This document shows positions 1-64,000 of a stretch of 64,000 nt of DNA, one piece after another. Below the pieces are notes generated by a model. It did not search any database. It had not been told where the DNA came from and was given only the letters and a program-made list of their open reading frames with translations. The stretch is from Polaromonas sp. (GTDB taxonomy: Bacteria > Pseudomonadota > Gammaproteobacteria > Burkholderiales > Burkholderiaceae_C): positions 3 to 64,002 of the forward strand of contig JBCKNM010000003.1 in assembly GCA_038902775.1 (NCBI GenBank), given 5' to 3'. Numbering within the stretch: position 1 is the first letter of the stretch; each line of letters opens with the position of its first letter. The translations under genes were made by a program, and so were the position numbers.

Positions 1-66
1 TTTGAATTCATTGTCGGGCAATCCTCGAAAATGCTCGAATCGAATAGAGTGAATCGACTCACTCAT
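1..66 (-). CDS. 5' end of a probable ABC/SMC-like (AAA) ATPase, continuing off the window
   Basis: Manual translation MSESIHSIRFEHFRGLPDNEFK matches the IxxIxxxxFRG N-terminus of SMC/OLD/AAA ATPases; its start overlaps the stop of the 59-310 ORF. Confidence 0.55.
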   Translation of the reverse strand, partial: MSESIHSIRFEHFRGLPDNEFK

Positions 67-310
67 TTGATACTTCCGCTTCAATTGGATCCTCAAGGGC
101 GAGCGCTGCAATTACATCCGCCGACGTCGGTGCTGTAGCTCTTAGTAGTGCCACCAATGATTTAGACGTCGCTTCTGGTAGTGTTCCAGCAGCCTTGAGT
201 ATTGCTGTGAATTGCATTTCCAGATTGGACTGCAACTCTGCACGTAAATCCACCTGAGCAGATTCGCTCTCAGCTTTGGGCACGGGCGGTTCCATTGTCT
301 CGGTAGTCAT
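59..310 (-). CDS. Small hypothetical protein coupled between hsdS and the ATPase
   Basis: 83 aa ORF overlapping both neighbours; no recognisable motif. Confidence 0.6.
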   Translation of the reverse strand: MTTETMEPPVPKAESESAQVDLRAELQSNLEMQFTAILKAAGTLPEATSKSLVALLRATAPTSADVIAALALEDPIEAEVSNE

Positions 311-1674
311 GTGTTTAATGATGGTTCGACCATGCTCAACTCCCCGCTCAGCAGCTTCGGCAGCAGCGTGTCGCGCAGGGTGGCGAGGGTGCGGGATTGC
401 TGTTTGTTGTCCTCGATCTGCAAGTGTGCGGCCTCGGCAATAGCGGTGAATTTCTTCACCAGATCGACGGGTGGCACGACGAGCATCGGCATTTCGAGAG
501 CGTCCATCGGGAGCATGTTGATGGTGGTGCCATTCGAGAAACCGCTAATCCAGTAGTGCCAGCGGCGGTTGTTAAAAAGCTCGACGAGGTAATGCGGGCT
601 GAACGGTGACGATGGCTTGTTCCGCACGCGGTAGATGTGGTGGCTGTAAATTCCTTTCGAGCCGTAGCACCTTGGCACGATGGCGGCGTGGCCGATGAGC
701 AGATGGTCGAAGCCTTGCTCTGTGTTGGTCACAATCATGTCACCCGGTTCAAGCAAATGTCTCTCGCGATACTCTCCGGCGTAGTACTTGAGGCCTTCGT
801 GCTTGTAGCCGCCTCCTTCGTAAACGGAGTTGAGGTTATGCATCGGCAAGCCGGTGCCGTCTTCGCGCAAGCCTTCGCCTTTGTAGCTGAGTCCACGGTC
901 GGCGGTGATGTGCGCGTCGAATCGTTCGACTTTCCATCCTTTTGGCACGGGACCAATCGGGGAGTCTTGAAAGTGGGCAGGGAAAAGCGCGGCGGTGGCG
1001 GCGTCGAGGCCGATGGGTTGACGGCCATCGAGTTTGGCGCGGACGGGGTCGAAATCCACGAACCAGCTCTGGAACAGCGCCCGCGCCATCGCCTCCAGCG
1101 TCGCGTTCATCCGCCGGTTCAACTCGATTTTGTCGTCCAGCGCCCCAAGCACCGCCGCGATGGCTTTTTGCTCAGCGAGGGGTGGGAGCGGGACTTCAAA
1201 TTCCTTGAGCGAAGAAAGCGGCCGACTGATGCACGGAACGCCGGTTGGGTTGACTCGCGACCGTATCGTTTGTTGCCCGCCAGCGGAGATGAAAAAGTAA
1301 TAGAGGAACCGGGAATCGACTTTGGCTCTGTCACCCGAAAACTTCATCAGGTTTTGCGAGAGGACGCTTTTCTGAAACATCGGAACATCTGGAACAATCC
1401 CGACTCTACCCACCGTCCCCTGCGCAACAAAAACCAAGTCGCCCGGAAACGCCTGTGAGTTTTGCAACTCCGCAGCCTTCTCCTCCGAAAGGAAAACCAA
1501 GTCGCTGCCTGAGAATCCACCGTCACCTAAATTCACGCCGCGCAGGACGGGAATACCGGTTGGCTGATAGTTCTCGCTCTTGATGTTTGAACCGAACGGA
1601 CCCATCGCGAAACCTTTGCGGTCGGTGGCTGCGATGGCTTCAAGCCGAACGTTTGACCACGATTCACCCGCCAT
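307..1674 (-). CDS. hsdS: Type I restriction-modification specificity subunit
   Basis: Two TRDs with conserved PLPPLAEQKAIA...LDDKIELN and LRDTLLPKLLSGEL segments; next to hsdM. Confidence 0.95.
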   Translation of the reverse strand: MAGESWSNVRLEAIAATDRKGFAMGPFGSNIKSENYQPTGIPVLRGVNLGDGGFSGSDLVFLSEEKAAELQNSQAFPGDLVFVAQGTVGRVGIVPDVPMFQKSVLSQNLMKFSGDRAKVDSRFLYYFFISAGGQQTIRSRVNPTGVPCISRPLSSLKEFEVPLPPLAEQKAIAAVLGALDDKIELNRRMNATLEAMARALFQSWFVDFDPVRAKLDGRQPIGLDAATAALFPAHFQDSPIGPVPKGWKVERFDAHITADRGLSYKGEGLREDGTGLPMHNLNSVYEGGGYKHEGLKYYAGEYRERHLLEPGDMIVTNTEQGFDHLLIGHAAIVPRCYGSKGIYSHHIYRVRNKPSSPFSPHYLVELFNNRRWHYWISGFSNGTTINMLPMDALEMPMLVVPPVDLVKKFTAIAEAAHLQIEDNKQQSRTLATLRDTLLPKLLSGELSMVEPSLNT

Positions 1675-1789
1675 AACCCAGCCCCCTCAGGTTTGCCTTA
1701 ATGGCCAGCTCCAGTTTCGCAGACTGGGCGAACTGGGCGTGCAGTTCGGCGACGAGGCGCGGCATCTTTTCCGCGAACGAGTTATTCAT
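1664..1789 (-). CDS. 41 aa duplicate of the HsdM C-terminal tail
   Basis: MNNSFAEKMPRLVAELHAQFAQSAKLELAIKANLRGLGYGG aligns with the HsdM end [38 protein letters not shown]; overlaps the hsdS start. Confidence 0.7.
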   Translation of the reverse strand: MNNSFAEKMPRLVAELHAQFAQSAKLELAIKANLRGLGYGG

Positions 1790-2120
1790 GGTCGGCCTCC
1801 TGATCGTCGTCCGCCTCAGAGTCCCACATCTCGCGATAGGCGAAGATGTAGTTGGCGGTGGCTTGAGGGTTGATCTGCCAGTAGTAGCGGCACAGAGACT
1901 TGAAGCAGGCGAGCCCCTGCGCAGTGCAGGCATGGTCCAGCAGGTGATCGAGGGTGTGTTCGATCAAGCGGGTATCCCGGCTGCGGTTCTGGAGGATTTC
2001 ACGGACTGTGGGGGCAAGGGTCTCGACCGCTTGCTGGTGGAGCGTCTGGAGTGGGGCAATGGCTGCCGTGAGGTCACAGAGCAATCCTTGGTAGGCATCT
2101 GAATCCGCCGAGGCATCCAT
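1782..2120 (-). CDS. Hypothetical protein inserted in the type I RM locus
   Basis: ORF from MDASADSD, helical with acidic C-terminus, overlapping the next ORF. Confidence 0.65.
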   Translation of the reverse strand: MDASADSDAYQGLLCDLTAAIAPLQTLHQQAVETLAPTVREILQNRSRDTRLIEHTLDHLLDHACTAQGLACFKSLCRYYWQINPQATANYIFAYREMWDSEADDDQEADHE

Positions 2121-2140
2121 TTGTGGCAGGCGTTGGGCTT

Positions 2141-2620
2141 TCACGAGCCCACCTCCTGGCCGATTTGGGTGATGAAGCGTTCCATTCCCGAGCGGGCGAG
2201 CAATTCGGGAGTCACTGACTCCCGAATTGGGGGGCGTACTGTGGGCAGAAGCGAAGCGATGACTCCGAGGCCGGTAGCTACCAGAGATTTGGGAGTCGCT
2301 GACTCCCAAATGTGCGGGTAAGCCTGGTAGAACTGCCGAAAGCGACGTAGTTCCCGGGGCGTCGCGCGGCTCAGTCCTTGTGGGACGAGACGCTTCGAGA
2401 GGGCGTCCATCAATTGCTCGCCATAGGCTGCCCGGTCGTGCCCTTTTTGCTCAAACTCGACGATGTGGTGGCCGATGAGCCAGTTCCGCAAGGTCAGCGC
2501 GACATTGACGGCTTTGGTGGCGAAATCCTGGGTCTGCCGGTGAAGGTGGACGATGGACGACACCAGCGAGTCAAAGTCACCGGATGCGGCAGGTGTGGAG
2601 GGCTTGTTCTTAGAGGCCAT
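2141..2620 (-). pseudogene. DUF1016/YhcG N-terminal domain, lacking the C-terminal nuclease domain
   Basis: AVNVALTLRNWLIGHHIVEFEQKGHDRAAYGEQL...LRRFRQFYQAYP is the DUF1016-N motif; ORF ends at 159 aa; start overlaps the hsdM stop. Confidence 0.75.
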
Positions 2621-4217
2621 AGCCAAGACCCTCCAGGTTCTTTTTGATCTGCTGCTCCAGTTTCGCGGACTCGGCGAACTGGGCGTGCAGTTCGACGACG
2701 AGTCGTTGCATTTTTTCCTCGAAGGGTTCGCCGTCGTCTTCGACTGCCTCGGCGCCGACGTAGCGTCCGGGCGTGAGGACGTGGCCGTGGGCGACAATCT
2801 CAAAAGTGGTGGCAGATTTGCAGAAGCCGGGGATATCGGCGTAAGAGGCTGCCCCCTCTCCCCGGCCCTCTCCCGCGAGGGGAGAGGGAGTTAAAGCGTC
2901 GCCGCGCCAGGCGTAGTAGGTGCCGACGATTTTCTGGAGATCAGCGTCGGTTAGCTCGCGGTGGACGCGGTCGATCAGCGTTCCCATTTTGCGTGCGTCT
3001 ATGAACAGGGTTTCGCCACGGCGGTCGCGGCGCTTGTTGGGTGACTTCGCGGCGCGTTTGTCTTTCGTCAGGAACCACAGGCACACCGGAATCTGCGTGC
3101 TGTAGAAAAGCTGACCGGGCAGCGCGACCATGCAGTCCACCAAGTCGGCTTCGATAATCGCTTTGCGAATCTCGCCCTCGCCGGACTGGTTGGACGACAT
3201 GCTGCCGTTGGCCAGCACAAAGCCGGCAAAACCTTGGGGTGCCAAGTGGTGGATGAAGTGCTGCACCCAGGCGAAGTTGGCGTTGCCTTTGGGTGGCACG
3301 CCATATTGCCAACGCACGTCGTCGTCGCGGCGATGCCAGTCGGAGTCGTTGAAGGGCGGGTTGGCTAGACAGAAGTCGGCGCGCAGGTCGGGATGGAGGT
3401 CGCGGCGGAAGGTGTCGGCGTTCTCGGGGCCGAAGTCGGCCTCGATGCCGCGCAGGGCCAGGTTCATGATGGCCAGGCGGCGCGTGGTGGGGTTGCTCTC
3501 CTGGCCGTAGATGCTGATGTCGCCGAGCCGGCCGCCATGGGCTTCGACGAATTTTTCTGATTGCACGAACATGCCGCCGGAGCCGCAGCAGGGGTCGTAG
3601 ATGCGGCCCTTGTAGGGGGCAAGCATCTCGACCAGGCAGCGCACGACGCAACTTGGGGTGTAAAACTGGCCGCCGTTCTTGCCTTCGGCGCTGGCGAACT
3701 GGGTGAGGAAGTATTCAAAGACGCGGCCCAGCAAGTCCTTGGAGCGGCTGGCGACATCGGCGAGCTGGATGGAGCCGATGAGGTCGATCAGTTCGCCGAG
3801 GCGGTGCTTGTCGAGATCGGCGCGGCCGTAGTTTTTGTTGAGCGCGCCTTTGAGGCGGGGGTTGTCGCGTTCCAGCGCGACCATGGCGTCGTCCACGTCC
3901 TTGCCGATGCTGGGCAGCTTGGCGCGCGATTGCAGTTGCGGCCAGCGGGCGTCCGCCGGCACCCAGAAGACATTGGCGGCGAGGTATTCGTCCTTGTCTT
4001 CGGGATTGGCGCCTTCGTAGTCGCCTTTGCCGGCGATGAGCTTGGCGTGGTGTTCGTCGAAGCTGTCGGAGATGTATTTGAGGAAGATGAGACCGAGGAC
4101 GACGTGCTTGTATTCCGCCGCGTCCATGTTGTTGCGCAGCTTGTCGGCGGCGAGCCAGAGCTTGGCCTCGAAGCCAAGGTTGGCGCTGGAGTCGTTGTTC
4201 TTCTTTGCTTTGGCCAT
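2610..4217 (-). CDS. hsdM: Type I RM N6-adenine methyltransferase subunit
   Basis: [10 protein letters not shown]-terminus, [14 protein letters not shown] (motif I), NPPF (motif IV). Confidence 0.97.
2854..2888. repeat. CCCTCTCCC/GGGAGAGGG palindromic repeat in frame within hsdM
   Basis: Hairpin CCCTCTCCC-GCGAG-GGGAGAGGG with a preceding extra arm; encodes [12 protein letters not shown]. Confidence 0.75.
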
Positions 4218-4265
4218 CGGGCATCCCTTGGATTTTTCCAGGAGATGCTAACTGATTTCGGGCAT

Positions 4266-4365
4266 CTACTTCGGCAAAAACAGCAGCCAGACTAGCAGCA
4301 GCTTCCACAACACAGTGGGGTCGCGCTGGATCAGGGGCGTGGCGGGCGGAGCGGTCAGGGGCCAG
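4266..4365 (-). pseudogene. Diverged 3' remnant of a second kinase/phosphatase gene
   Basis: PLTAPPATPLIQRDPTVLWKLLLVWLLFLPK* vs PLTAPQTTPLMQRDPTAVWK...LLLVYWLVFLPS* of 5771-7528. Confidence 0.8.
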
Positions 4366-4457
4366 CCCGACACGCACGCATTGTGTGTAGCGCACCAAAA
4401 AATCCTGCCTCCTAACTCGAATTGCGCCGCGCGGGTGCGTTTTTGAACGCCCCGAGT

Positions 4458-4472
4458 TGGCACGTTTCTCGC
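4458..4472 (+). promoter_or_regulatory. Sigma-54 (-24/-12) promoter for the nitrate transporter
   Basis: TGGCAC-GTTTC-TCGC vs consensus TGGCAC-N5-TTGC, 43 nt before the ATG. Confidence 0.7.
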
Positions 4473-4515
4473 ACTGTTTTTGTGAATCAATCATTTTTCA
4501 CAAAAGGACTGCACC

Positions 4516-5730
4516 ATGGCGGGTTTTCGCGCTTTTCTCAAATCGGGGCACTCGCCCACCTTGTTCGCCTCATTTTTCTACTTCACCTATTGCTGCGGCG
4601 TCTGGGTGATGAACGGGGCGATGGCCCCATTCATCAAGGAGTCATTGAACCTGAGTCCCGCGCAAATGGGTTTCATGCTCTCGGTGCCGATTCTTGCCGG
4701 TGCCCTGATGCGGTTTCCGCTCGGAATCCTGGCGCAATACATCGGGCGCAAGAACGCCACGCTGGTCGAGATGGGCGCCATCGCCATCGCCCTGGCCTTC
4801 GGCTACTTCTATGTGGAGTCGTTCAACGACCTGCTGGCCATGGGCGTGCTGCTGGGCATTGCCGGCGCCAGCTTTGGCGTGGCGCTGTCGCTCGGCTCAG
4901 GCTCGTTCCCGGCGCGCCACAAGGGACTGGCCATGGGTCTGGTGGGCGCCGGCAACGTGGGCACCGCGCTGTCGGCCCTGCTGGCCCCCGTGCTGGCACA
5001 AGCCTATGGCTGGCAAACGGTGTATGGCATCGCCGCGGTGGGGCTGATCGTGCCGATCCTGGTGATGATCGTGCTGGCCCGCGAGCCCGATGATGTGGAT
5101 AAACACGCCCGCTTCAGGGACCACATTGCCTGCCTGTTCGAAAAGGACGGCTGGGGCTTTAGCATCATCTACGCCATCACCTTCGGCGGCTTCATCGGCC
5201 TGATCACCTTTCTGCCCAGCTACTACCACGACCAGTTCGGCGTCACCAAGGTGCAGGCCGGTCAGCTCACCATGCTGGTGGCCTTCATGGGCGCGGCGCT
5301 GCGCATTTTTGGCGGCTGGATTTCCGATCACTGGGGCGGCATCAACACGCTGACTGCCGTGCTGGTGATCGTGGCGGTCACCCTGGTGTTGTGTGGTTTT
5401 GCCGGGGGCTCACTGGTGGCCACCACCTTGCTGCTGATGACCTGCTTTGCCGCTTTAGGCGCTGGCAACGGTGCCTTGTTCCAGCTGGTGCCGCTGCGCT
5501 GGCCGACGACGACGGCGGTGGCAGGCTCAATGATTGGCGAAATCGGCGCACTGGGCGGCGCACTGGTGCCCAACGTGATGGGGCTGTCCAAACAATACCT
5601 TGGCACGTATATGTGGGGCTTCATGCTGGTTGCCGTATTGACGCTGCTCGCACTCGCCATGATACGTTCCATGCAAATTCGCTGGACCCAAACCTGGGCT
5701 GAGAAAGGTGGACGGGCACGCAGTGCGTAA
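4516..5730 (+). CDS. narK: NarK/NasA-family MFS nitrate/nitrite transporter
   Basis: About 12 hydrophobic segments; nitrate-signature GLAMGLVGAGN and GAGNGALFQLVP; nitrate cluster context. Confidence 0.85.
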   Translation: MAGFRAFLKSGHSPTLFASFFYFTYCCGVWVMNGAMAPFIKESLNLSPAQMGFMLSVPILAGALMRFPLGILAQYIGRKNATLVEMGAIAIALAFGYFYVESFNDLLAMGVLLGIAGASFGVALSLGSGSFPARHKGLAMGLVGAGNVGTALSALLAPVLAQAYGWQTVYGIAAVGLIVPILVMIVLAREPDDVDKHARFRDHIACLFEKDGWGFSIIYAITFGGFIGLITFLPSYYHDQFGVTKVQAGQLTMLVAFMGAALRIFGGWISDHWGGINTLTAVLVIVAVTLVLCGFAGGSLVATTLLLMTCFAALGAGNGALFQLVPLRWPTTTAVAGSMIGEIGALGGALVPNVMGLSKQYLGTYMWGFMLVAVLTLLALAMIRSMQIRWTQTWAEKGGRARSA

Positions 5731-5770
5731 TCGGATACACCATCAGGTTTGCCAAATTTTGGCAAACCAA

Positions 5771-7528
5771 CTAGCTCGGCAAAAACACCAGCCAATACAC
5801 CAGCAACAAATTAACCAGCACAGACACCATAAACACCATCTTCCAGACCGCTGTCGGGTCACGCTGCATCAATGGGGTAGTCTGCGGTGCTGTCAAGGGC
5901 CGCGATGCGCCGCGCTCCAGGGTCAGCAGCAGCTCTTCTGCGGTTTCAAAGCGTTGGCGTTTGTCACGCGCCACGGCCTTGAGGACGATGTGGTCCAGCC
6001 AGATCGGTACCTCGGGGTTGATGCGGCTGGGCGCTACCGGGTCGCGGTAGTAGCGGCCTGCCTGAAAGGGTAATACCTCGCCATAAGGCAGCCTGCCGGT
6101 CAGCAATTGGTACAGGGTTACGCCGAGTGCAAACAAATCGCTTTGCGCGTCGGGCAATTCTTCGGCTGCATCCAGCACCGTGCCGCCTGCGGCTTTGAAG
6201 CCCCACTGCTCGGGGTTGATGAAGCTGGGCGTGCCGGCATGCAGGCGGCGCATCGCCTCGGGCTCGCGGCCACTCAGGGCCACACCTAAATCGAGCAGGC
6301 GCAGCACGCCGTCTTCGCCCTGGTGCAGGTTGGCGGGTTTGACATCGCGGTGAATCACGCATTGACGGTGCAAGCAGCTCAGTGCTTTGGCGGTTTGGGT
6401 GGCTACGGCCAGGACCTGCACCACACTGAACTTGTGGCCGCGCTGTAGTTGCTGCTGCAAGGTTTCACCGCTGTGCCAGTCATACAGCAAATAAAAAGCG
6501 CTGCGTTCATGGCCACCCGGCAGGCGCTCATGCAGGCGGACCAGGTGCTCGGCTGCGCGCCCCGACTGCATACGTGCGGCCAGCCAGCCTTCGTGCGCGA
6601 GCATGGCGCGCTCCTGTTCGTCGTGGGCTCGGGCGGGGTTGAGGGTTTTGAGGGTGTAGAGCTTGCCCTCCATACTGCGTACTTGGTAGAGCACATTGAT
6701 GCCGTTGTCCGCCACCGGTGCGGTCACGCACAAGCCATCTATCATCTCGCCGACCCGCAAGCGTGCTGGCACCGGCAGCGTCTGCGCGATGCGGTTCACA
6801 TCACCCAGCGTGGCATCGAGCAGCCCGCGCACATACACCACCACTGCCGTGACGTTGTCGGTACTGCCGTTGGCAAGCGCTGCATCGACGAGTTTCTGGC
6901 TTGCAGCCTGGGCACTGTCCTGGGTATGACCGCTGTGTGCAAGGTCTTGCAGGCGGGCATCGCGCACGCTGCCGTATACGCCATCAGAGAGCAGCACAAA
7001 CACATCTCCGACATGAAGGTCGCCCTGCATGTAGTCCACCACCACATGGTCTTGGGCCCCCACCGAGCGCAGCAACTGGTGCTTGAAGTCGGGGTGGTTA
7101 ACGACATGGTCGTGCGTGAGCTGAATGGTTTTGCCGTCACGTAGCAAATAAGCCCGCGAATCGCCTACATGCGCCAGGGTGTACGACTGCCCGCGCAGCA
7201 CCAGCGCTGTCAGCGTGGTCAGGCCCAGGGCTGGCTGGCGGCGGCGGTTGATGCCTGCCAGCCAGGCGTTTTGCGCGCCAATGATGCGGTCCAGGGCCAC
7301 GCTGGTGTCCCATATTTCTGGCGTGCCGTAGTAGTCGCGAACCAGGCTGGTGACGGTGGTCTGGGCGGCCTCTTTGCCCATCCCACCGGTACTCACGCCA
7401 TCGGCAATCGCCACGATGGAGCCCATGCCCTCCTGCCCCGTATCGGGCAACATCGCGGCACAAAAGTCTTCGTTGATGTTTTTGCGGCCTGCCAGGGAGA
7501 CAAAGCCAATGTCGAGATCAAATGCCAT
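5771..7528 (-). CDS. Bifunctional PP2C phosphatase / Ser-Thr protein kinase with C-terminal membrane anchor
   Basis: ADG, HVGDSRAY, SDG, DN PP2C motifs; HRDVKPAN, LLDLG, SDLFALGV kinase motifs; start taken at MAFDLD because the longer ORF start lies inside a repeat. Confidence 0.9.
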   Translation of the reverse strand: MAFDLDIGFVSLAGRKNINEDFCAAMLPDTGQEGMGSIVAIADGVSTGGMGKEAAQTTVTSLVRDYYGTPEIWDTSVALDRIIGAQNAWLAGINRRRQPALGLTTLTALVLRGQSYTLAHVGDSRAYLLRDGKTIQLTHDHVVNHPDFKHQLLRSVGAQDHVVVDYMQGDLHVGDVFVLLSDGVYGSVRDARLQDLAHSGHTQDSAQAASQKLVDAALANGSTDNVTAVVVYVRGLLDATLGDVNRIAQTLPVPARLRVGEMIDGLCVTAPVADNGINVLYQVRSMEGKLYTLKTLNPARAHDEQERAMLAHEGWLAARMQSGRAAEHLVRLHERLPGGHERSAFYLLYDWHSGETLQQQLQRGHKFSVVQVLAVATQTAKALSCLHRQCVIHRDVKPANLHQGEDGVLRLLDLGVALSGREPEAMRRLHAGTPSFINPEQWGFKAAGGTVLDAAEELPDAQSDLFALGVTLYQLLTGRLPYGEVLPFQAGRYYRDPVAPSRINPEVPIWLDHIVLKAVARDKRQRFETAEELLLTLERGASRPLTAPQTTPLMQRDPTAVWKMVFMVSVLVNLLLVYWLVFLPS

Positions 7529-7550
7529 GCACCAATGTAAGCAATTTACA
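7524..7550 (+). repeat. 27-bp direct repeat, left copy
   Basis: GCCATGCACCAATGTAAGCAATTTACA, identical at 17865-17891. Confidence 0.9.
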
Positions 7551-7587
7551 TGCCCCTTACAAATTGCACCCAGTGATATTCTCTGAA

Positions 7588-7785
7588 GGGCACTTCTATA
7601 AATTAATTTTTCGGGCGAATTGCGTCGTTGGAGGGTTTTGGGGTCAGAGTCCAAATTCATCGTGCCCTTGGCACGCCCTTCGGGTGCGATGCTTTGCATC
7701 GTAATGAAATTGGCGTCTGACCCCAATAACCCTCCTCCGTCCACCTTGCACTTCATCCCGAAAATCTGAATTTCTAGAAGTACCC
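7588..7785. mobile_element. MITE family A with a nested family B element
   Basis: Termini GGGCACTTCTA...TAGAAGTACCC; centre replaced by element B. Confidence 0.85.
7633..7732. repeat. Family B REP/REPIN-like structured palindrome
   Basis: GGGTTTTGGGGTCAGA...TCTGACCCCAATAACCC with three internal hairpins. Confidence 0.9.
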
Positions 7786-7836
7786 TTTATTTGGATCTGC
7801 CTGTCATCCGGGCTGGTCAGAAACCGTGGAGTTTTC

Positions 7837-8952
7837 ATGTCTTACCGTCTTCCCCGACGCGCCCTCATCTGCTGCGCGCATGCTTTTTTTCTTTTCTCGT
7901 CTGTTGCAGCGCACGCGGCCGACGATTTCGCGGTCTCTGCCGCGCAAATACAGGCGTTGGGGGTTCAACTCCAGAAACTGGATAAGCCGGCCCAGATCGA
8001 GGGCCTGAGCTACCCGGCCAAAGTCGTTCTCCCGCCCCGGCAGGAATCGGTCGTCAGCGCTCCGGTTGCGGGAATGATCGATCAGCTGCTGGTCTCCGAA
8101 AACGAATCCGTGCGCCTGGGGCAGCCTCTTTTCAGGCTCGCCAGTCCGGAATTGGCCGAGCTGCAGCTCAAACTGATGGAAGCGGCATCCAAAAGCCGGT
8201 TGTCGCAAAAGACCCTGGCGCGAGAACGTCAACTTTTCAGCGAAGGCATCACCCCAGAACGCCGGGCGCAGGAGGCCGAGGCCGCAGCCGCTCAGGACCT
8301 GGCGCGTTTGCGTCAGACCGAGGCCGGCTTGAGACTGGCCGGTGTGGATGCCCCGACGGTGCAAAAAATCGCCGATGGCGTGGCAATGCAGGATGGCCTT
8401 TATCTGAGGGCAAAGTCCGCAGGGATTATTTACGCCATCGAAGTCCGGCTAGGACAGCGTGTGCAGGACGCACAAGCCCTGGCACGCATCGCCGATACGA
8501 GCAAGTTGTGGCTCGACATACAGATACCCGTCGAAATGCGAACCAGGATTGCCGCGAAAGGCGGTGCGATCAGCGTGGTTGACCGGGATGTTGCCGCGGT
8601 CACCTCAGGCTCCGGGATGGTGGCCAGTGACAACCAGACGCTGACCTTGCGAGCCGAAGTCACCCGAGGCGTGCAGTTGCTGCGACCGGGCGAGTTTTTG
8701 CAGGTTCGCATTCCCTTTGTTGGTGCCGGGGAGGGCTGGGCCGTGCCCATGCAATCTGTTGTCAGGCAGGGTGACAAGGCTTATGTCTTTGTCAGGACAG
8801 CCACCGGTTTTCAGGCAACGCCGGTCACGGTCCTGGAAAGCGCCGGCCAGTCGGTACGTGTGAAAGGCAAGCTAATGGCGAATCAGGAGATTGCGACAGC
8901 CTCTGTGATCGCTCTTAAAGCCGCCTGGCTGGGCAAAAGCGGAGGCAACTGA
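7837..8952 (+). CDS. RND efflux periplasmic adaptor (CzcB/CusB-like)
   Basis: Signal peptide, VSAPVAG lipoyl-like motif, LRPGEF, upstream of an RND pump. Confidence 0.9.
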   Translation: MSYRLPRRALICCAHAFFLFSSVAAHAADDFAVSAAQIQALGVQLQKLDKPAQIEGLSYPAKVVLPPRQESVVSAPVAGMIDQLLVSENESVRLGQPLFRLASPELAELQLKLMEAASKSRLSQKTLARERQLFSEGITPERRAQEAEAAAAQDLARLRQTEAGLRLAGVDAPTVQKIADGVAMQDGLYLRAKSAGIIYAIEVRLGQRVQDAQALARIADTSKLWLDIQIPVEMRTRIAAKGGAISVVDRDVAAVTSGSGMVASDNQTLTLRAEVTRGVQLLRPGEFLQVRIPFVGAGEGWAVPMQSVVRQGDKAYVFVRTATGFQATPVTVLESAGQSVRVKGKLMANQEIATASVIALKAAWLGKSGGN

Positions 8953-8953
8953 C

Positions 8954-11900
8954 ATGTTGTCCCGTATCGTTCAATTTGCGCTGGCGCAGCGGCTCTTCGT
9001 GATGCTGGCGGCCGTCTTGCTGGTCGGGGGCGGTTGGCTGGCCTTCAAAGATCTTCCCATCGACGCCTTTCCCGACGTTTCCAGTACCCAGGTCAAGGTC
9101 ATCATGAAAGCGCCCGGGATGACACCCGAAGAGATCGAAAGCCGGATAGCGGTCCCTATCGAAGTGGAAATGCTCGGCATCCCGAATCAGCGCATGCTTC
9201 GTTCGGTATCCAAGTACGGGCTGGTGGATGTCACCATTGATTTTCTGGATGGCACGGATATCTATTGGGCACGCCAGCAGGTGGCCGAGCGCCTGGCCAA
9301 AATCGCAACCGACCTGCCGCCAGGCATCAGTGGCGGCATGGCGCCCATCACCACCCCATTGGGCGAAATGTTCATGTTTACTGTGGAGGCCCCGCAGATG
9401 ACGCTGGAGGAGCGCCGCTCCCTCCTCGACTGGGTCATCCGCCCGGCCCTGCGAACGGTTCCCGGCGTGGCCGATCTCAACGCCCTGGGCGGTAAGGTTC
9501 ATAGCTTTGAAGTGGTGGCCGATCCGGGCAAACTTGCGGCCCTGAGCCTGTCAACGGCCAAGCTCAAGAGTGCCATTGAAGCCAACAACCGCAACGATGG
9601 GGCTGGCCGATTGGGCGAAGGCGACGAGGTGTTGCTGGTGCGCAGCGAAGGCCGCATTCGTACCAAGGATGACCTGCGGGCCATCGTGGTCAAAGCGGGT
9701 ATGGCGGGCAAAGGCGACAGCGTCCGTTTGGGCGACGTCGCCCTGGTGCGCGACGGCTATGTCACGCGCTACGGTGTCGTGACCCAGGACGGCAAGGCAG
9801 AAGCTGTGCAAGGGCTGGTGCTCGGTCTGGCCGGTGCCAACGCCCAAAAAGTCGTGCAGGGTGTGGAAAAGAAGATCAAAGAGCTTATGCCGACCCTGCC
9901 CAAGGGTGTTGAACTCAAGGTGTTCTACAACCGCGCCAGCCTGGTTGAGAAGGCCGTGGGCACGGTTTCCAAGGCAATGCTGGAGGCGACGGTGCTGGTG
10001 CTGATATTGCTGGGTGCCTTTCTGGGTAACGTCCGCGCGGCCGTCACGGTTGCCCTGGTGCTGCCGCTGTCAGCGCTGTTTACGTTCATTTTGATGCGGT
10101 TTGCCGGCATGTCGGCCAACTTGATGAGTCTGGGCGGGCTGGCGATTGCTTTGGGGATGCTGGTGGATGCGTCCGTGGTCGTCGTCGAAAACATCGTCCG
10201 GCAGCTGGGTCAGACCTCTGACCGAAGCCGGCTTCCGCGCCTGCACATCGTACTGCGCGCGGTGCGCGAGGTCGCCTCGCCGGTGGCGGCGGGTGTCCTC
10301 ATCATTGTGGTGGTGTTCCTGCCGCTGCTCACCTTGCAGGATCTGGAAGGCAAGTTCTTCGTCCCGGTGGCGCTCACCATCGTCTTTGCGTTGGCCGGCT
10401 CTCTGGTTTTGTCGCTGACGGTAATTCCCGTTGTCGCGTCATTCCTGATTCGCAAGGTCAGCCATGAAGAGCCGTGGCTGCCGCGCAAGCTGCTCAAGCT
10501 CTATGAGCCCACGCTTAGCTGGGCTTTCGGACACCAAAAAGTGGTTTTTGCTGTCGCGGTGGCCATGCTGGTCGTGGCAGCGGGTGTTTACTCGCTGGTG
10601 GGCAAAACCTTCATGCCGACGATGGATGAGGGCGACATCATTGTCGGCATTGAAAAGCTGCCCTCCATCAGCCTGGAAGAAACCGCCGCGCTCGACCTGA
10701 AGATTCACCAGGCCCTGATGAAAAACATCCCGGAGATCACGGGTGTCATCGCGCGCGCTGGCTCGGACGAAATCGGCCTGGACCCGATGGGGCTGAACCA
10801 GACCGACAGCTTCCTGGTCCTCAAGCCAAGAGACCAGTGGCAGTCCGCCAGCAAGGAAGAGCTGCAGGACAAGATCCGCAAGGTGCTGGATGAATTGCCG
10901 GGCATCAGCTACAGCTTCACCCAGCCGATCGAGATGCGGGTGTCCGAAATGATCATCGGCGTGCGCGGCGACCTGGCCATCAAGGTGTTCGGCCCCGACC
11001 TCGCCACGCTGAATCAGCTGGCGGCTCAAACCGAGGCGGTGCTCAAGCAGGTTCCCGGCAATCAGGACGTGTACACGGTAGAAAACGATGGCGTCCAATA
11101 CCTGAAAGTGGTCGTGGATCGGCTGGCGGCTGGACGTTATGGACTGTCGATCGAAGATGTGCAGGACGCATTGCGCGTCCAGGTCGAGGGGCAGCGCGCG
11201 GGCACGGTGATAGATGGCAACCGCCGCATTCCCATCGTGCTGCGCGGGCCCGACTCCGTCAAGATATCTCCCTCGGAATTCGCGGCCCTGCGTTTGACAG
11301 CGGCCGACGGCCAAAGCGTTCCCCTGCAATCGGTGGCCAAGCTGGAGCGCGACACTGGACCCGTCAAGATTGACCGCGAGATGGGCAGCCGGTACAGCGT
11401 TGTCATTGCCAACGTGACAGGGCGAGACTTGGTTGGATTCGTCGAAGAGGCCAAAAACAGGGTTGCCCAGGCGGTCAAGTTACCCGAAGGCTATTCGATA
11501 ACCTGGGGCGGGCAATTCGAGAACCAGCAAAGAGCCGCGCAGCGGCTTGCGCTGGTGGTGCCAATCTCGGTGGGCTTTGTTTTCCTGATCCTCTTTTCCA
11601 CTTTTGGCTCGGTGCGCCAGGCACTTCTTGTGCTCAGCAACGTGCCCTTCGCGCTGGTGGGCGGCATCGTGGCCTTGTGGATAACTGGCGAGTACCTCTC
11701 GGTACCTGCGTCGGTGGGTTTTATTGCGCTGCTCGGCATCGCTGTGCTCAACGGCGTTGTTCTCGTGAGCTATTTCAACCAGTTGCGCGCGGAAGGATTG
11801 AGCTTGATCGACTGCGTCACCCAAGGCGCCAAGCGCAGGCTACGCCCCGTCCTGATGACCGCTTCGACCACGGCGTTCGGCCTGATTCCGCTGCTTTTTG

Positions 11901-12058
11901 CGAGCGGGCCGGGGTCCGAGATCCAGCGCCCCCTGGCAATCGTAGTCATTGGCGGGCTCATCACGACAACGGCCCTGACGCTCATCCTCTTGCCGATTCT
12001 CTACCTGCGTTTTGCCTACGCGAAAACGCCAAGCACCGAAGGAGTGTCCCGTGGATAA
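8954..12058 (+). CDS. CusA/CzcA-family heavy-metal RND efflux transporter
   Basis: LPIDAFPDVS, ANLMSLGGLAIALGMLVD, RLRPVLMTA, GSEIQRPLAIVVIGGL. Confidence 0.95.
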   Translation: MLSRIVQFALAQRLFVMLAAVLLVGGGWLAFKDLPIDAFPDVSSTQVKVIMKAPGMTPEEIESRIAVPIEVEMLGIPNQRMLRSVSKYGLVDVTIDFLDGTDIYWARQQVAERLAKIATDLPPGISGGMAPITTPLGEMFMFTVEAPQMTLEERRSLLDWVIRPALRTVPGVADLNALGGKVHSFEVVADPGKLAALSLSTAKLKSAIEANNRNDGAGRLGEGDEVLLVRSEGRIRTKDDLRAIVVKAGMAGKGDSVRLGDVALVRDGYVTRYGVVTQDGKAEAVQGLVLGLAGANAQKVVQGVEKKIKELMPTLPKGVELKVFYNRASLVEKAVGTVSKAMLEATVLVLILLGAFLGNVRAAVTVALVLPLSALFTFILMRFAGMSANLMSLGGLAIALGMLVDASVVVVENIVRQLGQTSDRSRLPRLHIVLRAVREVASPVAAGVLIIVVVFLPLLTLQDLEGKFFVPVALTIVFALAGSLVLSLTVIPVVASFLIRKVSHEEPWLPRKLLKLYEPTLSWAFGHQKVVFAVAVAMLVVAAGVYSLVGKTFMPTMDEGDIIVGIEKLPSISLEETAALDLKIHQALMKNIPEITGVIARAGSDEIGLDPMGLNQTDSFLVLKPRDQWQSASKEELQDKIRKVLDELPGISYSFTQPIEMRVSEMIIGVRGDLAIKVFGPDLATLNQLAAQTEAVLKQVPGNQDVYTVENDGVQYLKVVVDRLAAGRYGLSIEDVQDALRVQVEGQRAGTVIDGNRRIPIVLRGPDSVKISPSEFAALRLTAADGQSVPLQSVAKLERDTGPVKIDREMGSRYSVVIANVTGRDLVGFVEEAKNRVAQAVKLPEGYSITWGGQFENQQRAAQRLALVVPISVGFVFLILFSTFGSVRQALLVLSNVPFALVGGIVALWITGEYLSVPASVGFIALLGIAVLNGVVLVSYFNQLRAEGLSLIDCVTQGAKRRLRPVLMTASTTAFGLIPLLFASGPGSEIQRPLAIVVIGGLITTTALTLILLPILYLRFAYAKTPSTEGVSRG

Positions 12059-12353
12059 ATACTGTCTGAATCTGCTGTGCCCGCCGGAATCGGAGGAAAG
12101 GCTGCTGGACCTGCTGCTGGAGAGCACGGGTGACAAGCTTTTCACAAGCAGCCGCGCCTATAGCCATGGCGCTGCCCACAGCCTGTTGAGCAGCCTTGAC
12201 CAGGTGTTGGGCCGGCGCCAGTCGGTTCTTGTCCAGGTGCTCCTGGAAAAAGACGAGATTGAACCCCTGCTTGCGCAGTTGGCGCAATTGTTCGCCGGAA
12301 TTGGACTGACGTACTGGGCAACTCCGCTTGCCCTGGAAGGAGAAATCAAATGA
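12051..12353 (+). CDS. Small PII-like (DUF3240-type) protein
   Basis: GTG start after a GGAG RBS; 100 aa; HG...DQVLGR...YWATP pattern; position between RND pump and TolC. Confidence 0.65.
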   Translation: MDKYCLNLLCPPESEERLLDLLLESTGDKLFTSSRAYSHGAAHSLLSSLDQVLGRRQSVLVQVLLEKDEIEPLLAQLAQLFAGIGLTYWATPLALEGEIK

Positions 12354-13612
12354 AGGTATTTGTTGCAATGGCGTGTCTAGGGTGGGCGTTGGCGCTACAC
12401 GCGGCATCTGCAGCGCCGCAGTCACCCAGCGATTTGCCAGAGGCGCATCAGGTTGCCGCACTGATTGAGCAGGACCCCTCGGTGGCGCAGGCGCGTGCCG
12501 CGCTTGAAGCGACAGTGCACACTGCGACCATGGTCAGGATGTCTCCCTATGAGTGGACAGCCAGGGTGCAAGGCCAGAGAAGGCGCTACGACAGCGCTGG
12601 TACCTCGAATGAGTGGGGCGTGCAGCTGGAGCGTCCGATCCGGATAGGAGGCAAAGCCGAGATCGACGCAGAGCTCGCGCAGACCTTGGTCCGGCAGGCG
12701 CAGGCCCGCCTGGGCGAAGCCCGCCATGAAGCGTCGCGTGCGCTGCTGGATGGCTGGCTTGACTGGCTGGCCGCAATACGCGCGCGAGGGCTTCTTGCGG
12801 AACAGCTCGTGTTCGCACAAGCCAACGACAAAGCCGTCGACACCCGACGCAAGGCAGGTGATGCCTCCATGCTTGAAGTCAACGTGGCCAAGGCCGATGT
12901 CACAGCGGTGCAGCGCCAGTTGAGCAGCGCCAAGGCGCAAGAAGACCGGGCGGCAGTCAGGCTGCGCGTGCGCTTTCCATCATTGAATCTCAGCTTTGTG
13001 CCGCTCTCCACGCCTGCTGAGCCCGAGGGAAGCGAAGCCCAGTGGCTGGCGAAGGTGATGGAAGCGAGCGAGTCCTTGCAGGTTGCGCAGCAGGAAGTCA
13101 AGCGTGCGGAGCTGGTGGCATCGCGCGCCAGCGCGGAGCGAACGGTCGACCCGACCATTGGTGTGTTTACTGCCTCGGAAGCATTTCGCAATGAACGGAT
13201 TGTGGGTGTGAGCATCAGTATTCCTCTGGGCGGTAGCTACCGGCGCGAAAAGGTCGCCGTAGCACTGCAGCAAGTTGAGGTGGCGCGGGCCGCCCTGGAT
13301 GTCGAACGCCGCGCTCTTGAGGTGCGCGTTGCGGAGACCTATGCGGAAGCGGTCTCCGGGGTGCAGCGCTGGCGTCAGTCGGAAGAAGCCGTGGCTGCGG
13401 CGCGCGAGTTGGCCCGGCTGACGCAACGCGCCTACACGCTCGGTGAAGCCGATTTGCAGACTTTGCTGCTGGTGCGTCGGCAATCCCACGACGCACTCGC
13501 CGCTACCAACCTTGTCCAGATTGAAGCGCTGCGCGCCCGCTACCGGCTTTGGCTGGACGCGGAGTTGCTTTGGCCCCCGTCCGGTCACGGTGGCTCCGAC
13601 AGGGCCCGTTAA
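12350..13612 (+). CDS. TolC/CzcC-family outer membrane efflux protein
   Basis: Signal peptide, coiled-coil repeats, GVSISIPL and AYTLGEADL motifs. Confidence 0.88.
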   Translation: MKVFVAMACLGWALALHAASAAPQSPSDLPEAHQVAALIEQDPSVAQARAALEATVHTATMVRMSPYEWTARVQGQRRRYDSAGTSNEWGVQLERPIRIGGKAEIDAELAQTLVRQAQARLGEARHEASRALLDGWLDWLAAIRARGLLAEQLVFAQANDKAVDTRRKAGDASMLEVNVAKADVTAVQRQLSSAKAQEDRAAVRLRVRFPSLNLSFVPLSTPAEPEGSEAQWLAKVMEASESLQVAQQEVKRAELVASRASAERTVDPTIGVFTASEAFRNERIVGVSISIPLGGSYRREKVAVALQQVEVARAALDVERRALEVRVAETYAEAVSGVQRWRQSEEAVAAARELARLTQRAYTLGEADLQTLLLVRRQSHDALAATNLVQIEALRARYRLWLDAELLWPPSGHGGSDRAR

Positions 13613-13637
13613 GGAGGCACGCCATGTTCCAGGTCCT

Positions 13638-13894
13638 GGCGTGGTTCAAAACCGGGTAACACTTGTCGACGCCCTGAGCGGGTTGGCAAAAGTCCGACGC
13701 AACTATTGACCGGCAAAGCCCATCCGCATTGGCTCGAACTGCTGGGCTTTACCCGGTTTCAGCGGACCTGAGGCTGCGCTGAAGATCCAAACACTGCCTC
13801 TTCAGATCAGCATTTTCAAATCAAGTTTGGCCCATTTCGGGGCAGAAATCTCTTCACCTGTGTTACCCAAAATTGGCACTTTTTGAAGCACGCC
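13638..13894 (+). mobile_element. Internally deleted IS (family H) retaining both ends and the transposase 3' tail
   Basis: Inverted ends GGCGTGGTTCAAAA / TTTTGAAGCACGCC; interior encodes RPERVGKSPTQLLTGKAHPHWLELLGFTRFQRT*; 13673-13889 is repeated at 17650-17866. Confidence 0.75.
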
Positions 13895-13920
13895 GATATT
13901 TGGTTTATTGATCGCAGAAA

Positions 13921-15402
13921 TCAGCGACCGTAAACATCCTCCAACCGCACAATATCGTCCTCCCCCAAGTACGAGCCAGACTGCACCTCAATCATCTCCA
14001 AGGGCACGCAGCCCGGGTTTTCAAGCCGGTGGGTGGTACCCAGCGGAATAAAGGTGGACTGGTTCTCCGACAGCAAGAAGCTCTCAGACCCGCGCGTCAC
14101 CCGCGCCGTACCACTCACCACAATCCAGTGCTCGGCGCGGTGGTGGTGCATCTGTAGCGACAAAATGCCCTGCGGCTTGACCACAATGCGTTTGACCTGA
14201 AAACGCGGGCCCGCATCCACGCAGTCATACCAGCCCCAGGGGCGAAACACCTTGCGGTGGATATTGCCCTCGCAGCGGCCTTGCGCCTTGAGGCTGTCAA
14301 CCACCTTCTTCACATTCTGCGTCTTGTCTTTGTGCACCACCAGAATGGCGTCGGCGGTCTCCACCACAATCAGGTCGCTCACGCCCACGCAGGCCACCAG
14401 CCGGCCTTCGGATAGCGCCAAGGTGTTGGCGCAGTCCAGCAACAGCACGTCGCCCTGCGCGACATTGCCCGCAGCGTCTTTGGGCAGCACCTGCCACAGC
14501 GCATCCCACGAACCGACATCGGACCAACCCGCGTCCAGCGGAATCACCACGCCCACCGGCAGCGGCGCGGCATCAGCGCTGGCACCAGCACTAGCCGCCA
14601 GGCGCTCCATCACGGCGTAATCGATCGAATCACTGGGGCACCGGGCAAACGCCTCTTTGCCCACGCGCACAAATTCGCCATCGGTCTTGCCCTGGTCCCA
14701 GGCGCTCTGGCAGGCCGCCAAAATGTCGGGGCGGCAGACGCCAATCGCGGCCAGCCACACCGAGGCCCGCATCATGAAAATGCCGCTGTTCCACAGATAA
14801 GTGCCGGCATCCAGGTATCGCTGCGCCGTGGCCAGGTCGGGCTTTTCCACAAACCGGGCGATCCGCTTGGCGTCCAGATGGGTCGCGCCCGACTGGATAT
14901 AGCCGTAGCCCGTCTCCGGCGCATCCGGCGTGATGCCAAACGTGACCACCACGCCTTGCTCGGCCAGGGCCGCGCCTTGGCGCACCGCGCTCTGAAAGGC
15001 GGCAGTGTCGAGCATCACATGGTCTGCGGGCATCACCAGCAGCACCGCATCGCTATCGCTTTGGGTCGCTGCCAGCGCAGCCAGCGTAAGCGCGGGGGCC
15101 GTATTGCGGCCCAAAGGCTCCAGCACGATGGTGCCGGGGCGGCCCATCAGGCGCAACTGCTCGGCGATCACAAAACGATATTCCTCGTTGCACACCACCA
15201 TCGGGTCGGCGAGCGTGATGCCCTCCAAACCCTGCACACCTTCCACCCGGCGCAGCGTGGCCTGCAACAGCGAATCCTCGCCAACCAGGGCCAGCAACTG
15301 CTTGGGGTACTTTTCGCGGGACAGGGGCCACAGCCGAGTGCCGGAGCCGCCGGACAGAACGACAGATTGAATCTTCATGCGGGTGTTTGCCGTGGAATGC
15401 AT
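13921..15402 (-). CDS. manC: Mannose-1-phosphate guanylyltransferase / mannose-6-phosphate isomerase
   Basis: LSGGSGTRLWPLSR, GRNTAPA, FVEKP, WSDVGSW, cupin HHHRAEHW; start may be 15378. Confidence 0.95.
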   Translation of the reverse strand: MHSTANTRMKIQSVVLSGGSGTRLWPLSREKYPKQLLALVGEDSLLQATLRRVEGVQGLEGITLADPMVVCNEEYRFVIAEQLRLMGRPGTIVLEPLGRNTAPALTLAALAATQSDSDAVLLVMPADHVMLDTAAFQSAVRQGAALAEQGVVVTFGITPDAPETGYGYIQSGATHLDAKRIARFVEKPDLATAQRYLDAGTYLWNSGIFMMRASVWLAAIGVCRPDILAACQSAWDQGKTDGEFVRVGKEAFARCPSDSIDYAVMERLAASAGASADAAPLPVGVVIPLDAGWSDVGSWDALWQVLPKDAAGNVAQGDVLLLDCANTLALSEGRLVACVGVSDLIVVETADAILVVHKDKTQNVKKVVDSLKAQGRCEGNIHRKVFRPWGWYDCVDAGPRFQVKRIVVKPQGILSLQMHHHRAEHWIVVSGTARVTRGSESFLLSENQSTFIPLGTTHRLENPGCVPLEMIEVQSGSYLGEDDIVRLEDVYGR

Positions 15403-15609
15403 TGGTAGGTATCAGTGGTGGTTGGAAATTCTTTCGACAAGTGTAAGGCGTGGCATGTCTGGGGCAGCTCCGTCCAGCTGCAGTTGAAATCGAGGACAGC
15501 TTAAACTGAATGAAAAATTGTCTTGACCCGGGGGTCCACTTTAGATGGCCCCTTTCTTGAGGTTTTGCTAGGCCGCCTTGCTTGGAGTTCGTAGTCATAA
15601 ACATATATA

Positions 15610-15637
15610 TTGACTAAATAGCTATTAGCCATAAAAT
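15610..15637 (+). promoter_or_regulatory. Sigma-70 promoter of the hipBA-like operon
   Basis: TTGACT-N16-TAAAAT in AT-rich DNA just before the ATG at 15648. Confidence 0.55.
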
Positions 15638-15647
15638 ATATGTATAT

Positions 15648-16055
15648 ATGACAAAGAAAACCCAAGCACTTGCATTACTGCCGCCGCAAACGATTGCGGC
15701 TCTTGAGGCGATGGGATCGCACCTGGCGGTGGCGCGTATCCGGCGCAAAGAGTCGTTGGCAACGCGCGCCAAGCGGATGGGAATTTCCATTCCTACATTG
15801 GGGCGCATGGAAGCAGGCGATCCAACTGTTTCCATGGGCATCTATGCGATAGCGCTTTGGCTGATGGGGCGTGATGGCGAGTTGGCCAAGATAGCAGCAC
15901 CTGAGACTGATCGCGGCGCACTTGAGCTCGACGTACAAAAGGCTATCCAATTGGGCAAGCAGCGCGCACGCCTCTCGGCCAACGCGAGAGCGACATCACG
16001 CGCAATAGCGGATCTGACGGCGGGCCCTGTCGGCATACCAGAATCAAATCCATAA
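15648..16055 (+). CDS. XRE-type HTH antitoxin (HipB-like)
   Basis: ARIRRKES...AKRMGISIPTLGRMEAGDPTVS HTH, directly upstream of a HipA-like gene. Confidence 0.85.
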   Translation: MTKKTQALALLPPQTIAALEAMGSHLAVARIRRKESLATRAKRMGISIPTLGRMEAGDPTVSMGIYAIALWLMGRDGELAKIAAPETDRGALELDVQKAIQLGKQRARLSANARATSRAIADLTAGPVGIPESNP

Positions 16056-16077
16056 GCCAGAGGTTTAAAAGTCAAGC

Positions 16078-17406
16078 ATGGCTACAAAAATCGCTCACCA
16101 AAAAACACCCTCCAGACTGTTTCTCTGGATGCTCACCGACCCAAGGCAGCCAAGACTGGTGGGTGAAATCTTTCACAGGACTGATGGGGACTGCGCCCTT
16201 CGTTATTCTCCAAGCTGGACTGCATCGGGCTTCGCGCTGAGTCCGGATATGCCGCTTTTTGATACGGACTTTGTCCCGATTCACCACCTTATGCGGACCA
16301 GTGGCGCACCCGGCGCTGTTGACGATGCCCGGCCGGATCGCTGGGGCCAGAAGGTCATTCGCTACCTCTACAAACCTGGTGCCTCGGTTTATGACAGCCT
16401 CTACTTTTGCGGCCACGAGCGCTTTGGCGCTCTGGGGGTTTCTACCTCCGAACAGGCATACGCGCCGTTTCACCTGAGAACCTTGCCGCGGCTTGAGGAT
16501 GCACGTACGCTGAGTGAAGCCGCAAAAATCATTGAGTCTGGGGAAGGCGAACTTCAGCAGCAGCAGGCCGACCTGATATCGGTGGCGGCTAGTCTGGGAG
16601 GGGCCAAACCCAAGGCGGCTATCTCCATCGATGGAGAAGAATGGGTTCTGAAATTCTTTAACGGTGAGCCCTACGACCTGCCTCTGGTCGAGTACGCCAC
16701 GATGGAGTTGGCGCGCAAAGCGGGAATCAATGTCGCGCAAGTCCAGCTTGTACCCATGCGCGCAGAAAATGCGCTTGCCATCAAGCGGTTTGATCGCCAA
16801 GGTGCCGCGCGTGTGCATTGCATTTCTGCATGCACCCTGCTCAGAGCCGTCACCGCGCAGGGGGCCGACCCTGAGTTTGGCTACCCTCAACTGGCGCGCA
16901 CATTGCGCCAATACGGGAAAACGCAAACGCTTGATGCCCAACTCAAAGAACTGTTTTGCAGAATGGTTTTCAACATACTCATCGCTAACAAAGACGACCA
17001 CGAGAAAAATCATTCTTTAATGTGCGAAACCCACGGAAGAACCATGCTCATGGAGCTCAGCCCCGGCTACGACATCCTGCCGACCGGCTCTGGTGCGGTA
17101 GAGCACCAGTTCATGATTTCTGACTCCAGCAAGGAGCCAAGTCTCATGGAAGCCATGACGGTCTGCGCGGAATTTGGGCTGACCCCGACGCAGGCGGCAG
17201 GCCTTGTCACACACCTCATCGGTTTTGTGAACGGCTGGCAGGAATTCTTCAAAGAAAAGGGCATCAGCGACAGAGACATCGCCGAGATGGTTGCACTGAT
17301 CGATGCTCCAGAACTGCTGGAACAGCGCAAGAGCTTTGATGCAAGCCAATTTTCTGACACAAAACCAGCCAGAAAGCGACGCTCCGGTGCCGCGGCTTTT
17401 CGATAG
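16078..17406 (+). CDS. hipA: HipA-family kinase toxin
   Basis: DARPDRWG, SLGGAKPK, RFDR, NKDDHEKNHS, LSPGYDI motifs. Confidence 0.9.
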   Translation: MATKIAHQKTPSRLFLWMLTDPRQPRLVGEIFHRTDGDCALRYSPSWTASGFALSPDMPLFDTDFVPIHHLMRTSGAPGAVDDARPDRWGQKVIRYLYKPGASVYDSLYFCGHERFGALGVSTSEQAYAPFHLRTLPRLEDARTLSEAAKIIESGEGELQQQQADLISVAASLGGAKPKAAISIDGEEWVLKFFNGEPYDLPLVEYATMELARKAGINVAQVQLVPMRAENALAIKRFDRQGAARVHCISACTLLRAVTAQGADPEFGYPQLARTLRQYGKTQTLDAQLKELFCRMVFNILIANKDDHEKNHSLMCETHGRTMLMELSPGYDILPTGSGAVEHQFMISDSSKEPSLMEAMTVCAEFGLTPTQAAGLVTHLIGFVNGWQEFFKEKGISDRDIAEMVALIDAPELLEQRKSFDASQFSDTKPARKRRSGAAAFR

Positions 17407-17486
17407 CAACCACCTTTTAGGCCACACAAGTTCGCGTTGGCGCATGTGGCCCTAGGGTTACTTGACGGCAGGCTGCATGTGCTACA

Positions 17487-17587
17487 GGGTTATTGGGGTC
17501 AGAGTCCAAATTCATCGTGCCTTTGGCACGCCCTCCGGGTGCGATGCTCTGCATCGCAATGAAATTGGCGTCTGACCCCAATAACTC
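17487..17587. repeat. Family B element
   Basis: Near-identical to 7633-7732; abuts the truncation point of the transposase remnant. Confidence 0.9.
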
Positions 17588-17866
17588 CGCCCTACCTGGG
17601 TCTGCTGTAGTTCTTTCTGAATCATCGTGCCTTTAACCGTAGTCGTTGTCCTGAGCGGGTTGGCAAAAGCCCGGCGCAACTACTGACCGGCAAAGCCCAT
17701 CCGCATTGGCTCGAACTGCTGGGCTTTACCCGGTTTCAGCGGACCTGAGGCTGCGCTGAAGATCCAAACACTGCCTCTTCAGCCCCAATTTCAAAGTCAC
17801 ATTTGACCCACTTTATGGGCCGGGATTCCTGCGCCCGTGTTACCCAAAATTGGCACTTTTTGAAGC
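17587..17866 (+). mobile_element. Family H IS right-end remnant with pseudogenised transposase C-terminus
   Basis: 17587-17748 reads PPYLGLL*FFLNHRAFNRSRCPERVGKSPAQLLTGKAHPHWLELLGFTRFQRT*, followed by the same right end as 13894. Confidence 0.7.
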
Positions 17867-17891
17867 CATGCACCAATGTAAGCAATTTACA
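17865..17891 (+). repeat. 27-bp direct repeat, right copy
   Basis: Identical to 7524-7550. Confidence 0.9.
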
Positions 17892-17978
17892 GGCCTGCGG
17901 GGCCGTAAATGACCACCAAAGCCCAAATTTGGTGCATCGCAGCAATCCGACTGTTCATCTGACTCCTGTGAGCCAGCG

Positions 17979-18473
17979 CTAGCCCACCAGCATCTGCGCC
18001 CAACCCACCTCGGCCCGGCCCAGCAGCAGGCGGATCTCCTGGCTGGTCAGCGGAATATCGCCCAGATATTTCAGCGTCTTCTCAAAGCCGTCGCGGGCCT
18101 CTTTCAAGCCAGCCTCATTGCGCTGCGAGGTGTCTTTGTCACTGATCGCCCGAAACAATGCATATTTGGCAAAGCGCTGACTGAGCATACGCTGGCGGCC
18201 CGCCGTGTTCAGCACCTGTAGCGGCGGCATGGCAGCGGCATTTTCAAGGCTGCTGGTCAGGCGTTCGGAGTCCTGCAGTAGTTGCTCGGCCAAAGCGTCT
18301 ATGCGGGCAATATCACGCGCATCGGACTTCTCCAGCAAAGCCGGTTTGAGGCGGCCCCAGGTCAGGTTGACCTGCCCCAGCAAGTCGCCAAATGTCGCAT
18401 TGGAAAGACTTTTTTTCAACGCTGCCATATTCGTATCGACGCGCTGCATCGACTCTGCTAGGCGCTCAGGCAC
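17979..18473 (-). pseudogene. Fragment of a PilJ/NarX-type nitrate-sensing domain regulator
   Basis: LNTAGRQRMLSQRFAK is the NarX/PilJ P-box-like motif; no convincing start and a premature end. Confidence 0.7.
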
Positions 18474-18490
18474 CTGCCAGGCCAGTCGAG

Positions 18491-18505
18491 TGGCACAACT
18501 CTTGC
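18491..18505 (+). promoter_or_regulatory. Sigma-54 promoter of the nirBD-nasA operon
   Basis: TGGCAC-AACTC-TTGC, exact consensus. Confidence 0.85.
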
Positions 18506-18566
18506 CTAACTCAGATCAGGGCTTCAACTTTCAAATTAACTTTCAAATTAACGGGGAAGGGCAGCA

Positions 18567-21053
18567 ATGAAAAAATCGAAACTGGTAATGATTGGCAACG
18601 GCATGGCTGGTGTGCGTACGCTTGAAGAACTGCTCAAGCTCGCCCCCGAGCTGTATGACATCACGGTGTTCGGCGCCGAGCCGCACCCCAACTACAACCG
18701 GATCTTGCTGTCGCCTGTACTGGCAGGCGAGCAAACGCTAGACGAAATCGTGCTCAACGACTGGGATTGGTACAAAGACAAGCACATCACGCTGCACGCG
18801 GGTAAAAAAGTAATTGAGGTTGATCGCATCAAGCGCATCGTCAAGGCTGACGACGGCACTGAAGTCGAGTACGACCGCCTGCTGATGTGTACCGGCTCCA
18901 ACCCGTTCATTTTGCCGATTCCGGGAAAAGACCTGGAAGGCGTGATTGCCTACCGCGACATTGCCGACACTGAGACCATGATAGAGGCCGCGAAGCAATA
19001 CACGAATGCCGTCGTCATTGGCGGTGGTCTGCTCGGGCTGGAGGCCGCCAATGGCCTGATGCGCCGGGGCATGAACGTGAGCGTGGTGCATGTGATGCCG
19101 ACGCTGATGGAGCGCCAGCTCGACGCCACGGCAGGCAAGATGCTGCAGAAGTCGTTGGAAGACCGTGGCATGAAGTTCCTGATAGGCGCCCAAACCCAGG
19201 AGCTTGTCGGGGGCGACGACGGCCGAGTCAGCGCGATACGCTTCAAGGACGACACCGAGCTGGCCGCTGAACTGGTCGTCATGGCGGTGGGCATACGCCC
19301 AAACATCGCGCTGGCCGAGGCGATGCACCTGCATTGCAACAAAGGCATTGTGGTCAACGACACCATGCAGACCATCACCGATGCGCGCATTTACTCAGTC
19401 GGCGAATGCGCAGCGCATCGCGGCATTGCCTACGGGCTGGTGGCGCCGCTGTTCGAGCAAGCCAAGGTGGCGGCCAACCATCTGGCGCAATTCGGCATTG
19501 GCCGCTACACCGGCTCGCTTACATCCACCAAGCTCAAGGTCACCGGCATCGACTTGTTCAGCGCCGGTGACTTCATGGGCGGCGAAGGATGCGAGGAAAT
19601 CGTCATGAGCGACCCGTTTGGCGGCGTCTATAAAAAGCTGGTGCTCAAGGACGACAAGCTCATCGGCGCCTGCCTGTACGGCGACACCGTGGACGGCAGC
19701 TACTACTTCAAACTGCTGCGCGACGGCCGCAGCGTCGCCAGCATCCGCGACAAGCTGATGTTCGGCGAGTCCAACCTGGGCGATGCAGGCCACGAAGGCC
19801 ACAGCACGGCCGCCACCATGTTAGACACCGACGAAGTCTGCGGCTGCAACGGCGTGTGCAAGGGCACCATCGTCAAGGCGATCCGTGAAAAAGGCCTGTT
19901 CACGCTCGCCGAGGTACGCAAGCACACCAAGGCCAGCGGCGGCTGTGGCTCCTGCACCGGCCTGGTCGAGCAGATTCTGATGGCCACCGCCGGCGGCGAT
20001 TATTCGGCCACGCCCAAGCTCAAAGCCATGTGCAGTTGCACCGACCACGGCCATCAGGCGGTGCGCGACGCGATCCGCGCCAACAAGCTGCTGTCGATCG
20101 TCGACGTCTACTTGTTTCTGGAATGGCGCACGCCCAACGGCTGCGCCAGCTGCCGCCCGGCCATGAACTATTACGTGACCAGCACCTGGCCGAAAGAAGC
20201 GAAAGACGATCCGCAAAGCCGCTTCATCAACGAACGCAGCCACGCCAACATCCAGAAGGACGGCACCTATAGCGTAATCCCGCGCATGTGGGGCGGCCAT
20301 ACCACGGCCTCTGAACTGCGCCGCATCGCCGATGTGGTGGACAAGTACAAGATCCCGACCGTCAAGATCACCGGTGGCCAGCGCATCGACCTGCTGGGCG
20401 TGAAAAAGGAAGACCTGCAAAACGTCTGGAAAGACATCGGCATGCCGTCTGGCCACGCCTACGCCAAGGCCCTGCGCACGGTCAAGACCTGCGTCGGCAG
20501 CGAATGGTGCCGCATGGGTGTGCAAGACAGCACCCAGCTGGGCAAGGACCTGGAGCGCGCGATGTGGCGCATGAGCGCACCGCACAAGGTCAAGTTTGCC
20601 GTGAGCGGCTGCCCGCGCAACTGTGCCGAGGCCGGCATCAAGGACGTGGGCATCGTCGGTGTCGATTCCGGCTGGGAGATGTATATCGCCGGCAACGGTG
20701 GCATCAAGACCGAGGTCGCGCACTTCTTCACCAAGCTCAAAACGGCCGCTGAAGTGATGGAGTACACCGGCGCCTTCTGCGAGCTGTACCGCCAGGAAGG
20801 CTGGTATCTGGAACGCACGGTGCACTACGTACACCGCGTCGGGCTCGACTACGTAAAGAAGAAAATTCTCGACGACCACGAAGGTCGTAAGACTCTGTGG
20901 GAGCGGCTGCAGTTTGCGCTGGAGGGCGAGCCCGATCCGTGGGCCGAAGTCGACAAGGCGGGCGTGGACACGCGGCAGTTTGAAAAATTGGATCCCACGT
21001 GTGCGTTACCACCTGACCTGAATTTTTTAAAAGATCAGTGCGTTACCACCTGA
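18567..21053 (+). CDS. nirB: Assimilatory NAD(P)H nitrite reductase large subunit
   Basis: GNGMAG FAD site, GGGLLGLE, CGCNGV/CGSC BFD-like clusters, TCVGSEWC and GCPRNC siroheme/4Fe-4S motifs. Confidence 0.97.
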   Translation: MKKSKLVMIGNGMAGVRTLEELLKLAPELYDITVFGAEPHPNYNRILLSPVLAGEQTLDEIVLNDWDWYKDKHITLHAGKKVIEVDRIKRIVKADDGTEVEYDRLLMCTGSNPFILPIPGKDLEGVIAYRDIADTETMIEAAKQYTNAVVIGGGLLGLEAANGLMRRGMNVSVVHVMPTLMERQLDATAGKMLQKSLEDRGMKFLIGAQTQELVGGDDGRVSAIRFKDDTELAAELVVMAVGIRPNIALAEAMHLHCNKGIVVNDTMQTITDARIYSVGECAAHRGIAYGLVAPLFEQAKVAANHLAQFGIGRYTGSLTSTKLKVTGIDLFSAGDFMGGEGCEEIVMSDPFGGVYKKLVLKDDKLIGACLYGDTVDGSYYFKLLRDGRSVASIRDKLMFGESNLGDAGHEGHSTAATMLDTDEVCGCNGVCKGTIVKAIREKGLFTLAEVRKHTKASGGCGSCTGLVEQILMATAGGDYSATPKLKAMCSCTDHGHQAVRDAIRANKLLSIVDVYLFLEWRTPNGCASCRPAMNYYVTSTWPKEAKDDPQSRFINERSHANIQKDGTYSVIPRMWGGHTTASELRRIADVVDKYKIPTVKITGGQRIDLLGVKKEDLQNVWKDIGMPSGHAYAKALRTVKTCVGSEWCRMGVQDSTQLGKDLERAMWRMSAPHKVKFAVSGCPRNCAEAGIKDVGIVGVDSGWEMYIAGNGGIKTEVAHFFTKLKTAAEVMEYTGAFCELYRQEGWYLERTVHYVHRVGLDYVKKKILDDHEGRKTLWERLQFALEGEPDPWAEVDKAGVDTRQFEKLDPTCALPPDLNFLKDQCVTT

Positions 21054-21074
21054 GCTGAATTTTTTAAGAGATCA
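21001..21074 (+). repeat. 37-bp tandem duplication at the nirB-nirD junction
   Basis: GTGCGTTACCACCTGA(C/G)CTGAATTTTTTAA(A/G)AGATCA x2, two mismatches. Confidence 0.9.
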
Positions 21075-21076
21075 CT

Positions 21077-21499
21077 ATGTCTGAATGGAAAAAAATCTGC
21101 CTGGTCACCGATATTCCGGTGCTCGGCTCGCGCCGGGTGGCGCGCGCGCGCGGCATGGACGTGGCCGTGTTTCGCAATGACCAGGACCAGATCTTCGCCC
21201 TGCTCGACCGCTGCCCGCACAAGGGCGGTCCGCTGAGCCAGGGCATTGTGTTCGGCACCAGTGTCGCCTGCCCGTTGCACAACTGGACGATTGGCCTGGA
21301 AGGTGGCTGCGCCATAGCGCCTGACGAGGGTTGCACGCCAAAATTTAACTGCAAAGTAGAAGCAGGTGTCGTGTTTCTGGATGCGAACGAGCTCGCGTCT
21401 TTGGCGCTGGATGTGAAAGCACCCAAAGCCGGCCCCGCTGCATCGCTAGGTATCACAGGTGATGAAAGTTTCGAAGTACAGACACCACACACCGCTTGA
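21077..21499 (+). CDS. nirD: Nitrite reductase small (Rieske) subunit
   Basis: CPHKGGPLSQG...CPLH. Confidence 0.93.
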   Translation: MSEWKKICLVTDIPVLGSRRVARARGMDVAVFRNDQDQIFALLDRCPHKGGPLSQGIVFGTSVACPLHNWTIGLEGGCAIAPDEGCTPKFNCKVEAGVVFLDANELASLALDVKAPKAGPAASLGITGDESFEVQTPHTA

Positions 21500-21523
21500 A
21501 TTTGTGCAGTTAGCTGACGCTTC

Positions 21524-24505
21524 ATGACACTTTCATCGCCCAAAGAAACCAAATCCACCTGCCCCTACTGTGGGGTGGGCTGTGGTGTCATTATTGAATC
21601 TGCGGGCACGCAGATAACAGGCGTGCGCGGTGACCCCGATCACCCGGCCAATTTTGGTCGCCTGTGTACCAAGGGCTCAACACTGGCGCTCACCGCCACC
21701 CATGCCGTCACGCAGCAAACCCGCCTGCTGTACCCGATGCGACGAGAGCATCGGCATGAAGCGCCCAAGCAGGTGTCATGGGACAACGCACTGGGCTTTG
21801 CCGCGACAAGCTTTGCGCAGATCATTCGGGAGCACGGGCCAGAAGCCGTGGGTTTTTATATCTCTGGCCAATTGCTGACCGAAGACTATTACGTCTTCAA
21901 CAAACTCGTCAAAGGCCTGATTGGCAGCAACAACGTAGACACCAACTCGCGCCTGTGCATGAGCAGCGCCGTGGCGGGCTACAAGCAAACGCTGGGCGCT
22001 GACGCACCACCCGCCTGCTACGACGATGTCAACCACGCGCAATGTATTTTTATTGTCGGCAGCAACACGGCCTATGCGCACCCGATACTGTTCCGGCGGA
22101 TTGAAGATGCAAAAACCGCCAACCCGACGATGAAAATCATTTTCTGTGACCCGCGCCGTACCGATACCGCTGAAATTGCCGATTTATATTTACCAATTCA
22201 ACCTGGCACCGATGTGTCGCTGTTCAATGGCATGTTGCACATCATGCTGCGGGAAGGCTGGCTAGACAACGCCTACATAGCCGCGCACACCACGGGTTTT
22301 GACGCACTAAAAACCACGCTACGCGACTACACACCTGACCTGGTCAGTGAAACCTGCGGCATCAAAAAGGAAGATATTTTTAGCGCTGCAAAAATGTTCG
22401 CTACATCGCCTGCCACGCTCAGTTTGTATTGCATGGGCTTGAACCAATCGAGCAGCGGTACAGCCAAAAACGCCGCGTTGATTAACCTGCACCTGGCGAC
22501 TGGGCAAATCGGAAAACCGGGCGCAGCGCCCTTCTCGCTCACGGGTCAGCCCAATGCCATGGGTGGCCGCGAAGTCGGCGGAATGGCCAATTTAATGAGT
22601 GCGCACCGCGACATGGCCAATGCCGAGCACCGCGCTGAAGTAGCCGCGCACTGGGGTGTACCTAGCGTGCCAGACAAGCCCGGCAAAACAGCGGTTGAAA
22701 TGTTTCAGGCCGCAGCCGATGGTGAGATCAAAGCGCTGTGGATAGCTTGCACCAACCCGGCGCAGTCCATGCCCGACCAGGCAACGGTGCGCCGCGCACT
22801 GGAGCGTGCTGAACTCGTCATCGTACAAGAGGCTTTTGCAACCGCATCGACCTGCGCCTTTGCCGACCTACTGCTGCCTGCCAGCACCTGGGGCGAAAAA
22901 ATCGGCACTGTGACCAATAGCGAGCGGCGCATTTCCAGAGTGCGGGCAGCAGTGGCCGCGCCGGGTGAGGCGCGGCATGACTGGGTGATTGCAACTGACT
23001 TTGCACAACGGCTTGAAAAGCTGCTTGATCCGCTTGATCCACCTGATCTGCTTGATCCACCTGATAGGAAGGCCAAGCTGTTCCCCTACTCGATCATTGA
23101 TGAAGCTGCGGGTGTTGAAGCCATCTGGAACGAACACCGCGAATCAACCCGTGGCCGTGACCTTGACATCACCGGCATGAGCTACGCCATGCTCGATGCC
23201 GGGCCGCAGCAGTGGCCACTCAAGACGGGTGACACCACGGGTAAGGTGAGGCTTTATGAAGACGGCATCTTCCCCACGCCGGATGGCAAGGCCAGATTTG
23301 TCAACACCATCTACAAACCGGTGGCTGAACCCCGTGAGTCGCGTTACCCGTTTTCACTGACTACAGGCCGCCTGCGTGACCAGTGGCATGGCATGACGCG
23401 CACCGGCACGCTGGGTCGGCTGTTTGGTCATGTGGCCGAGCCGTCGGTACAAATGAATGCGCAAGACATGGCGCGGCGGCTGCTCAAAGACGGCGATCTG
23501 GTTTACGTCACATCCAAGCGCGGCACGATTGTGGTGCCGCTGCAATCGTCCCCGGAGATAGCAGTCAGCCAGGCGTTTATCGCCATGCACTGGGGCGAAG
23601 AATATTTAAGCGGCTTGTCGAGTGCTGGCGAGCCGCTGGCAGGGGTCAACGCCCTCACCACATCGGCGTACTGCCCGAGCTCGAAACAGCCCGAACTCAA
23701 GCACGCGGCTGTCAAAATTCTGAAGGCCGAATTGTCCTGGTCACTGCTGGCCATGGCCTGGCTGCCCGAGGGCGATGCGCTCACCGCACGCGAGCAGCTC
23801 AAGCCGCTGATGAAGGCCTTTCCGTTCACCAGCTGCACGCCGTTTTCAAACAACACGCCACTGGTGTCAAACCCCGGCGAGGATAGAGGCGAACGCACCG
23901 GTATTTTGTTTCGTGCGTCCGGTCATCAGGCACCAAATGAGGATGTGCTCGTCAGCATTGAAAGTATTCTGGGCTTGAAGAGCAGCGACACCCTGCATTA
24001 CGCGGACCGCAAAAAAGGCCAGCGTCGCAGCGTGCGTCTGCACCGGGTTAATCGTGGTGGGAACGAGCATGCCGAGCTGCTCGGCTTTGCACTGTCGGGC
24101 GACACCAGCGCCGAGGCCTGGATCAAAACCCTGCTGCAAGATGAGTTGCCAGCAGAGGCCTATGGCCGCCTGCTGCTCTTGCCCGGCGCAAAGCCACCAG
24201 CAGCCGTCACCGACTCGATGAAAAAGCGCGGCAAGCTGGTCTGCACCTGCCTGAATGTGACCGATGCGGCGATTGACGAGCACTTGGCCAGCTTGAGCCA
24301 GGGCATCAACCTGGGTACCAGTGGCATGGGTTCTCTGGCGACCGACGAGGCCCGCTTGGCATCACTGCAAAGCACCTTGAAGTGCGGCACCAACTGCGCC
24401 TCGTGCGTACCTGAACTCAAGCGCATGGTGCGCTCAAGCCGGGTCGCAGCCGCAGTCACCAACACACCTCCACGCGCAGTGATCCCCATCAGGCAGGTAG
24501 CCTGA
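21524..24505 (+). CDS. nasA: Assimilatory nitrate reductase catalytic subunit (Mo-bisPGD)
   Basis: CPYCGVGC...LCTKG, NSRLCMSSA, GQPNAMGGRE, C-terminal CTC...CGTNCASC. Confidence 0.95.
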   Translation: MTLSSPKETKSTCPYCGVGCGVIIESAGTQITGVRGDPDHPANFGRLCTKGSTLALTATHAVTQQTRLLYPMRREHRHEAPKQVSWDNALGFAATSFAQIIREHGPEAVGFYISGQLLTEDYYVFNKLVKGLIGSNNVDTNSRLCMSSAVAGYKQTLGADAPPACYDDVNHAQCIFIVGSNTAYAHPILFRRIEDAKTANPTMKIIFCDPRRTDTAEIADLYLPIQPGTDVSLFNGMLHIMLREGWLDNAYIAAHTTGFDALKTTLRDYTPDLVSETCGIKKEDIFSAAKMFATSPATLSLYCMGLNQSSSGTAKNAALINLHLATGQIGKPGAAPFSLTGQPNAMGGREVGGMANLMSAHRDMANAEHRAEVAAHWGVPSVPDKPGKTAVEMFQAAADGEIKALWIACTNPAQSMPDQATVRRALERAELVIVQEAFATASTCAFADLLLPASTWGEKIGTVTNSERRISRVRAAVAAPGEARHDWVIATDFAQRLEKLLDPLDPPDLLDPPDRKAKLFPYSIIDEAAGVEAIWNEHRESTRGRDLDITGMSYAMLDAGPQQWPLKTGDTTGKVRLYEDGIFPTPDGKARFVNTIYKPVAEPRESRYPFSLTTGRLRDQWHGMTRTGTLGRLFGHVAEPSVQMNAQDMARRLLKDGDLVYVTSKRGTIVVPLQSSPEIAVSQAFIAMHWGEEYLSGLSSAGEPLAGVNALTTSAYCPSSKQPELKHAAVKILKAELSWSLLAMAWLPEGDALTAREQLKPLMKAFPFTSCTPFSNNTPLVSNPGEDRGERTGILFRASGHQAPNEDVLVSIESILGLKSSDTLHYADRKKGQRRSVRLHRVNRGGNEHAELLGFALSGDTSAEAWIKTLLQDELPAEAYGRLLLLPGAKPPAAVTDSMKKRGKLVCTCLNVTDAAIDEHLASLSQGINLGTSGMGSLATDEARLASLQSTLKCGTNCASCVPELKRMVRSSRVAAAVTNTPPRAVIPIRQVA

Positions 24506-24573
24506 AACACTGCTTAAGCTCATAACCCCCGGTTACATGGATTCTCAGACAATCAGCGGAAAAGCAAACCATT

Positions 24574-25485
24574 ATGAGCATCAGTCAGTACATCAAAAAA
24601 ATAGGTCGCGGCAAAGATGGCGCGCGCGCTTTGTCGCGTGAACAGGCGGCTGACTTGTTTGCGCAAGTGCTCGATGGCAACGTCACCGATCTTGAAGTCG
24701 GCGCGTTTTGCCTCGCCATGCGCATCAAAGGCGAAACGCCCAGCGAGATGGCGGGCTTTTTAGACGCAACCCGGCAGCGCATGCACTTGGTATCCGCAGG
24801 CGCATCCAATACCCCCATCGTGGTGCTGCCAAGCTACAACGGCGCACGCAAATTGCCGCTGCTGACACCGCTGCTGGCACTACTGTTGGCACGCGAAGGT
24901 TTGCCGATACTGATACACGGCACGGCTACTGAGTCAAGCCGTATTTTCGTATTAGAAGTGCTTAAAGCCCTTGAAATACGGGCGCAAGCAGCTATCACTT
25001 CAATAGCAGGCGGAGAACTCGCCTTCATACCAACTGAGGTGCTCTGCCCGGAACTGAAGCGCCTGCTGGACGTGCGCCGCGTCGTCGGCCTGCGCAATCC
25101 GGCGCACAGCTTGGTGAAGATCATGAACCCCTGCGCTGGCCCGAGTCTGGTCATCAGCAGCTATACGCATCCGGAATACGCGGTGTCCATGGCCCAGACC
25201 TTTGAGCTAATCGGGGCCAACGCCCTGCTGCTGCGCGGCACCGAAGGCGAAGTGGTGGCCGACGCGCGCCGCATGCCGCAGATGCAGGGCTTTATCGGCG
25301 GCAGGCAAATCCTGCTGCAGGAAGGCGTGAAGGGAACGCTGCCCTCGGTGCCCGATCTACCCAAGGAGATCGATGCCGCCAGCACAGCGGCCTATATTCA
25401 GTCAGTGCTGGCAGGAAAAAGCCCGCTGCCGGCCTCGATTGCGCAGCAGGTGGAACATATCTTGCATCTGGTCTCGCAACTATGA
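24574..25485 (+). CDS. ybiB: YbiB-like (TrpD2 fold) DNA-binding protein
   Basis: IKKIGRGKDGARAL, LPSYNGARK, GLRNPAHSLVK, RGTEGE. Confidence 0.88.
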   Translation: MSISQYIKKIGRGKDGARALSREQAADLFAQVLDGNVTDLEVGAFCLAMRIKGETPSEMAGFLDATRQRMHLVSAGASNTPIVVLPSYNGARKLPLLTPLLALLLAREGLPILIHGTATESSRIFVLEVLKALEIRAQAAITSIAGGELAFIPTEVLCPELKRLLDVRRVVGLRNPAHSLVKIMNPCAGPSLVISSYTHPEYAVSMAQTFELIGANALLLRGTEGEVVADARRMPQMQGFIGGRQILLQEGVKGTLPSVPDLPKEIDAASTAAYIQSVLAGKSPLPASIAQQVEHILHLVSQL

Positions 25486-26249
25486 ACAACGGAAAAGTAA
25501 CCCTGGTTGGCGCGGGTCCTGGTGACCCGGAACTGCTGACCATCAAAGCACTCAAGGCCATTCAGGCCGCGACAGTGCTGTTTGTGGACGATCTGGTCAG
25601 CGACGACATCGTGGCCTTTGCAAATCCGGCTGCACGCATCGTCCACGTTGGCAAGCGCGGCGGCTGCAAATCAACACCGCAGGCTTTCATTGAAAAGCTC
25701 ATGCTGATGGCTGCCAGAGAAGGTGAAAACGTGGTGCGACTCAAAGGCGGAGACCCTTTCGTTTTTGGCCGTGGCGGCGAAGAAGTCGAGCATTTAAAGG
25801 CGGCAGGCGTAGAGGTGGATATCGTCAACGGCATCACCGCAGGTCTGGCAGCCGTCACGTCGCTAGGCGTGCCGCTCACGCATCGTCAACATGCGCATGG
25901 CGTGGTGTTTGTCACTGGCCATGCCAAGCCGGGTGAACAAGCTACAGACTGGCCGCTGCTTGCATCAACCGCCTACAAGGCCAAACTCACGCTGGTGATT
26001 TACATGGGTGTCAGCGGTGCAAAACGCATACAGAACGAGCTGCTAACAGGCTTGCCCGCCAGAACCCCCGTGGCCGTGATTCAAAACGCAACGCTGGCAA
26101 CGCAGCGCCACATCACCACTACGCTTGGCACGCTGGCCGATGCCATCGCTGGTGCAGGCTTGGCCAGCCCATCGGTCATTGTTGTAGGTGACGTGATTAA
26201 AGGTGTAGCTCTGGCAGCTACGCACCCTGAAATGGTTCGCGCCGCCTGA
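25482..26249 (+). CDS. cobA: Uroporphyrinogen-III C-methyltransferase
   Basis: LVGAGPGDPELLT, RLKGGDPFVFGRGGEE. Confidence 0.95.
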   Translation: MNNGKVTLVGAGPGDPELLTIKALKAIQAATVLFVDDLVSDDIVAFANPAARIVHVGKRGGCKSTPQAFIEKLMLMAAREGENVVRLKGGDPFVFGRGGEEVEHLKAAGVEVDIVNGITAGLAAVTSLGVPLTHRQHAHGVVFVTGHAKPGEQATDWPLLASTAYKAKLTLVIYMGVSGAKRIQNELLTGLPARTPVAVIQNATLATQRHITTTLGTLADAIAGAGLASPSVIVVGDVIKGVALAATHPEMVRAA

Positions 26250-26272
26250 GGGTTTTTGGCTTAGAGGCTTCA

Positions 26273-26415
26273 GGGCACTTCTAGAAATTCAGATTTTCAG
26301 GATAAAGTGCAAGGCGCACGGAGCGGAGCAACCGGAATGTACTTAAGGTACATGAGGATTGCGAGCACCGCGCAACGCAGCAATTTGCCTGAAAAATGAA
26401 TTTATAGAGGTGCCC
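26273..26415. mobile_element. MITE family A, full length, TTCA target duplication
   Basis: TTCA|GGGCACTTCTA...TAGAGGTGCCC|TTCA. Confidence 0.9.
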
Positions 26416-26419
26416 TTCA

Positions 26420-27745
26420 TTGACCCATCAATTCGACGTTGTAGTCATAGGCGCAGGCGCTGCGGGCCTTTTTTGTGCAGGCATCGCAGGTCAGCGCGGA
26501 CTGAAGGTTCTGCTGATTGACCACAGCAAAAAAGTAGCCGAAAAAATCCGCATCTCGGGTGGTGGCCGCTGCAATTTCACCAATCGTGACACCACCCCGG
26601 CGCAGTTTTTAAGCGACAACCCGCACTTTTGCCGCTCGGCCCTGTCGCGCTACACGCCGCAGGACTTCACCACCCTGCTGCAAAAGCACGGCATACCCTT
26701 CCATGAAAAGCACAAGGGCCAGATGTTTTGCGACCGCTCCGCAGAAGACGTTATCAACATGCTGCTGGCCGAGTGCGATGCGGGCGGCGTGACGCGCTGG
26801 CAGCCGTGTCGTGTTGCGGGCATAAAAAGTGTTGCCGACAGCAAAAATGCTGAAAATAGTGCTCAAAACACACCTGAAAATAGCCAGAGCCCAATAGATA
26901 CGGGCAATACGTCCAATACGTCCATTAGCAGCTATCAAATAGATAGCGATAACGGAGTCATTGAAACGCCACAAATCGTGATTGCAACCGGCGGTTTGTC
27001 CATCCCGAAAATGGGCGCGACTGATTTCGGTTACCGCATCGCGCAGCAGTTCGGGCTAAGGCTGGTTGAGCCACGCGCGGCGCTGGTGCCGCTAACGTTT
27101 GACGGCGCAGACTGGGCACCGTTTGCCGAGCTGGCCGGGCTGGCGCTGCCGGTGTTGATCGATACCAGCCCCAAAGATGCTAGCCCTAAGCAACGCAAAA
27201 AGGCAGTGACGTTTTCAGAAGACCTGCTGTTTACCCACCGGGGCCTGAGCGGCCCGGCGGTGCTGCAAATATCGAGCTTCTGGCGCGAAGGGCAGCCGAT
27301 TCATGTCAACCTTGCGCCGGGTGTTGATCTGGCTGAAAAACTGTTGCGAGCCAAGGCCACATCGAAAAAGCTGATTGCCAACGAACTGGCCGCCCTGGTG
27401 CCCAGCCGCCTGGCCGATGCATGGACAAGCTCCGACCCTGCCTTGCAGCGCCCCATTGCTGATGCGACAGACAAAGCCCTGCTGGGCCTGGCCGAGCATC
27501 TAGCCGACTGGCAACTCACACCCAACGGCAGCGAAGGCTACAGAAAAGCCGAAGTCACAGTGGGCGGGGTGGATACGCACGATCTGTCGTCGCAAACCAT
27601 GGAATCAAAGCAACCGGGGCTGTATTTCATTGGGGAAGTGGTAGATGTAACCGGCTGGCTGGGCGGTTACAACTGCCAGTGGGCTTGGGCTTCCGCCTTC
27701 GCCTGTGGAAATGCCTTGATTCCAGCTTCAGAAAATGTCTTATAA
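26420..27745 (+). CDS. HI0933/BaiN-family flavoprotein
   Basis: GAGAAG, KIRISGGGRCNFTN, LFTHRGLSGP, GWLGGYN.QWA. Confidence 0.92.
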   Translation: MTHQFDVVVIGAGAAGLFCAGIAGQRGLKVLLIDHSKKVAEKIRISGGGRCNFTNRDTTPAQFLSDNPHFCRSALSRYTPQDFTTLLQKHGIPFHEKHKGQMFCDRSAEDVINMLLAECDAGGVTRWQPCRVAGIKSVADSKNAENSAQNTPENSQSPIDTGNTSNTSISSYQIDSDNGVIETPQIVIATGGLSIPKMGATDFGYRIAQQFGLRLVEPRAALVPLTFDGADWAPFAELAGLALPVLIDTSPKDASPKQRKKAVTFSEDLLFTHRGLSGPAVLQISSFWREGQPIHVNLAPGVDLAEKLLRAKATSKKLIANELAALVPSRLADAWTSSDPALQRPIADATDKALLGLAEHLADWQLTPNGSEGYRKAEVTVGGVDTHDLSSQTMESKQPGLYFIGEVVDVTGWLGGYNCQWAWASAFACGNALIPASENVL

Positions 27746-27837
27746 TTTAAGGCTTTGCTAGCAAACCCGCGTCCGGCCTGATTCTGATCAGATCACAAAA
27801 GGCGCACCAATTTCTGGACTATAGGATCCCTTCATCA

Positions 27838-28050
27838 ATGACGACCATTCGTGTAAAAGATAACGAACCCTTCGACGTGGCTCTGCGCCGTTTCAAGCGC
27901 ACCATTGAAAAACTCGGCCTGCTGACCGACCTGCGCGCACGCGAATTTTACGAAAAGCCAACCGCCGAGCGCAAGCGCAAGAAGGCTGCTGCCGTCAAGC
28001 GCAACTACAAGCGTATCCGCTCCATGCAATTGCCGAAAAAGCTGTACTAA
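27838..28050 (+). CDS. rpsU: 30S ribosomal protein S21
   Basis: ENEPF-like start, [15 protein letters not shown]. Confidence 0.98.
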
Positions 28051-28098
28051 AAAGCTTATCTGAGAAGCTTATCTGAGGAATTAGCCTCACGGCAAGCC

Positions 28099-28132
28099 AA
28101 AGCCCGCATGAGCTATCTCTGCGGGCTTTTGT
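28099..28132 (+). terminator. Intrinsic terminator after rpsU
   Basis: AAAGCCCGCA...TGCGGGCTTTT stem followed by T-rich sequence. Confidence 0.7.
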
Positions 28133-28153
28133 ATTTTTGACCCCGAATTTTTA

Positions 28154-28630
28154 ATGGAGACCAGCATGTCAGCACTCAAAGACCAGATCACCGAAGACAT
28201 GAAAACCGCCATGCGCGCCAGGGACAGCGAGCGCCTGGGCATCATACGCCTGCTGCTGTCAGCCATCAAGCAAAAGGAAATAGACGAGCGCGTGGTGCTT
28301 GACGACACAGCGGTGGTCGCGATAGTCGACAAGTTAATGAAGCAGCGCAAGGACTCCATCGAAGCTTTCCAGAAGGCCGAGCGCAAAGACCTGGCCGACA
28401 AGGAAGCGGCAGAGCTGGTCGTGCTGCAGGCCTATCTGCCTGCACGCCTGAGTGCAGAAGAAGTCACTACGGCTGTCAAAGCCATTGTTGCCGAGCTGGG
28501 TGCAGAACTCGGTCGCGCTACAGGCCCAGGCGACATCGGCAAGGTGATGGGCGCTGTCAAGGCCAAACTGGCCGGCAAGGCCGACATGGGGCAGGTCTCA
28601 AGCGCGGTGAAGGCGGCGCTGGCGGGGTAA
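28154..28630 (+). CDS. GatB/YqeY domain protein
   Basis: [17 protein letters not shown]...[10 protein letters not shown]...YLP. Confidence 0.92.
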
Positions 28631-28754
28631 CTACCCCACTACTTTCGCACCCATTCTTGAACCGGTTCAAGGAATCAATCCGGGCCGGCGACTACGCTTA
28701 CAAATCTTCGAGGGCAGGCCGTAGCGTGCGTGAACTTGTTTTTCGCGTCCTTGT

Positions 28755-28768
28755 TTGTTCCAGATCAA
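28755..28768 (+). promoter_or_regulatory. FNR/DNR-type box upstream of nirK
   Basis: TTGTT-CCAG-ATCAA vs TTGAT-N4-ATCAA; a second palindrome TTGAACCGGTTCAA lies at 28657-28670. Confidence 0.6.
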
Positions 28769-28836
28769 AGACAAGGCAGCAGCGGGTGCCGAAAATTCAC
28801 CTGTTCGTCGTTGAAATTCAATCCAAGGAGACCGAT

Positions 28837-30069
28837 ATGTTGCAATCCGTTCCCACCCCTGCATCGCCACCCGCAACCGATGGCCCCAACGAGCCACTGA
28901 TGCAGACAAACATGATTGGCGCACCGACCTCATTGCCCCGCCGTCACCTGCTGGCCATCAGCACCAGCGCACTCGCCGCCGCAGGACTGGCAACCTGGAC
29001 CAATGGAGCCATGGCTCAGACTGCTGCGGTGACCGCCAAGCCACTGCCCGCGGCAGCGGGTCATGTCGATAAGCTGCCACGCGTAACACAAAAGCTGGTG
29101 GCATCCCCTTTTGCACCGGAGCATGATCAAGTTGCCAAAGGCGGCCCCAAGGTTGTGGCCGTGCGCATGACGACTGATGAAAAACTCATCACAATTGCAC
29201 CGGATGGTACAAAAATCTGGGCCTTGACTTTCAACGGCAGCGTACCCGGTCCGCTGATTGTGGTGCATGAGGGCGACTATGTCGAAGTCACTCTCGTCAA
29301 TCCAAAGACCAGCACGCTGCCGCACAACGTTGATTTTCATGCGGCAACCGGTGCCTTGGGTGGAGCAGAGTTGACGTTGGTGGCGCCTGGCGAGGAAGTG
29401 GTAATACGCTGGAAGGCGCTGAAGACAGGCGTATTCGTTTATCACTGCGCTCCGGGTGGAGTCATGATTCCGTTTCACGTCATTTCCGGAATGAGCGGCG
29501 CCATTATGGTGTTGCCGCGCGGTGGTCTGACAGATAACAAAGGCAAACCGGTACGCTACGATCGGGCTTATTACATTGGTGAACAGGATTTTTACGTTCC
29601 CAAGGATAAGAATGGAAAATACAAATCCTACGCCCAACCCGCCGAAGGTATGGCTGAGATGCTGGAGTTGGCGAAGGGACTCATCCCGACCCACGTAGTT
29701 TTCAATGGCGCAGTAGGTGCGCTGACCGGAGCCAATGCGCTCAAGGCAAAAGTGGGTGAGAAAGTGCTGTTCATTCACGCCCAGGCAAACCGCGATAGCC
29801 GTCCACACCTGATTGGCGGCCATGGCGACCTGGTATGGCAAGGCGGTTCGTTCAACGACCCACCCATAACCAATCAGGAGACCTGGTGGGTTCCGGGTGG
29901 TGCTGCGGTTGCTGCGCTGTATGAATTCCGCATGCCCGGGCTATATGTGTATCTCAGTCATAACCTGATTGAAGCAGTGCTTCTGGGAGCTGCTGCGCAC
30001 ATGAATGTCGAAGGCAAATGGGACGACGACATCATGAAACAACTCAAAAAACCAACACCTTCGAAATAG
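28837..30069 (+). CDS. nirK: Copper-containing nitrite reductase
   Basis: [13 protein letters not shown]...[21 protein letters not shown] Cu-site motifs; twin-arginine-like RRHLL signal; AAGGAG RBS before ATG 28837. Confidence 0.95.
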
Positions 30070-30189
30070 ACCTTCATCAAGGTCGTAAACCGACGTAGCT
30101 TCAACTTTATACCAGCTAAGGACCAAGGCTTCAAGTCAATCAAAAGGGTTTGAGGCTTTTGACAGTTTTCACGCCTTTCACAGCTTTAA

Positions 30190-30280
30190 GGGCACTTCTA
30201 GAAATTCAGATTTTCAGGATGAAGTGCTAGGCGGACGCAACGCAGCAATTCGTCCGAAAAATGAATTTATAGAAGTGCCC
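30190..30280. mobile_element. MITE family A, centre deleted
   Basis: Both termini intact; about 50 bp of the centre is missing; flanks TTAA/TTCA. Confidence 0.88.
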
Positions 30281-30294
30281 TTCATGTCAACCGA

Positions 30295-31716
30295 TCAACT
30301 CCCCGCTACCTTCATGCGGTTAACAAGGATCGACCCCACGGTTTTCGCCCCGTAGTTGTAGGCATCTGCTCCCACGGCCTGAATGCCCATCAGCATGTCT
30401 TTCAGGTTGCCGGCAATCGTGATTTCTTCGACCGGGAAGGCGATCTGCCCTTTCTCGACCCAGAAGCCCGCCGCGCCGCGTGAATAGTCGCCCGTCACGT
30501 AGTTCACGCCCTGGCCCATCAGTTCGGTCACAAACAGGCCTGTGCCCAGCTTTTTCAGCATGGCATCGAGGTCGTCGCCCGCTTGCGTCTGGCGGCTGCT
30601 CATCACCAGGTTGTGCGAGCCGCCTGCGTTACCGGTGGTGCGCATACCGAGCTTGCGGGCTGAATAAGTGCTTAAAAAGTAGCCGCGCACAATGCCGGCA
30701 TCGACAACCGTACGCGCACGGGTCTTCACACCCTCATCATCAAACGGCGCACTGCCCTTGCCTTTGGCGAGGTGCGGGTCTTCAGTAATGTCGATATGGC
30801 TGGGGAAAGCCGGCTTGCCCATGCTATTGAGCAAAAACGTGTTTTTACGATAGAGCGCGCCGCCGCTCACAGCCTGCACAAACCCGCCGAGCAAGCCCGC
30901 AGCCAGGGGGGACTCAAACAGCACCGGGCATTCGCAGGTTTTGACTTTGCGGCTTTTCAGGCGTGACAGTGCACGCTCTGCGGCATAGCGGCCAACCACG
31001 GCCGGGCTGGCCAGCTCGCTGGCATCGCGCATCGAGCTGTACCAGGCATCGCGCTGCATGTCGCCGTTTTTGCCGGGCGATGAAGCAATCGGCGCAACTG
31101 AAATACTGTGCCGCGAACTCGCGTAACCGCCCCTAAAACCCCGCGTGTGGGCGCTGAAAAAATGGCTCTGCTGAGCCGACACGCCAGCGCCTTCGCTGTT
31201 GGTGATGCGTTTTGACGTAGACAGTGCCGCAGCTTCGCATTCAAACGCTATTTTTGCCGCTTCTTCGCTGGTAATCGACCAGGGGTGAAATAAATCGAGG
31301 TCGGGGTGAATACGTGCAATGTCGCGATCGGCAGGCAGGCCGGATGATTTGTCTTCTGCCGTAAAGCGGGCAATGTCGTATGCCGCCTTGACGGTTTGTT
31401 TGATGGCCGCATCAGAAAAATCGCTGGTGGCTGCATTGCCGCGCTTTTTGCCGACATAGACCGTGATACCAAGCGATTTGTCGCGATTCCGCTCGACGTT
31501 TTCAAGCTCGCCCTTGCGCACGCTGACCGACAGGCCGCAGCCCTCGGAGGCCTCGGCGGCGGCATCGGTGCTGCCCAATTTTTTGGCGTAGCTAAGTGCG
31601 CTGTCCACCAGGTGTTCGAAAAAATCGCGGTGGTAACTGAAGCCTTTTTCGGGCTGGGTTGATGGTCGGGCTGTGGATGGCTGGCGCGAAACGGCTTGGG
31701 GGGTCTTTGGTGTCAT
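30295..31716 (-). CDS. pmbA: Metalloprotease PmbA (TldE)
   Basis: PFDDEGV, GQGVNYVTGDYSRGAAG, EITIAGNL; divergent from yjgA. Confidence 0.93.
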   Translation of the reverse strand: MTPKTPQAVSRQPSTARPSTQPEKGFSYHRDFFEHLVDSALSYAKKLGSTDAAAEASEGCGLSVSVRKGELENVERNRDKSLGITVYVGKKRGNAATSDFSDAAIKQTVKAAYDIARFTAEDKSSGLPADRDIARIHPDLDLFHPWSITSEEAAKIAFECEAAALSTSKRITNSEGAGVSAQQSHFFSAHTRGFRGGYASSRHSISVAPIASSPGKNGDMQRDAWYSSMRDASELASPAVVGRYAAERALSRLKSRKVKTCECPVLFESPLAAGLLGGFVQAVSGGALYRKNTFLLNSMGKPAFPSHIDITEDPHLAKGKGSAPFDDEGVKTRARTVVDAGIVRGYFLSTYSARKLGMRTTGNAGGSHNLVMSSRQTQAGDDLDAMLKKLGTGLFVTELMGQGVNYVTGDYSRGAAGFWVEKGQIAFPVEEITIAGNLKDMLMGIQAVGADAYNYGAKTVGSILVNRMKVAGS

Positions 31717-31741
31717 ATGGGTAGCTATGATACTGACTGCT

Positions 31742-32362
31742 ATGAACACCAAGACTTCCAAGGCCAACAAGCCAGTCATCAAAGGCTACTGGTCCAACGG
31801 CCGCTTCGTCAAACCGGAAGAAATCGCGCTTGAAGAAGTCGGCCCGCCCAGCAAAACCCAGCTCAAGGCCGAAGCCGACGAAAAGCAGGCCCTCGGCGAA
31901 GCGCTGCTGACCCTGCGCGCCGACCTGATGACGCGGCTTGATTTGCCCGACAAACTGCTCGATGCAATAGCAAGTGCGAAAAAAATCACCACCTTTGAAG
32001 GCAAACGCAGGCAGATGCAGTTCATCGGCAAGCTGATGCGCCCGCTGGATGCCGAGCCGATACGTGAAGCCATCAACGAGCAGCTCAATGGTTGGTCGCA
32101 GCTCACGCTGGCCCTGCACCTGGCCGAGCGGTGGCGCGACAAGCTGGTGCTGGATGACGAAGCGCTTGGCGTATGGCTGACCGAATACCCCGCCACCGAT
32201 TCGCAACAATTGCGCGCGCTGATTCGCCAGGCCCGCAAGGATGCCAAGCCTGAAAAACCCGTCAGCTTTGGTGAAGCCCCGCGCCACGTCAAGTCGTACC
32301 GCGAGATTTTTCAGCTGGTCAAGGCGGCCATGAAGAGCAAGGCTGAAGGTAATAACGAATGA
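31742..32362 (+). CDS. yjgA: Ribosome-associated protein YjgA/DarP
   Basis: PSKTQLK, RRQMQFIGKLMR, ERWRDKL, QQLRALIRQA. Confidence 0.92.
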   Translation: MNTKTSKANKPVIKGYWSNGRFVKPEEIALEEVGPPSKTQLKAEADEKQALGEALLTLRADLMTRLDLPDKLLDAIASAKKITTFEGKRRQMQFIGKLMRPLDAEPIREAINEQLNGWSQLTLALHLAERWRDKLVLDDEALGVWLTEYPATDSQQLRALIRQARKDAKPEKPVSFGEAPRHVKSYREIFQLVKAAMKSKAEGNNE

Positions 32363-32386
32363 GTGGAATGACTACTGGGCACTTCT

Positions 32387-32974
32387 ATGTATGACACGGT
32401 AAAAATCGGCATCGTCTCGGTCAGCGACCGCGCATCGAGTGGCGTGTATGTTGACAAAGGCCTGCCCACCTTAAAAGAATGGCTGACCCGCGCGCTGCTC
32501 AACCCCATCACGTTTGACGAACGCCTGATCCCCGACGAGCAGGCAGGCATCAGCAAGGCATTGATTGCACTGGTAGATAGCGGCTGCTCGCTGGTACTGA
32601 CCACAGGCGGCACCGGCCCGGCACTGCGCGACGTGACGCCCGAAGCCACGCTGGCTGTGGCGCACAAGGAGATGCCCGGCTTTGGCGAGCAGATGCGGCA
32701 GATCAGTTTGCGCTTTGTGCCAACGGCCATACTGTCGCGCCAATGCGCCGTGGTTCGTGACAAAAGCCTCATCATCAACCTTCCCGGCCAGCCGAAATCC
32801 ATCGCTGAAACGCTGGGGGGGTTAAAAGGTGAAAGTGGTGAGCAAATCGTGCCTGGCATATTTGCCGCAGTACCTTATTGCATTGACCTGATAGGTGGGC
32901 CTTATCTGGAAACTGACAGCCAGGTGTGCAAGGCCTTCAGGCCCAAGTCTGCGCTGCGCACGCCAGCCCCTTAG
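32387..32974 (+). CDS. mog: Molybdopterin adenylyltransferase
   Basis: SDRAS, TTGGTGPALRDVTPEAT, NLPGQPKSI. Confidence 0.95.
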   Translation: MYDTVKIGIVSVSDRASSGVYVDKGLPTLKEWLTRALLNPITFDERLIPDEQAGISKALIALVDSGCSLVLTTGGTGPALRDVTPEATLAVAHKEMPGFGEQMRQISLRFVPTAILSRQCAVVRDKSLIINLPGQPKSIAETLGGLKGESGEQIVPGIFAAVPYCIDLIGGPYLETDSQVCKAFRPKSALRTPAP

Positions 32975-32980
32975 AAAGAA

Positions 32981-33232
32981 GGGCATCTCTATAAATTCAT
33001 TTTTCAGGCGAATTGCGTCGTTGGGCGGTACTCGCAGGGTTATTGGGGTCAGACGCCAATTTCATTGCGATGCAGAGCATCGCACCCGGAGGGCGTGCCA
33101 AAGGCACGATGAATTTGGACTCTGACCCCAAAAACCCATTCCGGTTGCTGCGCGACCCTCGCATGAGCCCAAAGGGCGATGCGACACCCGCCTAGCACTT
33201 CATCCTGAAAATCTGAATTTCTAGAAGTGCCC
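32981..33232. mobile_element. MITE family A with nested family B element and an extra hairpin module
   Basis: Family A termini; B at 33037-33137 replaces the apical hairpin; extra TCGCAT-GAGCCCAAAGGGCG-ATGCGA module shared with 34571-34742. Confidence 0.88.
33037..33137. repeat. Family B element (reverse orientation)
   Basis: Near reverse complement of 17487-17587. Confidence 0.9.
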
Positions 33233-33270
33233 AGAGCCCTTGAAATCGACAAATGGGTGCGACGGAGGTT

Positions 33271-33332
33271 ACGTGACCCGTATGTCCGGTGGTGTGGGAG
33301 GGAGGGGCCGCGAGGCTTCTTCCTATCCCGAT
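33271..33332 (+). ncRNA. Group II intron (class C-like) 3' remnant: partial domain V and domain VI
   Basis: GACCCGTATGTCCGGTGGTGTGGGAGGG...GCCGCGAGGC...CCTATCCCGAT with the AY end; 5' half of DV is missing. Confidence 0.8.
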
Positions 33333-33342
33333 TAGACATTAG

Positions 33343-33371
33343 TTGCATGTGCGTACTATTGTGCATACAAT
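33343..33371 (+). promoter_or_regulatory. Cassette-internal sigma-70 promoter, probably giving a leaderless mRNA
   Basis: TTGCAT-N17-TACAAT with the ATG 6 nt downstream. Confidence 0.65.
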
Positions 33372-33377
33372 TGTGAT

Positions 33378-33653
33378 ATGGAAATCGTTTGGGATCCCGA
33401 AAAGGCAGCGGTCAATTCTGGAAATCATGGTGGCGTTACTTTTGAAGAGGCTACGCCAGTTCTTTTTGATCCATATGCGCTAACTCACGAAGATCGTGAC
33501 GCTCACGGCGAGCGCTGCTTTGTGACGCTGGGGTCGGGCGGAAAAGCCCGACTCCTGGTTGTTGTGCATACTTTTCGTGGTCAGACAATTCGGATTATTT
33601 CGGCATGGAAGGCGAACTCACCCCAACGGAAGCGCTATGAAAAACAATTCTGA
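33378..33653 (+). CDS. BrnT-family toxin
   Basis: WDPEKAAVN..NHG.VTFEEA..V, GERC...G, IRIISAWKA. Confidence 0.9.
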   Translation: MEIVWDPEKAAVNSGNHGGVTFEEATPVLFDPYALTHEDRDAHGERCFVTLGSGGKARLLVVVHTFRGQTIRIISAWKANSPQRKRYEKQF

Positions 33654-33990
33654 CAAGCTGTACGAGAAATTCAAAAATCTGGACTTTGCGAACGCACAGC
33701 CGGTTGCACTGACGACGCAATTGCAGCGACTCCAAGCTATGGCCGGCGTAAAATCGCGCATCACGATGCGGGTGGATAGTAGCGTTCTCGCTGTGTTCCG
33801 TGCCCGTGCGCAGTTGCTCGGCGGAAGTTATCAAACACTGATGAATGACGCATTGAAGCAGTTTGCGCAAGGTGTAACTTTGGCTGATATGCTAAATCAC
33901 ACCGTCCGCGAGACCGTTGATGCATGCCTAACCTCGCGTTCAACCTCGCGTTCGAGTGGACACGCAAAAGCAGCACGCCACTCAACTTGA
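33637..33990 (+). CDS. BrnA-family antitoxin, reading through the attC site
   Basis: KSRITMRVDSSVLAVFR...YQTLMNDAL ribbon-helix-helix motif; overlaps brnT. Confidence 0.85.
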   Translation: MKNNSDKLYEKFKNLDFANAQPVALTTQLQRLQAMAGVKSRITMRVDSSVLAVFRARAQLLGGSYQTLMNDALKQFAQGVTLADMLNHTVRETVDACLTSRSTSRSSGHAKAARHST

Positions 33991-33993
33991 TCG
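33926..33993 (+). other. Integron attC site, cut at the R' box by the intron
   Basis: R'' GCCTAAC, 5-nt spacer, L'' GTTCGAGT (extra C) pairing with L' ACTCAAC, 6-nt spacer, then G; contains a 12-bp tandem duplication. Confidence 0.72.
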
Positions 33994-34145
33994 GTGTGCC
34001 GTGCATGGCACGAATTCAGTCGGGTGAAAGTCCTGACACCAGGTATTCGCAGAGCCGAAGGTTAGCCAAAGGGCAAGTGCGTCGTCGCGAGGCAGGGTGC
34101 GGTAGGCAAGCCCAAGGGGAAATCGCGGGACGATGAACAAAAACC
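33994..34145 (+). ncRNA. Group II intron (class C-like) 5' remnant, domain I
   Basis: Starts GTGTG; CCGTGCATGGCACG, GGGTGAAAGTCC, GAGCCGAAGG, GGGCAAG, GTCGCGAGGC, AAGCCCAAG motifs; truncated by an IS end. Confidence 0.78.
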
Positions 34146-34216
34146 GGCGTGGCTCAAAACCGGGTAACACTTTTTCGGTAAGATGCGACGGACAAAACGT
34201 TATTTGGAGAATCGCC

Positions 34217-34444
34217 ATGCAAGCCGTCCTGGATGTGAATACCCTGCCGATCGCGGAGCGGCTCAGGCTCATGGAGTCTTTGTGGGAGTCTTTGTGTGCC
34301 TCCCAGCCCGATGGTGCAGCCCTACCTGCGTGGCATGACGAGGTACTGACACAGCGCATAGCCAGGATCGACAACGGTAGCGAATCAGTCAGCCCATGGC
34401 CGCAAGCAAAAGAGCGCATCCGCGCACAAGCGCGTGGTAGTTGA
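34217..34444 (+). CDS. Addiction module antitoxin
   Basis: LPIAERLRLMESLWESL...PAWHDEVL..R...W motif; GGAG RBS. Confidence 0.85.
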   Translation: MQAVLDVNTLPIAERLRLMESLWESLCASQPDGAALPAWHDEVLTQRIARIDNGSESVSPWPQAKERIRAQARGS

Positions 34445-34918
34445 TGCGGGTAGAGATTGCCCGGTCTGCAGAGACTGATCTGCTGCAAGGCTTTGCGTTT
34501 TATGAACGACAGCAAGCGGGCGTTGGCGACTACTTTCTCGATAGCCTGTTTGCGGATATCGATGCCTTGAGGGCACTTCTAGAAATTCAGATTTTCGGGA
34601 TGAAGTGCAAGGCGCGTGTCGCATCGCCCTTTGGGCTCATGCGAGGGTCGCGTAGCAACCGCAATGTACTTCAGGTACATGAGGATTGCGAGCACCGCGC
34701 AACGCGGCAATTCGCCCGAAAAATGAATTTATAGAAGTGCCCTTGACGCTCTATGGGGGCATCCATCCCAATCCGACGGACGCCTGCACCGCACTCTGGC
34801 GAAGCGGTTTCCATTCGCCATCTACTACACTTTTCAAGACGACACCGTAACGGTCGTTGCCGTGCTTGATTGCCGCCAAAATCCAGCCTCGATCATCGGC
34901 CATTTGCACCGCGTGTGA
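34444..34918 (+). pseudogene. RelE/ParE-family toxin interrupted by a MITE and a frameshift
   Basis: MRVEIARSAETDL...DIDAL, then MITE, then TLYGGIHP, then in another frame RLHRTLAKRFPFAIYY...VAVLDCRQNP. Confidence 0.85.
34571..34742. mobile_element. MITE family A inside the toxin gene, TTGA target duplication
   Basis: TTGA|GGGCACTTCTA...TAGAAGTGCCC|TTGA; removing it restores the DALTLYGG frame. Confidence 0.93.
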
Positions 34919-34950
34919 ATCGGACCGAACCGTGCCAGTGACAGGAACGG

Positions 34951-35067
34951 GGCGTAGTTCAAAAAGTAACGTTTTTGGGTAACACGGACAATGTGAATTT
35001 TGGATGGTTTGCCTATGACTCAATCGATGGTCACCCGAAAAAGTGTTACACGGTTTTGAACCACGCC
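34951..35067 (-). mobile_element. 117-bp family H mini element
   Basis: GGCGTAGTTCAAAAAGT...TTTTGGGTAACAC and GTGTTACACGGTTTTGAACCACGCC match both ends of 13638-13894 in reverse. Confidence 0.75.
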
Positions 35068-35086
35068 CCGTAACCCTTTAAATGCC

Positions 35087-35204
35087 GTAACTACTCAGGT
35101 TTCTGTAGGGTGGGCATCGCCCACGCAATCCCCGACTTGGCCCCATTCATGAAGCCAGCGTGGGCAGTGCCCACCCTACAAATCAGCAAGACCTGAGTAG
35201 TTAC
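35087..35204. mobile_element. MITE (family D) carrying a GTAG-type REP doublet
   Basis: TIR GTAACTACTCAGGT/ACCTGAGTAGTTAC; flanks TAAATGCC/TAAATACC; internal GTAGGGTGGGCATCGCCCACGC ... GCGTGGGCAGTGCCCACCCTAC (35105-35179). Confidence 0.8.
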
Positions 35205-35245
35205 TAAATACCAGCGTAAACAGCTACTAAATCAATAGCATCACA

Positions 35246-36025
35246 TCACTTGCCAACCAGCTGTTTGAGCTTGTCGGCTTCAAAGGTTTCTTCGCGCGCT
35301 GCATCAATCGGCACACAGTCCCTGCGCGGGCTGGCTGCTGTGCTTGACAGCGTCTCTATGGCCTGCCACAGCAGCGCAATCTGGTGCTCATGCGACGATG
35401 CGTTGTCGATCAGCCCCTTCATGGCCTGGCCTATGGGGTCGTCATCCAGCGTGATGCCGTAGGCAGAGAACTTGGTGTCGGGTGCTGTGACATCGGCGCT
35501 TTCGCCCACTTTGGACAGGATGATGCGGGCCGGAATCCCCACCGCCGTGGCGCCAGCGGGCACCGGCTTGATGACCACCGCGTTGCTGCCGATCTTGGCA
35601 CCGTCACCCACCACAAAGCCGCCCAGCACTTTGGCCCCCGCGCTCACCACCACGTTGCGGCCCAGTGTGGGGTGGCGTTTTTCGCCCTTGTAGAGCGAGG
35701 TACCGCCCAGCGTCACGCCCTGGTAAATCGTGCAGCCATCGCCAATCTCGGCAGTCTCGCCCACCACCACGCCCATCGCATGGTCAAAAAACACACGCTC
35801 GCCAATTTTTGCGCCAGGGTGAATTTCAATACCCGTCAGCCCACGCGCGATGTGTGAGATGAATCGGCCAGACCACTTGAAGCCGTGCGTCCAGCAGGCG
35901 TGCGCCCAGCGGTGCAGCACCAGCGCGTGCAGGCCGGGGTAGCAGGTGAGCACTTCCCAGGCCGTACGGGCCGCAGGGTCACGGTCAAGAATGCACTGGA
36001 TGTCGGAGCGGAGTCTGGAGAACAT
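35246..36025 (-). CDS. cysE: Serine O-acetyltransferase
   Basis: [32 protein letters not shown]. Confidence 0.96.
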
Positions 36026-36034
36026 CCTGCGAGT

Positions 36035-36832
36035 TTAGGGGTTAGCGGCCGGTTTTGCTGAAGCAGCGGTTTTTTGCACCATCGGCTTGGCCAGCATCGC
36101 TTTCGCCACACCGCGCAGGATGTGGATTTCTTCAGGGCTGAGTTGCGCGCGGTTAAACAGCTGGTTGAGCCGGGGCATGAGTTTTTTGGGTGAAACGGGG
36201 TCAAGAAAGCCGATGTCAGTCAGCGCTTCTTCCCAGTGCCTGAGCAGGCCTGCCAGCGCAGCAGCATCGGCCAGTTGCGGCCCGGCCGTCGCGCTCTGGA
36301 CTGCAAAGCCGCCAAGGGCTTCACGCCAGTCATAGGCAATCAACTGCACCGCCGCCGCGAGGTTGAGCGAGCCGAAGCTCGGATGGGTCGGAATGCTCAG
36401 CGCCACGTGGCAACGGTAGACGTCCTCGTTTTGCATGCCGAAGCGCTCGGAACCGAACAAGAAAGCCACGCCTTCCGGTTTCGATGCCTGATCCTTTCCC
36501 TGCCCGGAAGGCGAGCCGGGGCCACCCAGGAGTGCGGCGAAGTGCTTACGTGGGGCCTGCGTCGGCGGGCCGAAGTCGCGCGGGGTCATGGCCGTGGCGC
36601 ACAGGTGCGTCATGCCGTCCAATGCTTGGTCCAGCGTTTCAACTATCCGCGCATTGGCCAGCACATCCAGCGCACCGCTGGCGCGCTGAAGCGTTTCTTC
36701 ACGTCGCAACACATTGGCCCAGCGCGGCTTGACCAACACCATGTCGTCAAAACCCATGACCTTCATGGCGCGCGCCGCCGCGCCTACGTTGCCAGCGTGG
36801 CTGGTGTGGATGAGGATGAAGCGCGTTTTCAT
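36035..36832 (-). CDS. trmJ: TrmJ/LasT-family SPOUT RNA methyltransferase
   Basis: SHAGNVGAAARAMKVMG, FGSERFG, SLNLAAAVQ. Confidence 0.88.
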   Translation of the reverse strand: MKTRFILIHTSHAGNVGAAARAMKVMGFDDMVLVKPRWANVLRREETLQRASGALDVLANARIVETLDQALDGMTHLCATAMTPRDFGPPTQAPRKHFAALLGGPGSPSGQGKDQASKPEGVAFLFGSERFGMQNEDVYRCHVALSIPTHPSFGSLNLAAAVQLIAYDWREALGGFAVQSATAGPQLADAAALAGLLRHWEEALTDIGFLDPVSPKKLMPRLNQLFNRAQLSPEEIHILRGVAKAMLAKPMVQKTAASAKPAANP

Positions 36833-36936
36833 GAGGAAAAATTCAAGCCTTTCGGGCCAAGCCGGTAAAATGGCGCTATTGTCGCCTGCCAGCCCGGTTG
36901 CCTGGACGCAGCCCTTACGCTCTTTTTTAGCCTTAT

Positions 36937-37953
36937 ATGTCCAGCAATCTCCACCCCATGCTCAACGTGGCCATCAAGGCTGCGCGCGCCGCTGGTGCCA
37001 TCATCAACCGCGCTGCGCTTGATATTGAATCGGTTCGCATCTCGACCAAACAGACTAATGACTTCGTCACTGAAGTTGATCAGGCTGCCGAGGCCGCCAT
37101 CATCGAAACACTGCTCACCGCCTACCCCGGCCACGGCATTCTGGCCGAAGAATCGGGCAGCGAGCATGGCGCAAAAGATTCAGACTTCATCTGGATCATC
37201 GACCCGCTGGACGGCACCACCAACTTCATCCATGGCTTTCCGGTTTACTGCGTCAGCATTGCCCTTAGCGTTAAAGGCAAGGTCGAGCAAGCCGTGGTGT
37301 ACGACCCCACCCGCAACGATATTTTTTGCGCCAGCAAAGGCCGTGGCGCCTACATGAACGACCGCCGCATTCGCGTGGCCAAGCGCACCCACCTGCAGGA
37401 ATGCCTGCTGTCAACCGGCTTCCCCTATCGCCCCGGCGACAAACTCAAAATGCACCTGCGCATGTTGGGCGACATCATTCCCCAGTGCGCCGGTGTGCGC
37501 CGCCCCGGCGCGGCAGCGCTGGACCTGGCCTACGTGGCCGCAGGTTTTAGCGACGGCTTTTTTGAACTCGGCCTCAAGCCCTGGGATGTGGCCGCTGGCT
37601 CGCTACTCGTGACAGAAGCGGGCGGCCTGGTGGGTAACTTCACCGGTGAGTCCGAGTTTTTGCATGAGGGCGAATGCGTTGCCGGCAACCCCCGCATCTA
37701 CGGCCAGATGGTGACCGCGCTGGGCAAATACAGCAAGTTTGCGGGCACTGTGAAAGCCAGAACCCAAAGCACCCCAAAAGGCGCATTGGCACAAGCTAAT
37801 GCCGCCGCTGATCGTGACGATGGCGAGGCCAACGACCAAGCCGTTGTTATGGCCGCGTTTGAAAAATCCAGTACTACGCTGACGGCCAAGCCCAAACGCA
37901 TCAAACCCGCCAGCGCCATCGCAGATAAACGCATACTCAAAATCAGCTGTTGA
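36937..37953 (+). CDS. suhB: Inositol monophosphatase family protein
   Basis: [27 protein letters not shown]. Confidence 0.93.
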
Positions 37954-37997
37954 TGCTATTGCCTCAGTGGCAGCCAAGGACTTGATAGACTCAATAG

Positions 37998-40592
37998 ATG
38001 CTAGAAGCCCCCAAGCAACATACCCCCATGATGGCCCAGTACCACGCCATCAAGGTGGAGTACCCCGAGACGCTGGTTTTCTATCGCATGGGTGATTTTT
38101 ACGAGGTGTTTTTTGCCGATGCTGAAAAAGCCTCGCGCCTGCTTGGCATCACGCTAACGCGACGTGGCCAGTCGGCTGGTGAGCCGGTTGTCATGGCGGG
38201 TGTGCCTTTTCATTCGCTTGAAGGCTATTTGGCCAAGCTCATCAAGCTTGGTGAGTCGGTCGCGATTTGCGAGCAGGTGGGTGATGTGGCTACCGCCAAG
38301 GGACCGGTCGAGCGCAAGGTGGTGCGTGTGGTCACGCCCGGCACCCTGACCGACACCGAACTGCTCAGCGACAAAACCGAATCCATCCTGCTGGCCGTAC
38401 ACCAGGGCGCGCGCAACACCTGCGGCCTGGCGTGGTTGAGCGTGACGCAGGGCCAGATCAACCTGGCGCAGTGCCCGAACGATGAGCTGGAAAGCGCTCT
38501 AGCACGCATTGCCCCCAGCGAGCTGATTTACAACGTTGATGTCACGCCGACTTTTGAGTTGCGTTTGAAGGCGCTGCGCTGCGCTGTCAGCGCCCGCCCG
38601 GCCTGGCAGTTTGATGCCGCACTGGGTGCGCGGCGGTTGCTGGATCAACTTAAGGTCGCATCGCTGGCTTCATGGAACGCTGAAGGCTTGCATGAAGCGC
38701 ACGCCGCTGCATCCAGCCTGCTGGGCTACGCAGAACACACGCAGGGCCGCACCCTGCCCCATGTGCAGGCCCTGGCTGTGGTGCGCTCGGACGAATTGAT
38801 TGAGCTGCCGCTCACCACACGGCGCAACCTGGAGCTCACGCAAACGCTGCGCGGTGAAGATTCACCGACGCTGTTTTCATTGCTCGACACCTGCGTCACT
38901 GGCATGGGTAGCCGTACGCTTAAAAGCTGGCTGCTCAACCCCAGCCGGGACCGCAGCCAAGCCGCAAGCAGGCTTGAAGCCATCACGTATTTGCGCAGTG
39001 GCCCACAGCAAACCTTGCGCACGCAGCTCAAGGGCACCAGCGACGTAGAGCGCATCACCGCCCGCATCGCACTACGCCAGGTGCGGCCACGCGAGCTGCT
39101 GGCCTTACAGTTGACGCTACAGCGTTTGCTATTAAAAAAAGAGCTGGTCATGTCAATTTCTATTGGACTACAGCCACTTTTAGCCTCTATTTTTTCTGAT
39201 TTAAAGCCGCCGGAAGGCTGCGAAACGCTGATTAGCCGCAGCATCCTGCCCGAGCCCGCTGCGCTGGTGCGTGACGGCGGCGTTATCAACCATGGCTGCG
39301 ATGCAGACCTTGACGAGCTGCGCGGCATACAGACCCATTGCGATGCGTTTTTATTGGACCTTGAAGGCCGCGAAAAGCTGCGCACCGGCATCAGCAACCT
39401 GCGCGTGCAGTTCAACAAGGTGCACGGCTTTTACATCGAGGTCACGCAGGGCCAACTTGACAAAGTGCCCGCTGACTACCGCCGCCGCCAGACGCTGAAA
39501 AACGCCGAGCGCTACATCACGCCCGAACTGAAGGCGTTTGAAGACAAGGCCCTGTCGGCGCAAGAACGGGCGCTGGCGCGTGAGAAGTTTTTATATGAAC
39601 AGTTACTGGATCAGTTGCAGACCTACATTCCCGCACTGAGTCGCCTGGCACGCGCCCTCGCCGCACTGGATGCGCTGTGTGCGCTGGCCGAGCGCTCGCT
39701 CACGCTGAACTGGGCCGCACCGGTTTTTGTCAAAGAGCCGTGCATTGACATCGCCCAGGGCCGGCACCCGGTGGTTGAAGCGCGGCTGCTGGAGACCGGT
39801 GCAACAGCATTTATCGCCAACGATTGCCAGTTGCTGGCCAAGCAGCGTATGCAGGTCATCACTGGCCCCAACATGGGCGGCAAGTCAACCTACATGCGTC
39901 AGGTAGCGCTGATTGTGCTGCTGGCCAGCATCGGCTCTTATGTGCCCGCTGAGGCTTGCCGGCTGGGGCCGATTGATGCCATCCACACCCGCATTGGCGC
40001 GGCAGATGATGTGGCCAACGCGCAATCGACTTTCATGCTGGAGATGCTGGAGGCGGCGCAAATTTTGCACAGCGGCACAAAGCATTCGCTGGTGCTGATG
40101 GACGAGATTGGGCGCGGCACATCAACCTTTGATGGTCTGGCACTGGCGGGCGGCATTGCCGCGTACCTGCACAACAAAACGCAGGCCTTCACGCTGTTTG
40201 CCACGCATTATTTTGAGCTGACCGAGTTCCCGGCCAAACACCACGCTGCCATCAACGTCCACGTCAGCGCGGTTGAGGCGGGTAGTGACATCGTGTTTCT
40301 GCATCACATAGAACCCGGCCCGGCCAGCAAGAGCTACGGTATTGCGGTGGCCAAACTGGCAGGCGTACCGGCTGCGGTCGTCAGCCATGCGCGGCACGCC
40401 TTGGCGGCACTGGAGGCCCAGCAGGTGGACGCACGTGCGCAGGTTGATTTGTTTGCCGCACCGCCTGAAGCGGCTGCCACTGAACCAAGCGCCCTGGAGA
40501 AGACATTGGCTAGCATTGACCCTGATGCACTTAGCCCACGCGAGGCGCTGGATACGCTTTACCGGCTGAAAAAACTCTCAAAACAAAGCTGA
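37998..40592 (+). CDS. mutS: DNA mismatch repair protein MutS
   Basis: [37 protein letters not shown]. Confidence 0.98.
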
Positions 40593-40602
40593 TTTAGCCC
40601 AC

Positions 40603-41448
40603 ATGTCACGGACAGCGTCTAAACCACTGATTATTTTTTCCCACGGCAACAGCTTCCCCGCCAGCACCTACGGCGTGCTGTTCCGGAGGCTTGAGGCGCG
40701 TGGTTATCAGGTCAAGGCGATTGAAAAATTCGGCCATGACCCGGCCTACTCCGTCACCAGCAACTGGCCGCACCTGGTGCAGCAACTGGCCGACTTCACG
40801 GCAGAGCAGGTTGAGCGCACCGGCCAGCCAGCGTTTCTGGTCGGTCATTCACTGGGCGGTTTTTTAAGTCTGATGAGTGCGGCCATGCACCCCCAGTGCG
40901 GTGGCCAGCCCGTGCAGGGCGTTGTGCTGCTCGACTCTCCCGTCATCGGTGGCTGGCGCGCCACGGCGCTCAGTGTGGCCAAGCGCTCCAGGCTGGTCGG
41001 CTCGGTATCGCCGGGTGCCATCAGCCGCAAACGCAAAAACCAGTGGCTGGGCAAAGATGAGGTGTTTGCATACTTCCGGAGCAAAAAAACCTTTGCGAAA
41101 TGGGATGAGGAAGTACTGCGCGATTACATCGAGCATGACACCCATGACGCGCTGGACAAGACCGATGGCGAGCGGCATTTGAGTTTTGACCGCGATGTGG
41201 AAACCGCGATCTACAACACCCTGCCCGACAACCTCGAAGGCCTGCTCAAGCGCCATCCGCTCAAGTGCCCGGTGGCCTTTATCGGCGGACGCCAATCGGT
41301 CGAGATGAAGCAGGTGGGCATGGCCATGACCGAAAAAGTCACCAAGGGCCGCATCATGATGCTCGACGGCAGCCACCTGTTTCCGATGGAAAAACCGGCG
41401 GCAACAGCCGCGGCCATCGAAGCGGCCCTGCGCAACCTGATGGACTAA
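40603..41448 (+). CDS. Alpha/beta hydrolase
   Basis: HGNSF, GHSLGG nucleophile elbow, GSHLFPME. Confidence 0.88.
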   Translation: MSRTASKPLIIFSHGNSFPASTYGVLFRRLEARGYQVKAIEKFGHDPAYSVTSNWPHLVQQLADFTAEQVERTGQPAFLVGHSLGGFLSLMSAAMHPQCGGQPVQGVVLLDSPVIGGWRATALSVAKRSRLVGSVSPGAISRKRKNQWLGKDEVFAYFRSKKTFAKWDEEVLRDYIEHDTHDALDKTDGERHLSFDRDVETAIYNTLPDNLEGLLKRHPLKCPVAFIGGRQSVEMKQVGMAMTEKVTKGRIMMLDGSHLFPMEKPAATAAAIEAALRNLMD

Positions 41449-41589
41449 GGGAAATGAAAATTACAAAAATACCATCAGAGCGTCATCGCGAGCGCAGCGT
41501 GGCGATCCATGGTCGCGAGCCGGCGGGGCATGGATTGCCGCGCTGCGCTCGCAATGACGAAACAGGTATGTTTGAAGTTTCCATCTCCC
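41449..41589. mobile_element. Family G MITE with nested family C palindrome (diverged copy)
   Basis: TAA|GGGAAATGAAAATT...AAGTTTCCATCTCCC|TAA; C doublet CGTCATCGCGAGCG...CGCTCGCAATGACG at 41481-41559. Confidence 0.8.
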
Positions 41590-42422
41590 TAAGCAGTCCA
41601 GGAAACCCAGCCCATCTGCGCCGTCACCAGCACCACCACACCGAAGACGATGCGATACCAGGCAAACGGTACGAAGTCGTGTGTGCTGATGTAGCGCAGC
41701 AACCAGCGCACGCACAACCACGCGCTGATGAATGAAAATACCAAGCCCACAGCGAACATCGGCACGTCAGCCATCGACAGCAAAGCACGCTCTTTATACA
41801 AGCTGTAAACACCTGCGCCAATCAGCGTGGGCATGGCGAGAAAAAATGAAAAATCAGTAGCCGCCTTGCGCGACAAGCCGAGCAACATACCGCCAATAAT
41901 CGTCGCACCGCTGCGGCTGGTGCCGGGGATCATGGCCAGGCATTGCACCAGACCGACCTTGAGCGCGTCCACGACCGTCATGGCTTCCACCTCGTGGATG
42001 CGCGTTGTGGCCGGGTTCATTTTCTGGCGCCGTTCGGCCCAGAGGATGATGAAGCCGCCAATGATGAAAGTGCTGGCCACCACCACCGGCGTGAACAGGT
42101 GCGCCGTGATGGCCTTGCCAAACAGCAGGCCCAGCAGCACGGCTGGCAAGAAGGCAATGAAAACATTCAATACAAACTGCTGCGCCTGTTTGTCAGTCGG
42201 CAGCGCAACCACGGTGTCACGAATTTTTTGCCAGTAAACCAGAATCACGGCAAAGATGGCCCCGGTCTGGATGGCGATGTCAAATACCTTGGCTTTCTCA
42301 TCATCAAACCCCAGCAGAGCGCCTGCAAGGATGAGATGACCGGTTGACGAGATCGGAAGAAACTCTGTGAGCCCCTCAACAATGCCCATGATGGCAGCCT
42401 TGATCAGCAATGTGATGTCCAC
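41589..42422 (-). CDS. uppP: Undecaprenyl-diphosphate phosphatase
   Basis: [27 protein letters not shown]. Confidence 0.96.
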
Positions 42423-42479
42423 GCACGCTCCAAAAAGATAAGGCGTGATTATCGCCGCTGCTACCCCTAAAATCAGGCC

Positions 42480-44342
42480 ATGACCTCCCCCTCCGAAGCT
42501 AGCTCCAAATCACCTGCGCCCGTCGACAAAGAAGCCAAAACATCTAGCCAGCCTAGCAAACCCAGCAATTTCTTGCGCCAGATCATCGAAAAAGATTTGG
42601 CCGAAGGCACCTACGCCAGCCGCACATGGGGCGGCAGCCCCGGTGACGCGGCCCACCACGCAGCGGGTAAACCAGATGCGCAAAAAGTGCGTATGCGCTT
42701 TCCGCCTGAGCCCAACGGTTACCTGCATGTGGGCCATGCCAAAAGCATTTGCCTCAACTTTGGCCTGGCGCGTGAATATGGCGGCGTGTGCCACCTGCGC
42801 TTTGATGACACCAACCCCGAAAAAGAAGAGCTGGAGTACGTCAACAGCATCATTGAATCGGTCAAATGGCTGGGCTTTGACTACTCACAACCTGGCAACG
42901 ATTTGCCGTATCAGGCCAGCGATTATTTTGACTTCATGTACCGCGCGGCGGAGTACTTGATCGAATCAGGCAATGCCTATGTTGACGAGCAGACGGCTGA
43001 TGAAATGAAGCGCAACCGGGGCGACTTTAACCACCCCGGCAGCAACAGCCCTCATCGAGGTCGCACAGTTGCCGAGAACCTGGCGCGCTTTCGTGACATG
43101 CGTGACGGCAAGCTGCCAGATGGCGCTGCCGTGCTGCGCGCCAAAATCGACATGGCCTCGCCCAACATCAACATGCGCGACCCGGCCATCTACCGCATCA
43201 GGCGCGCCACGCACCACAACACCGGCGATAAATGGTGCATTTACCCGATGTACACCTTTGCCCACCCGGTTGAAGACGCGTTGGAGCAAATCACCCACAG
43301 CATCTGCACGCTGGAGTTTGAAGACCAGCGCCCGTTTTACGACTGGCTGCTCGACCGCCTGGCTGAAGGCGGCTTAATAGCCACACCGCACCCGCGCCAG
43401 TACGAATTTGCACGCCTGAACCTCACCTACGTGCTCACCAGCAAACGCAAGCTCGCGCAACTCGTCAATGAAAAGCGCGTCAGCGGCTGGGACGACCCGC
43501 GTATGCCCACCATCGTCGGCCTGCGCCGCCGTGGCTACACGCCCGAGAGCATCCACCTCTTTTGCGAACGCATAGGCGTGACCAAAAGCGACAGCTGGAT
43601 CGACTACAGCACCCTCGAAGGCGCATTGCGCGACACACTAGACCCCATCGCCCCACGCGCCATGGCGGTGTTAGAGCCCATCAAGCTGGTGCTGACGAAT
43701 TGGGATGAGGTCATGGGTATAAATACGCTTGATGAATGCAGCGCCCCAGTTCACCCGCACCACCCCGAGCAAGGCAAACGCAATTTCAAAATCGGCAAAG
43801 AAGTCTGGATCGAACGCACCGACTATGAAGAGACTCCGCCCAAAGGTTTCTTCAGACTTTTCCCGCCGCATGTGAACGCAAGCGGTGCAGCGCTTGCGGG
43901 GAGCAAAGTCCGCCTGAAATACGGCCACATCATCGAATGCATGGGTGCCACCAAAGACGCAGCAGGCAACATCACCCAAGTGCAAGCCATGCTGATACCA
44001 GACACCAAAAGCGGCACGCCAGGGTCGGACACCGTCAAGGTCAAAGGCGTGATTACCTGGGTCGGTGTGAGCGACGCGGTGCAAGCCGAAGTGCGGCTGT
44101 ATGACAGGCTCTTCACAGTCGCGCACCCCGGCGCGGGCGACAACGACTTTTTGCAAGAACTGAATGCCGAAAGTTTGAAAACCGTGATGGCGTATGTAGA
44201 GCCATCACTGGCGAATGTGCCTGCAGGTACGCGCTTTCAGTTTGAGCGGCATGGGTACTTTGCGGCCGACTTGGTTGATCACAGCGCGGGGAAGCCTGTG
44301 TTTAATCGGGTTACGGGGATGAAGGATAGCTGGGGAAAATAA
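42480..44342 (+). CDS. glnS: Glutamine--tRNA ligase
   Basis: [33 protein letters not shown]. Confidence 0.97.
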
Positions 44343-44444
44343 ATGTTTTCATAATGGGCATCAAGGCATTCAACAACCCCACCGCGAACTTCACTCTAAA
44401 AATTATGATCCAGGCCTATAAATAGCAAATCGAAGAAAGAGAAA

Positions 44445-44798
44445 ATGAAAATTGTTATGGGTGAACTGAATGGCATCAGGCTACTCGACTTGATGAATGC
44501 CTCTACCGCACACTGCAGCCGCGTTACGGCGGCAGTTGCATATGCCACAAGCAACAACCCATTTTTCGAGCATTGTCGCGATCACAAGTTCTTTCTGGAT
44601 TTTTACGGGTTACTAGATGAGGATGAAGCCATAGCTATACCTGTATTGGAAAGATTTTTACAAGACGGACCTCTGGCGGTGAACTGCCGCCTTATCAAAG
44701 GTCATTTTCACTCGAAGGTAATTTGGTGGCATGGCTGGAGTGCCTACATAGGTTCTGCAAATTTGACGCACAAAGCTGGTTCGATCACTTGGTCATGA
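44445..44798 (+). pseudogene. Truncated phospholipase D-like (HKD) nuclease domain
   Basis: AAVAYA strand and FHSKVIWW...YIGSANLT motif, then an abrupt stop; lower GC. Confidence 0.65.
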
Positions 44799-44831
44799 AA
44801 TTCTTTTGTTTTCAAATTGAAGTGAATATTC

Positions 44832-44848
44832 GGGGTCAGACTCCAATT
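44832..44848. repeat. Single arm of family B
   Basis: GGGGTCAGACTCCAATT. Confidence 0.6.
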
Positions 44849-45024
44849 GATTCATGGCAAAAATTGTAAAAACAAGTCGCCTAACCCTCACCCCCAAAAG
44901 CGCTTCAAAAAGCCTTGGAGCAGTCCGCCCAGCAAGCGCAAAAACTGGCTGATGCATTCGGTGTAAAAGTGCCATTCACAAAGACCAAAAAATCAAGTTC
45001 TCCTGTCGTGACGCGCTAGGTCAT

Positions 45025-45066
45025 ATAAACCCCAAATTGGGTACAATAAACCCCATTATGGGTACG
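45025..45066. promoter_or_regulatory. Tandem palindromic operator overlapping the antitoxin start
   Basis: ATAAACCCCA-N3-TGGGTAC twice at a 21-bp period. Confidence 0.65.
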
Positions 45067-45684
45067 ATTCGATCAATACTCCCCACGTCCGCCAGCTTGC
45101 CTGACGCTTTGTTTCCCAAAGTGCGGCAACGCGTGCTGGCCGTGCTGTTTGGTACGCCAGACCGCAGCTTTTACGCCAATGAGGTGATTGCGCTGGCACG
45201 GTCTGGCACGGGTGCTGTGCAGCGAGAGCTTGCGGGTTTGGCAGCGGCGGGCCTGCTTACCGTGCGCAGGCAGGGCAACCAGAAGCACTACCAAGCCAAT
45301 GCCGGCGCGCCTGTGTTTACCGAACTGCGTGGCCTAGTTCTTAAAACCATGGGGCTGGCGGATGTACTGCTGGCGGCATTGGTGCCGCTGGCCGGGCAAA
45401 TTGACGTGGCCTTTGTATATGGCTCTGTCGCGAAACAGCAAGATACGGCGCACAGCGACATAGATGTGTTGATCGTTAGTCCCAGTCTGGGCTACGCGGA
45501 TGTTTTTGGTGCGCTCGAAGCGGCCAGCACCACACTTGGCCGCAAGGTCAACCCCACGCTATACACCCCTGCGGAATTGAATAAGCGCTTAGCCAAGAAC
45601 AATGCTTTTGTTACCCGCGTTCTACAGCAACCCAAAATATGGCTGATCGGAAACGAGGAGTATCTGCATGTCACAAGCACTTGA
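45058..45684 (+). CDS. HTH plus minimal nucleotidyltransferase (MNT) antitoxin
   Basis: N-terminal HTH (GAVQREL) and YGSVAK...SDIDVL. Confidence 0.88.
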   Translation: MGTIRSILPTSASLPDALFPKVRQRVLAVLFGTPDRSFYANEVIALARSGTGAVQRELAGLAAAGLLTVRRQGNQKHYQANAGAPVFTELRGLVLKTMGLADVLLAALVPLAGQIDVAFVYGSVAKQQDTAHSDIDVLIVSPSLGYADVFGALEAASTTLGRKVNPTLYTPAELNKRLAKNNAFVTRVLQQPKIWLIGNEEYLHVTST

Positions 45685-45829
45685 AAACTTATGCGGTGCA
45701 GGCAAACCGCTAAAGTGCCACAACACCCGCAACCTGGGTGAATATGAAGGCCTGCTTGATGTTGATGAAGGGTTGGTAGCGGACTTAATCGCCGCAACCC
45801 AAAAGGTGTCTGATGCACTGGATGCCTGA
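45668..45829 (+). pseudogene. HEPN-like partner, probably with an in-frame internal deletion
   Basis: Manual translation MSQALENLCGAGKPLKCHNTRNLGEYEGLLDVDEGLVADLIAATQKVSDALDA*; 53 aa, keeps both termini and RNxxEY. Confidence 0.65.
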
Positions 45830-45833
45830 CAAC

Positions 45834-46370
45834 TCAATGCCGCACAAGGTGCCGGCGGCTTGCCGCGCGCGGGCAAGCGCCATGCTGCTTGCGAAACTCA
45901 CGCGGCTCAATGGCAGCCTGCGACCACAGGCCGCGGCCTGATGTCCTGGCCTGGGTTTCTTCAGTTGCATAGGGGCCGAGGTTGCGGCGGTGGTGGTAGC
46001 TCCAGGCGTGGCCGTTTACCACCATCCAGCGGCCCACATCGTCACCATCCAGGGTCACAGTGGCCAACATGCGGCCATAGTCGTCCTTGGTGCGGGTGTT
46101 GAGCTGCACGGTTTTAAATTTCACGCGCTGCGTCAATGCGGCAGTGGCCTGTTTGCCCCAGGCCTGGCAAAACTCCGGCGCATCAATGCCCTGAAAGCGC
46201 ACCTTGCGCGGCTCGCCGTGGGCTGATGTGCGTACCCAGAACGTGTCGCCATCAGTGACGTGGGTCACAACCCCGGTGTAGAGGCGCGCCTCGGCAGCCG
46301 TTGTGAAGACTTGCAGGCCAATCGCCGCAAGGGTCAGCGCGATGTACACACGGTAGTTTTGAAGAGCCAT
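45834..46370 (-). CDS. Thermonuclease (SNase) family protein
   Basis: VTDGDT, VRFQGIDAPE, DDYGRMLA, ARTSGRGLW; signal peptide. Confidence 0.92.
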   Translation of the reverse strand: MALQNYRVYIALTLAAIGLQVFTTAAEARLYTGVVTHVTDGDTFWVRTSAHGEPRKVRFQGIDAPEFCQAWGKQATAALTQRVKFKTVQLNTRTKDDYGRMLATVTLDGDDVGRWMVVNGHAWSYHHRRNLGPYATEETQARTSGRGLWSQAAIEPREFRKQHGACPRAASRRHLVRH

Positions 46371-46574
46371 GCAGAGTTAACGCTTTTCCAATCAATAGGG
46401 CCTACACCCAGGCAAAGTCATTATTCCATTTCCAGATCAATACGATATGTTGTTGCTTCGCCTTGGCCGTTACAGCACTGTCTGCGGCTTCGCGCCTAAT
46501 CTCCTATCGATCTGAAAATGGAATTAAACCTTCCACGCAAACAAACTCCACTAAAACGCGGGCTAGTGCACTTA

Positions 46575-46703
46575 GGGAGGTGGACGATACCGATGTACCT
46601 TTTTCCGTCATTGCGAGCGAAGCGCGGCAATCCATGAACCCCTGGATTGCCGCGCTTCGCTCGCAATGACGAGTGGGTGGTACTTTCGCAATTGCCAACT
46701 CCC
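46575..46703. mobile_element. Family G MITE with nested family C palindrome
   Basis: GGGAGGTGG...CCAACTCCC, flanks TTA/TAA; perfect 29-bp-arm palindrome at 46606-46671. Confidence 0.88.
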
Positions 46704-46717
46704 TAACAGCGCCCGCT

Positions 46718-47698
46718 TTACAAAATGCGCTGCGCAATGGTTGTGTACAGCGGTATGCCCAGCAAAATATTGAACGGAAACGTCAGCCCCAGTGACATGC
46801 CAAAGTAAAGCGAGGGGTTAGCCTCGGGAATCGCGTGGCGAATCACGGCGGGTACGGCAATGTACGACGCACTGGCCGCCAGCACCATCAACAGCGCCGT
46901 GTTGCCGGGTGTCATGCCGGTCAGCACCGCAAGCAGCAAGGCCAGTGATGCGTGTACCAGCGGACCAACGATCGCGTAGGTCAACAGCCAAAACGATTTC
47001 CCCCGCAGCCCGCCCATGTTGCGCGCAGCCAGCAGGCCCATGTCGAGCAGAAAAAACGCCAGCATGCCTTTGAACAAATCGTCCGTGAAGGTCTGCATTG
47101 CCGTTTGCCCGGACTGGCCCGTCAAAATACCGATCAGCATGGCACCCAGCAGCAACATCTGCGCACCATCCGTCAACGATTCATGCAAAATTTTCCCCAT
47201 GGAGGGCGATGCGCTAGGGCCGACACCTATATCAACACCACTAACAGCATTGCGCTGCCGAACCATATTCGCCAGCACCACCGCCAGCACAATCGCTGGC
47301 GACTCCATCAAGGCCATGGCTGCAGCCATGTGGCCACCGTAGGCGATCTGATTCGTGTCGAGGTACTGAACGGCTGTGATGAAGGTCACCGCACTCACCG
47401 AGCCGTAAGTTGCAGCAATAGCCGCAGCATCAAACCCGTTTAAAAATCGCCGCAGCAGCGCGTACCCCAGCAAAGGCACCACAAACGCCAGTGCGACGGC
47501 ACAGCCCAAACTGACGGCCACCTCGGTCGTCAACCCCGATTTAGCCAGCGCAAACCCGCCTTTAAGGCCCAGCGCCATCAAAAGGTAAAGCGACAAAAAG
47601 CGCGATATTTGCGGTGGAATTTCAAGGTTGGACTTCAGCGTGCCTGCAAAAATACCAAAAACAAAAAACAAAACGGCAGGGTCAAAAAAACTTTGCAT
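46718..47698 (-). CDS. SbtA-like sodium-dependent bicarbonate transport family permease
   Basis: KSNLEIP, ATYGSVSAVTF, MESPAI, ASASYIAVPA, LGLTFPFNI. Confidence 0.9.
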   Translation of the reverse strand: MQSFFDPAVLFFVFGIFAGTLKSNLEIPPQISRFLSLYLLMALGLKGGFALAKSGLTTEVAVSLGCAVALAFVVPLLGYALLRRFLNGFDAAAIAATYGSVSAVTFITAVQYLDTNQIAYGGHMAAAMALMESPAIVLAVVLANMVRQRNAVSGVDIGVGPSASPSMGKILHESLTDGAQMLLLGAMLIGILTGQSGQTAMQTFTDDLFKGMLAFFLLDMGLLAARNMGGLRGKSFWLLTYAIVGPLVHASLALLLAVLTGMTPGNTALLMVLAASASYIAVPAVIRHAIPEANPSLYFGMSLGLTFPFNILLGIPLYTTIAQRIL

Positions 47699-47792
47699 CG
47701 GTAACTTTCAGCTATTTCTAAAAAAATCTGGTTTGCAACAAAAGGCGTTTCAAGCTGTCAAGTTTGGCCAAAAAATGCATTGATGTCTAATA

Positions 47793-48740
47793 ATGCTTTA
47801 TAATGTTTTATATAGACAAAATCGAATGTATTTAAACAAACCACCTCGCGCCAGTTTTTCCCAGCTGCGCAGCTTTGAAGCGGTGGCCAAATACGGCGGC
47901 ATCACGCGCGCTGCCAAAGCACTGCACCTCACGCAGCCCACCGTATCAACCCAATTGCGCGAGCTGCGTGAATCGGTTGGCATAGACCTGTTGGTATCCG
48001 CCGGGCGAGGTGTGCAGTTAACTGACGCAGGCCGTACGCTACTGAAAACCGTATCGCACATGTTTGCCCACTGGCGTGAATTCGAAGAAGATATTGCCGA
48101 CATGCAGGGGCTGGTACGTGGATCGTTGCGCATCGCGGGTGTAACGACTACCGAGTATTTTTTGGCGCAGTGGCTCAAACCTTTTTTAGACACCTACCCC
48201 GGCATTGAGGTGGACTTGGTCATAGACAACCGCGATGCCATCATTCGCCGCCTGGAGCGCGAGCAAGACGACCTGGCCATCATGATGATGCCGCCCACCC
48301 ATTTGGCGCTGCAAAGCTTGGAAGTGATGGACAACCCGCTGTGCCTGATTGGCCCTGTCAATCACCCGTGGGCCAAGCGTCGCACCACGCCCTTAGCCAA
48401 GCTGGCTGATGTTGACTTGCTGATGCGCGAGGTTGGCTCTGGCACGCGCCAAGCCACGCTTGATTTTTTAGCCGAGCACAAGCTGACGCCGCGCATCCGC
48501 ATGACGCTGGGCAGCAACGAAGCCATCAAACACGCAGTAGCTGCCGGGCTGGGTTTGGCGGTGCTGTCGCGCCACGCGCTAGCCAAAGACCCCGCGCAAG
48601 ACGGCTTGTGCGTGCTGCGCGTCTCTAGCCTGCCCATTCAGAAGCACTGGCGCGTGGTCTGGCGACAAGACCGCCGCCTGCCCCGCGTTGCCAAAGTGTT
48701 CATGGAGTTTGTACAGCAGCAGTCGGCCCTGAAAGCCTAA
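47793..48740 (+). CDS. LysR-family regulator (CbbR/CmpR-like)
   Basis: TRAAKALHLTQPTVSTQLRELR HTH, REVGSGTR, GSNEAIKHAVAAGLG; start may be 47826. Confidence 0.92.
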   Translation: MLYNVLYRQNRMYLNKPPRASFSQLRSFEAVAKYGGITRAAKALHLTQPTVSTQLRELRESVGIDLLVSAGRGVQLTDAGRTLLKTVSHMFAHWREFEEDIADMQGLVRGSLRIAGVTTTEYFLAQWLKPFLDTYPGIEVDLVIDNRDAIIRRLEREQDDLAIMMMPPTHLALQSLEVMDNPLCLIGPVNHPWAKRRTTPLAKLADVDLLMREVGSGTRQATLDFLAEHKLTPRIRMTLGSNEAIKHAVAAGLGLAVLSRHALAKDPAQDGLCVLRVSSLPIQKHWRVVWRQDRRLPRVAKVFMEFVQQQSALKA

Positions 48741-48741
48741 A

Positions 48742-48884
48742 GGGCACCTCTATAAATTCATTTTTCAGGCGAATTGCGTCGTTGGGCGGTACTCGCAATC
48801 CTCACGTACCTGAAGTACGTTCCGGTTGCTGCGCTCCGTCCGCCTAGCACTTCATCCTGAAAATCTGAATTTCTAGAAGTGCCC
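48742..48884. mobile_element. MITE family A, TAAA target duplication at the LysR stop codon
   Basis: TAAA|GGGCACCTCTA...TAGAAGTGCCC|TAAA. Confidence 0.92.
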
Positions 48885-48915
48885 TAAATTTAAGCCTAGA
48901 TTCGGCGCGGTCTGC

Positions 48916-49015
48916 GGGTTATTGGGGTCAGACACCAATTTCGCTGCAGTGCAAGCACTGCACCCTACGGGCGAGCCAAAGGCTCGGCGAATTTGGGCTC
49001 TGACCCCAAAAACCC
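48916..49015. repeat. Family B element (subtype 2)
   Basis: Same termini as other B copies; different but base-pair-compatible interior. Confidence 0.9.
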
Positions 49016-49426
49016 TTACTCATCCACCTTGCCGCGCAGGCTTTTGATCTCTGAGCGCTGGCTTTTGCCTTCCAGCCGCCGCTGCCGGGAGCCGTAAGTC
49101 GGCTTGGTAGGCCGACGTGTTTTGGGCGGCGTGGCAACGCTGTCCACCACCTCTTGCAGCCGCGCTAGAGCATCGCTGCGGTTCATTTCTTGCGTGCGGT
49201 GCTGCTGGGCTTTTAAAACGAACATACCAGCGTCTGTGATGCGGCTGTCGTTCAGGGCCAGCAGCCTTGCTTTGATGTCTTCGGGCAATGATGAGGCGGT
49301 GATGTCAAAGCGTAAATGGATGGCGCTTGAGACCTTGTTGACGTTTTGCCCACCAGCACCCTGCGCACGTATGGCGGTGCATTCGACCTCGCGCTCGTCA
49401 ACAACAAAAAGAAGCTGCGTTGCCAT
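49016..49426 (-). CDS. arfB: Alternative ribosome rescue peptidyl-tRNA hydrolase
   Basis: GAGGQNVNKVSS, RTQEMNR, basic C-terminal tail. Confidence 0.95.
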   Translation of the reverse strand: MATQLLFVVDEREVECTAIRAQGAGGQNVNKVSSAIHLRFDITASSLPEDIKARLLALNDSRITDAGMFVLKAQQHRTQEMNRSDALARLQEVVDSVATPPKTRRPTKPTYGSRQRRLEGKSQRSEIKSLRGKVDE

Positions 49427-49444
49427 GGCTCACCGCCTGCCGAA

Positions 49445-49900
49445 TCAGACAGATGCAGCCATGTCAGCCAGCGCGGCAATCGCATAGGCGTAGCCCTTGA
49501 CACCAAAGCCCGCCATCACGGCCTTGGCCACGGGTGAAATGTAGGAGTGACGACGAAAGGCTTCACGAGCGTGTACGTTGCTGATGTGCAGCTCGATCAG
49601 CGTCACGCCTGCGCCCTTGATGGCATCATGCAGCGCCACGCTGGTGTGGGTGTAGGCACCAGCATTGAGGATGACACCCGCCAGCGTTGCGGCAGCCTGC
49701 GCGCGGCCGGCTTCATGGATGGCATCAATCATCACGCCCTCGTGGTTGCTCTGGCGAAAGTCGAGCTTCAAACCATGGGTAGCACAGGCTACTGCGCACA
49801 GCGCTTCAACATCGGCCAGCGTCTGCGCGCCATAAACCGATGGCTCACGCACACCGAGCAGGTTGAGGTTGGGGCCATTGAGGACGAGTACGGTTTTCAT
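49445..49900 (-). CDS. aroQ: Type II 3-dehydroquinate dehydratase
   Basis: LNGPNLNLLG.REP..YG, QSNHEG, HISNVHARE.FR. Confidence 0.96.
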   Translation of the reverse strand: MKTVLVLNGPNLNLLGVREPSVYGAQTLADVEALCAVACATHGLKLDFRQSNHEGVMIDAIHEAGRAQAAATLAGVILNAGAYTHTSVALHDAIKGAGVTLIELHISNVHAREAFRRHSYISPVAKAVMAGFGVKGYAYAIAALADMAASV

Positions 49901-49909
49901 AAAAGGCTT

Positions 49910-51109
49910 TCAAATAGGGTTTTTGGGGTCAGAGTCCAAATTCATCGTGCCCTTGGCACGCCCTTCGGGTGCGATGCTTTGCATCGTCATGAAATTGGCG
50001 TCTGACCCCAATAACCCTCCGCTTTGCATAATGTTGGGCGTCGTCACCACCACATCCGCATTCTGCGCACGCTGCCTCAAAGCATGTTCCATCACCACCA
50101 GGGCCAGCAGTGCCTCGGCAATCGGTGTAGCGCGTATGCCCACACACGGGTCGTGGCGGCCCTTGGTCACGACTACGGCAGGGTTACCAGCCGTGTCAAT
50201 CGACTGGCGCGGCGTGATGATGGAGCTGGTCGGTTTGATGGCTATAGACACCTCGAGGTCTTGCCCGGTACTGATGCCGCCCAGCACGCCGCCCGCATTG
50301 TTCGACAGAAAGCCTTCAGGCGACAGCAAATCGCCGTGCGTCGTTCCGCGCTGGGTCACGCTAGCAAAACCGGCGCCAATTTCAACGCCCTTGACGGCGT
50401 TGAGGCCCATCATGGCGAAGGCGATGTCGGCGTCTAACTTGTCGTACAACGGTTCGCCCAAGCCGACAGGCACTTTACTGGCCGTAACGCGAATACGTGC
50501 ACCGCAGGAGTCGCCAGCCTTGCGCAAGTCGTCCATGTAAGCCTCCAGCTTTGACACGTCGGCTACTGGCGCAAAGAACGGATTATTGGGAACGTGATCC
50601 CACGACTCGAACGGGATCACCACGTCACCCATCTGCGTCATGCAGCCTTTGAAGGTGGTGCCGTATTTTTCTTTCAGCCACTTTTTGGCGACTGCGCCAG
50701 CGGCGACCGTGGGCGCTGTCAGGCGCGCCGACGAACGCCCGCCGCCGCGCAGATCGCGCAAGCCGTACTTGTGCAGATAGCTGTAGTCGGCATGGCCGGG
50801 GCGGAAGGTCTCCAGGATGTTGCTGTAGTCCTTGCTGCGCTGGTCGGTGTTTTTTATCAAGAGGCAAATCGGTGTGCCGGTGGTCTTGCCCTGGTATACG
50901 CCGGAGAGGATTTCAACCGCGTCAAGCTCGCTGCGCTGCGACACATGACGGCTGGTGCCGGGGCGGCGTCTATCCAGATCGGCCTGGATGTCAGCCTCGC
51001 ACAAGTCCATGCCCGGCGGGCAGCCGTCAATCACACAGCCAATGGCCGGGCCGTGGGATTCACCAAAGTTGGTGACTGCGAATAGGGTGCCTAGTGTATT
51101 GCCGCTCAT
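49910..51109 (-). CDS. aroC: Chorismate synthase with repeat-derived C-terminal extension
   Basis: [26 protein letters not shown]; the last ~36 aa are encoded by element B. Confidence 0.96.
49917..50017. repeat. Family B element within the aroC 3' end
   Basis: Near-identical to 7633-7732. Confidence 0.92.
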
Positions 51110-51150
51110 GGTCTGATTATCTGCGAGCCAACCTCTGCCCGTTCAAACCG

Positions 51151-51603
51151 TCAATCAATCTTCCCATCTTCCACCTCAGGCCCGTGAATATAGGCCTTGA
51201 GCATCTTGTTCTCGAAGTTCTGGCTATCGACCACGGCCTTGGCGACGTCGTAAAACGAGATCACGCCTTCGAGCATTTTCTTGTTGAGCACCGGCATGTA
51301 GCGCGCATGGCTGCCCAGCATCATGCGCCGCACCTCGTCAATCTCGGTGTCGGGCGTGCAGGTCAGCGGCGCATCGTCCATGGCCGTGCGCACCAGCGCG
51401 GCGCCGATCTCGCCGCCGTTTTTGACGATGCACAGAATTACCTCACGAAAGGTCAGCATGCCGACCAGATCGCCATGCTCCATCACGACCAGCGACCCGA
51501 TGTCTTTTTCGGCCATGATCTGGATCGCCTTGGCCAGTGGCTCGTCGGGCTGGACGGTGTAAAGCGTGTTGCCTTTGACGCGCAGTATGTCAAGAACTTT
51601 CAT
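51151..51603 (-). CDS. CBS domain protein
   Basis: MKVLDILRVKG, DIGSLVV...LVGMLTFRE, RYMPV...GVISFYD. Confidence 0.9.
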   Translation of the reverse strand: MKVLDILRVKGNTLYTVQPDEPLAKAIQIMAEKDIGSLVVMEHGDLVGMLTFREVILCIVKNGGEIGAALVRTAMDDAPLTCTPDTEIDEVRRMMLGSHARYMPVLNKKMLEGVISFYDVAKAVVDSQNFENKMLKAYIHGPEVEDGKID

Positions 51604-51677
51604 GGCGATCTCCTCGTTTTGCGGTTTTGCTATTTTCCCACTGCGATGTGCAGATGGGGGAATCTTTTTTACCAAGA

Positions 51678-51707
51678 GGGTTTTTGGGGTCAGAGTCCAA
51701 ATTCATC
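51678..51707. repeat. Single arm of family B
   Basis: GGGTTTTTGGGGTCAGAGTCCAAATTCATC in a divergent promoter region. Confidence 0.8.
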
Positions 51708-51727
51708 CCCGGTATCATGCCATCGAC

Positions 51728-52120
51728 ATGCCCATGAACAAAACAACACAGATAGACGCCACACGCTGGCTGGCCCTGGGCAGCCTGGGCGGGCTGATTG
51801 TGCTGGGCCTGGCCTGGGAAATGTGGCTGGCGCCCCTGCGGCCGGGCGGCTCGCTGCTGGCGCTCAAGGTGCTGCCCTTGTGCATTCCGCTGGCCGGGTT
51901 GCTGAAAAACCGCATGTACACCTACCGCTGGCTCAGCCTGATGGTCTGGCTGTATTTCACCGAAGGCGTGGTGCGCGCCTGGAGCGACAAGCCGCCCGGC
52001 AACTACCTAGCGATGCTTCAAGTGCTGCTGTGCCTGCTGCTGTTTGCGGCCTGCGCCCTTCATGTGCGCTTGCGACTTAAAAATGCGCTTTCACCCGTAC
52101 CCATCACTAAGGCTGTATGA
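51728..52120 (+). CDS. DUF2069-type membrane protein
   Basis: WEMWLAP..PGGS.LALK.LPL, YTYRW, YFTEGVVRA. Confidence 0.8.
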   Translation: MPMNKTTQIDATRWLALGSLGGLIVLGLAWEMWLAPLRPGGSLLALKVLPLCIPLAGLLKNRMYTYRWLSLMVWLYFTEGVVRAWSDKPPGNYLAMLQVLLCLLLFAACALHVRLRLKNALSPVPITKAV

Positions 52121-53532
52121 GTGCAGATCTACTCGATGTATTGAGAAAAATTACAGGCATCGCCCATGTGCTGTCTGAAGGCGATTTGACCGCCTGGGAA
52201 CTGGACTGGCGCAAACGCTCGCGCGGCAAGGCACTGGCGGTGGTGCGGCCTGCCAATACCCTGGAGGTGTCCAGCATCGTCAAGGCCTGCGCTGCTGCAG
52301 GTGTCAGCCTGGTGGCACAGGGTGGCAACACCGGGCTGGTGGGCGGCTCGACACCTGATGCATCGGGCCAGCAAATCGTCTTGAGCCTGCAACGCATGAA
52401 TGCCGTGCGCAACATCGACGCAGCCAATCTGACCATGACGGTTGAGGCGGGTTGCATCTTGCAAACGCTGCAAGAGACGGCAGAAAAAGCAGGTTTTCTT
52501 TTTCCGCTCAGTCTGGCTGCAGAAGGCAGTTGCACCATAGGCGGCAACCTGGCGACGAATGCTGGCGGCACGCAGGTGGTGCGCTACGGCAATGCGAGAG
52601 AACTCTGCCTGGGCCTTGAAGTGGTCACGGCGCAGGGCGAGATTTGGCAGGGGTTGAGCGGCCTGCGCAAAGACAACACCGGCTACGACCTGCGCGATTT
52701 GTTCATCGGCAGCGAAGGCACGCTGGGCATTATCACTGCGGCCACCATGAAGCTCTATCCCATGCCGGTAGCGCAGCTAACTGCATGGGCGGCCGTGCCG
52801 TCGATGCAACACGCCGTGACCCTGCTGGGTCTGGCGCACCAGCACCTGGGCGCAGGCCTGACGGGTTTTGAAGTCATGGGCCAGTTTGCATTGAGCCTGG
52901 TGGATAAACACTTTCCGCAGCAGCGCGTGCCGCTGTACAAAGACACACCATTTTGCGTTCTATTAGAAAACTCGGACCACGAATCTGAAAGCCATGCGCG
53001 TGAGCAGTTCGAGCGGCTGCTTGAAACCGCGATGGACCAAGGCTGCGTGACAGATGCAGTCGTCGCCGAAAACATCGCTCAAGCCCATGCGCTGTGGCAC
53101 CTGCGCGAGAGCATACCCATGGCGCAGGCTGAAGAAGGCCTGAATATCAAGCACGACATTTCAATCGCGATCTCGCGTATTCCTGAATTTGTAGCCACTA
53201 CTGACGCGCTGCTTGAAAAAGCAATCCCCGGTATACGCCTCGTCAACTTCGGCCACCTCGGCGACGGCAACCTGCACTACAACGTGCAGGCCCCTCTTGA
53301 CAGCGATGCGGCGGCGTTTCTGCGCGATGAAGAAGAAAACATCAACACCATCGTGTACGACTCGGTGCAAAAATTCGGCGGCTCGATCTCGGCAGAGCAC
53401 GGTGTCGGCAGCCTCAAGCTCGACAAGCTTGAGCAGCACAAATCGCCAGTAGCCATGGGCATGATGCGGGCCATCAAGCAGGCGCTGGACCCGCAGAATG
53501 TGATGAATCCGGGGCGGGTGCTACGGGCATAA
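52117..53532 (+). CDS. FAD-linked oxidase (D-2-hydroxyacid dehydrogenase-like)
   Basis: QGGNTGLVGG, GGNLATNAGG, FGHLGDGNLH, SAEHGVG, MNPGRV. Confidence 0.9.
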   Translation: MSADLLDVLRKITGIAHVLSEGDLTAWELDWRKRSRGKALAVVRPANTLEVSSIVKACAAAGVSLVAQGGNTGLVGGSTPDASGQQIVLSLQRMNAVRNIDAANLTMTVEAGCILQTLQETAEKAGFLFPLSLAAEGSCTIGGNLATNAGGTQVVRYGNARELCLGLEVVTAQGEIWQGLSGLRKDNTGYDLRDLFIGSEGTLGIITAATMKLYPMPVAQLTAWAAVPSMQHAVTLLGLAHQHLGAGLTGFEVMGQFALSLVDKHFPQQRVPLYKDTPFCVLLENSDHESESHAREQFERLLETAMDQGCVTDAVVAENIAQAHALWHLRESIPMAQAEEGLNIKHDISIAISRIPEFVATTDALLEKAIPGIRLVNFGHLGDGNLHYNVQAPLDSDAAAFLRDEEENINTIVYDSVQKFGGSISAEHGVGSLKLDKLEQHKSPVAMGMMRAIKQALDPQNVMNPGRVLRA

Positions 53533-53593
53533 TTAAATCTCTCCGGTTTTCGCTGTCCAACCCCTGTTTTTTCACCTGCTTACTTCCTGTCCC

Positions 53594-54424
53594 ATGATGT
53601 ACCCCATCCGCTCCCAATACGAAGACTTCATGCGCCACGTTGACACGCACGGCGTCTTCAAGGCGGACCGCACCGGCACCGGCACTAAAAGCGTTTTTGG
53701 CTACCAGATGCGCTTTGACTTGAACGAAGGCTTTCCGCTGGTCACCACCAAAAAAGTTCACCTCAAATCCATCGTGCATGAGCTGCTGTGGTTTCTACAG
53801 GGCTCCAGCGACAACAACTGGCTGAAAGAGCGCGGCGTGACGATTTGGGACGAATGGGCACGCGAAGACGGCGACCTGGGTCCGGTGTATGGCGTGCAGT
53901 GGCGCAGCTGGCCGACCACCGAGGGCGGGCACATAGACCAAATCACCGATGTGATCAACACACTCAAAACCAACCCTGATTCACGCCGCATCATCGTCAG
54001 CGCCTGGAATGTGGCCGATCTGTCAAAAATGGCGCTGATGCCCTGCCACGCCTTCTTCCAGTTTTACGTTGCGCCCGCCACCACACCTGACGGCAAAGGA
54101 CAATTGAGTTGTCAGCTCTACCAGCGCAGCGCCGACATCTTTCTCGGCGTGCCCTTCAACATTGCCAGCTACGCGCTGCTCACGCACATGGTGGCGCAGC
54201 AGTGCAATCTGGATGTGGGTGACTTCATCTGGACCGGCGGCGACTGCCACATCTACAGCAACCATGCCGAACAGGTCGCGCTGCAACTGAGCCGCACGCC
54301 CATGGCTTACCCGCACCTCAACATCAAGCGCAAACCCGATTCGATATTCGATTACGAGTTTGAAGATTTCGAGTTTTTAAACTACCAGCATCATCTCGCC
54401 ATCAAGGCTCCCGTCGCGGTGTAA
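53594..54424 (+). CDS. thyA: Thymidylate synthase
   Basis: [37 protein letters not shown]. Confidence 0.98.
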
Positions 54425-54553
54425 GGGAGTTGGCAATTGCGAAAGTACCACCCACTCGTCATTGCGAGCGAAGCGCGGCAATCCATGAACCCCTGGATTG
54501 CCGCGCTTCGCTCGCAATGACGGAAAAAGGTGCATCGGTATCGTCCACCTCCC
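54425..54553. mobile_element. Family G MITE with nested family C palindrome, TAA duplication at the thyA stop
   Basis: TAA|GGGAGTTGG...CCACCTCCC|TAA; reverse complement of 46575-46703 except for one base and the 8-nt loop. Confidence 0.9.
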
Positions 54554-54574
54554 TAAGCCTCTTCAAGCACCACG

Positions 54575-55069
54575 ATGCAAGTCAACCTGATTTACGCTAG
54601 ATCCGCCAACGGCGTGATCGGCAACAACAACACCCTGCCCTGGCACCTGCCAGAAGACATGGCGCACTTCAAACGCATGACGACGGGCTGGCCCGTCATC
54701 ATGGGGCGCAAAACCTGGGACTCGCTGCCACCACGCTTTCGCCCTTTGCCGGGCCGCAGCAATGTGGTCATCACGCAGCAAGCGCAATGGGTAGCGCAAG
54801 GCGCTTTGGTGGCTACCAGCCTGCCGGATGCACTGAAGCTCTGCGAAACGTCAGAACAGGTCTGGGTGATAGGCGGCGCACAAATCTACCAACAGGCAGA
54901 GCCGTTTGCGCAGCGCATCGAAGTCACTGAGATTGCGCAAGATTTTGAGGGCGACGCATTCGCTCCTAAACTCGGCACGCATTGGACTGAGGCGGCGCGT
55001 GAAGCCCATGTGTCGTCAAACGGTTTGAAGTTCAGTTTTATCACCTATAAAAAACACCAAGGAGATTGA
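54575..55069 (+). CDS. folA: Dihydrofolate reductase
   Basis: VIG.NNTLPW.LPEDM.HFK, MGRKTW, PLPGR.N, IGGAQIY, GDAF. Confidence 0.96.
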   Translation: MQVNLIYARSANGVIGNNNTLPWHLPEDMAHFKRMTTGWPVIMGRKTWDSLPPRFRPLPGRSNVVITQQAQWVAQGALVATSLPDALKLCETSEQVWVIGGAQIYQQAEPFAQRIEVTEIAQDFEGDAFAPKLGTHWTEAAREAHVSSNGLKFSFITYKKHQGD

Positions 55070-55116
55070 TATGGCCGGTTTCTATTGGGCTGCGGCCACT
55101 TTTGTATATTGAAAAT

Positions 55117-55908
55117 ATGAAAATTGCTACATGGAATGTCAACTCACTCGCTGTTCGCCTGCCGCAGGTCATCGACTGGCTGACTGCCAATCCGGTTGAT
55201 GTGCTGTGCCTGCAAGAACTCAAACTCAGCGACGAAAAATTTCCCGTCAAGGAAATTGAAGCGGCAGGCTACCACAGCGCTTTTTTCGGCCAGAAAACAT
55301 ACAACGGTGTGGCCATACTGAGCCGTTGCGAGCTGGGGCCAGCGCGCGATGTCGTCAAAAACATAAGCGGCTTTGTCGACGAACAGTCCCGCGTGATTGC
55401 CGTCACATTAGACACGCCGCAAGGTGAAGTGCGCGTGGTCAATGGCTACTTCGTCAACGGCCAGGAGCCAGGCAGCGAAAAGTTTGCCTACAAGATGAAG
55501 TGGCTCGATGGCCTGCGTGCGGCACTGCGCGCAGAGCTGGCCGCGCATCCACGCCTGGTGCTACTGGGCGACTTCAACATCACGGTTGATGATCGCGACA
55601 CCTATGACCCGGTGGCCCTGCGCGAAACCATTCATCACACCACCGAAGAACGGCATCACTTTCAGGGGCTGATTGAGCTCGGGCTGACTGACGCATTTCG
55701 CATGTTCGAGCAGCCTGAAAAAAGCTACTCATGGTGGGATTACCGCGAGTTTGGGTTCCGCCGCAATCGTGGTTTGCGCATCGACCACATTCTGGTCAGC
55801 GAAGCACTCAAGCCCCAAGTCAAAAGCTGTGTGATTGACAAGCTGCCGCGAAAAAACGAACGCCCCAGCGACCATGCACCTGTGACTGTAGAAATCGCTA
55901 CCAGCTAG
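55117..55908 (+). CDS. xth: Exodeoxyribonuclease III
   Basis: MKIATWNVNS, LQELK, YNGVAI, GDFN, SDHAPV. Confidence 0.96.
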   Translation: MKIATWNVNSLAVRLPQVIDWLTANPVDVLCLQELKLSDEKFPVKEIEAAGYHSAFFGQKTYNGVAILSRCELGPARDVVKNISGFVDEQSRVIAVTLDTPQGEVRVVNGYFVNGQEPGSEKFAYKMKWLDGLRAALRAELAAHPRLVLLGDFNITVDDRDTYDPVALRETIHHTTEERHHFQGLIELGLTDAFRMFEQPEKSYSWWDYREFGFRRNRGLRIDHILVSEALKPQVKSCVIDKLPRKNERPSDHAPVTVEIATS

Positions 55909-55924
55909 TTGCTATAAAAATAGT

Positions 55925-56023
55925 GGTTTTTGGGGTCAGACACCAATTTCGCGGCATCGCAAAGCGCCGCCCCCGTTGGGTAAGCTGAAGGCTTAGCGAA
56001 TTTGGGCTCTGACCCCAAAAACC
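55925..56023. repeat. Family B element (subtype 2, diverged)
   Basis: Family B termini, between convergent xth and ntrC. Confidence 0.88.
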
Positions 56024-56038
56024 AACGTGGGGGCCACA

Positions 56039-57589
56039 TTACTCTAAATTCAGCTCTTGAATTTTGCGCGTGATGGTATTGCGGCCTATGCCGAGCTTTT
56101 GTGCGGCTTCGATGCGCCTGCCGCGTGTGCTTTGCAAGGCGGTCTGAATCAGCTTCGATTCAAAACGCCGCGTCAGCACATCCCACACGTCGCTGCGGCC
56201 TGTCGCCAGCAAGGCCTTGGCTTCCACTTCAAGGCCGGTCTCCCAGTCCTGGCTGCCACCGGTATCGACTCCACCGGAAGGCAGACCGCCGACTGGCGCT
56301 TCGGCTACGGGCATCGCAGCCGCAGAAATTTCTGCTGCAGCGATTGCGTGGCCGGATGGTGCTGCACCCCTTGCAACACCCGACGAGGCGAGCGATGCGG
56401 TGGCCGCCTTGCCGTGTTCGGGCGTGCTGCCCAGCACCTCGGGCGGCAGGTCTTTGGGTTCAATCACCTGCGCGGGTGCCATCACGGTCAGCCAGTGGCA
56501 GATGTTCTCGAGCTGGCGCACATTGCCGGGGAAGGCAAAGGTTGAGAGCTGCTGCAAGGCGGCATCTGAAATGCGTTTGGGCTCTACCCCAAGCTGTTTG
56601 GCGCTTTGCTGCAAGAAGTGGCGCGTCAGTGCAAACACATCTTCGCGCCGCTCGCGTAGCGCTGGCAGGCGCAGGCGAATCACGTTCAGGCGGTGGTAGA
56701 GATCTTCCCTGAACAGGCCTTCTTTCACGCGCTGCTCCAGGTCTTGATGGGTGGCCGCAATCACACGCGGATTCGCCTTGATGGCGTTGTGGCCACCGAC
56801 GCGGTAGAAATGCCCGTCACTCAGCACGCGCAGCAAACGGGTTTGCAAATCAAATGGCATGTCGCCGATTTCATCTAAAAACAGCGTGCCGCCGTCGGCC
56901 TGCTCGAAGCGGCCACGGCGCATGGTTTGCGCGCCGGTGAAGGCACCGCGCTCATGGCCAAAGAGTTCGCTCTCTAACAAATCTTTCGGGATGGCTGCGG
57001 TATTGATGGCGATAAACGGGCCGTTGGCGCGGCTTGAATGCTTGTGCAGCGCTTTGGCAACCAGCTCTTTGCCCGAGCCGGATTCGCCGGTAATCAACAC
57101 CGTCACATTGCTCTGGCTCAAGCGGCCAATGGCTCTGAATACATCTTGCATGGCGGGCGCTTGGCCGAGCATTTCAGGCGCGGCGGCCATGCGTTCTTCG
57201 GCGACTTCTTCGCGCTGGCTTTCTTCAACCGCGCGGCGAATCAGTTCAACCGCTTTGGGCAAGTCAAAAGGCTTGGGCAGGTATTCAAACGCGCCGCTCT
57301 GAAAGGCCGACACGGCGCTGTCGAGATCAGAAAACGCCGTCATGATGATGACCGGCAGGCCGGGTAGCTTGGCTTTTACTTTTTCCAGCAGGTCAAGGCC
57401 CGAGCCTCCAGGCATACGGATGTCGCTCACCAGAATTTGCGGGCCGTCGTCTTCGGTAGCAAGCTCTAAGGCTGCCAGCACTTCACGCGGATTCGTGAAG
57501 CTGCGGGTCGGCAGGCCTTCGCGCAGCAAGGCTTTTTCAAGCACAAACCGGATGGACTGGTCATCGTCAACAATCCAGATCGGTTTCAT
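56039..57589 (-). CDS. ntrC: Nitrogen regulation response regulator NtrC
   Basis: Receiver domain, GESGSGKE, GAFTGA, C-terminal HTH LGIGRNTITRK. Confidence 0.97.
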   Translation of the reverse strand: MKPIWIVDDDQSIRFVLEKALLREGLPTRSFTNPREVLAALELATEDDGPQILVSDIRMPGGSGLDLLEKVKAKLPGLPVIIMTAFSDLDSAVSAFQSGAFEYLPKPFDLPKAVELIRRAVEESQREEVAEERMAAAPEMLGQAPAMQDVFRAIGRLSQSNVTVLITGESGSGKELVAKALHKHSSRANGPFIAINTAAIPKDLLESELFGHERGAFTGAQTMRRGRFEQADGGTLFLDEIGDMPFDLQTRLLRVLSDGHFYRVGGHNAIKANPRVIAATHQDLEQRVKEGLFREDLYHRLNVIRLRLPALRERREDVFALTRHFLQQSAKQLGVEPKRISDAALQQLSTFAFPGNVRQLENICHWLTVMAPAQVIEPKDLPPEVLGSTPEHGKAATASLASSGVARGAAPSGHAIAAAEISAAAMPVAEAPVGGLPSGGVDTGGSQDWETGLEVEAKALLATGRSDVWDVLTRRFESKLIQTALQSTRGRRIEAAQKLGIGRNTITRKIQELNLE

Positions 57590-57639
57590 GTTTGGTCCCT
57601 TTGGTATTACCGGTTATCTGTCAAATGAAACGACAGACT

Positions 57640-58728
57640 TCAAGGCAGGGGTATCAGCAACTTGAAGTCCGTACGGCCCGGGACGCTGTCACACTCGATC
57701 AATCCGTGGTGTTGCTGAACAAAAGTTTGCGCCAATGTCAGTCCCAGCCCGGAACCGCCTTCACGCCCCGATATCAGGGGATAGAAAATACGGTCTTTGA
57801 TGGAGTCCGGCACGCCCGGTCCATTGTCGATGACATGCAATTCCAGTGCCAAGCGATAACGCTGCTTGCCGAAAGTTACCTGACGCGCAATTCGGGTCTT
57901 GAAAGTGATCTGCGCATCACCCGCTGCAATGCGCTCTGCCAGCGCGTGGGCGGCGTTGTGGGCGATGTTGATGACGGCCTGAATCATCTGCTCCCGGTCG
58001 CCCCGGAACTCAGGAATCGACACATCGTAGTCGCGCACAAAGCGCAAACCCTTGGGAAACTCGGCCAGGATCAGCGAGCGCACCCGCTCACACACCTCGT
58101 GAATGCTGACATCGCCCACCAGGTGCGGACGGCGGTGCGGTGCCAGCAGGCGGTCTACCAGCGTCTGCAAGCGGTCGGCCTCATGGATGATGACCTGGGT
58201 GTATTCAGTCAGCTCCTTGTCGATCTCCATCTGTAGCAACTGCGCCGCACCGCGAATGCCGCCCAGCGGGTTCTTGATTTCATGGGCCAGGTTACGAATC
58301 AGCTCCTTGTTGGCTTGGGCCTGGTCCATCAGGCGCTCCTCGCGGTCCTGCTTGACCTGCTGCTCAAGCGGCAGCAGCTCGACAATCGCCTCGCCTGCTG
58401 TGTCGGTCTGCGCCACCACCACATGCACCGGCATCGGTTCGCGGTTCAGCGGCCTGAGCCATGCGTCGTAACGCAGCGCCGCAAACTCGTTGCTGCCAGC
58501 GCCTTGCAGCGCGTTTTGCAGTATGTGCGGCTCGGTAAAGCAGTCAGGCAACTGGGAACCTTCGATGGTGCGGCGGGAGGTACCCAGCGCGTCTTCGAGG
58601 GCAGCGTTGGCGAACACGACCACTCCATCCGTACGCACCACAGCCACCAATGTGGCCAGTAGGTCAAACGACTGGAAGCGAGGGGCGCTGGCAGCAGGTT
58701 CGGCAGCAAAAAAATTAGGCTTTTTCAA
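57640..58728 (-). CDS. ntrB: Nitrogen regulation sensor kinase NtrB
   Basis: LAHEIKNPLGGIRGAAQLL, DNGPG, GSGLGL; the start is uncertain because a MITE abuts the 5' end (TTG at 58728 assumed). Confidence 0.93.
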   Translation of the reverse strand: MKKPNFFAAEPAASAPRFQSFDLLATLVAVVRTDGVVVFANAALEDALGTSRRTIEGSQLPDCFTEPHILQNALQGAGSNEFAALRYDAWLRPLNREPMPVHVVVAQTDTAGEAIVELLPLEQQVKQDREERLMDQAQANKELIRNLAHEIKNPLGGIRGAAQLLQMEIDKELTEYTQVIIHEADRLQTLVDRLLAPHRRPHLVGDVSIHEVCERVRSLILAEFPKGLRFVRDYDVSIPEFRGDREQMIQAVINIAHNAAHALAERIAAGDAQITFKTRIARQVTFGKQRYRLALELHVIDNGPGVPDSIKDRIFYPLISGREGGSGLGLTLAQTFVQQHHGLIECDSVPGRTDFKLLIPLP

Positions 58729-58870
58729 GGGCACTTCTATAAATTCATTTTTCGGGCGAGTTGCGTCGTTGGGCGGTACTCGCAATCCTCACGTACCTGA
58801 GTACGTTCCGGTTGCTGCGTTCCGTCCGCCTTGCACTTCATCCCGAAAATTTGAATTTCTAGAAGCGCCC
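58729..58870. mobile_element. MITE family A, TCAA target duplication at the ntrB 5' end
   Basis: TCAA|GGGCACTTCTA...TAGAAGCGCCC|TCAA. Confidence 0.92.
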
Positions 58871-58900
58871 TCAAGCTTTCTATTTTGGCGCAGAACCTAG

Positions 58901-58948
58901 GAGCCTGTCGGACTTTGGGAGCATCGGCTGCAAAAGTCCGACAGGCTC
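58901..58948. mobile_element. 48-bp inverted-repeat mini element (family E) flanked by CTAG
   Basis: CTAG|GAGCCTGTCGGACTTT...AAAGTCCGACAGGCTC|CTAG. Confidence 0.65.
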
Positions 58949-58965
58949 CTAGCCAAGAAGATTTT

Positions 58966-59523
58966 TTAATTGCTGGCAGGCAGACGTGAAATCTCGCGCT
59001 TGAGACCGGCAATATCGCTCTGGTTGCGGGCAATGCCTTCCTTGAGCCCGGCAACACGATCCAGGTAGCGCTGGTGGTTGCGGCCTTCAATGCCCTGCTT
59101 TTCAACCTCACCGTTGTTGTACTCTTTTTGCTGCTCGGCCAGTTTGGTTTCGATTTTTTTGAGTTCGGATTCGAGAATGATGCGTGAATCTCTGTCTCTG
59201 GCTTTTTGCTCAGGCCCGCCGTCGTTGCGTGAGCCCGATCCAGATGTGTTGCTCGATGCCACGCGCACGGCTGATTTTGAGGCGGGCGTGCCCTGCACCA
59301 CAGTGACATTGCCACCCTCCATCGTTTTGCAACCGCGTTGCTGTGCTTCTTTGGCGTTGTTGATGTATTCAGGCGTTGTGCCGCTGACACCGGCACAGCG
59401 GAAAACCTGCGCGGTGGCTGGCGTGCTGATGAAAGGCGATAGCAAGACGAAAACTAAGCAAGCTAAAGCGATCAACAGAAGTGGTGATTTCAAATGTTTG
59501 ATGAAGTTCAAGGTTTGATTCAT
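58966..59523 (-). CDS. Exported coiled-coil protein (DUF4124-like) of the glnA-ntrB interval
   Basis: Signal peptide, VFRC...YIN, QKARD.D.R.ILE.EL coiled coil. Confidence 0.75.
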   Translation of the reverse strand: MNQTLNFIKHLKSPLLLIALACLVFVLLSPFISTPATAQVFRCAGVSGTTPEYINNAKEAQQRGCKTMEGGNVTVVQGTPASKSAVRVASSNTSGSGSRNDGGPEQKARDRDSRIILESELKKIETKLAEQQKEYNNGEVEKQGIEGRNHQRYLDRVAGLKEGIARNQSDIAGLKREISRLPASN

Positions 59524-59621
59524 ACATAACCCCTAATGCCCATGAAGGCTAGGACGGTCTGACAGTATGCGGCAAAGCCCCCGAAATGCAAAGTGTGGGG
59601 ATTCAGGCAGAGGCCGCTAAC

Positions 59622-59650
59622 AAAAAAGACAGCTTTCGCCGTCCTTTTTT
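59622..59650. terminator. Probable intrinsic terminator downstream of glnA
   Basis: A6-GACAGC-TTTC-GCCGTC-C-T6 hairpin. Confidence 0.55.
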
Positions 59651-59651
59651 C

Positions 59652-59752
59652 GGGTTATTGGGGTCAGACACCAATTTCGCAGCGGTGCGAAGCACCGCCC
59701 CCGGAGGGCGAGCCGTAGGCTCGGCGAATTTGGGCTCTGACCCCAAAAACCC
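59652..59752. repeat. Family B element (subtype 2)
   Basis: Family B termini; 14 bp from the glnA stop. Confidence 0.9.
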
Positions 59753-59766
59753 ACGCAAGCTTGCCT

Positions 59767-61182
59767 TTACAGGGAGTAGTACATGTCGTATTCAACTGGG
59801 TGTACGGCCTGGCGGAAACGCGTGACTTCCTGCATTTTCAGCTCAATGTACGCATCAATCATGCTGTCGGTGAACACACCGCCTTTGGTCAGGAAGCCGC
59901 GACCGGTGTCGAGGTAGTCCAGCGCCTGATCCAGGCTGTGGCACACGGTCGGAATTTTTACGTCTTCTTCGGGTGGCAGATGGTACAAGTCCTTGGTGGC
60001 AGCTTCGCCCGGATGGATCTTGTTTTCAACGCCGTCCAGACCAGCCATCATCATCGCCGCGAAGCCGAGGTAGGGGTTCATCAGGGGATCGGGGAAGCGC
60101 ACTTCAATACGGCGGCCTTTTGGATTGGCAACGTACGGAATGCGGATGGAAGCCGAGCGGTTTTTAGCCGAGTAAGCCAGCTTGACCGGTGCCTCAAAAC
60201 CAGGAACCAGGCGCTTGTAGCTGTTGGTACCGGGGTTGGTGATGGCGTTCAGTGCGCGTGCGTGCTTGAAGATGCCGCCGATGTAGTACAGCGCAAAATC
60301 TGACAGGCCTGCATAGCCGTCACCGGCAAACATGTTTTTGCCGTCTTTCCAGACCGACTGGTGCACGTGCATGCCGGAGCCGTTGTCGCCAACGATGGGC
60401 TTGGGCATGAAGGTTGCCGTTTTGCCGTAGGCGTTGGCCACGTTGTGGACGACGTACTTGAGCAAAATGGTCCAGTCGGCGCGCTGCACCAGCGTGCTGA
60501 AGCGGGTGCCCATTTCGTTCTGGCCAGCGCCACCGACTTCGTGGTGAAACACTTCAACCGGGATGCCCAGCGATTCGAGAATCAGCGACATCTCGGCGCG
60601 CATGTCCTGCATGCTGTCAACCGGCGGTACTGGGAAGTAGCCGCCCTTGACGGTAGGCCTGTGGCCGCGGTTGCCGCCTTCGAGTTTTTTGCCGCTGTTC
60701 CACGGGGCTTCGTATGCGTCAACTTCAAAAAACGCGCCCGACATTTCATTGGCCCAGCGCACGCCGTCAAAAATGAAGAACTCTGGCTCTGGGCCGAAGA
60801 AGGCGGTGTCGCCCAAGCCAGAAGCCTTGAGGTAGACTTCAGCGCGCTTGGCAATCGAGCGCGGGTCACGGTCGTAAGACTTGCCATCGGTCGGGTCGAG
60901 CACGTCGCAGGTCAGGAACAGCGTGGTTTCTTCGTAGAACGGGTCAAGGTTGGCGGTATTGGCATCGGGCATGAGCAACATGTCAGATGCTTCAATGCCC
61001 TTCCAGCCGGCGATGGATGAGCCGTCGAAGGCGTGGCCAGAAGTGAACTTGTCTTCGTCAAAGTGGGATACTGGCACGGTAACGTGCTGCTCTTTCCCCC
61101 GTGTGTCAACAAAGCGGAAGTCAACAAACTTGACCTCGTTTTCCTTGACCATTTTCATGACATCTGCGACGGTCTTTGCCAT
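59767..61182 (-). CDS. glnA: Glutamine synthetase type I
   Basis: [24 protein letters not shown]...[18 protein letters not shown] adenylylation site. Confidence 0.98.
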
Positions 61183-61237
61183 CAAATTCTCCTGTTGCTG
61201 GGTGGTTGTTAAAAACTGTTTTCAAAAACGAGTGGAA

Positions 61238-61252
61238 GCACTTTTTGTGCCA
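61238..61252 (-). promoter_or_regulatory. Sigma-54 promoter of glnA
   Basis: Minus strand TGGCAC-AAAAA-GTGC. Confidence 0.75.
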
Positions 61253-61391
61253 AAGCAAATACATCTTCAGCCCGTTGGCGCGCCCTCGATTGTGCCGTGA
61301 ATTGTGCCGCCAAATTCGCCCCAAACTGGGCAGGCAGCTACAAGCACTTGGGAACAGATGCAGATACGGCTAAAATAGGGCATCCTATGAA

Positions 61392-61434
61392 CGCACTACA
61401 TTGGTGCATTCATAGGATATTCTATATTGGTGCA
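61392..61434. promoter_or_regulatory. NtrC enhancer sites upstream of glnA
   Basis: CGCACTA-CAT-TGGTGCA and a second TGGTGCA half site vs TGCACCA-N3-TGGTGCA, about 140-180 bp from the sigma-54 site. Confidence 0.75.
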
Positions 61435-61436
61435 TA

Positions 61437-62264
61437 TCAAGAACGCACTAATTCAGGGCCAAGTTTAAAGTCAAAGCGGGCCAAACCTGCCAACAGCGTC
61501 GGGTAAGCCAGACCAACCGCATCGGGCATACCCTTCACGCCCAGCTCAATATGCCGCCCGTAAGTCGGATGGTCAACGCTGGGCAGGCTGAACACCTTGA
61601 TGCCAGCGTGCTTGGCCTCCAACTCCAGCATCAGTGGGGTCAGGGTGGCTTCCATAGAGCCAAACACGATGATTGACTTCTCGATGTACGCTGATTTTTG
61701 GTGCAAGTGGGAATAAACGCCGTCCAAAACCCCTTCCATCATCGGCCAAGCCATGACTGGAAAACCAGGAACGAAGTGGACAGCCCCTGACCCGGCCCAG
61801 CACGTAAAACCCGGAATCTTGTTATACGGATTAAGAATCACATCCGCGCCAACCGGGAACACACCCATATTGAGCCGGTGAATGTTGTCATGCCGATCTG
61901 CATCAAACGGCACGCCCTGCTCTTTGGCGGTGTCTTTCATGCGCTCGGTAATCAGGGCTTTGGCCTCGGGGTGCAGGGCCATCTCAACGCCAAGCGCTTT
62001 GGCCGCGCATTGGCGCGTGTGGTCATCGGGCGTGGCCCCTATGCCGCCGCATGAAAACACCACATCGCCCGACTCACGCGCACCCGCAAAGGCCCTGGCC
62101 AGCGTAGCGGTGATACGAACCGGGTCGTCACCCACATAGTCGGCAAAAGCCAGTTGCAGACCGCGCGCGCCCAGCAGTTCGATGACTTTTGGCAGGTGTT
62201 TGTCAGCGCGTTTGCCTGAGAGAATTTCATCACCAATGATGATGATTCCGAAGTGGGTGATCAT
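61437..62264 (-). CDS. CinA-like molybdopterin-binding domain protein
   Basis: IIGDEILSGKR.D, VGDD, GGIGATPDDHT. Confidence 0.88.
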   Translation of the reverse strand: MITHFGIIIIGDEILSGKRADKHLPKVIELLGARGLQLAFADYVGDDPVRITATLARAFAGARESGDVVFSCGGIGATPDDHTRQCAAKALGVEMALHPEAKALITERMKDTAKEQGVPFDADRHDNIHRLNMGVFPVGADVILNPYNKIPGFTCWAGSGAVHFVPGFPVMAWPMMEGVLDGVYSHLHQKSAYIEKSIIVFGSMEATLTPLMLELEAKHAGIKVFSLPSVDHPTYGRHIELGVKGMPDAVGLAYPTLLAGLARFDFKLGPELVRS

Positions 62265-62281
62265 GGGAATAGTTGAAACGA

Positions 62282-63214
62282 TTAAAAAGAATCGGGCTTG
62301 CTGCCCGGCGCGTCGAAGCCATTGGACGACCCCGGCAAAGCAATGGATACGGGTTCATTTTCTATTGATTTGGTAGCCGGTTGCTCCCGTATCTCGAGCG
62401 GATCAAGCACCAGCGCATTGTTTTTTTGCCGCAGTTGCTCCAGCGCAGCCAGCGCGTAGTGCGCAAACCAGAGCGACGAAAAAGTAAACACCAACGTGTA
62501 AAGCCAGATCGCCACCGGCACCAGAATCGGTGCCATGGCCACAAACATCGCGCCCGATGCCCAGATCAAGCTCGGCGCAGCCACCAGGTAGCCACTGAGC
62601 ACGCCAATGCCCAGCAACTGCATACGCTGCTCTTTAAAAATCTGCCGCCGCTCTTCGCTACTGGCGTGGTCTACCAATGCGTCGTAAGACATCACACGGT
62701 AAGTCAGCCAGCCCCAGATCAGGGGTGGCAGCACCAATATCAGCGGCGGAATCAGCCACAGCGGAATCGACAGCACCAGCGCAATCACCGCCAGCAGCGT
62801 CGAGCCCAGCGACCACAGCAGGCTGGCCAGCATCAAGCCACCTTTTTTGCGCTCCAGGCTTGGAAAGCGCCGCTCGGCTACCAGCGCCACCATCGCCGGT
62901 GTCATAAAAATCGCCACGAACAGCAGCGAGACCATCACGATCACCGGAATCGTCAGAAACAGCAGCAACACAGATGCCAGCACCAGCCGCAGGTTCGACA
63001 GGCCCAGCGTTTCCAGCCAGCGCACCATGCTGCCCACCATCTGGTAGCTGTCAAGATTGCCGCGCACCGCAGCAATCGCTCCTTCCCAGAAAAAGTAGCC
63101 CAGCCCCAAAGACAACGCCACCATGATGACCAGCGGCAGTATCGACAACGCAATCACGCGCGGATGCAGGCAATACATCGCCGCGCGCCAGAAGGAGTCG
63201 AGGAGTTTGGTCAT
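62282..63214 (-). CDS. EI24/CysZ-like membrane protein
   Basis: Multiple TM segments; LDSFWRA..YCLHPRVI, WGWLTYRV..YDAL. Confidence 0.75.
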   Translation of the reverse strand: MTKLLDSFWRAAMYCLHPRVIALSILPLVIMVALSLGLGYFFWEGAIAAVRGNLDSYQMVGSMVRWLETLGLSNLRLVLASVLLLFLTIPVIVMVSLLFVAIFMTPAMVALVAERRFPSLERKKGGLMLASLLWSLGSTLLAVIALVLSIPLWLIPPLILVLPPLIWGWLTYRVMSYDALVDHASSEERRQIFKEQRMQLLGIGVLSGYLVAAPSLIWASGAMFVAMAPILVPVAIWLYTLVFTFSSLWFAHYALAALEQLRQKNNALVLDPLEIREQPATKSIENEPVSIALPGSSNGFDAPGSKPDSF

Positions 63215-63290
63215 GGGTCTGAGGATAACGCGAATGCGGAGTGGGTTTGGCAGTGCCCGCGCCCAGCCGCAATGCAATTACGATGTCGGC

Positions 63291-64000
63291 ATGGACTTTG
63301 TCACCATCAACAACACGCCGCTTGAAGTCAAACAGATTGCCGGTAAAAGTGGCCTGGCAGCACTGATTTTTTTGCACGAAGGCTTGGGCTCGGTCAGTCT
63401 GTGGACGCAGCGCGGGCTGGACTGGCCGCAGGCGGTGTGCGAAGCGACGGGGCGCGCGGGTCTGGTCTATTCGCGGCGTGGCTATGGGCGCTCTAACCCC
63501 GTGCCAACTGGGCGCAATTTTCTGGGGGCCGACTACATGCACCGCGAGGCGTGGGAGGTGTTGCCCGCCCTGCTTGCGAAGCTGCAACTCAAAAACCCGG
63601 TGCTGCTCGGGCACTCGGATGGCGCAACGATTGCGTTGCTGTACGCCAGCCGCTTCCCGGTAGCGGCCTGCATCGCCATGGCACCGCATGTGCTGGTTGA
63701 AGACGTGGCTGTCAAGGCGATTACGCAGGCAAAAATGGCCTTCGAGTCCAACGGGCTGAGAGCGCGCTTGGCCAGGCATCACGCAGACGTTGATGGTGCC
63801 TTCTGGCAATGGAATGATGTGTGGCTGTCTGAAGCGTTCAGCCGCTTCGACATCCGGCCTGAATGCCGCGCCATCACCGCGCCCCTGCTGCTGGTGCAGG
63901 GCCTTGATGACGAGTACGGCACGATGCGGCAGCTTGATGAAATGGCCCTGGCCGCACCCCATGCGCAGCAGCTCAGGCTGGCTGATTGCGGGCACTCCCC
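63291..64000 (+). CDS. Alpha/beta hydrolase (partial, runs off the window)
   Basis: Manual translation MDFVTINN...FLHEGLGS...YSRRGYG...GHSDG...QGLDDEYG. Confidence 0.88.
   Translation, partial: MDFVTINNTPLEVKQIAGKSGLAALIFLHEGLGSVSLWTQRGLDWPQAVCEATGRAGLVYSRRGYGRSNPVPTGRNFLGADYMHREAWEVLPALLAKLQLKNPVLLGHSDGATIALLYASRFPVAACIAMAPHVLVEDVAVKAITQAKMAFESNGLRARLARHHADVDGAFWQWNDVWLSEAFSRFDIRPECRAITAPLLLVQGLDDEYGTMRQLDEMALAAPHAQQLRLADCGHS

Follow-up and report, generated by a model that had tools for sequence, protein, structure and literature searches.

Hairpin repeats nested in MITEs of a Polaromonas lineage: a RAYT-linked element lying in place of small resident hairpins

The DNA analysed here raises the question of how short palindromic repeats come to lie at the centre of larger repeats with inverted ends, and whether core and shell are separate mobile elements. 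It is a stretch of 64 000 nucleotides (the window) from a Polaromonas metagenome-assembled genome of 1.88 Mb that is 60 per cent complete, G000. An earlier note on this DNA had described three palindrome families, each inside a different shell, and had proposed that hairpin-seeking, REP-like elements replace the apex of MITE stems and then hitchhike on their transposition. All six sites named in it (7588, 32981, 35087, 41449, 46575 and 54425) are present as stated. G000 was compared with its sister genome G059 (71% complete) and with congeners including G010, G014, G062, G066 and G071.

The coordinates of the features are given in table 1. The genome-wide catalogue for G000 comprises 48 full copies of repeat A, 74 of B, 33 paired copies of the G+C composite together with truncated ones, and six of D, numbers that are far in excess of chance. 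No family was matched in an Rfam scan of the window. Beyond the copies listed before, the window contains five A elements free of B and five free B elements.

Table 1. Repeats of the nested system in the window.
Feature	Position	Strand	Description
A::B composite	7586..7786	+	B at 7632-7732 replaces about 48 bp of inner stem-loop; A terminal inverted repeats intact; TSD degraded, TGAA/TTTA
A::B composite, 175-bp type A backbone	32979..33233	+	B at 33037-33137, in the opposite orientation, replaces a 23-bp apical hairpin; flanks AGAA/AGAG
MITE A without B	26272-26417	-	
MITE A without B, 94-bp deletion form	30189-30282	-	
MITE A without B, 175-bp form	34570-34744	-	
Canonical 146-bp MITE A without B	48740..48885	+	TSD TAAA
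MITE A without B	58727-58871	+	Empty site in G059 is a single TCAA
Free B	49917..50017	+	101 bp; predicted fold
Free B	17487-17587		
Free B	48916-49015		
Free B	55924-56024		
Free B	59652-59752		
B left end alone	51669-51707		
Single B hairpin unit	44815-44853		
MITE D	35087..35204	+	Terminal inverted repeats of 13-14 bp around a GTAG-tagged hairpin doublet; 8-bp TSD at 35079-35086 / 35205-35212, 7/8 match
G+C composite	41449..41589	+	Different, x5/x6-like arms; variant CGTC dimer; flanks TAA/TAA
G+C composite MITE	46575..46703	+	Perfect 66-bp CGTC-REP dimer between arms x1 and x2; flanks TTA/TAA
G+C composite MITE	54425..54553	-	Reverse complement of 46575-46703; exact TAA/TAA duplication; at the stop codon of a gene

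Three of the elements (A, G+C and D) are MITEs of the classical kind, with terminal inverted repeats and target-site duplications (TSD) of fixed length: 4 bp for A, 3 bp (TWA) for G+C and 8 bp for D. MITE A is a short, non-coding repeat present in many copies, with terminal inverted repeats at both ends and a perfect 4-bp TSD in 30 of the 48 copies in G000. It occurs in forms of 137, 146, 165 and 175 bp, hairpin modules being gained or lost at micro-homologies. Most of the 33 G+C copies are flanked by direct repeats of TAA or TTA. Pairs of filled and empty sites between G000 and G059 were obtained for A and for D, and a D insertion in G059 has a perfect 8-bp TSD. Unpaired A ends were considered as ends of a full insertion sequence, but this was rejected; they are truncations or contig ends. 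No autonomous insertion sequence with the ends of A, G or D was found in G000 or G059 (both assemblies are incomplete), and the DDE_Tnp_1 genes of these genomes end differently. The three MITEs would be moved in trans by a DDE transposase, probably IS5-like.

MITE D, with six copies in G000 and at least 14 in G059, has both the GTAG tag and the hairpin in its core. The suggestion that it consists of a shell and a separate core did not survive the comparison: among 61 genomes, no GTAG unit was found outside D and no D was found without its GTAG core. The preferred reading is that D is one ordinary MITE with an interior that happens to consist of a pair of GTAG hairpins.

B is a 101-bp REPIN-like doublet of the GGGGTCAG-type hairpin, composed of two inverted units and a structured spacer; the units are predicted to pair into one long hairpin. 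No direct repeats flank the element (offsets 5 to 12, lengths 2 to 9), and it has no TSD. Inverted copies of its hairpin motif lie on both sides of an open reading frame of 233 aa on contig C9, which matches Pfam Y1_Tnp (E=3.5e-12) and NCBIfam REP_Tyr_transpos (77.9 bits, the cut-off being 80). This RAYT/TIRYT gene with B-type hairpins is found as a single copy throughout Comamonadaceae, and the B motif is present at 77 of 80 orthologous loci. The B units do not carry GTAG, the classical REP tag; the TIRYT motif consensus GGGGWSAS fits instead (Di Nocera, De Gregorio & Rocco 2013, PMC3733652; Quentin et al. 2018, PMC6006769). Judged from these sequence features, B is an independent, RAYT-linked and REPIN-like hairpin element. 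Two further Y1_Tnp matches, on contig C83, correspond to an IS200-like element, the hairpin ends of which are different. The ends of B begin with GGGGTC, and its derivation from Tn3 as a MITE was considered; this was rejected on account of the lack of a TSD, of 5 bp or any other length, and of the presence of the motif on both sides of a Y1 transposase.

When B lies inside A, the composite retains the ends of A and amplifies as a MITE subfamily. There are four such composites in G000, 18 in G059 and four in three other species, the last with breakpoints that differ from those here. The earlier note had B entering A at two different breakpoints, with the loss of about 22 and 48 bp and no target duplication; the losses measured against the canonical 146- and 175-bp forms of A are 23 and 48 bp. 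In all A events, the same apical region is struck and deleted (position test, n = 4, P about 0.0025). The 18 composites of G059 fall into recurring junction classes, and in the 11 composites of class I the same two breakpoints recur with B in either orientation. That B lies either way round at identical breakpoints could also result from the exchange or conversion of a B already in place, and not from independent insertions only. Three identical composites of 203 bp are located in unrelated flanks, each with its own 4-bp TSD, and the composites therefore move as units.

Filled and empty paralogues show that B replaces a piece of its host in A, K, L and M, and B is also found inside B. In these five pre-insertion hosts, the replaced DNA measures 18–26 bp, with a deeper class of 39–48 bp. 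According to the predicted folds of hosts A, M and B, it is usually a whole small stem-loop, cut near its foot; in M the replaced piece is off-centre, and in L it is not a clear hairpin. The junctions share no common sequence motif. Such a pattern could be mimicked by random insertion of B, if long perfect palindromes are so unstable that only insertions accompanied by a deletion of the adjoining stem survive. That palindromes are unstable is well established (see the discussion in PMC3733652), and the deletions do vary in size, from 18 to 48 bp. We consider this explanation very improbable, as the two class I breakpoints recur whichever way B is oriented and no insertions were seen in the arms, though these would not create longer palindromes.

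The frequency of nesting was set beforehand as a refutation test of the proposal, and it is not above the random intergenic expectation: 7–11 B copies are nested, as against 13.7 expected. Only the position of B within its host is non-random; the raw count of nested copies is not elevated. This count agrees with an explanation without tiers, according to which the composites are ordinary MITEs with REP-like interiors and B falls into A by chance, short repeats filling a fifth of the intergenic DNA. The inseparability of D from its core points the same way, as do the lack of any empty G shell (see below) and the fact that Di Nocera et al. also found no empty target palindromes (PMC3733652). Set against these observations are the constancy of the region lost in A, the replacement of sub-hairpins in four more host families (the piece in L not being a clear hairpin) and the common occurrence of the C core without G in congeners; we regard the explanation as quite unlikely. 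What stands of the original proposal is that B repeatedly takes the place of the apical sub-hairpin of A and that the composites go on to spread as MITEs; the nesting frequency and the case of D do not bear it out.

The two near-identical 129-bp copies of the G+C composite, one of which was correctly credited with an exact TAA duplication, are reverse complements with identical 66-bp palindromes. The C arm is composed of CGTCATT, a GC-rich stem, an AAG loop, the stem again and AATCC, and the loop occurs in both orientations. Read against the description in PMC3733652, the arms fit a CGTC-tagged REP in their tag, A-T-opened stem, short loop, CCA tail and occurrence mostly as dimers, the stem being interrupted and its length approximate. 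The G+C composite holds nearly all the CGTC dimers of this lineage. In G010, G062, G066, G071 and G014 the C core is present but not enclosed in a G shell; G+C is thus a composite specific to this lineage, and it moves as a unit, as had been proposed. A search for empty G shells found none in G000 or in the other Polaromonas genomes examined.

An HUH-type REP is not supported for C; it is CGTC-tagged instead, and in G010 inverted CGTC arms flank an open reading frame of 94 aa that encodes a small GIY-YIG protein, so that the partner of C is probably not HUH. No GIY-YIG gene flanked by C arms was found in G000 or G059, with their completeness of 60 and 71 per cent. A weak GIY-YIG match in G059 was rejected as a partner, because it adjoins a DndB-like gene and lacks C-arm flanks. 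For the Ssn-like protein of G010, no relative of solved structure was found by sequence. CGTC-tagged REPs were reported as having no transposase dedicated to them. Genes flanked by the repeats, which the earlier note expected for all three palindromes, are available for B (the Y1 gene on C9) and, in the congener G010, for C; no RAYT gene is flanked by the GTAG unit in this assembly. The G+C composite may have arisen earlier, through an event of the type by which B entered A.

Cores could also be exchanged without a dedicated enzyme, through stalling of replication at hairpins or cruciforms and template switching or gene conversion between stable mini-hairpins, which would yield the modular variants of A, G, H and K as well as A with B. 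Several observations are in keeping with this. The hosts are modular, as the size forms of A illustrate, the C loop can lie either way round, and in other species the 85-bp core of A is enclosed by another shell. B elements of different subfamilies occupy the identical site of one host shell. Intergenic cassettes are swapped wholesale between G000 and G059, and one B site compared with G059 has an 8-bp inverted copy of its flank. However, B arrives as whole 101-bp units with complete ends, in both orientations and identical to free copies elsewhere, and no homology between the ends of B and the host junctions was seen in the A, K, L and M comparisons. Exchange of this kind is, in our opinion, unlikely to be the source of the composites.

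The flanks of B obey no clean rule. At three B sites in unique DNA, comparison with G059 reveals extra or replaced flanking DNA and no clean swap. Long-range palindromy of the flanks is marginally above that of controls (P=0.05). A clear excess is restricted to the 2–5 bp beside the element and comes in part from one subfamily with three extra terminal bases.

On balance, we lean towards a reading with two classes of non-coding mobile repeats that differ in mechanism and are physically nested, in which B swaps into the hairpins of its hosts and is then amplified by the MITE. One class consists of the MITEs A, G+C and D, and the other of hairpin repeats tied to enzymes of single-stranded DNA, B and, judging from G010, C. 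B would enter, in single-stranded form, the hairpins that larger palindromic repeats extrude, and the tyrosine transposase would exchange the resident sub-hairpin for B, hairpin for hairpin; both this integration step and the enzyme activity are putative. A tentative extension, which we think possible but doubtful, is that REPIN-type integration as such is a hairpin-for-hairpin exchange: the RAYT/TIRYT would cut a resident stem-loop at its foot in single-stranded DNA and ligate the REPIN in its place, a MITE host would open a second, DDE-driven route of amplification, and the CGTC/Ssn repeats, lacking a transposase that is theirs, would spread likewise.

The spread of REPs and REPINs is a long-standing question, for which this lineage supplies natural before-and-after pairs, consisting of hosts with and without B and of sisters that differ by single elements. 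In these pairs, a RAYT-linked element arrives without duplication, takes the place of a small resident hairpin and owes its later multiplication to a transposition system unrelated to it. With an enzyme of 233 aa and a handful of oligonucleotides, one model of integration can thus be put directly to the test, and the pairs offer a simple account of how palindromes that lack an enzyme become so numerous. The pattern is real and only partly new, and it hints at how such repeats spread.

The insertion sequences IS1397 and ISKpn1 target REP hairpins. ISPpu9 does the same (PMC12288879). These are likewise mobile DNA landing in palindromic repeats, but the direction is reversed here, where a small hairpin element enters a transposon-derived repeat, and no duplication is formed. 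B is closer to the TIRYT subclass of the REPIN/RAYT systems (Bertels & Rainey 2011, PMC3116915; Quentin et al. 2018, PMC6006769), with which it shares inverted units and a spacer, high copy number and the lack of a TSD, and whose genes, like the cognate gene of B, are single-copy and vertically conserved, with the same flanking units and the GGGGWSAS motif. Unlike classical REPs, B has no GTAG tag, and neither the integration into sub-hairpins of other repeats, with their replacement, nor the subsequent amplification as MITE cargo is described in the cited REPIN/RAYT papers.

The layout of the C arm is the same as that of the Neisseria NTS, one of the NTS/SRM repeats of Ssn nucleases (Nat Commun 2025, PMC11893778), and the arrangement in G010, with the GIY-YIG gene between inverted C-type arms, is as reported for these nucleases. 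The published SRM pattern, matched by hand, does not fit the C arm, and we therefore claim only a likeness of layout. In contrast to the Ssn repeats, nearly all the C dimers here are within a TWA-duplicating MITE shell.

The earlier note put the nesting forward as its best candidate for an undescribed system, but REP dimers in palindromic shells had already been reported in 2013 (PMC3733652). The CGTC-1 dimers of Halothiobacillus neapolitanus sit in a 41-bp palindrome that starts with GGGaaG and ends with CCC, and the GTAG-15 dimers of Anabaena variabilis lie in long palindromes (PMC3733652). Their anatomy is that of G+C and D. That paper gives no TSDs, evidence of mobility or mechanism, whereas the shells described here have TSDs of fixed length and show polymorphism between the sister genomes, and the C core is found free in congeners.

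The genome under study, G000, is a MAG of 1.88 Mb in 141 contigs, 60% complete and with a G+C content of 57.8%; the window is its contig C3, and the relatives of its tyrosine transposase point to the genus Polaromonas. Its closest relative is the sister genome G059, with syntenic DNA 88-98% identical; these two key genomes are both incomplete MAGs, and no claim is based on the unpublished genome G047. Short interspersed repeats (at least five copies, 400 bp or less) make up 40.6 kb of G000, about 21% of the approximately 189 kb outside long ORFs. Besides families A, B, G+C and D there are at least seven more, named H, K, L, M, N, P and J. The spacers of the sister genomes are often replaced wholesale: several intergenic regions are wholly different between flanking genes that are 93-98% identical (L037 versus L047, L035 versus L045), and they appear to change by swapping of whole units rather than by mutation. 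The family P element, a further small MITE whose CTAG target is IS5-like, is missing in G059, and a P-related element interrupts one copy of A. Family N adjoins D and some B copies, and no B was found inside it. Solo hairpins related to the ends of an IS200-like element are scattered in G000.

Coordinates of repeat features in the window, in G000 and in other Polaromonas genomes (L, extracted locus; C plus number, contig)
Feature	Position	Remarks
Core of MITE A between other ends	L020-L027 (G006, G008, G009, G011, G023)	
GIY-YIG gene, 94 aa, with CGTC-type arms	L185:1400-1935 (G010 C76)	three partial arms in tandem precede the gene
Shell H	G000 C8:18380-18560, C11:15510-15690, C88:2780-2960; L047 (G059 C83)	
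Family N repeat	window 34950-35060, 13657-13889, 17634-17866	about 120 bp; about 38 copies in the genome
Family P hairpin element	window 58897-58952	56 bp; CTAG on both sides
Copy of A interrupted by P-related element	G000 C7:29500-29760	
Loop of C palindrome	window 46635-46642, 54486-54493	both orientations; also in other G+C copies
IS200-like element, two copies	G000 C83:4550-5080 and C83:1-290	TnpA of about 139 aa; bounded by GGGGACAGACC hairpins

The shells A, G+C and D are MITEs. MITE A has 48 full copies in G000 and a canonical length of 146 bp; two small hairpin modules account for variants of 137, 165 and 175 bp, and an internal deletion for one of 94 bp. Its termini are GGGCAC...GTGCCC, a perfect 4-bp direct repeat flanks 30 of the 48 copies, and the equivalent of window position 58727 in G059 is an empty site with a single TCAA. 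The G+C element ends in GGGAG...CTCCC, and most copies have TAA or TTA on both sides; the C palindrome is found in 33 complete G shells of G000 and in several truncated ones. MITE D (six copies in G000) has TIRs of 13-14 bp and an 8-bp duplication, which is perfect for an insertion in G059 at a site that is empty in G000. No autonomous IS with ends matching the shells was found in G000 or G059, as far as these are assembled, so that a DDE partner is suggested by the TSDs and TIRs alone.

All the sites named in the earlier note as palindromes nested in MITE shells are present as described, and the observation is genuine and goes further than the note stated. The note had proposed a two-tier system, in which REP-like elements replace the apex of MITE stems and then travel with the MITE. 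This is not borne out for D, which is restricted to G000, G059 (at least 14 copies) and G076: shell and core occur together in all matches except a truncated one (G076), and the GTAG unit was not found outside D in G000. From the present data, D is a single, ordinary MITE that was recently active.

B is present in 74 copies of about 101 bp in G000, with no flanking direct repeat at any offset, and each of its ends is itself a near-palindrome containing GGGGTCAGA. An ORF of 233 aa on contig C9 matches Pfam Y1_Tnp and NCBIfam REP_Tyr_transpos (the latter with 77.9 bits for a cut-off of 80) and has inverted copies of the B hairpin on both sides. Among 80 orthologous loci, drawn from Polaromonas, Rhodoferax, Curvibacter, Hydrogenophaga and others, 77 have the B motif at conserved distances. 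It fits GGGGWSAS, the consensus for TIR-associated tyrosine transposases (TIRYT; Di Nocera et al., PMC3733652), which are subclass 2.1 of TnpA(REP) (Quentin et al., PMC6006769); unlike classical REPs, B has no GTAG tag. B is thus a REPIN-like representative of a known, RAYT/TIRYT-linked class.

Four of the 48 A copies in G000 contain B, in two orientations and with three junction types; three B subfamilies are represented, and each matches free copies exactly or almost exactly. Two of these composites (A::B) have lost the identical 23-bp apical hairpin and carry B in opposite orientations; in the other two, 39-48 bp, the whole inner stem-loop, are replaced. Four more composites, in three other Polaromonas species, have different breakpoints in the same apical region. 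Comparison of paralogous filled and empty copies of other hosts revealed replacement of 18-21 bp in K, 25 bp in L, 21 bp in M, and 20 and 26 bp where B lies inside another B. In predicted single-strand folds of A, M and B, B takes the place of an entire small stem-loop, with a 6-bp stem and an A-rich loop of 3-5 nt, on the long hairpin of the host; the folds of K and L are less clear. Several copies of shell H, a GCCCCC..GGGGGC hairpin followed by some 45 bp of conserved tail, carry a TGG-ended B subfamily, and shell H in G059 has an unrelated 110-bp interior, i.e. different cargo in one shell. One B has a CGTC dimer in its interior. The mechanism that we favour, and infer, is a hairpin-for-hairpin exchange, in which the tyrosine transposase would swap a resident hairpin for B.

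Random landing of B in intergenic DNA would put 13.7 of the 74 copies in other short repeats; this expectation varies with the intergenic extent, which was estimated from ORFs. Seven are nested by a strict rule and about 11 if low-copy hosts are included; there is thus no excess by count, an outcome that the earlier note had named as refuting its own reading. All A events remove the apical loop (joint chance about 0.0025 for the four in G000), and none places B in a MITE arm. The nesting of B is non-random in place, not in count.

There are 18 A::B composites in G059, in recurring classes. Class I, a 23-bp replacement, has 11 copies including those of G000, with both B orientations and both 146- and 175-bp backbones; the replacement is deeper in class II. 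Most A::B copies are flanked by a perfect 4-bp TSD of their own. In class II, three 203-bp copies are identical in junctions, B orientation and B subfamily, with unrelated flanks and individual TSDs (TGGA/TTGA, TAAA/TAAA and TGAA/TGAA), and A::B therefore transposed as a MITE after the arrival of B. Two histories would explain B in both orientations at the same breakpoints: precise targeting on repeated occasions, or the exchange of a B already in place.

In other Polaromonas, the central 85 bp of A, including the apical hairpin, lie between quite different CTAC/GTAG-carrying ends, so that cores and shells were re-assorted more than once in the genus; one 85-bp core is common to two repeat families. 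No simple rule emerged when three B sites in unique DNA were compared between G000 and G059. B is accompanied at one site by 23 and 8 bp of additional sequence, inside a small AAAGG/CCTTT palindrome; at a second site, 17 bp are replaced by 24 bp. At the third, 8 bp of the right flank recur inverted on the left, with one mismatch, and this copy is missing from the B-free sister allele (L035:7660-7880 versus L046, G059 C178); the target duplication is inverted, not direct.

The arms of C start with CGTCATT, have a GC-rich interrupted stem and an AAG loop, and end with AATCCA. They belong to the CGTC-tagged REPs described by Di Nocera et al. (PMC3733652), and their layout matches the Neisseria NTS, which is cut as single-stranded DNA by the GIY-YIG nuclease SsnA (PMC11893778). 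Every G arm in G000 adjoins a C arm, and two left and two right G variants are present in all four combinations. Of 61 Polaromonas genomes, only G000 and G059 have the full G+C element. On its own, the C core is frequent in G010 (30 matches), G062, G066, G071, G014 and others, and the G shell is absent wherever the flanks of these cores were read. In G010, inverted C-type arms bracket a GIY-YIG ORF, and the locus looks, from its sequence, like an Ssn-type cassette; the assembled parts of G000 and G059 contain no GIY-YIG gene flanked by C arms. C is therefore a repeat family in its own right, with a likely non-HUH partner, and the HUH assignment made for it earlier is wrong. In the G000/G059 lineage, C multiplies chiefly by riding in a MITE that duplicates TWA. 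Across copies, the loop of the C palindrome may face either way with respect to the asymmetric shell, a pattern that recombination between the arms would be expected to produce.

Taken as a whole, the two-tier system holds for B in A, with replacement at the apex followed by spread of the composite as a MITE, and, on less direct evidence, for C in G; it fails for D, its enrichment is one of position and not of count, and its exchange step remains conjectural. A literature search of limited coverage found no account of TSD-bearing shells, of REPIN-for-hairpin replacement or of MITE::REPIN amplification. In a single paragraph that they took no further, Di Nocera et al. (2013, PMC3733652) describe REP dimers inside palindromic shells, CGTC-1 in H. 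neapolitanus and GTAG-15 in A. variabilis, and they found no empty targets.

Follow-up and report, generated by a model that had tools for sequence, protein, structure and literature searches.

A solitary brnTA cassette between dead group IIC intron stubs as a probable relic of an integron cassette array

A short stretch within 64,000 nucleotides of Polaromonas sp. DNA (hereafter the window, meaning the whole stretch that was analysed) is probably the fossil fragment of an integron cassette array, namely a CALIN (integrase-less attC cluster) that was reduced to one cassette, invaded by introns and trimmed by deletions. The relic lies entirely on the + strand and reads, in order, intron 3ˊ stub, TAGAC, brnT, brnA, attC and intron 5ˊ stub. 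The evidence shows directly what these parts are, on which strand and at which point the introns inserted, to which lineage they belong, and that paralogous arrays carry introns at successive attCs. The locus presumably once held a longer array, or received an array fragment, and repeat-associated deletion would then have made the cuts. An earlier reading made from the sequence alone (the sequence-only reading) had given the same order, and every element is present as it stated, on the + strand. Its coordinates are off by about 10 nt for the 5ˊ end of the downstream intron, which lies at 33994 and not at 33984.

Results and discussion

Genomic setting and the brnTA cassette

The relic lies in the gap between the genes mog and cysE (window positions 32975-35245), which synteny with relatives reveals to be a variable spot. 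The two genes are only 24 bp apart in one relative (G122), an amidase gene occupies the gap in a genome of the same genus (G143), and two other genera have 0.6-1.2 kb between the genes. None of the relatives compared shows an intermediate state, for example a longer array between mog and cysE. The left boundary of the relic is a composite MITE (MITE C, 32978-33232, strand not assigned) that was defined by repeat-family analysis and that directly abuts the intron 3ˊ stub. The right boundary is a 33 nt half copy (34146-34178, strand not assigned) of an inverted repeat of about 118 nt, termed pal2.

The cassette starts with TAGAC (33333-33337, + strand), which is the 3ˊ exon of the upstream intron and the remainder of an R' core, GT/TAGAC, from a preceding attC that has been lost. 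It carries two overlapping genes on the + strand. The first, brnT (33378-33653), encodes a type II toxin of 91 aa that matches the Pfam family BrnT_toxin (PF04365, E 1e-20, profile positions 1-74 of 77). The second, brnA (33637-33990), encodes an antitoxin of 117 aa that matches BrnA_antitoxin over residues 16-77 (PF14384, E 1.6e-11), and its reading frame extends through the attC. The toxin and antitoxin genes look intact, and they are probably all of the relic that still works. Upstream of brnT there is a tentative promoter-like stretch (33343-33371, + strand), with an inverted or direct repeat and the elements TTGCAT, a 17 nt spacer and TACAAT. Promoter-like sequence at this site agrees with the consensus at 8 to 9 of 12 positions, and the scan also returned an overlapping 9/12 match at 33333-33362. 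The number of such matches in the region is not above that in shuffled sequence. The promoter of the sequence-only reading is therefore retained as promoter-like sequence, but not as one that stands out from shuffles.

The brnTA cassette recurs in a metagenome contig, at 14 differences over 604 nt. The match starts exactly at 33332 (TTAGAC), and the sequence 5ˊ of the cassette in that contig is unrelated to the window. A copy in another context is as would be expected for a mobile cassette. The TAGAC boundary at G/TTRRRY, this metagenome copy and the attC model described below all uphold the earlier identification of an integron-type cassette with its own attC.

The attC site marks the + strand as the top strand

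The attC (33926-33993, + strand) has the R'' sequence GCCTAAC, and its R' is cut after the G. To locate it, we used a family covariance model that was made from 11 uninterrupted attC sites and holds 15 pairs. Three of these sites come from the array on contig C13 of the source genome, five from other contigs, and three from an array in a relative (G068). RNAalifold gave only five pairs for the attC alignment, and the R and L box pairs were supplied by hand. Across the 64 kb window, a single match of this model has an E value under 1; it covers 33938-33999 of the + strand and scores 25.7 bits (E 5.6e-4). The minus strand gives nothing at these positions. As an outside check, the model places the qacL and aadA1 attCs of the class 1 integron of plasmid pR148 on their known top strand. 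The energy of single-strand folding of the window site, with R' missing, is not better than that of shuffles (z -0.65 and -0.84).

Details of the site agree on its polarity. The arm L'', TTCGAGTGG, carries an extra C and pairs with L', CCACTCAA, and this extra C corresponds to an extrahelical G on the bottom strand. The polarity of the window attC is the same as that of the intI-adjacent C13 array when this is read away from intI. The sequence-only reading had taken the extra C to mark the + strand as the attC top strand, a view with which both the C13 polarity and the covariance model agree. It follows from the + strand match that the intron lies in the top strand of the attC, at GT/TAGRY of R' and co-directional with the cassette genes. 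The sequence-only reading had placed it there as well, and had held that an attC scored on the minus strand, or left unscored, would speak against it; the + strand is the one that the model calls.

Two further observations concern this region. A perfect 12 bp tandem duplication (AACCTCGCGTTC twice) is present within the attC at 33930-33953; it is in frame with brnA and adds a repeated TSRS. The pal2 palindrome was considered as a candidate attC and was rejected, as it is present in about 40 dispersed copies and has no match to the attC model.

No integron surrounds the cassette. A search for the integron integrase (TIGR02249) found none on the window contig, and the sole match above the cut-off in the genome is a truncated intI on contig C13. 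Likewise, no group II intron reverse transcriptase is present on the window contig and none was found in the 60%-complete genome. These results concur with the sequence-only reading, in which no integrase or reverse transcriptase was seen nearby. The genome's only integron, at positions 25469-30309 of C13 (L017, L061), comprises intI, attI and four intron-free cassettes; their attCs are of one family with the window attC. A 100 bp MITE cuts its intI right after GHSDVSTTM and before the IYTHV motif, and the catalytic tyrosine is lost. With no intI or attI beside it, the window cassette is not a complete integron and fits a CALIN. Since its attC lacks R', the cassette is predicted not to be excisable by an integrase.

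The flanks are dead stubs of two group IIC intron copies

When 200 genomes of the same family were searched, a full-length reference intron of 1.98 kb came to light in G068 (L043:5066-7045). This copy has the 5ˊ sequence of the window at one end, the 3ˊ sequence at the other, and a frameshifted gene for a reverse transcriptase-maturase (the intron-encoded protein, IEP) between them. The IEP matches the Pfam families RVT_1 and GIIM, and it ends after the X domain with no endonuclease domain. An attC-like hairpin lies 5ˊ of the full-length intron (L043 4204-5067), and its R'' side is occupied by an IS110-family transposase gene on the other strand. The intron is followed by hicAB-like and brnTA cassettes, and this attC was apparently struck by both the IS and the intron.

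The upstream stub in the window (33233, or 33242, to 33332, + strand) ends in CCCGAT. BLAST aligns it with nucleotides 1652-1683 and 1918-1980 of the reference, between which an internal deletion of 234 nt takes out the 5ˊ strand of domain V. What is left begins with a handful of maturase (X) domain codons and continues with the 3ˊ strand of domain V, domain VI with its bulged A, and the terminal GAU (CCCGAU). Apart from these few maturase codons, none of the IEP gene remains in the window. The downstream stub (33994-34147, + strand) starts with GTGTGCC and holds the first ~154 nt of domain I, without the rest of this domain and without domains II to VI. It is 87.5% identical to nucleotides 1-136 of the reference, with about 20 nt more beyond, and 92-95% identical to its paralogs on contigs C2 and C7 (95% over 154 nt for the C2 copy). 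An identical right end (..GAACAAAAACCGG) in the window and on C2 was considered as an element boundary and dismissed; the window merely diverges into pal2 at this point, and the C2 copy continues.

Both stub sequences recur on four other contigs of the source genome (C2, C7, C70 and C117). The 3ˊ paralogs on C2, C7 and C70 have the same CCCGAU end, carry the CGC triad, and are 97-98% identical to the window stub over the common 64 nt. They match the Rfam model Intron_gpII (RF00029) with 40.2-40.8 bits against a gathering threshold of 40. Rfam recovers no group II model in the window itself, whether at gathering thresholds or, over 32900-35300, with E relaxed to 10, as the stubs are either too short or cut, the upstream one having lost the 5ˊ strand of domain V. 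Thus, the Rfam test that had been proposed for the flanks is negative for the window and positive for paralogs that share its intron end. The full-length G068 copy scores above threshold for RF02001 and RF01998 (group II D1D4-3 and D1D4-1), as does the related intron of pR148. From these matches we judge the window flanks to be real but dead group IIC intron remnants that come from two different copies. The sequence-only reading had called them group IIC intron ends, and the full-length relative and the Rfam-positive paralogs bear this out. Its caveat that the rejoined exons are one T short is also correct, as the 5ˊ junction reads ..ATCG/GTGTG without the T of the usual ..CGT/.

Most of the ribozyme is missing from both stubs, which are predicted to be unable to splice or move. 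This state also bears on whether the sandwich could be a working circularly permuted group II intron, with domains V and VI upstream and domain I downstream, whose back-splicing would turn the brnTA RNA into a circle. Group II introns that are permuted in nature reportedly have the order 3ˊ intron part, exon, 5ˊ intron part, and retain all catalytic domains. The sandwich shares this order with them, but it lacks most of the ribozyme: the 5ˊ strand of domain V with the catalytic triad is gone, domain I is represented by only ~154 nt, and domains II to IV are absent. Given also that no Rfam group II match occurs here even at E up to 10, a functional permuted intron is scarcely credible.

Insertion into the attC top strand is a habit of the lineage

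Related copies of the intron in five genera of the source's bacterial family have attC hairpins as their 5ˊ exons. The sequence before the intron is ..CGT at seven of nine attC-type 5ˊ junctions; the window junction, which has no T, is among the other two. Most of the 3ˊ exons are TAGGC, TAGAC, TAGAT, TAGCC or TAGCA and rebuild GTTAGRY, and the cassette genes that follow run in the direction of the intron. Wherever the model detects an attC that bears an intron, it calls it on the strand of that intron, and the 5ˊ arm has the extra C (and A) of a top strand.

A wider survey used a 19 nt motif from the intron 5ˊ end, with one genome per species, and returned at least 119 matches; the motif comes from the same lineage, and the survey is biased in this respect. 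The sequence ..CGT, which resembles the R' of attC, precedes the intron 5ˊ end in 50 of 79 usable matches. Among the 80 loci listed from other species, 15 have an attC model match on the intron's strand that extends 3-5 nt into the intron, and none has such a match on the opposite strand. This class C 5ˊ motif is present in many phyla (L066-L145), and copies not preceded by CGT follow T-rich, terminator-like ends, for example in Terriglobia and Bacillota.

The same arrangement exists on plasmids. In pR148 (NC_019380.1) and other IncC plasmids, a related intron resides in the aadA1 attC as ..GCGT/intron/TAGAT, and in pR148 its ltrA gene is co-directional with qacL, blaOXA-10 and aadA1. The IEP of the plasmid intron is 59.8-62% identical over 262 aa to that of the G068 relative, and ribozyme segments are 65-75% identical to those of pR148. 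PMC7923331 cites one published top-strand group IIC case, from Enterobacter cloacae (Rodriguez-Martinez et al. 2012), and the pR148-type intron is probably the one that this citation describes as unusual. By all of these comparisons, top-strand insertion is a constant and already known habit of the lineage. The sequence-only reading had regarded the strand choice in the window as an atypical departure, and this view is not sustained, because the same spot and orientation recur in five genera and in the aadA1 attC of pR148.

Introns at successive attC sites as a probable explanation of the inside-out order

Two further loci of the source genome show what a less reduced array looks like. On contig C2, a 3ˊ stub is followed by a cassette whose attC holds a mini-intron of 456 nt without a protein gene, then by a second cassette with a plain attC, and then by a third whose attC holds a 5ˊ stub. 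On contig C7, a 3ˊ stub is followed by cassettes and by an attC with a 5ˊ stub. Arrays in two related genomes (G079 and G122) also carry introns at successive attCs, often internally deleted at various points. The C2 locus is an insertion relative to G122, and the sequences flanking the C7 locus are not adjacent in relatives. One of the alternatives offered by the sequence-only reading, two introns at successive attC sites, is thus an arrangement that is seen on C2, on C7 and in related genera. Protein-less mini-introns of 456 to ~890 nt were observed in four genera (L044, L045, L046 and L054, in G079, G122, G052 and on C2 of the source genome, G000), and their internal deletion junctions vary (132/1650, 463/1907, 696/1902 and 520/1571).

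These arrays support the fossil fragment reading, which can be set out as follows. Copies from a single class C group II intron lineage would have entered at both boundaries of the cassette. They would do so by reverse splicing into the top strand of attC, splitting the R' core into GT and TRRRY, and would thus be oriented like the cassette genes. Later deletions, probably linked to the very abundant MITE-type repeats of the genome, would then have removed all but the last ~330 nt of the left intron and everything beyond the first ~154 nt of the right one, and the further 234 nt deletion would have taken half of domain V. The inside-out order needs no special mechanism, since cutting any array inside two introns leaves a 3ˊ intron part ahead of the cassettes and a 5ˊ intron part behind them. 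The relic can now neither splice nor move, because the ribozyme is mostly gone, no intron reverse transcriptase was found, R' is lost and intI is truncated.

One feature of the arrays is not predicted by random decay. The breaks in the left stubs of all three loci, and the junction in the mini-intron, fall at intron nucleotides 1644-1655 (maturase codons REIDKW), beside flanks that are unrelated. The sites are 33233-33265 in the window, 10131 and 9111 on C2, and 18954 on C7. The chance of such a common left breakpoint under random decay is approximately (12/1980) squared, which keeps a directed process or a shared history in play as what may lie behind it. Possible causes are a deletion hot spot near repeats, a master copy with a MITE at this position, or an RNA 5ˊ end that serves for template switching. 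The right ends differ among the three loci (intron nucleotides ~112, 154 and 200), all six outer stubs are short (at most 340 nt of the 2 kb intron), and introns in other genera are broken elsewhere than at 1644-1655.

The common breakpoint is also a point in favour of a one-step import, in which the cassette and one intron, on circular or linear DNA, would have been opened inside the intron and inserted, so that the intron and not the integrase moved the cassette. Such DNA might come from intron-intron recombination in an array, or from reverse transcription of a read-through RNA that extends from one intron to the next. Three separate loci with the inside-out order, left stubs that lie within 12 nt of one another and a mini-intron junction at the same place would suit this idea, as would the fact that all three loci lie outside the integron, two of them in variable intergenic spots. 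However, the two stubs do not meet: the 5ˊ stub ends near nucleotide 154 and the 3ˊ stub starts near nucleotide 1645, so a further loss of ~1.5 kb would be needed. The right ends are not shared between the loci, other genera break their introns elsewhere, and no reverse transcriptase was found in the 60%-complete genome. Moreover, the inside-out order is the default for any intron-rich array fragment, and solitary attC sites without intron pieces occur in the same genome, as seen in a regular-expression and folding screen of a kind that proved noisy for attCs. On balance, we regard one-step import as unlikely.

A broader form of the same idea, that the inside-out units at the three non-integron loci arose by a route which depends on the intron and sets cassettes down outside integrons, is likewise unlikely. 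Such a route could involve reverse transcription with template switching on an RNA whose 5ˊ end lies near nucleotide 1650 and that reads through the cassette into the next intron, or re-insertion of a circle that intron-intron recombination had produced. The sequence-only reading had suggested intron-associated movement of cassettes outside integrons, and had offered a cassette-plus-intron circle reopened inside the intron as its second alternative. Neither fares well: the sandwich is expected of any intron-laden array fragment, intron-free solitary attCs exist, and the circle would need the additional ~1.5 kb of intron loss.

Repeats at the cut ends

The fossil fragment reading attributes the cuts to repeat-linked deletion, and repeats are indeed found at the cut ends. 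The MITE family concerned has terminal inverted repeats GGGCACTTCTAGAAATTCA, a length of 91-255 bp, and 4 bp target duplications that are mostly TAAA, TTTA or TTAA. There are about 48 copies genome-wide, three of them in the window (30188-30283, 32978-33232 and 34570-34744), and a second MITE of 100 bp is nested in some copies. Several observations favour repeat-linked decay: MITE C, at the left stub, lacks a duplication (its flanks are AGAA and AGAG, with no matching 4 bp), the integron intI is cut by a MITE, the left stub on C2 abuts the end of a 100 bp MITE, and the right stub in the window ends at the half pal2. The missing duplication at MITE C is a weak sign of deletion, given that perfect 4 bp duplications are present in 62% of MITE copies and absent from about 38%.

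The region to the right of the relic holds a second toxin-antitoxin pair, made up of an Unstab_antitox antitoxin gene (34217-34444) and a ParE-like toxin gene (34441-34917) that is split by one MITE (MITE B) with a TTGA duplication. This pair is bracketed by the half pal2 and by a full copy (34947-35071) of the ~118 nt palindrome, of which there are ~40 full copies genome-wide. An inversion between the inverted MITE arms (33137-33232 and 34571-34666) was considered and set aside, as the ParE-like gene is continuous across MITE B and the TTGA duplication is present.

Repeats at both outer junctions also raise the question of an assembly artefact, in which the contig would be misjoined at repeats and the stubs and their neighbours would not be truly adjacent. 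The source genome is a fragmented, repeat-rich MAG that is 60% complete, and none of the public sequencing runs contains more than 28% of the stretch; the assembled matches come from relatives and repeats. The inner junctions, however, are the normal exon junctions of the intron lineage and recur in other genomes. In addition, the mog and cysE flanks are syntenic in four relatives, and the continuity of the ParE-like gene across its MITE, with the TTGA duplication, speaks for the assembly at that point. A misjoined contig is therefore a very improbable source of the structure.

Relation to known systems

The closest counterpart of the window lineage is the pR148-type intron. Both are inserted in the top strand, at R' between GT and a TAGAT-like exon (TAGAT in pR148) that follows an attC hairpin, and both are co-oriented with the cassettes. 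The pR148-type ends, GTGTG at the 5ˊ side and CCTATCCCGAT at the 3ˊ side, are shared with the window lineage, as are the Rfam families (D1D4-3 and D1D4-1). The IEP in each case consists of reverse transcriptase and maturase without an endonuclease domain, although the identity of 60% refers to the full-length relative and not to the stubs. Unlike the pR148 type, the window holds two dead stubs from two copies, in an environmental chromosome of Comamonadaceae type and far from an integrase.

The relic also resembles the group IIC-attC introns such as S.ma.I2 (PMC3001079, PMC7923331), which belong to class C, target attC hairpins at a core-site GTT, and are found in integrons and CALINs, often in truncated form. 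The target of those introns is R'' on the bottom strand (TTGT/T), where they lie antisense to the cassettes and between a gene and its attC. The window lineage instead uses R' on the top strand (..CGT/T) and lies in sense orientation between an attC and the next cassette. CALINs with truncated introns (H.ha.F1/F2 and UHB.F1; PMC7923331) offer another parallel, as they are integrase-less cassettes with 5ˊ-truncated group II pieces that keep domains V and VI. In those examples, however, the introns are group IIB or bottom-strand IIC, and the relic has a single toxin-antitoxin cassette between top-strand IIC stubs.

Conclusions

With the relic, an intron lineage that has been little described gains an example that is environmental, chromosomal and decayed throughout. 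The lineage is directed at the gene-sense strand of attC, one base from the crossover point of the integrase, and is also found in clinical class 1 integrons. Its introns can pile up at successive attCs, lose their protein gene, and freeze cassettes in place by splitting the R' core. The locus does not show a new route of cassette movement. If it is true that the common breakpoint reflects an RNA step, then these arrays would bear on the old proposal that attC introns help to build and spread cassettes.
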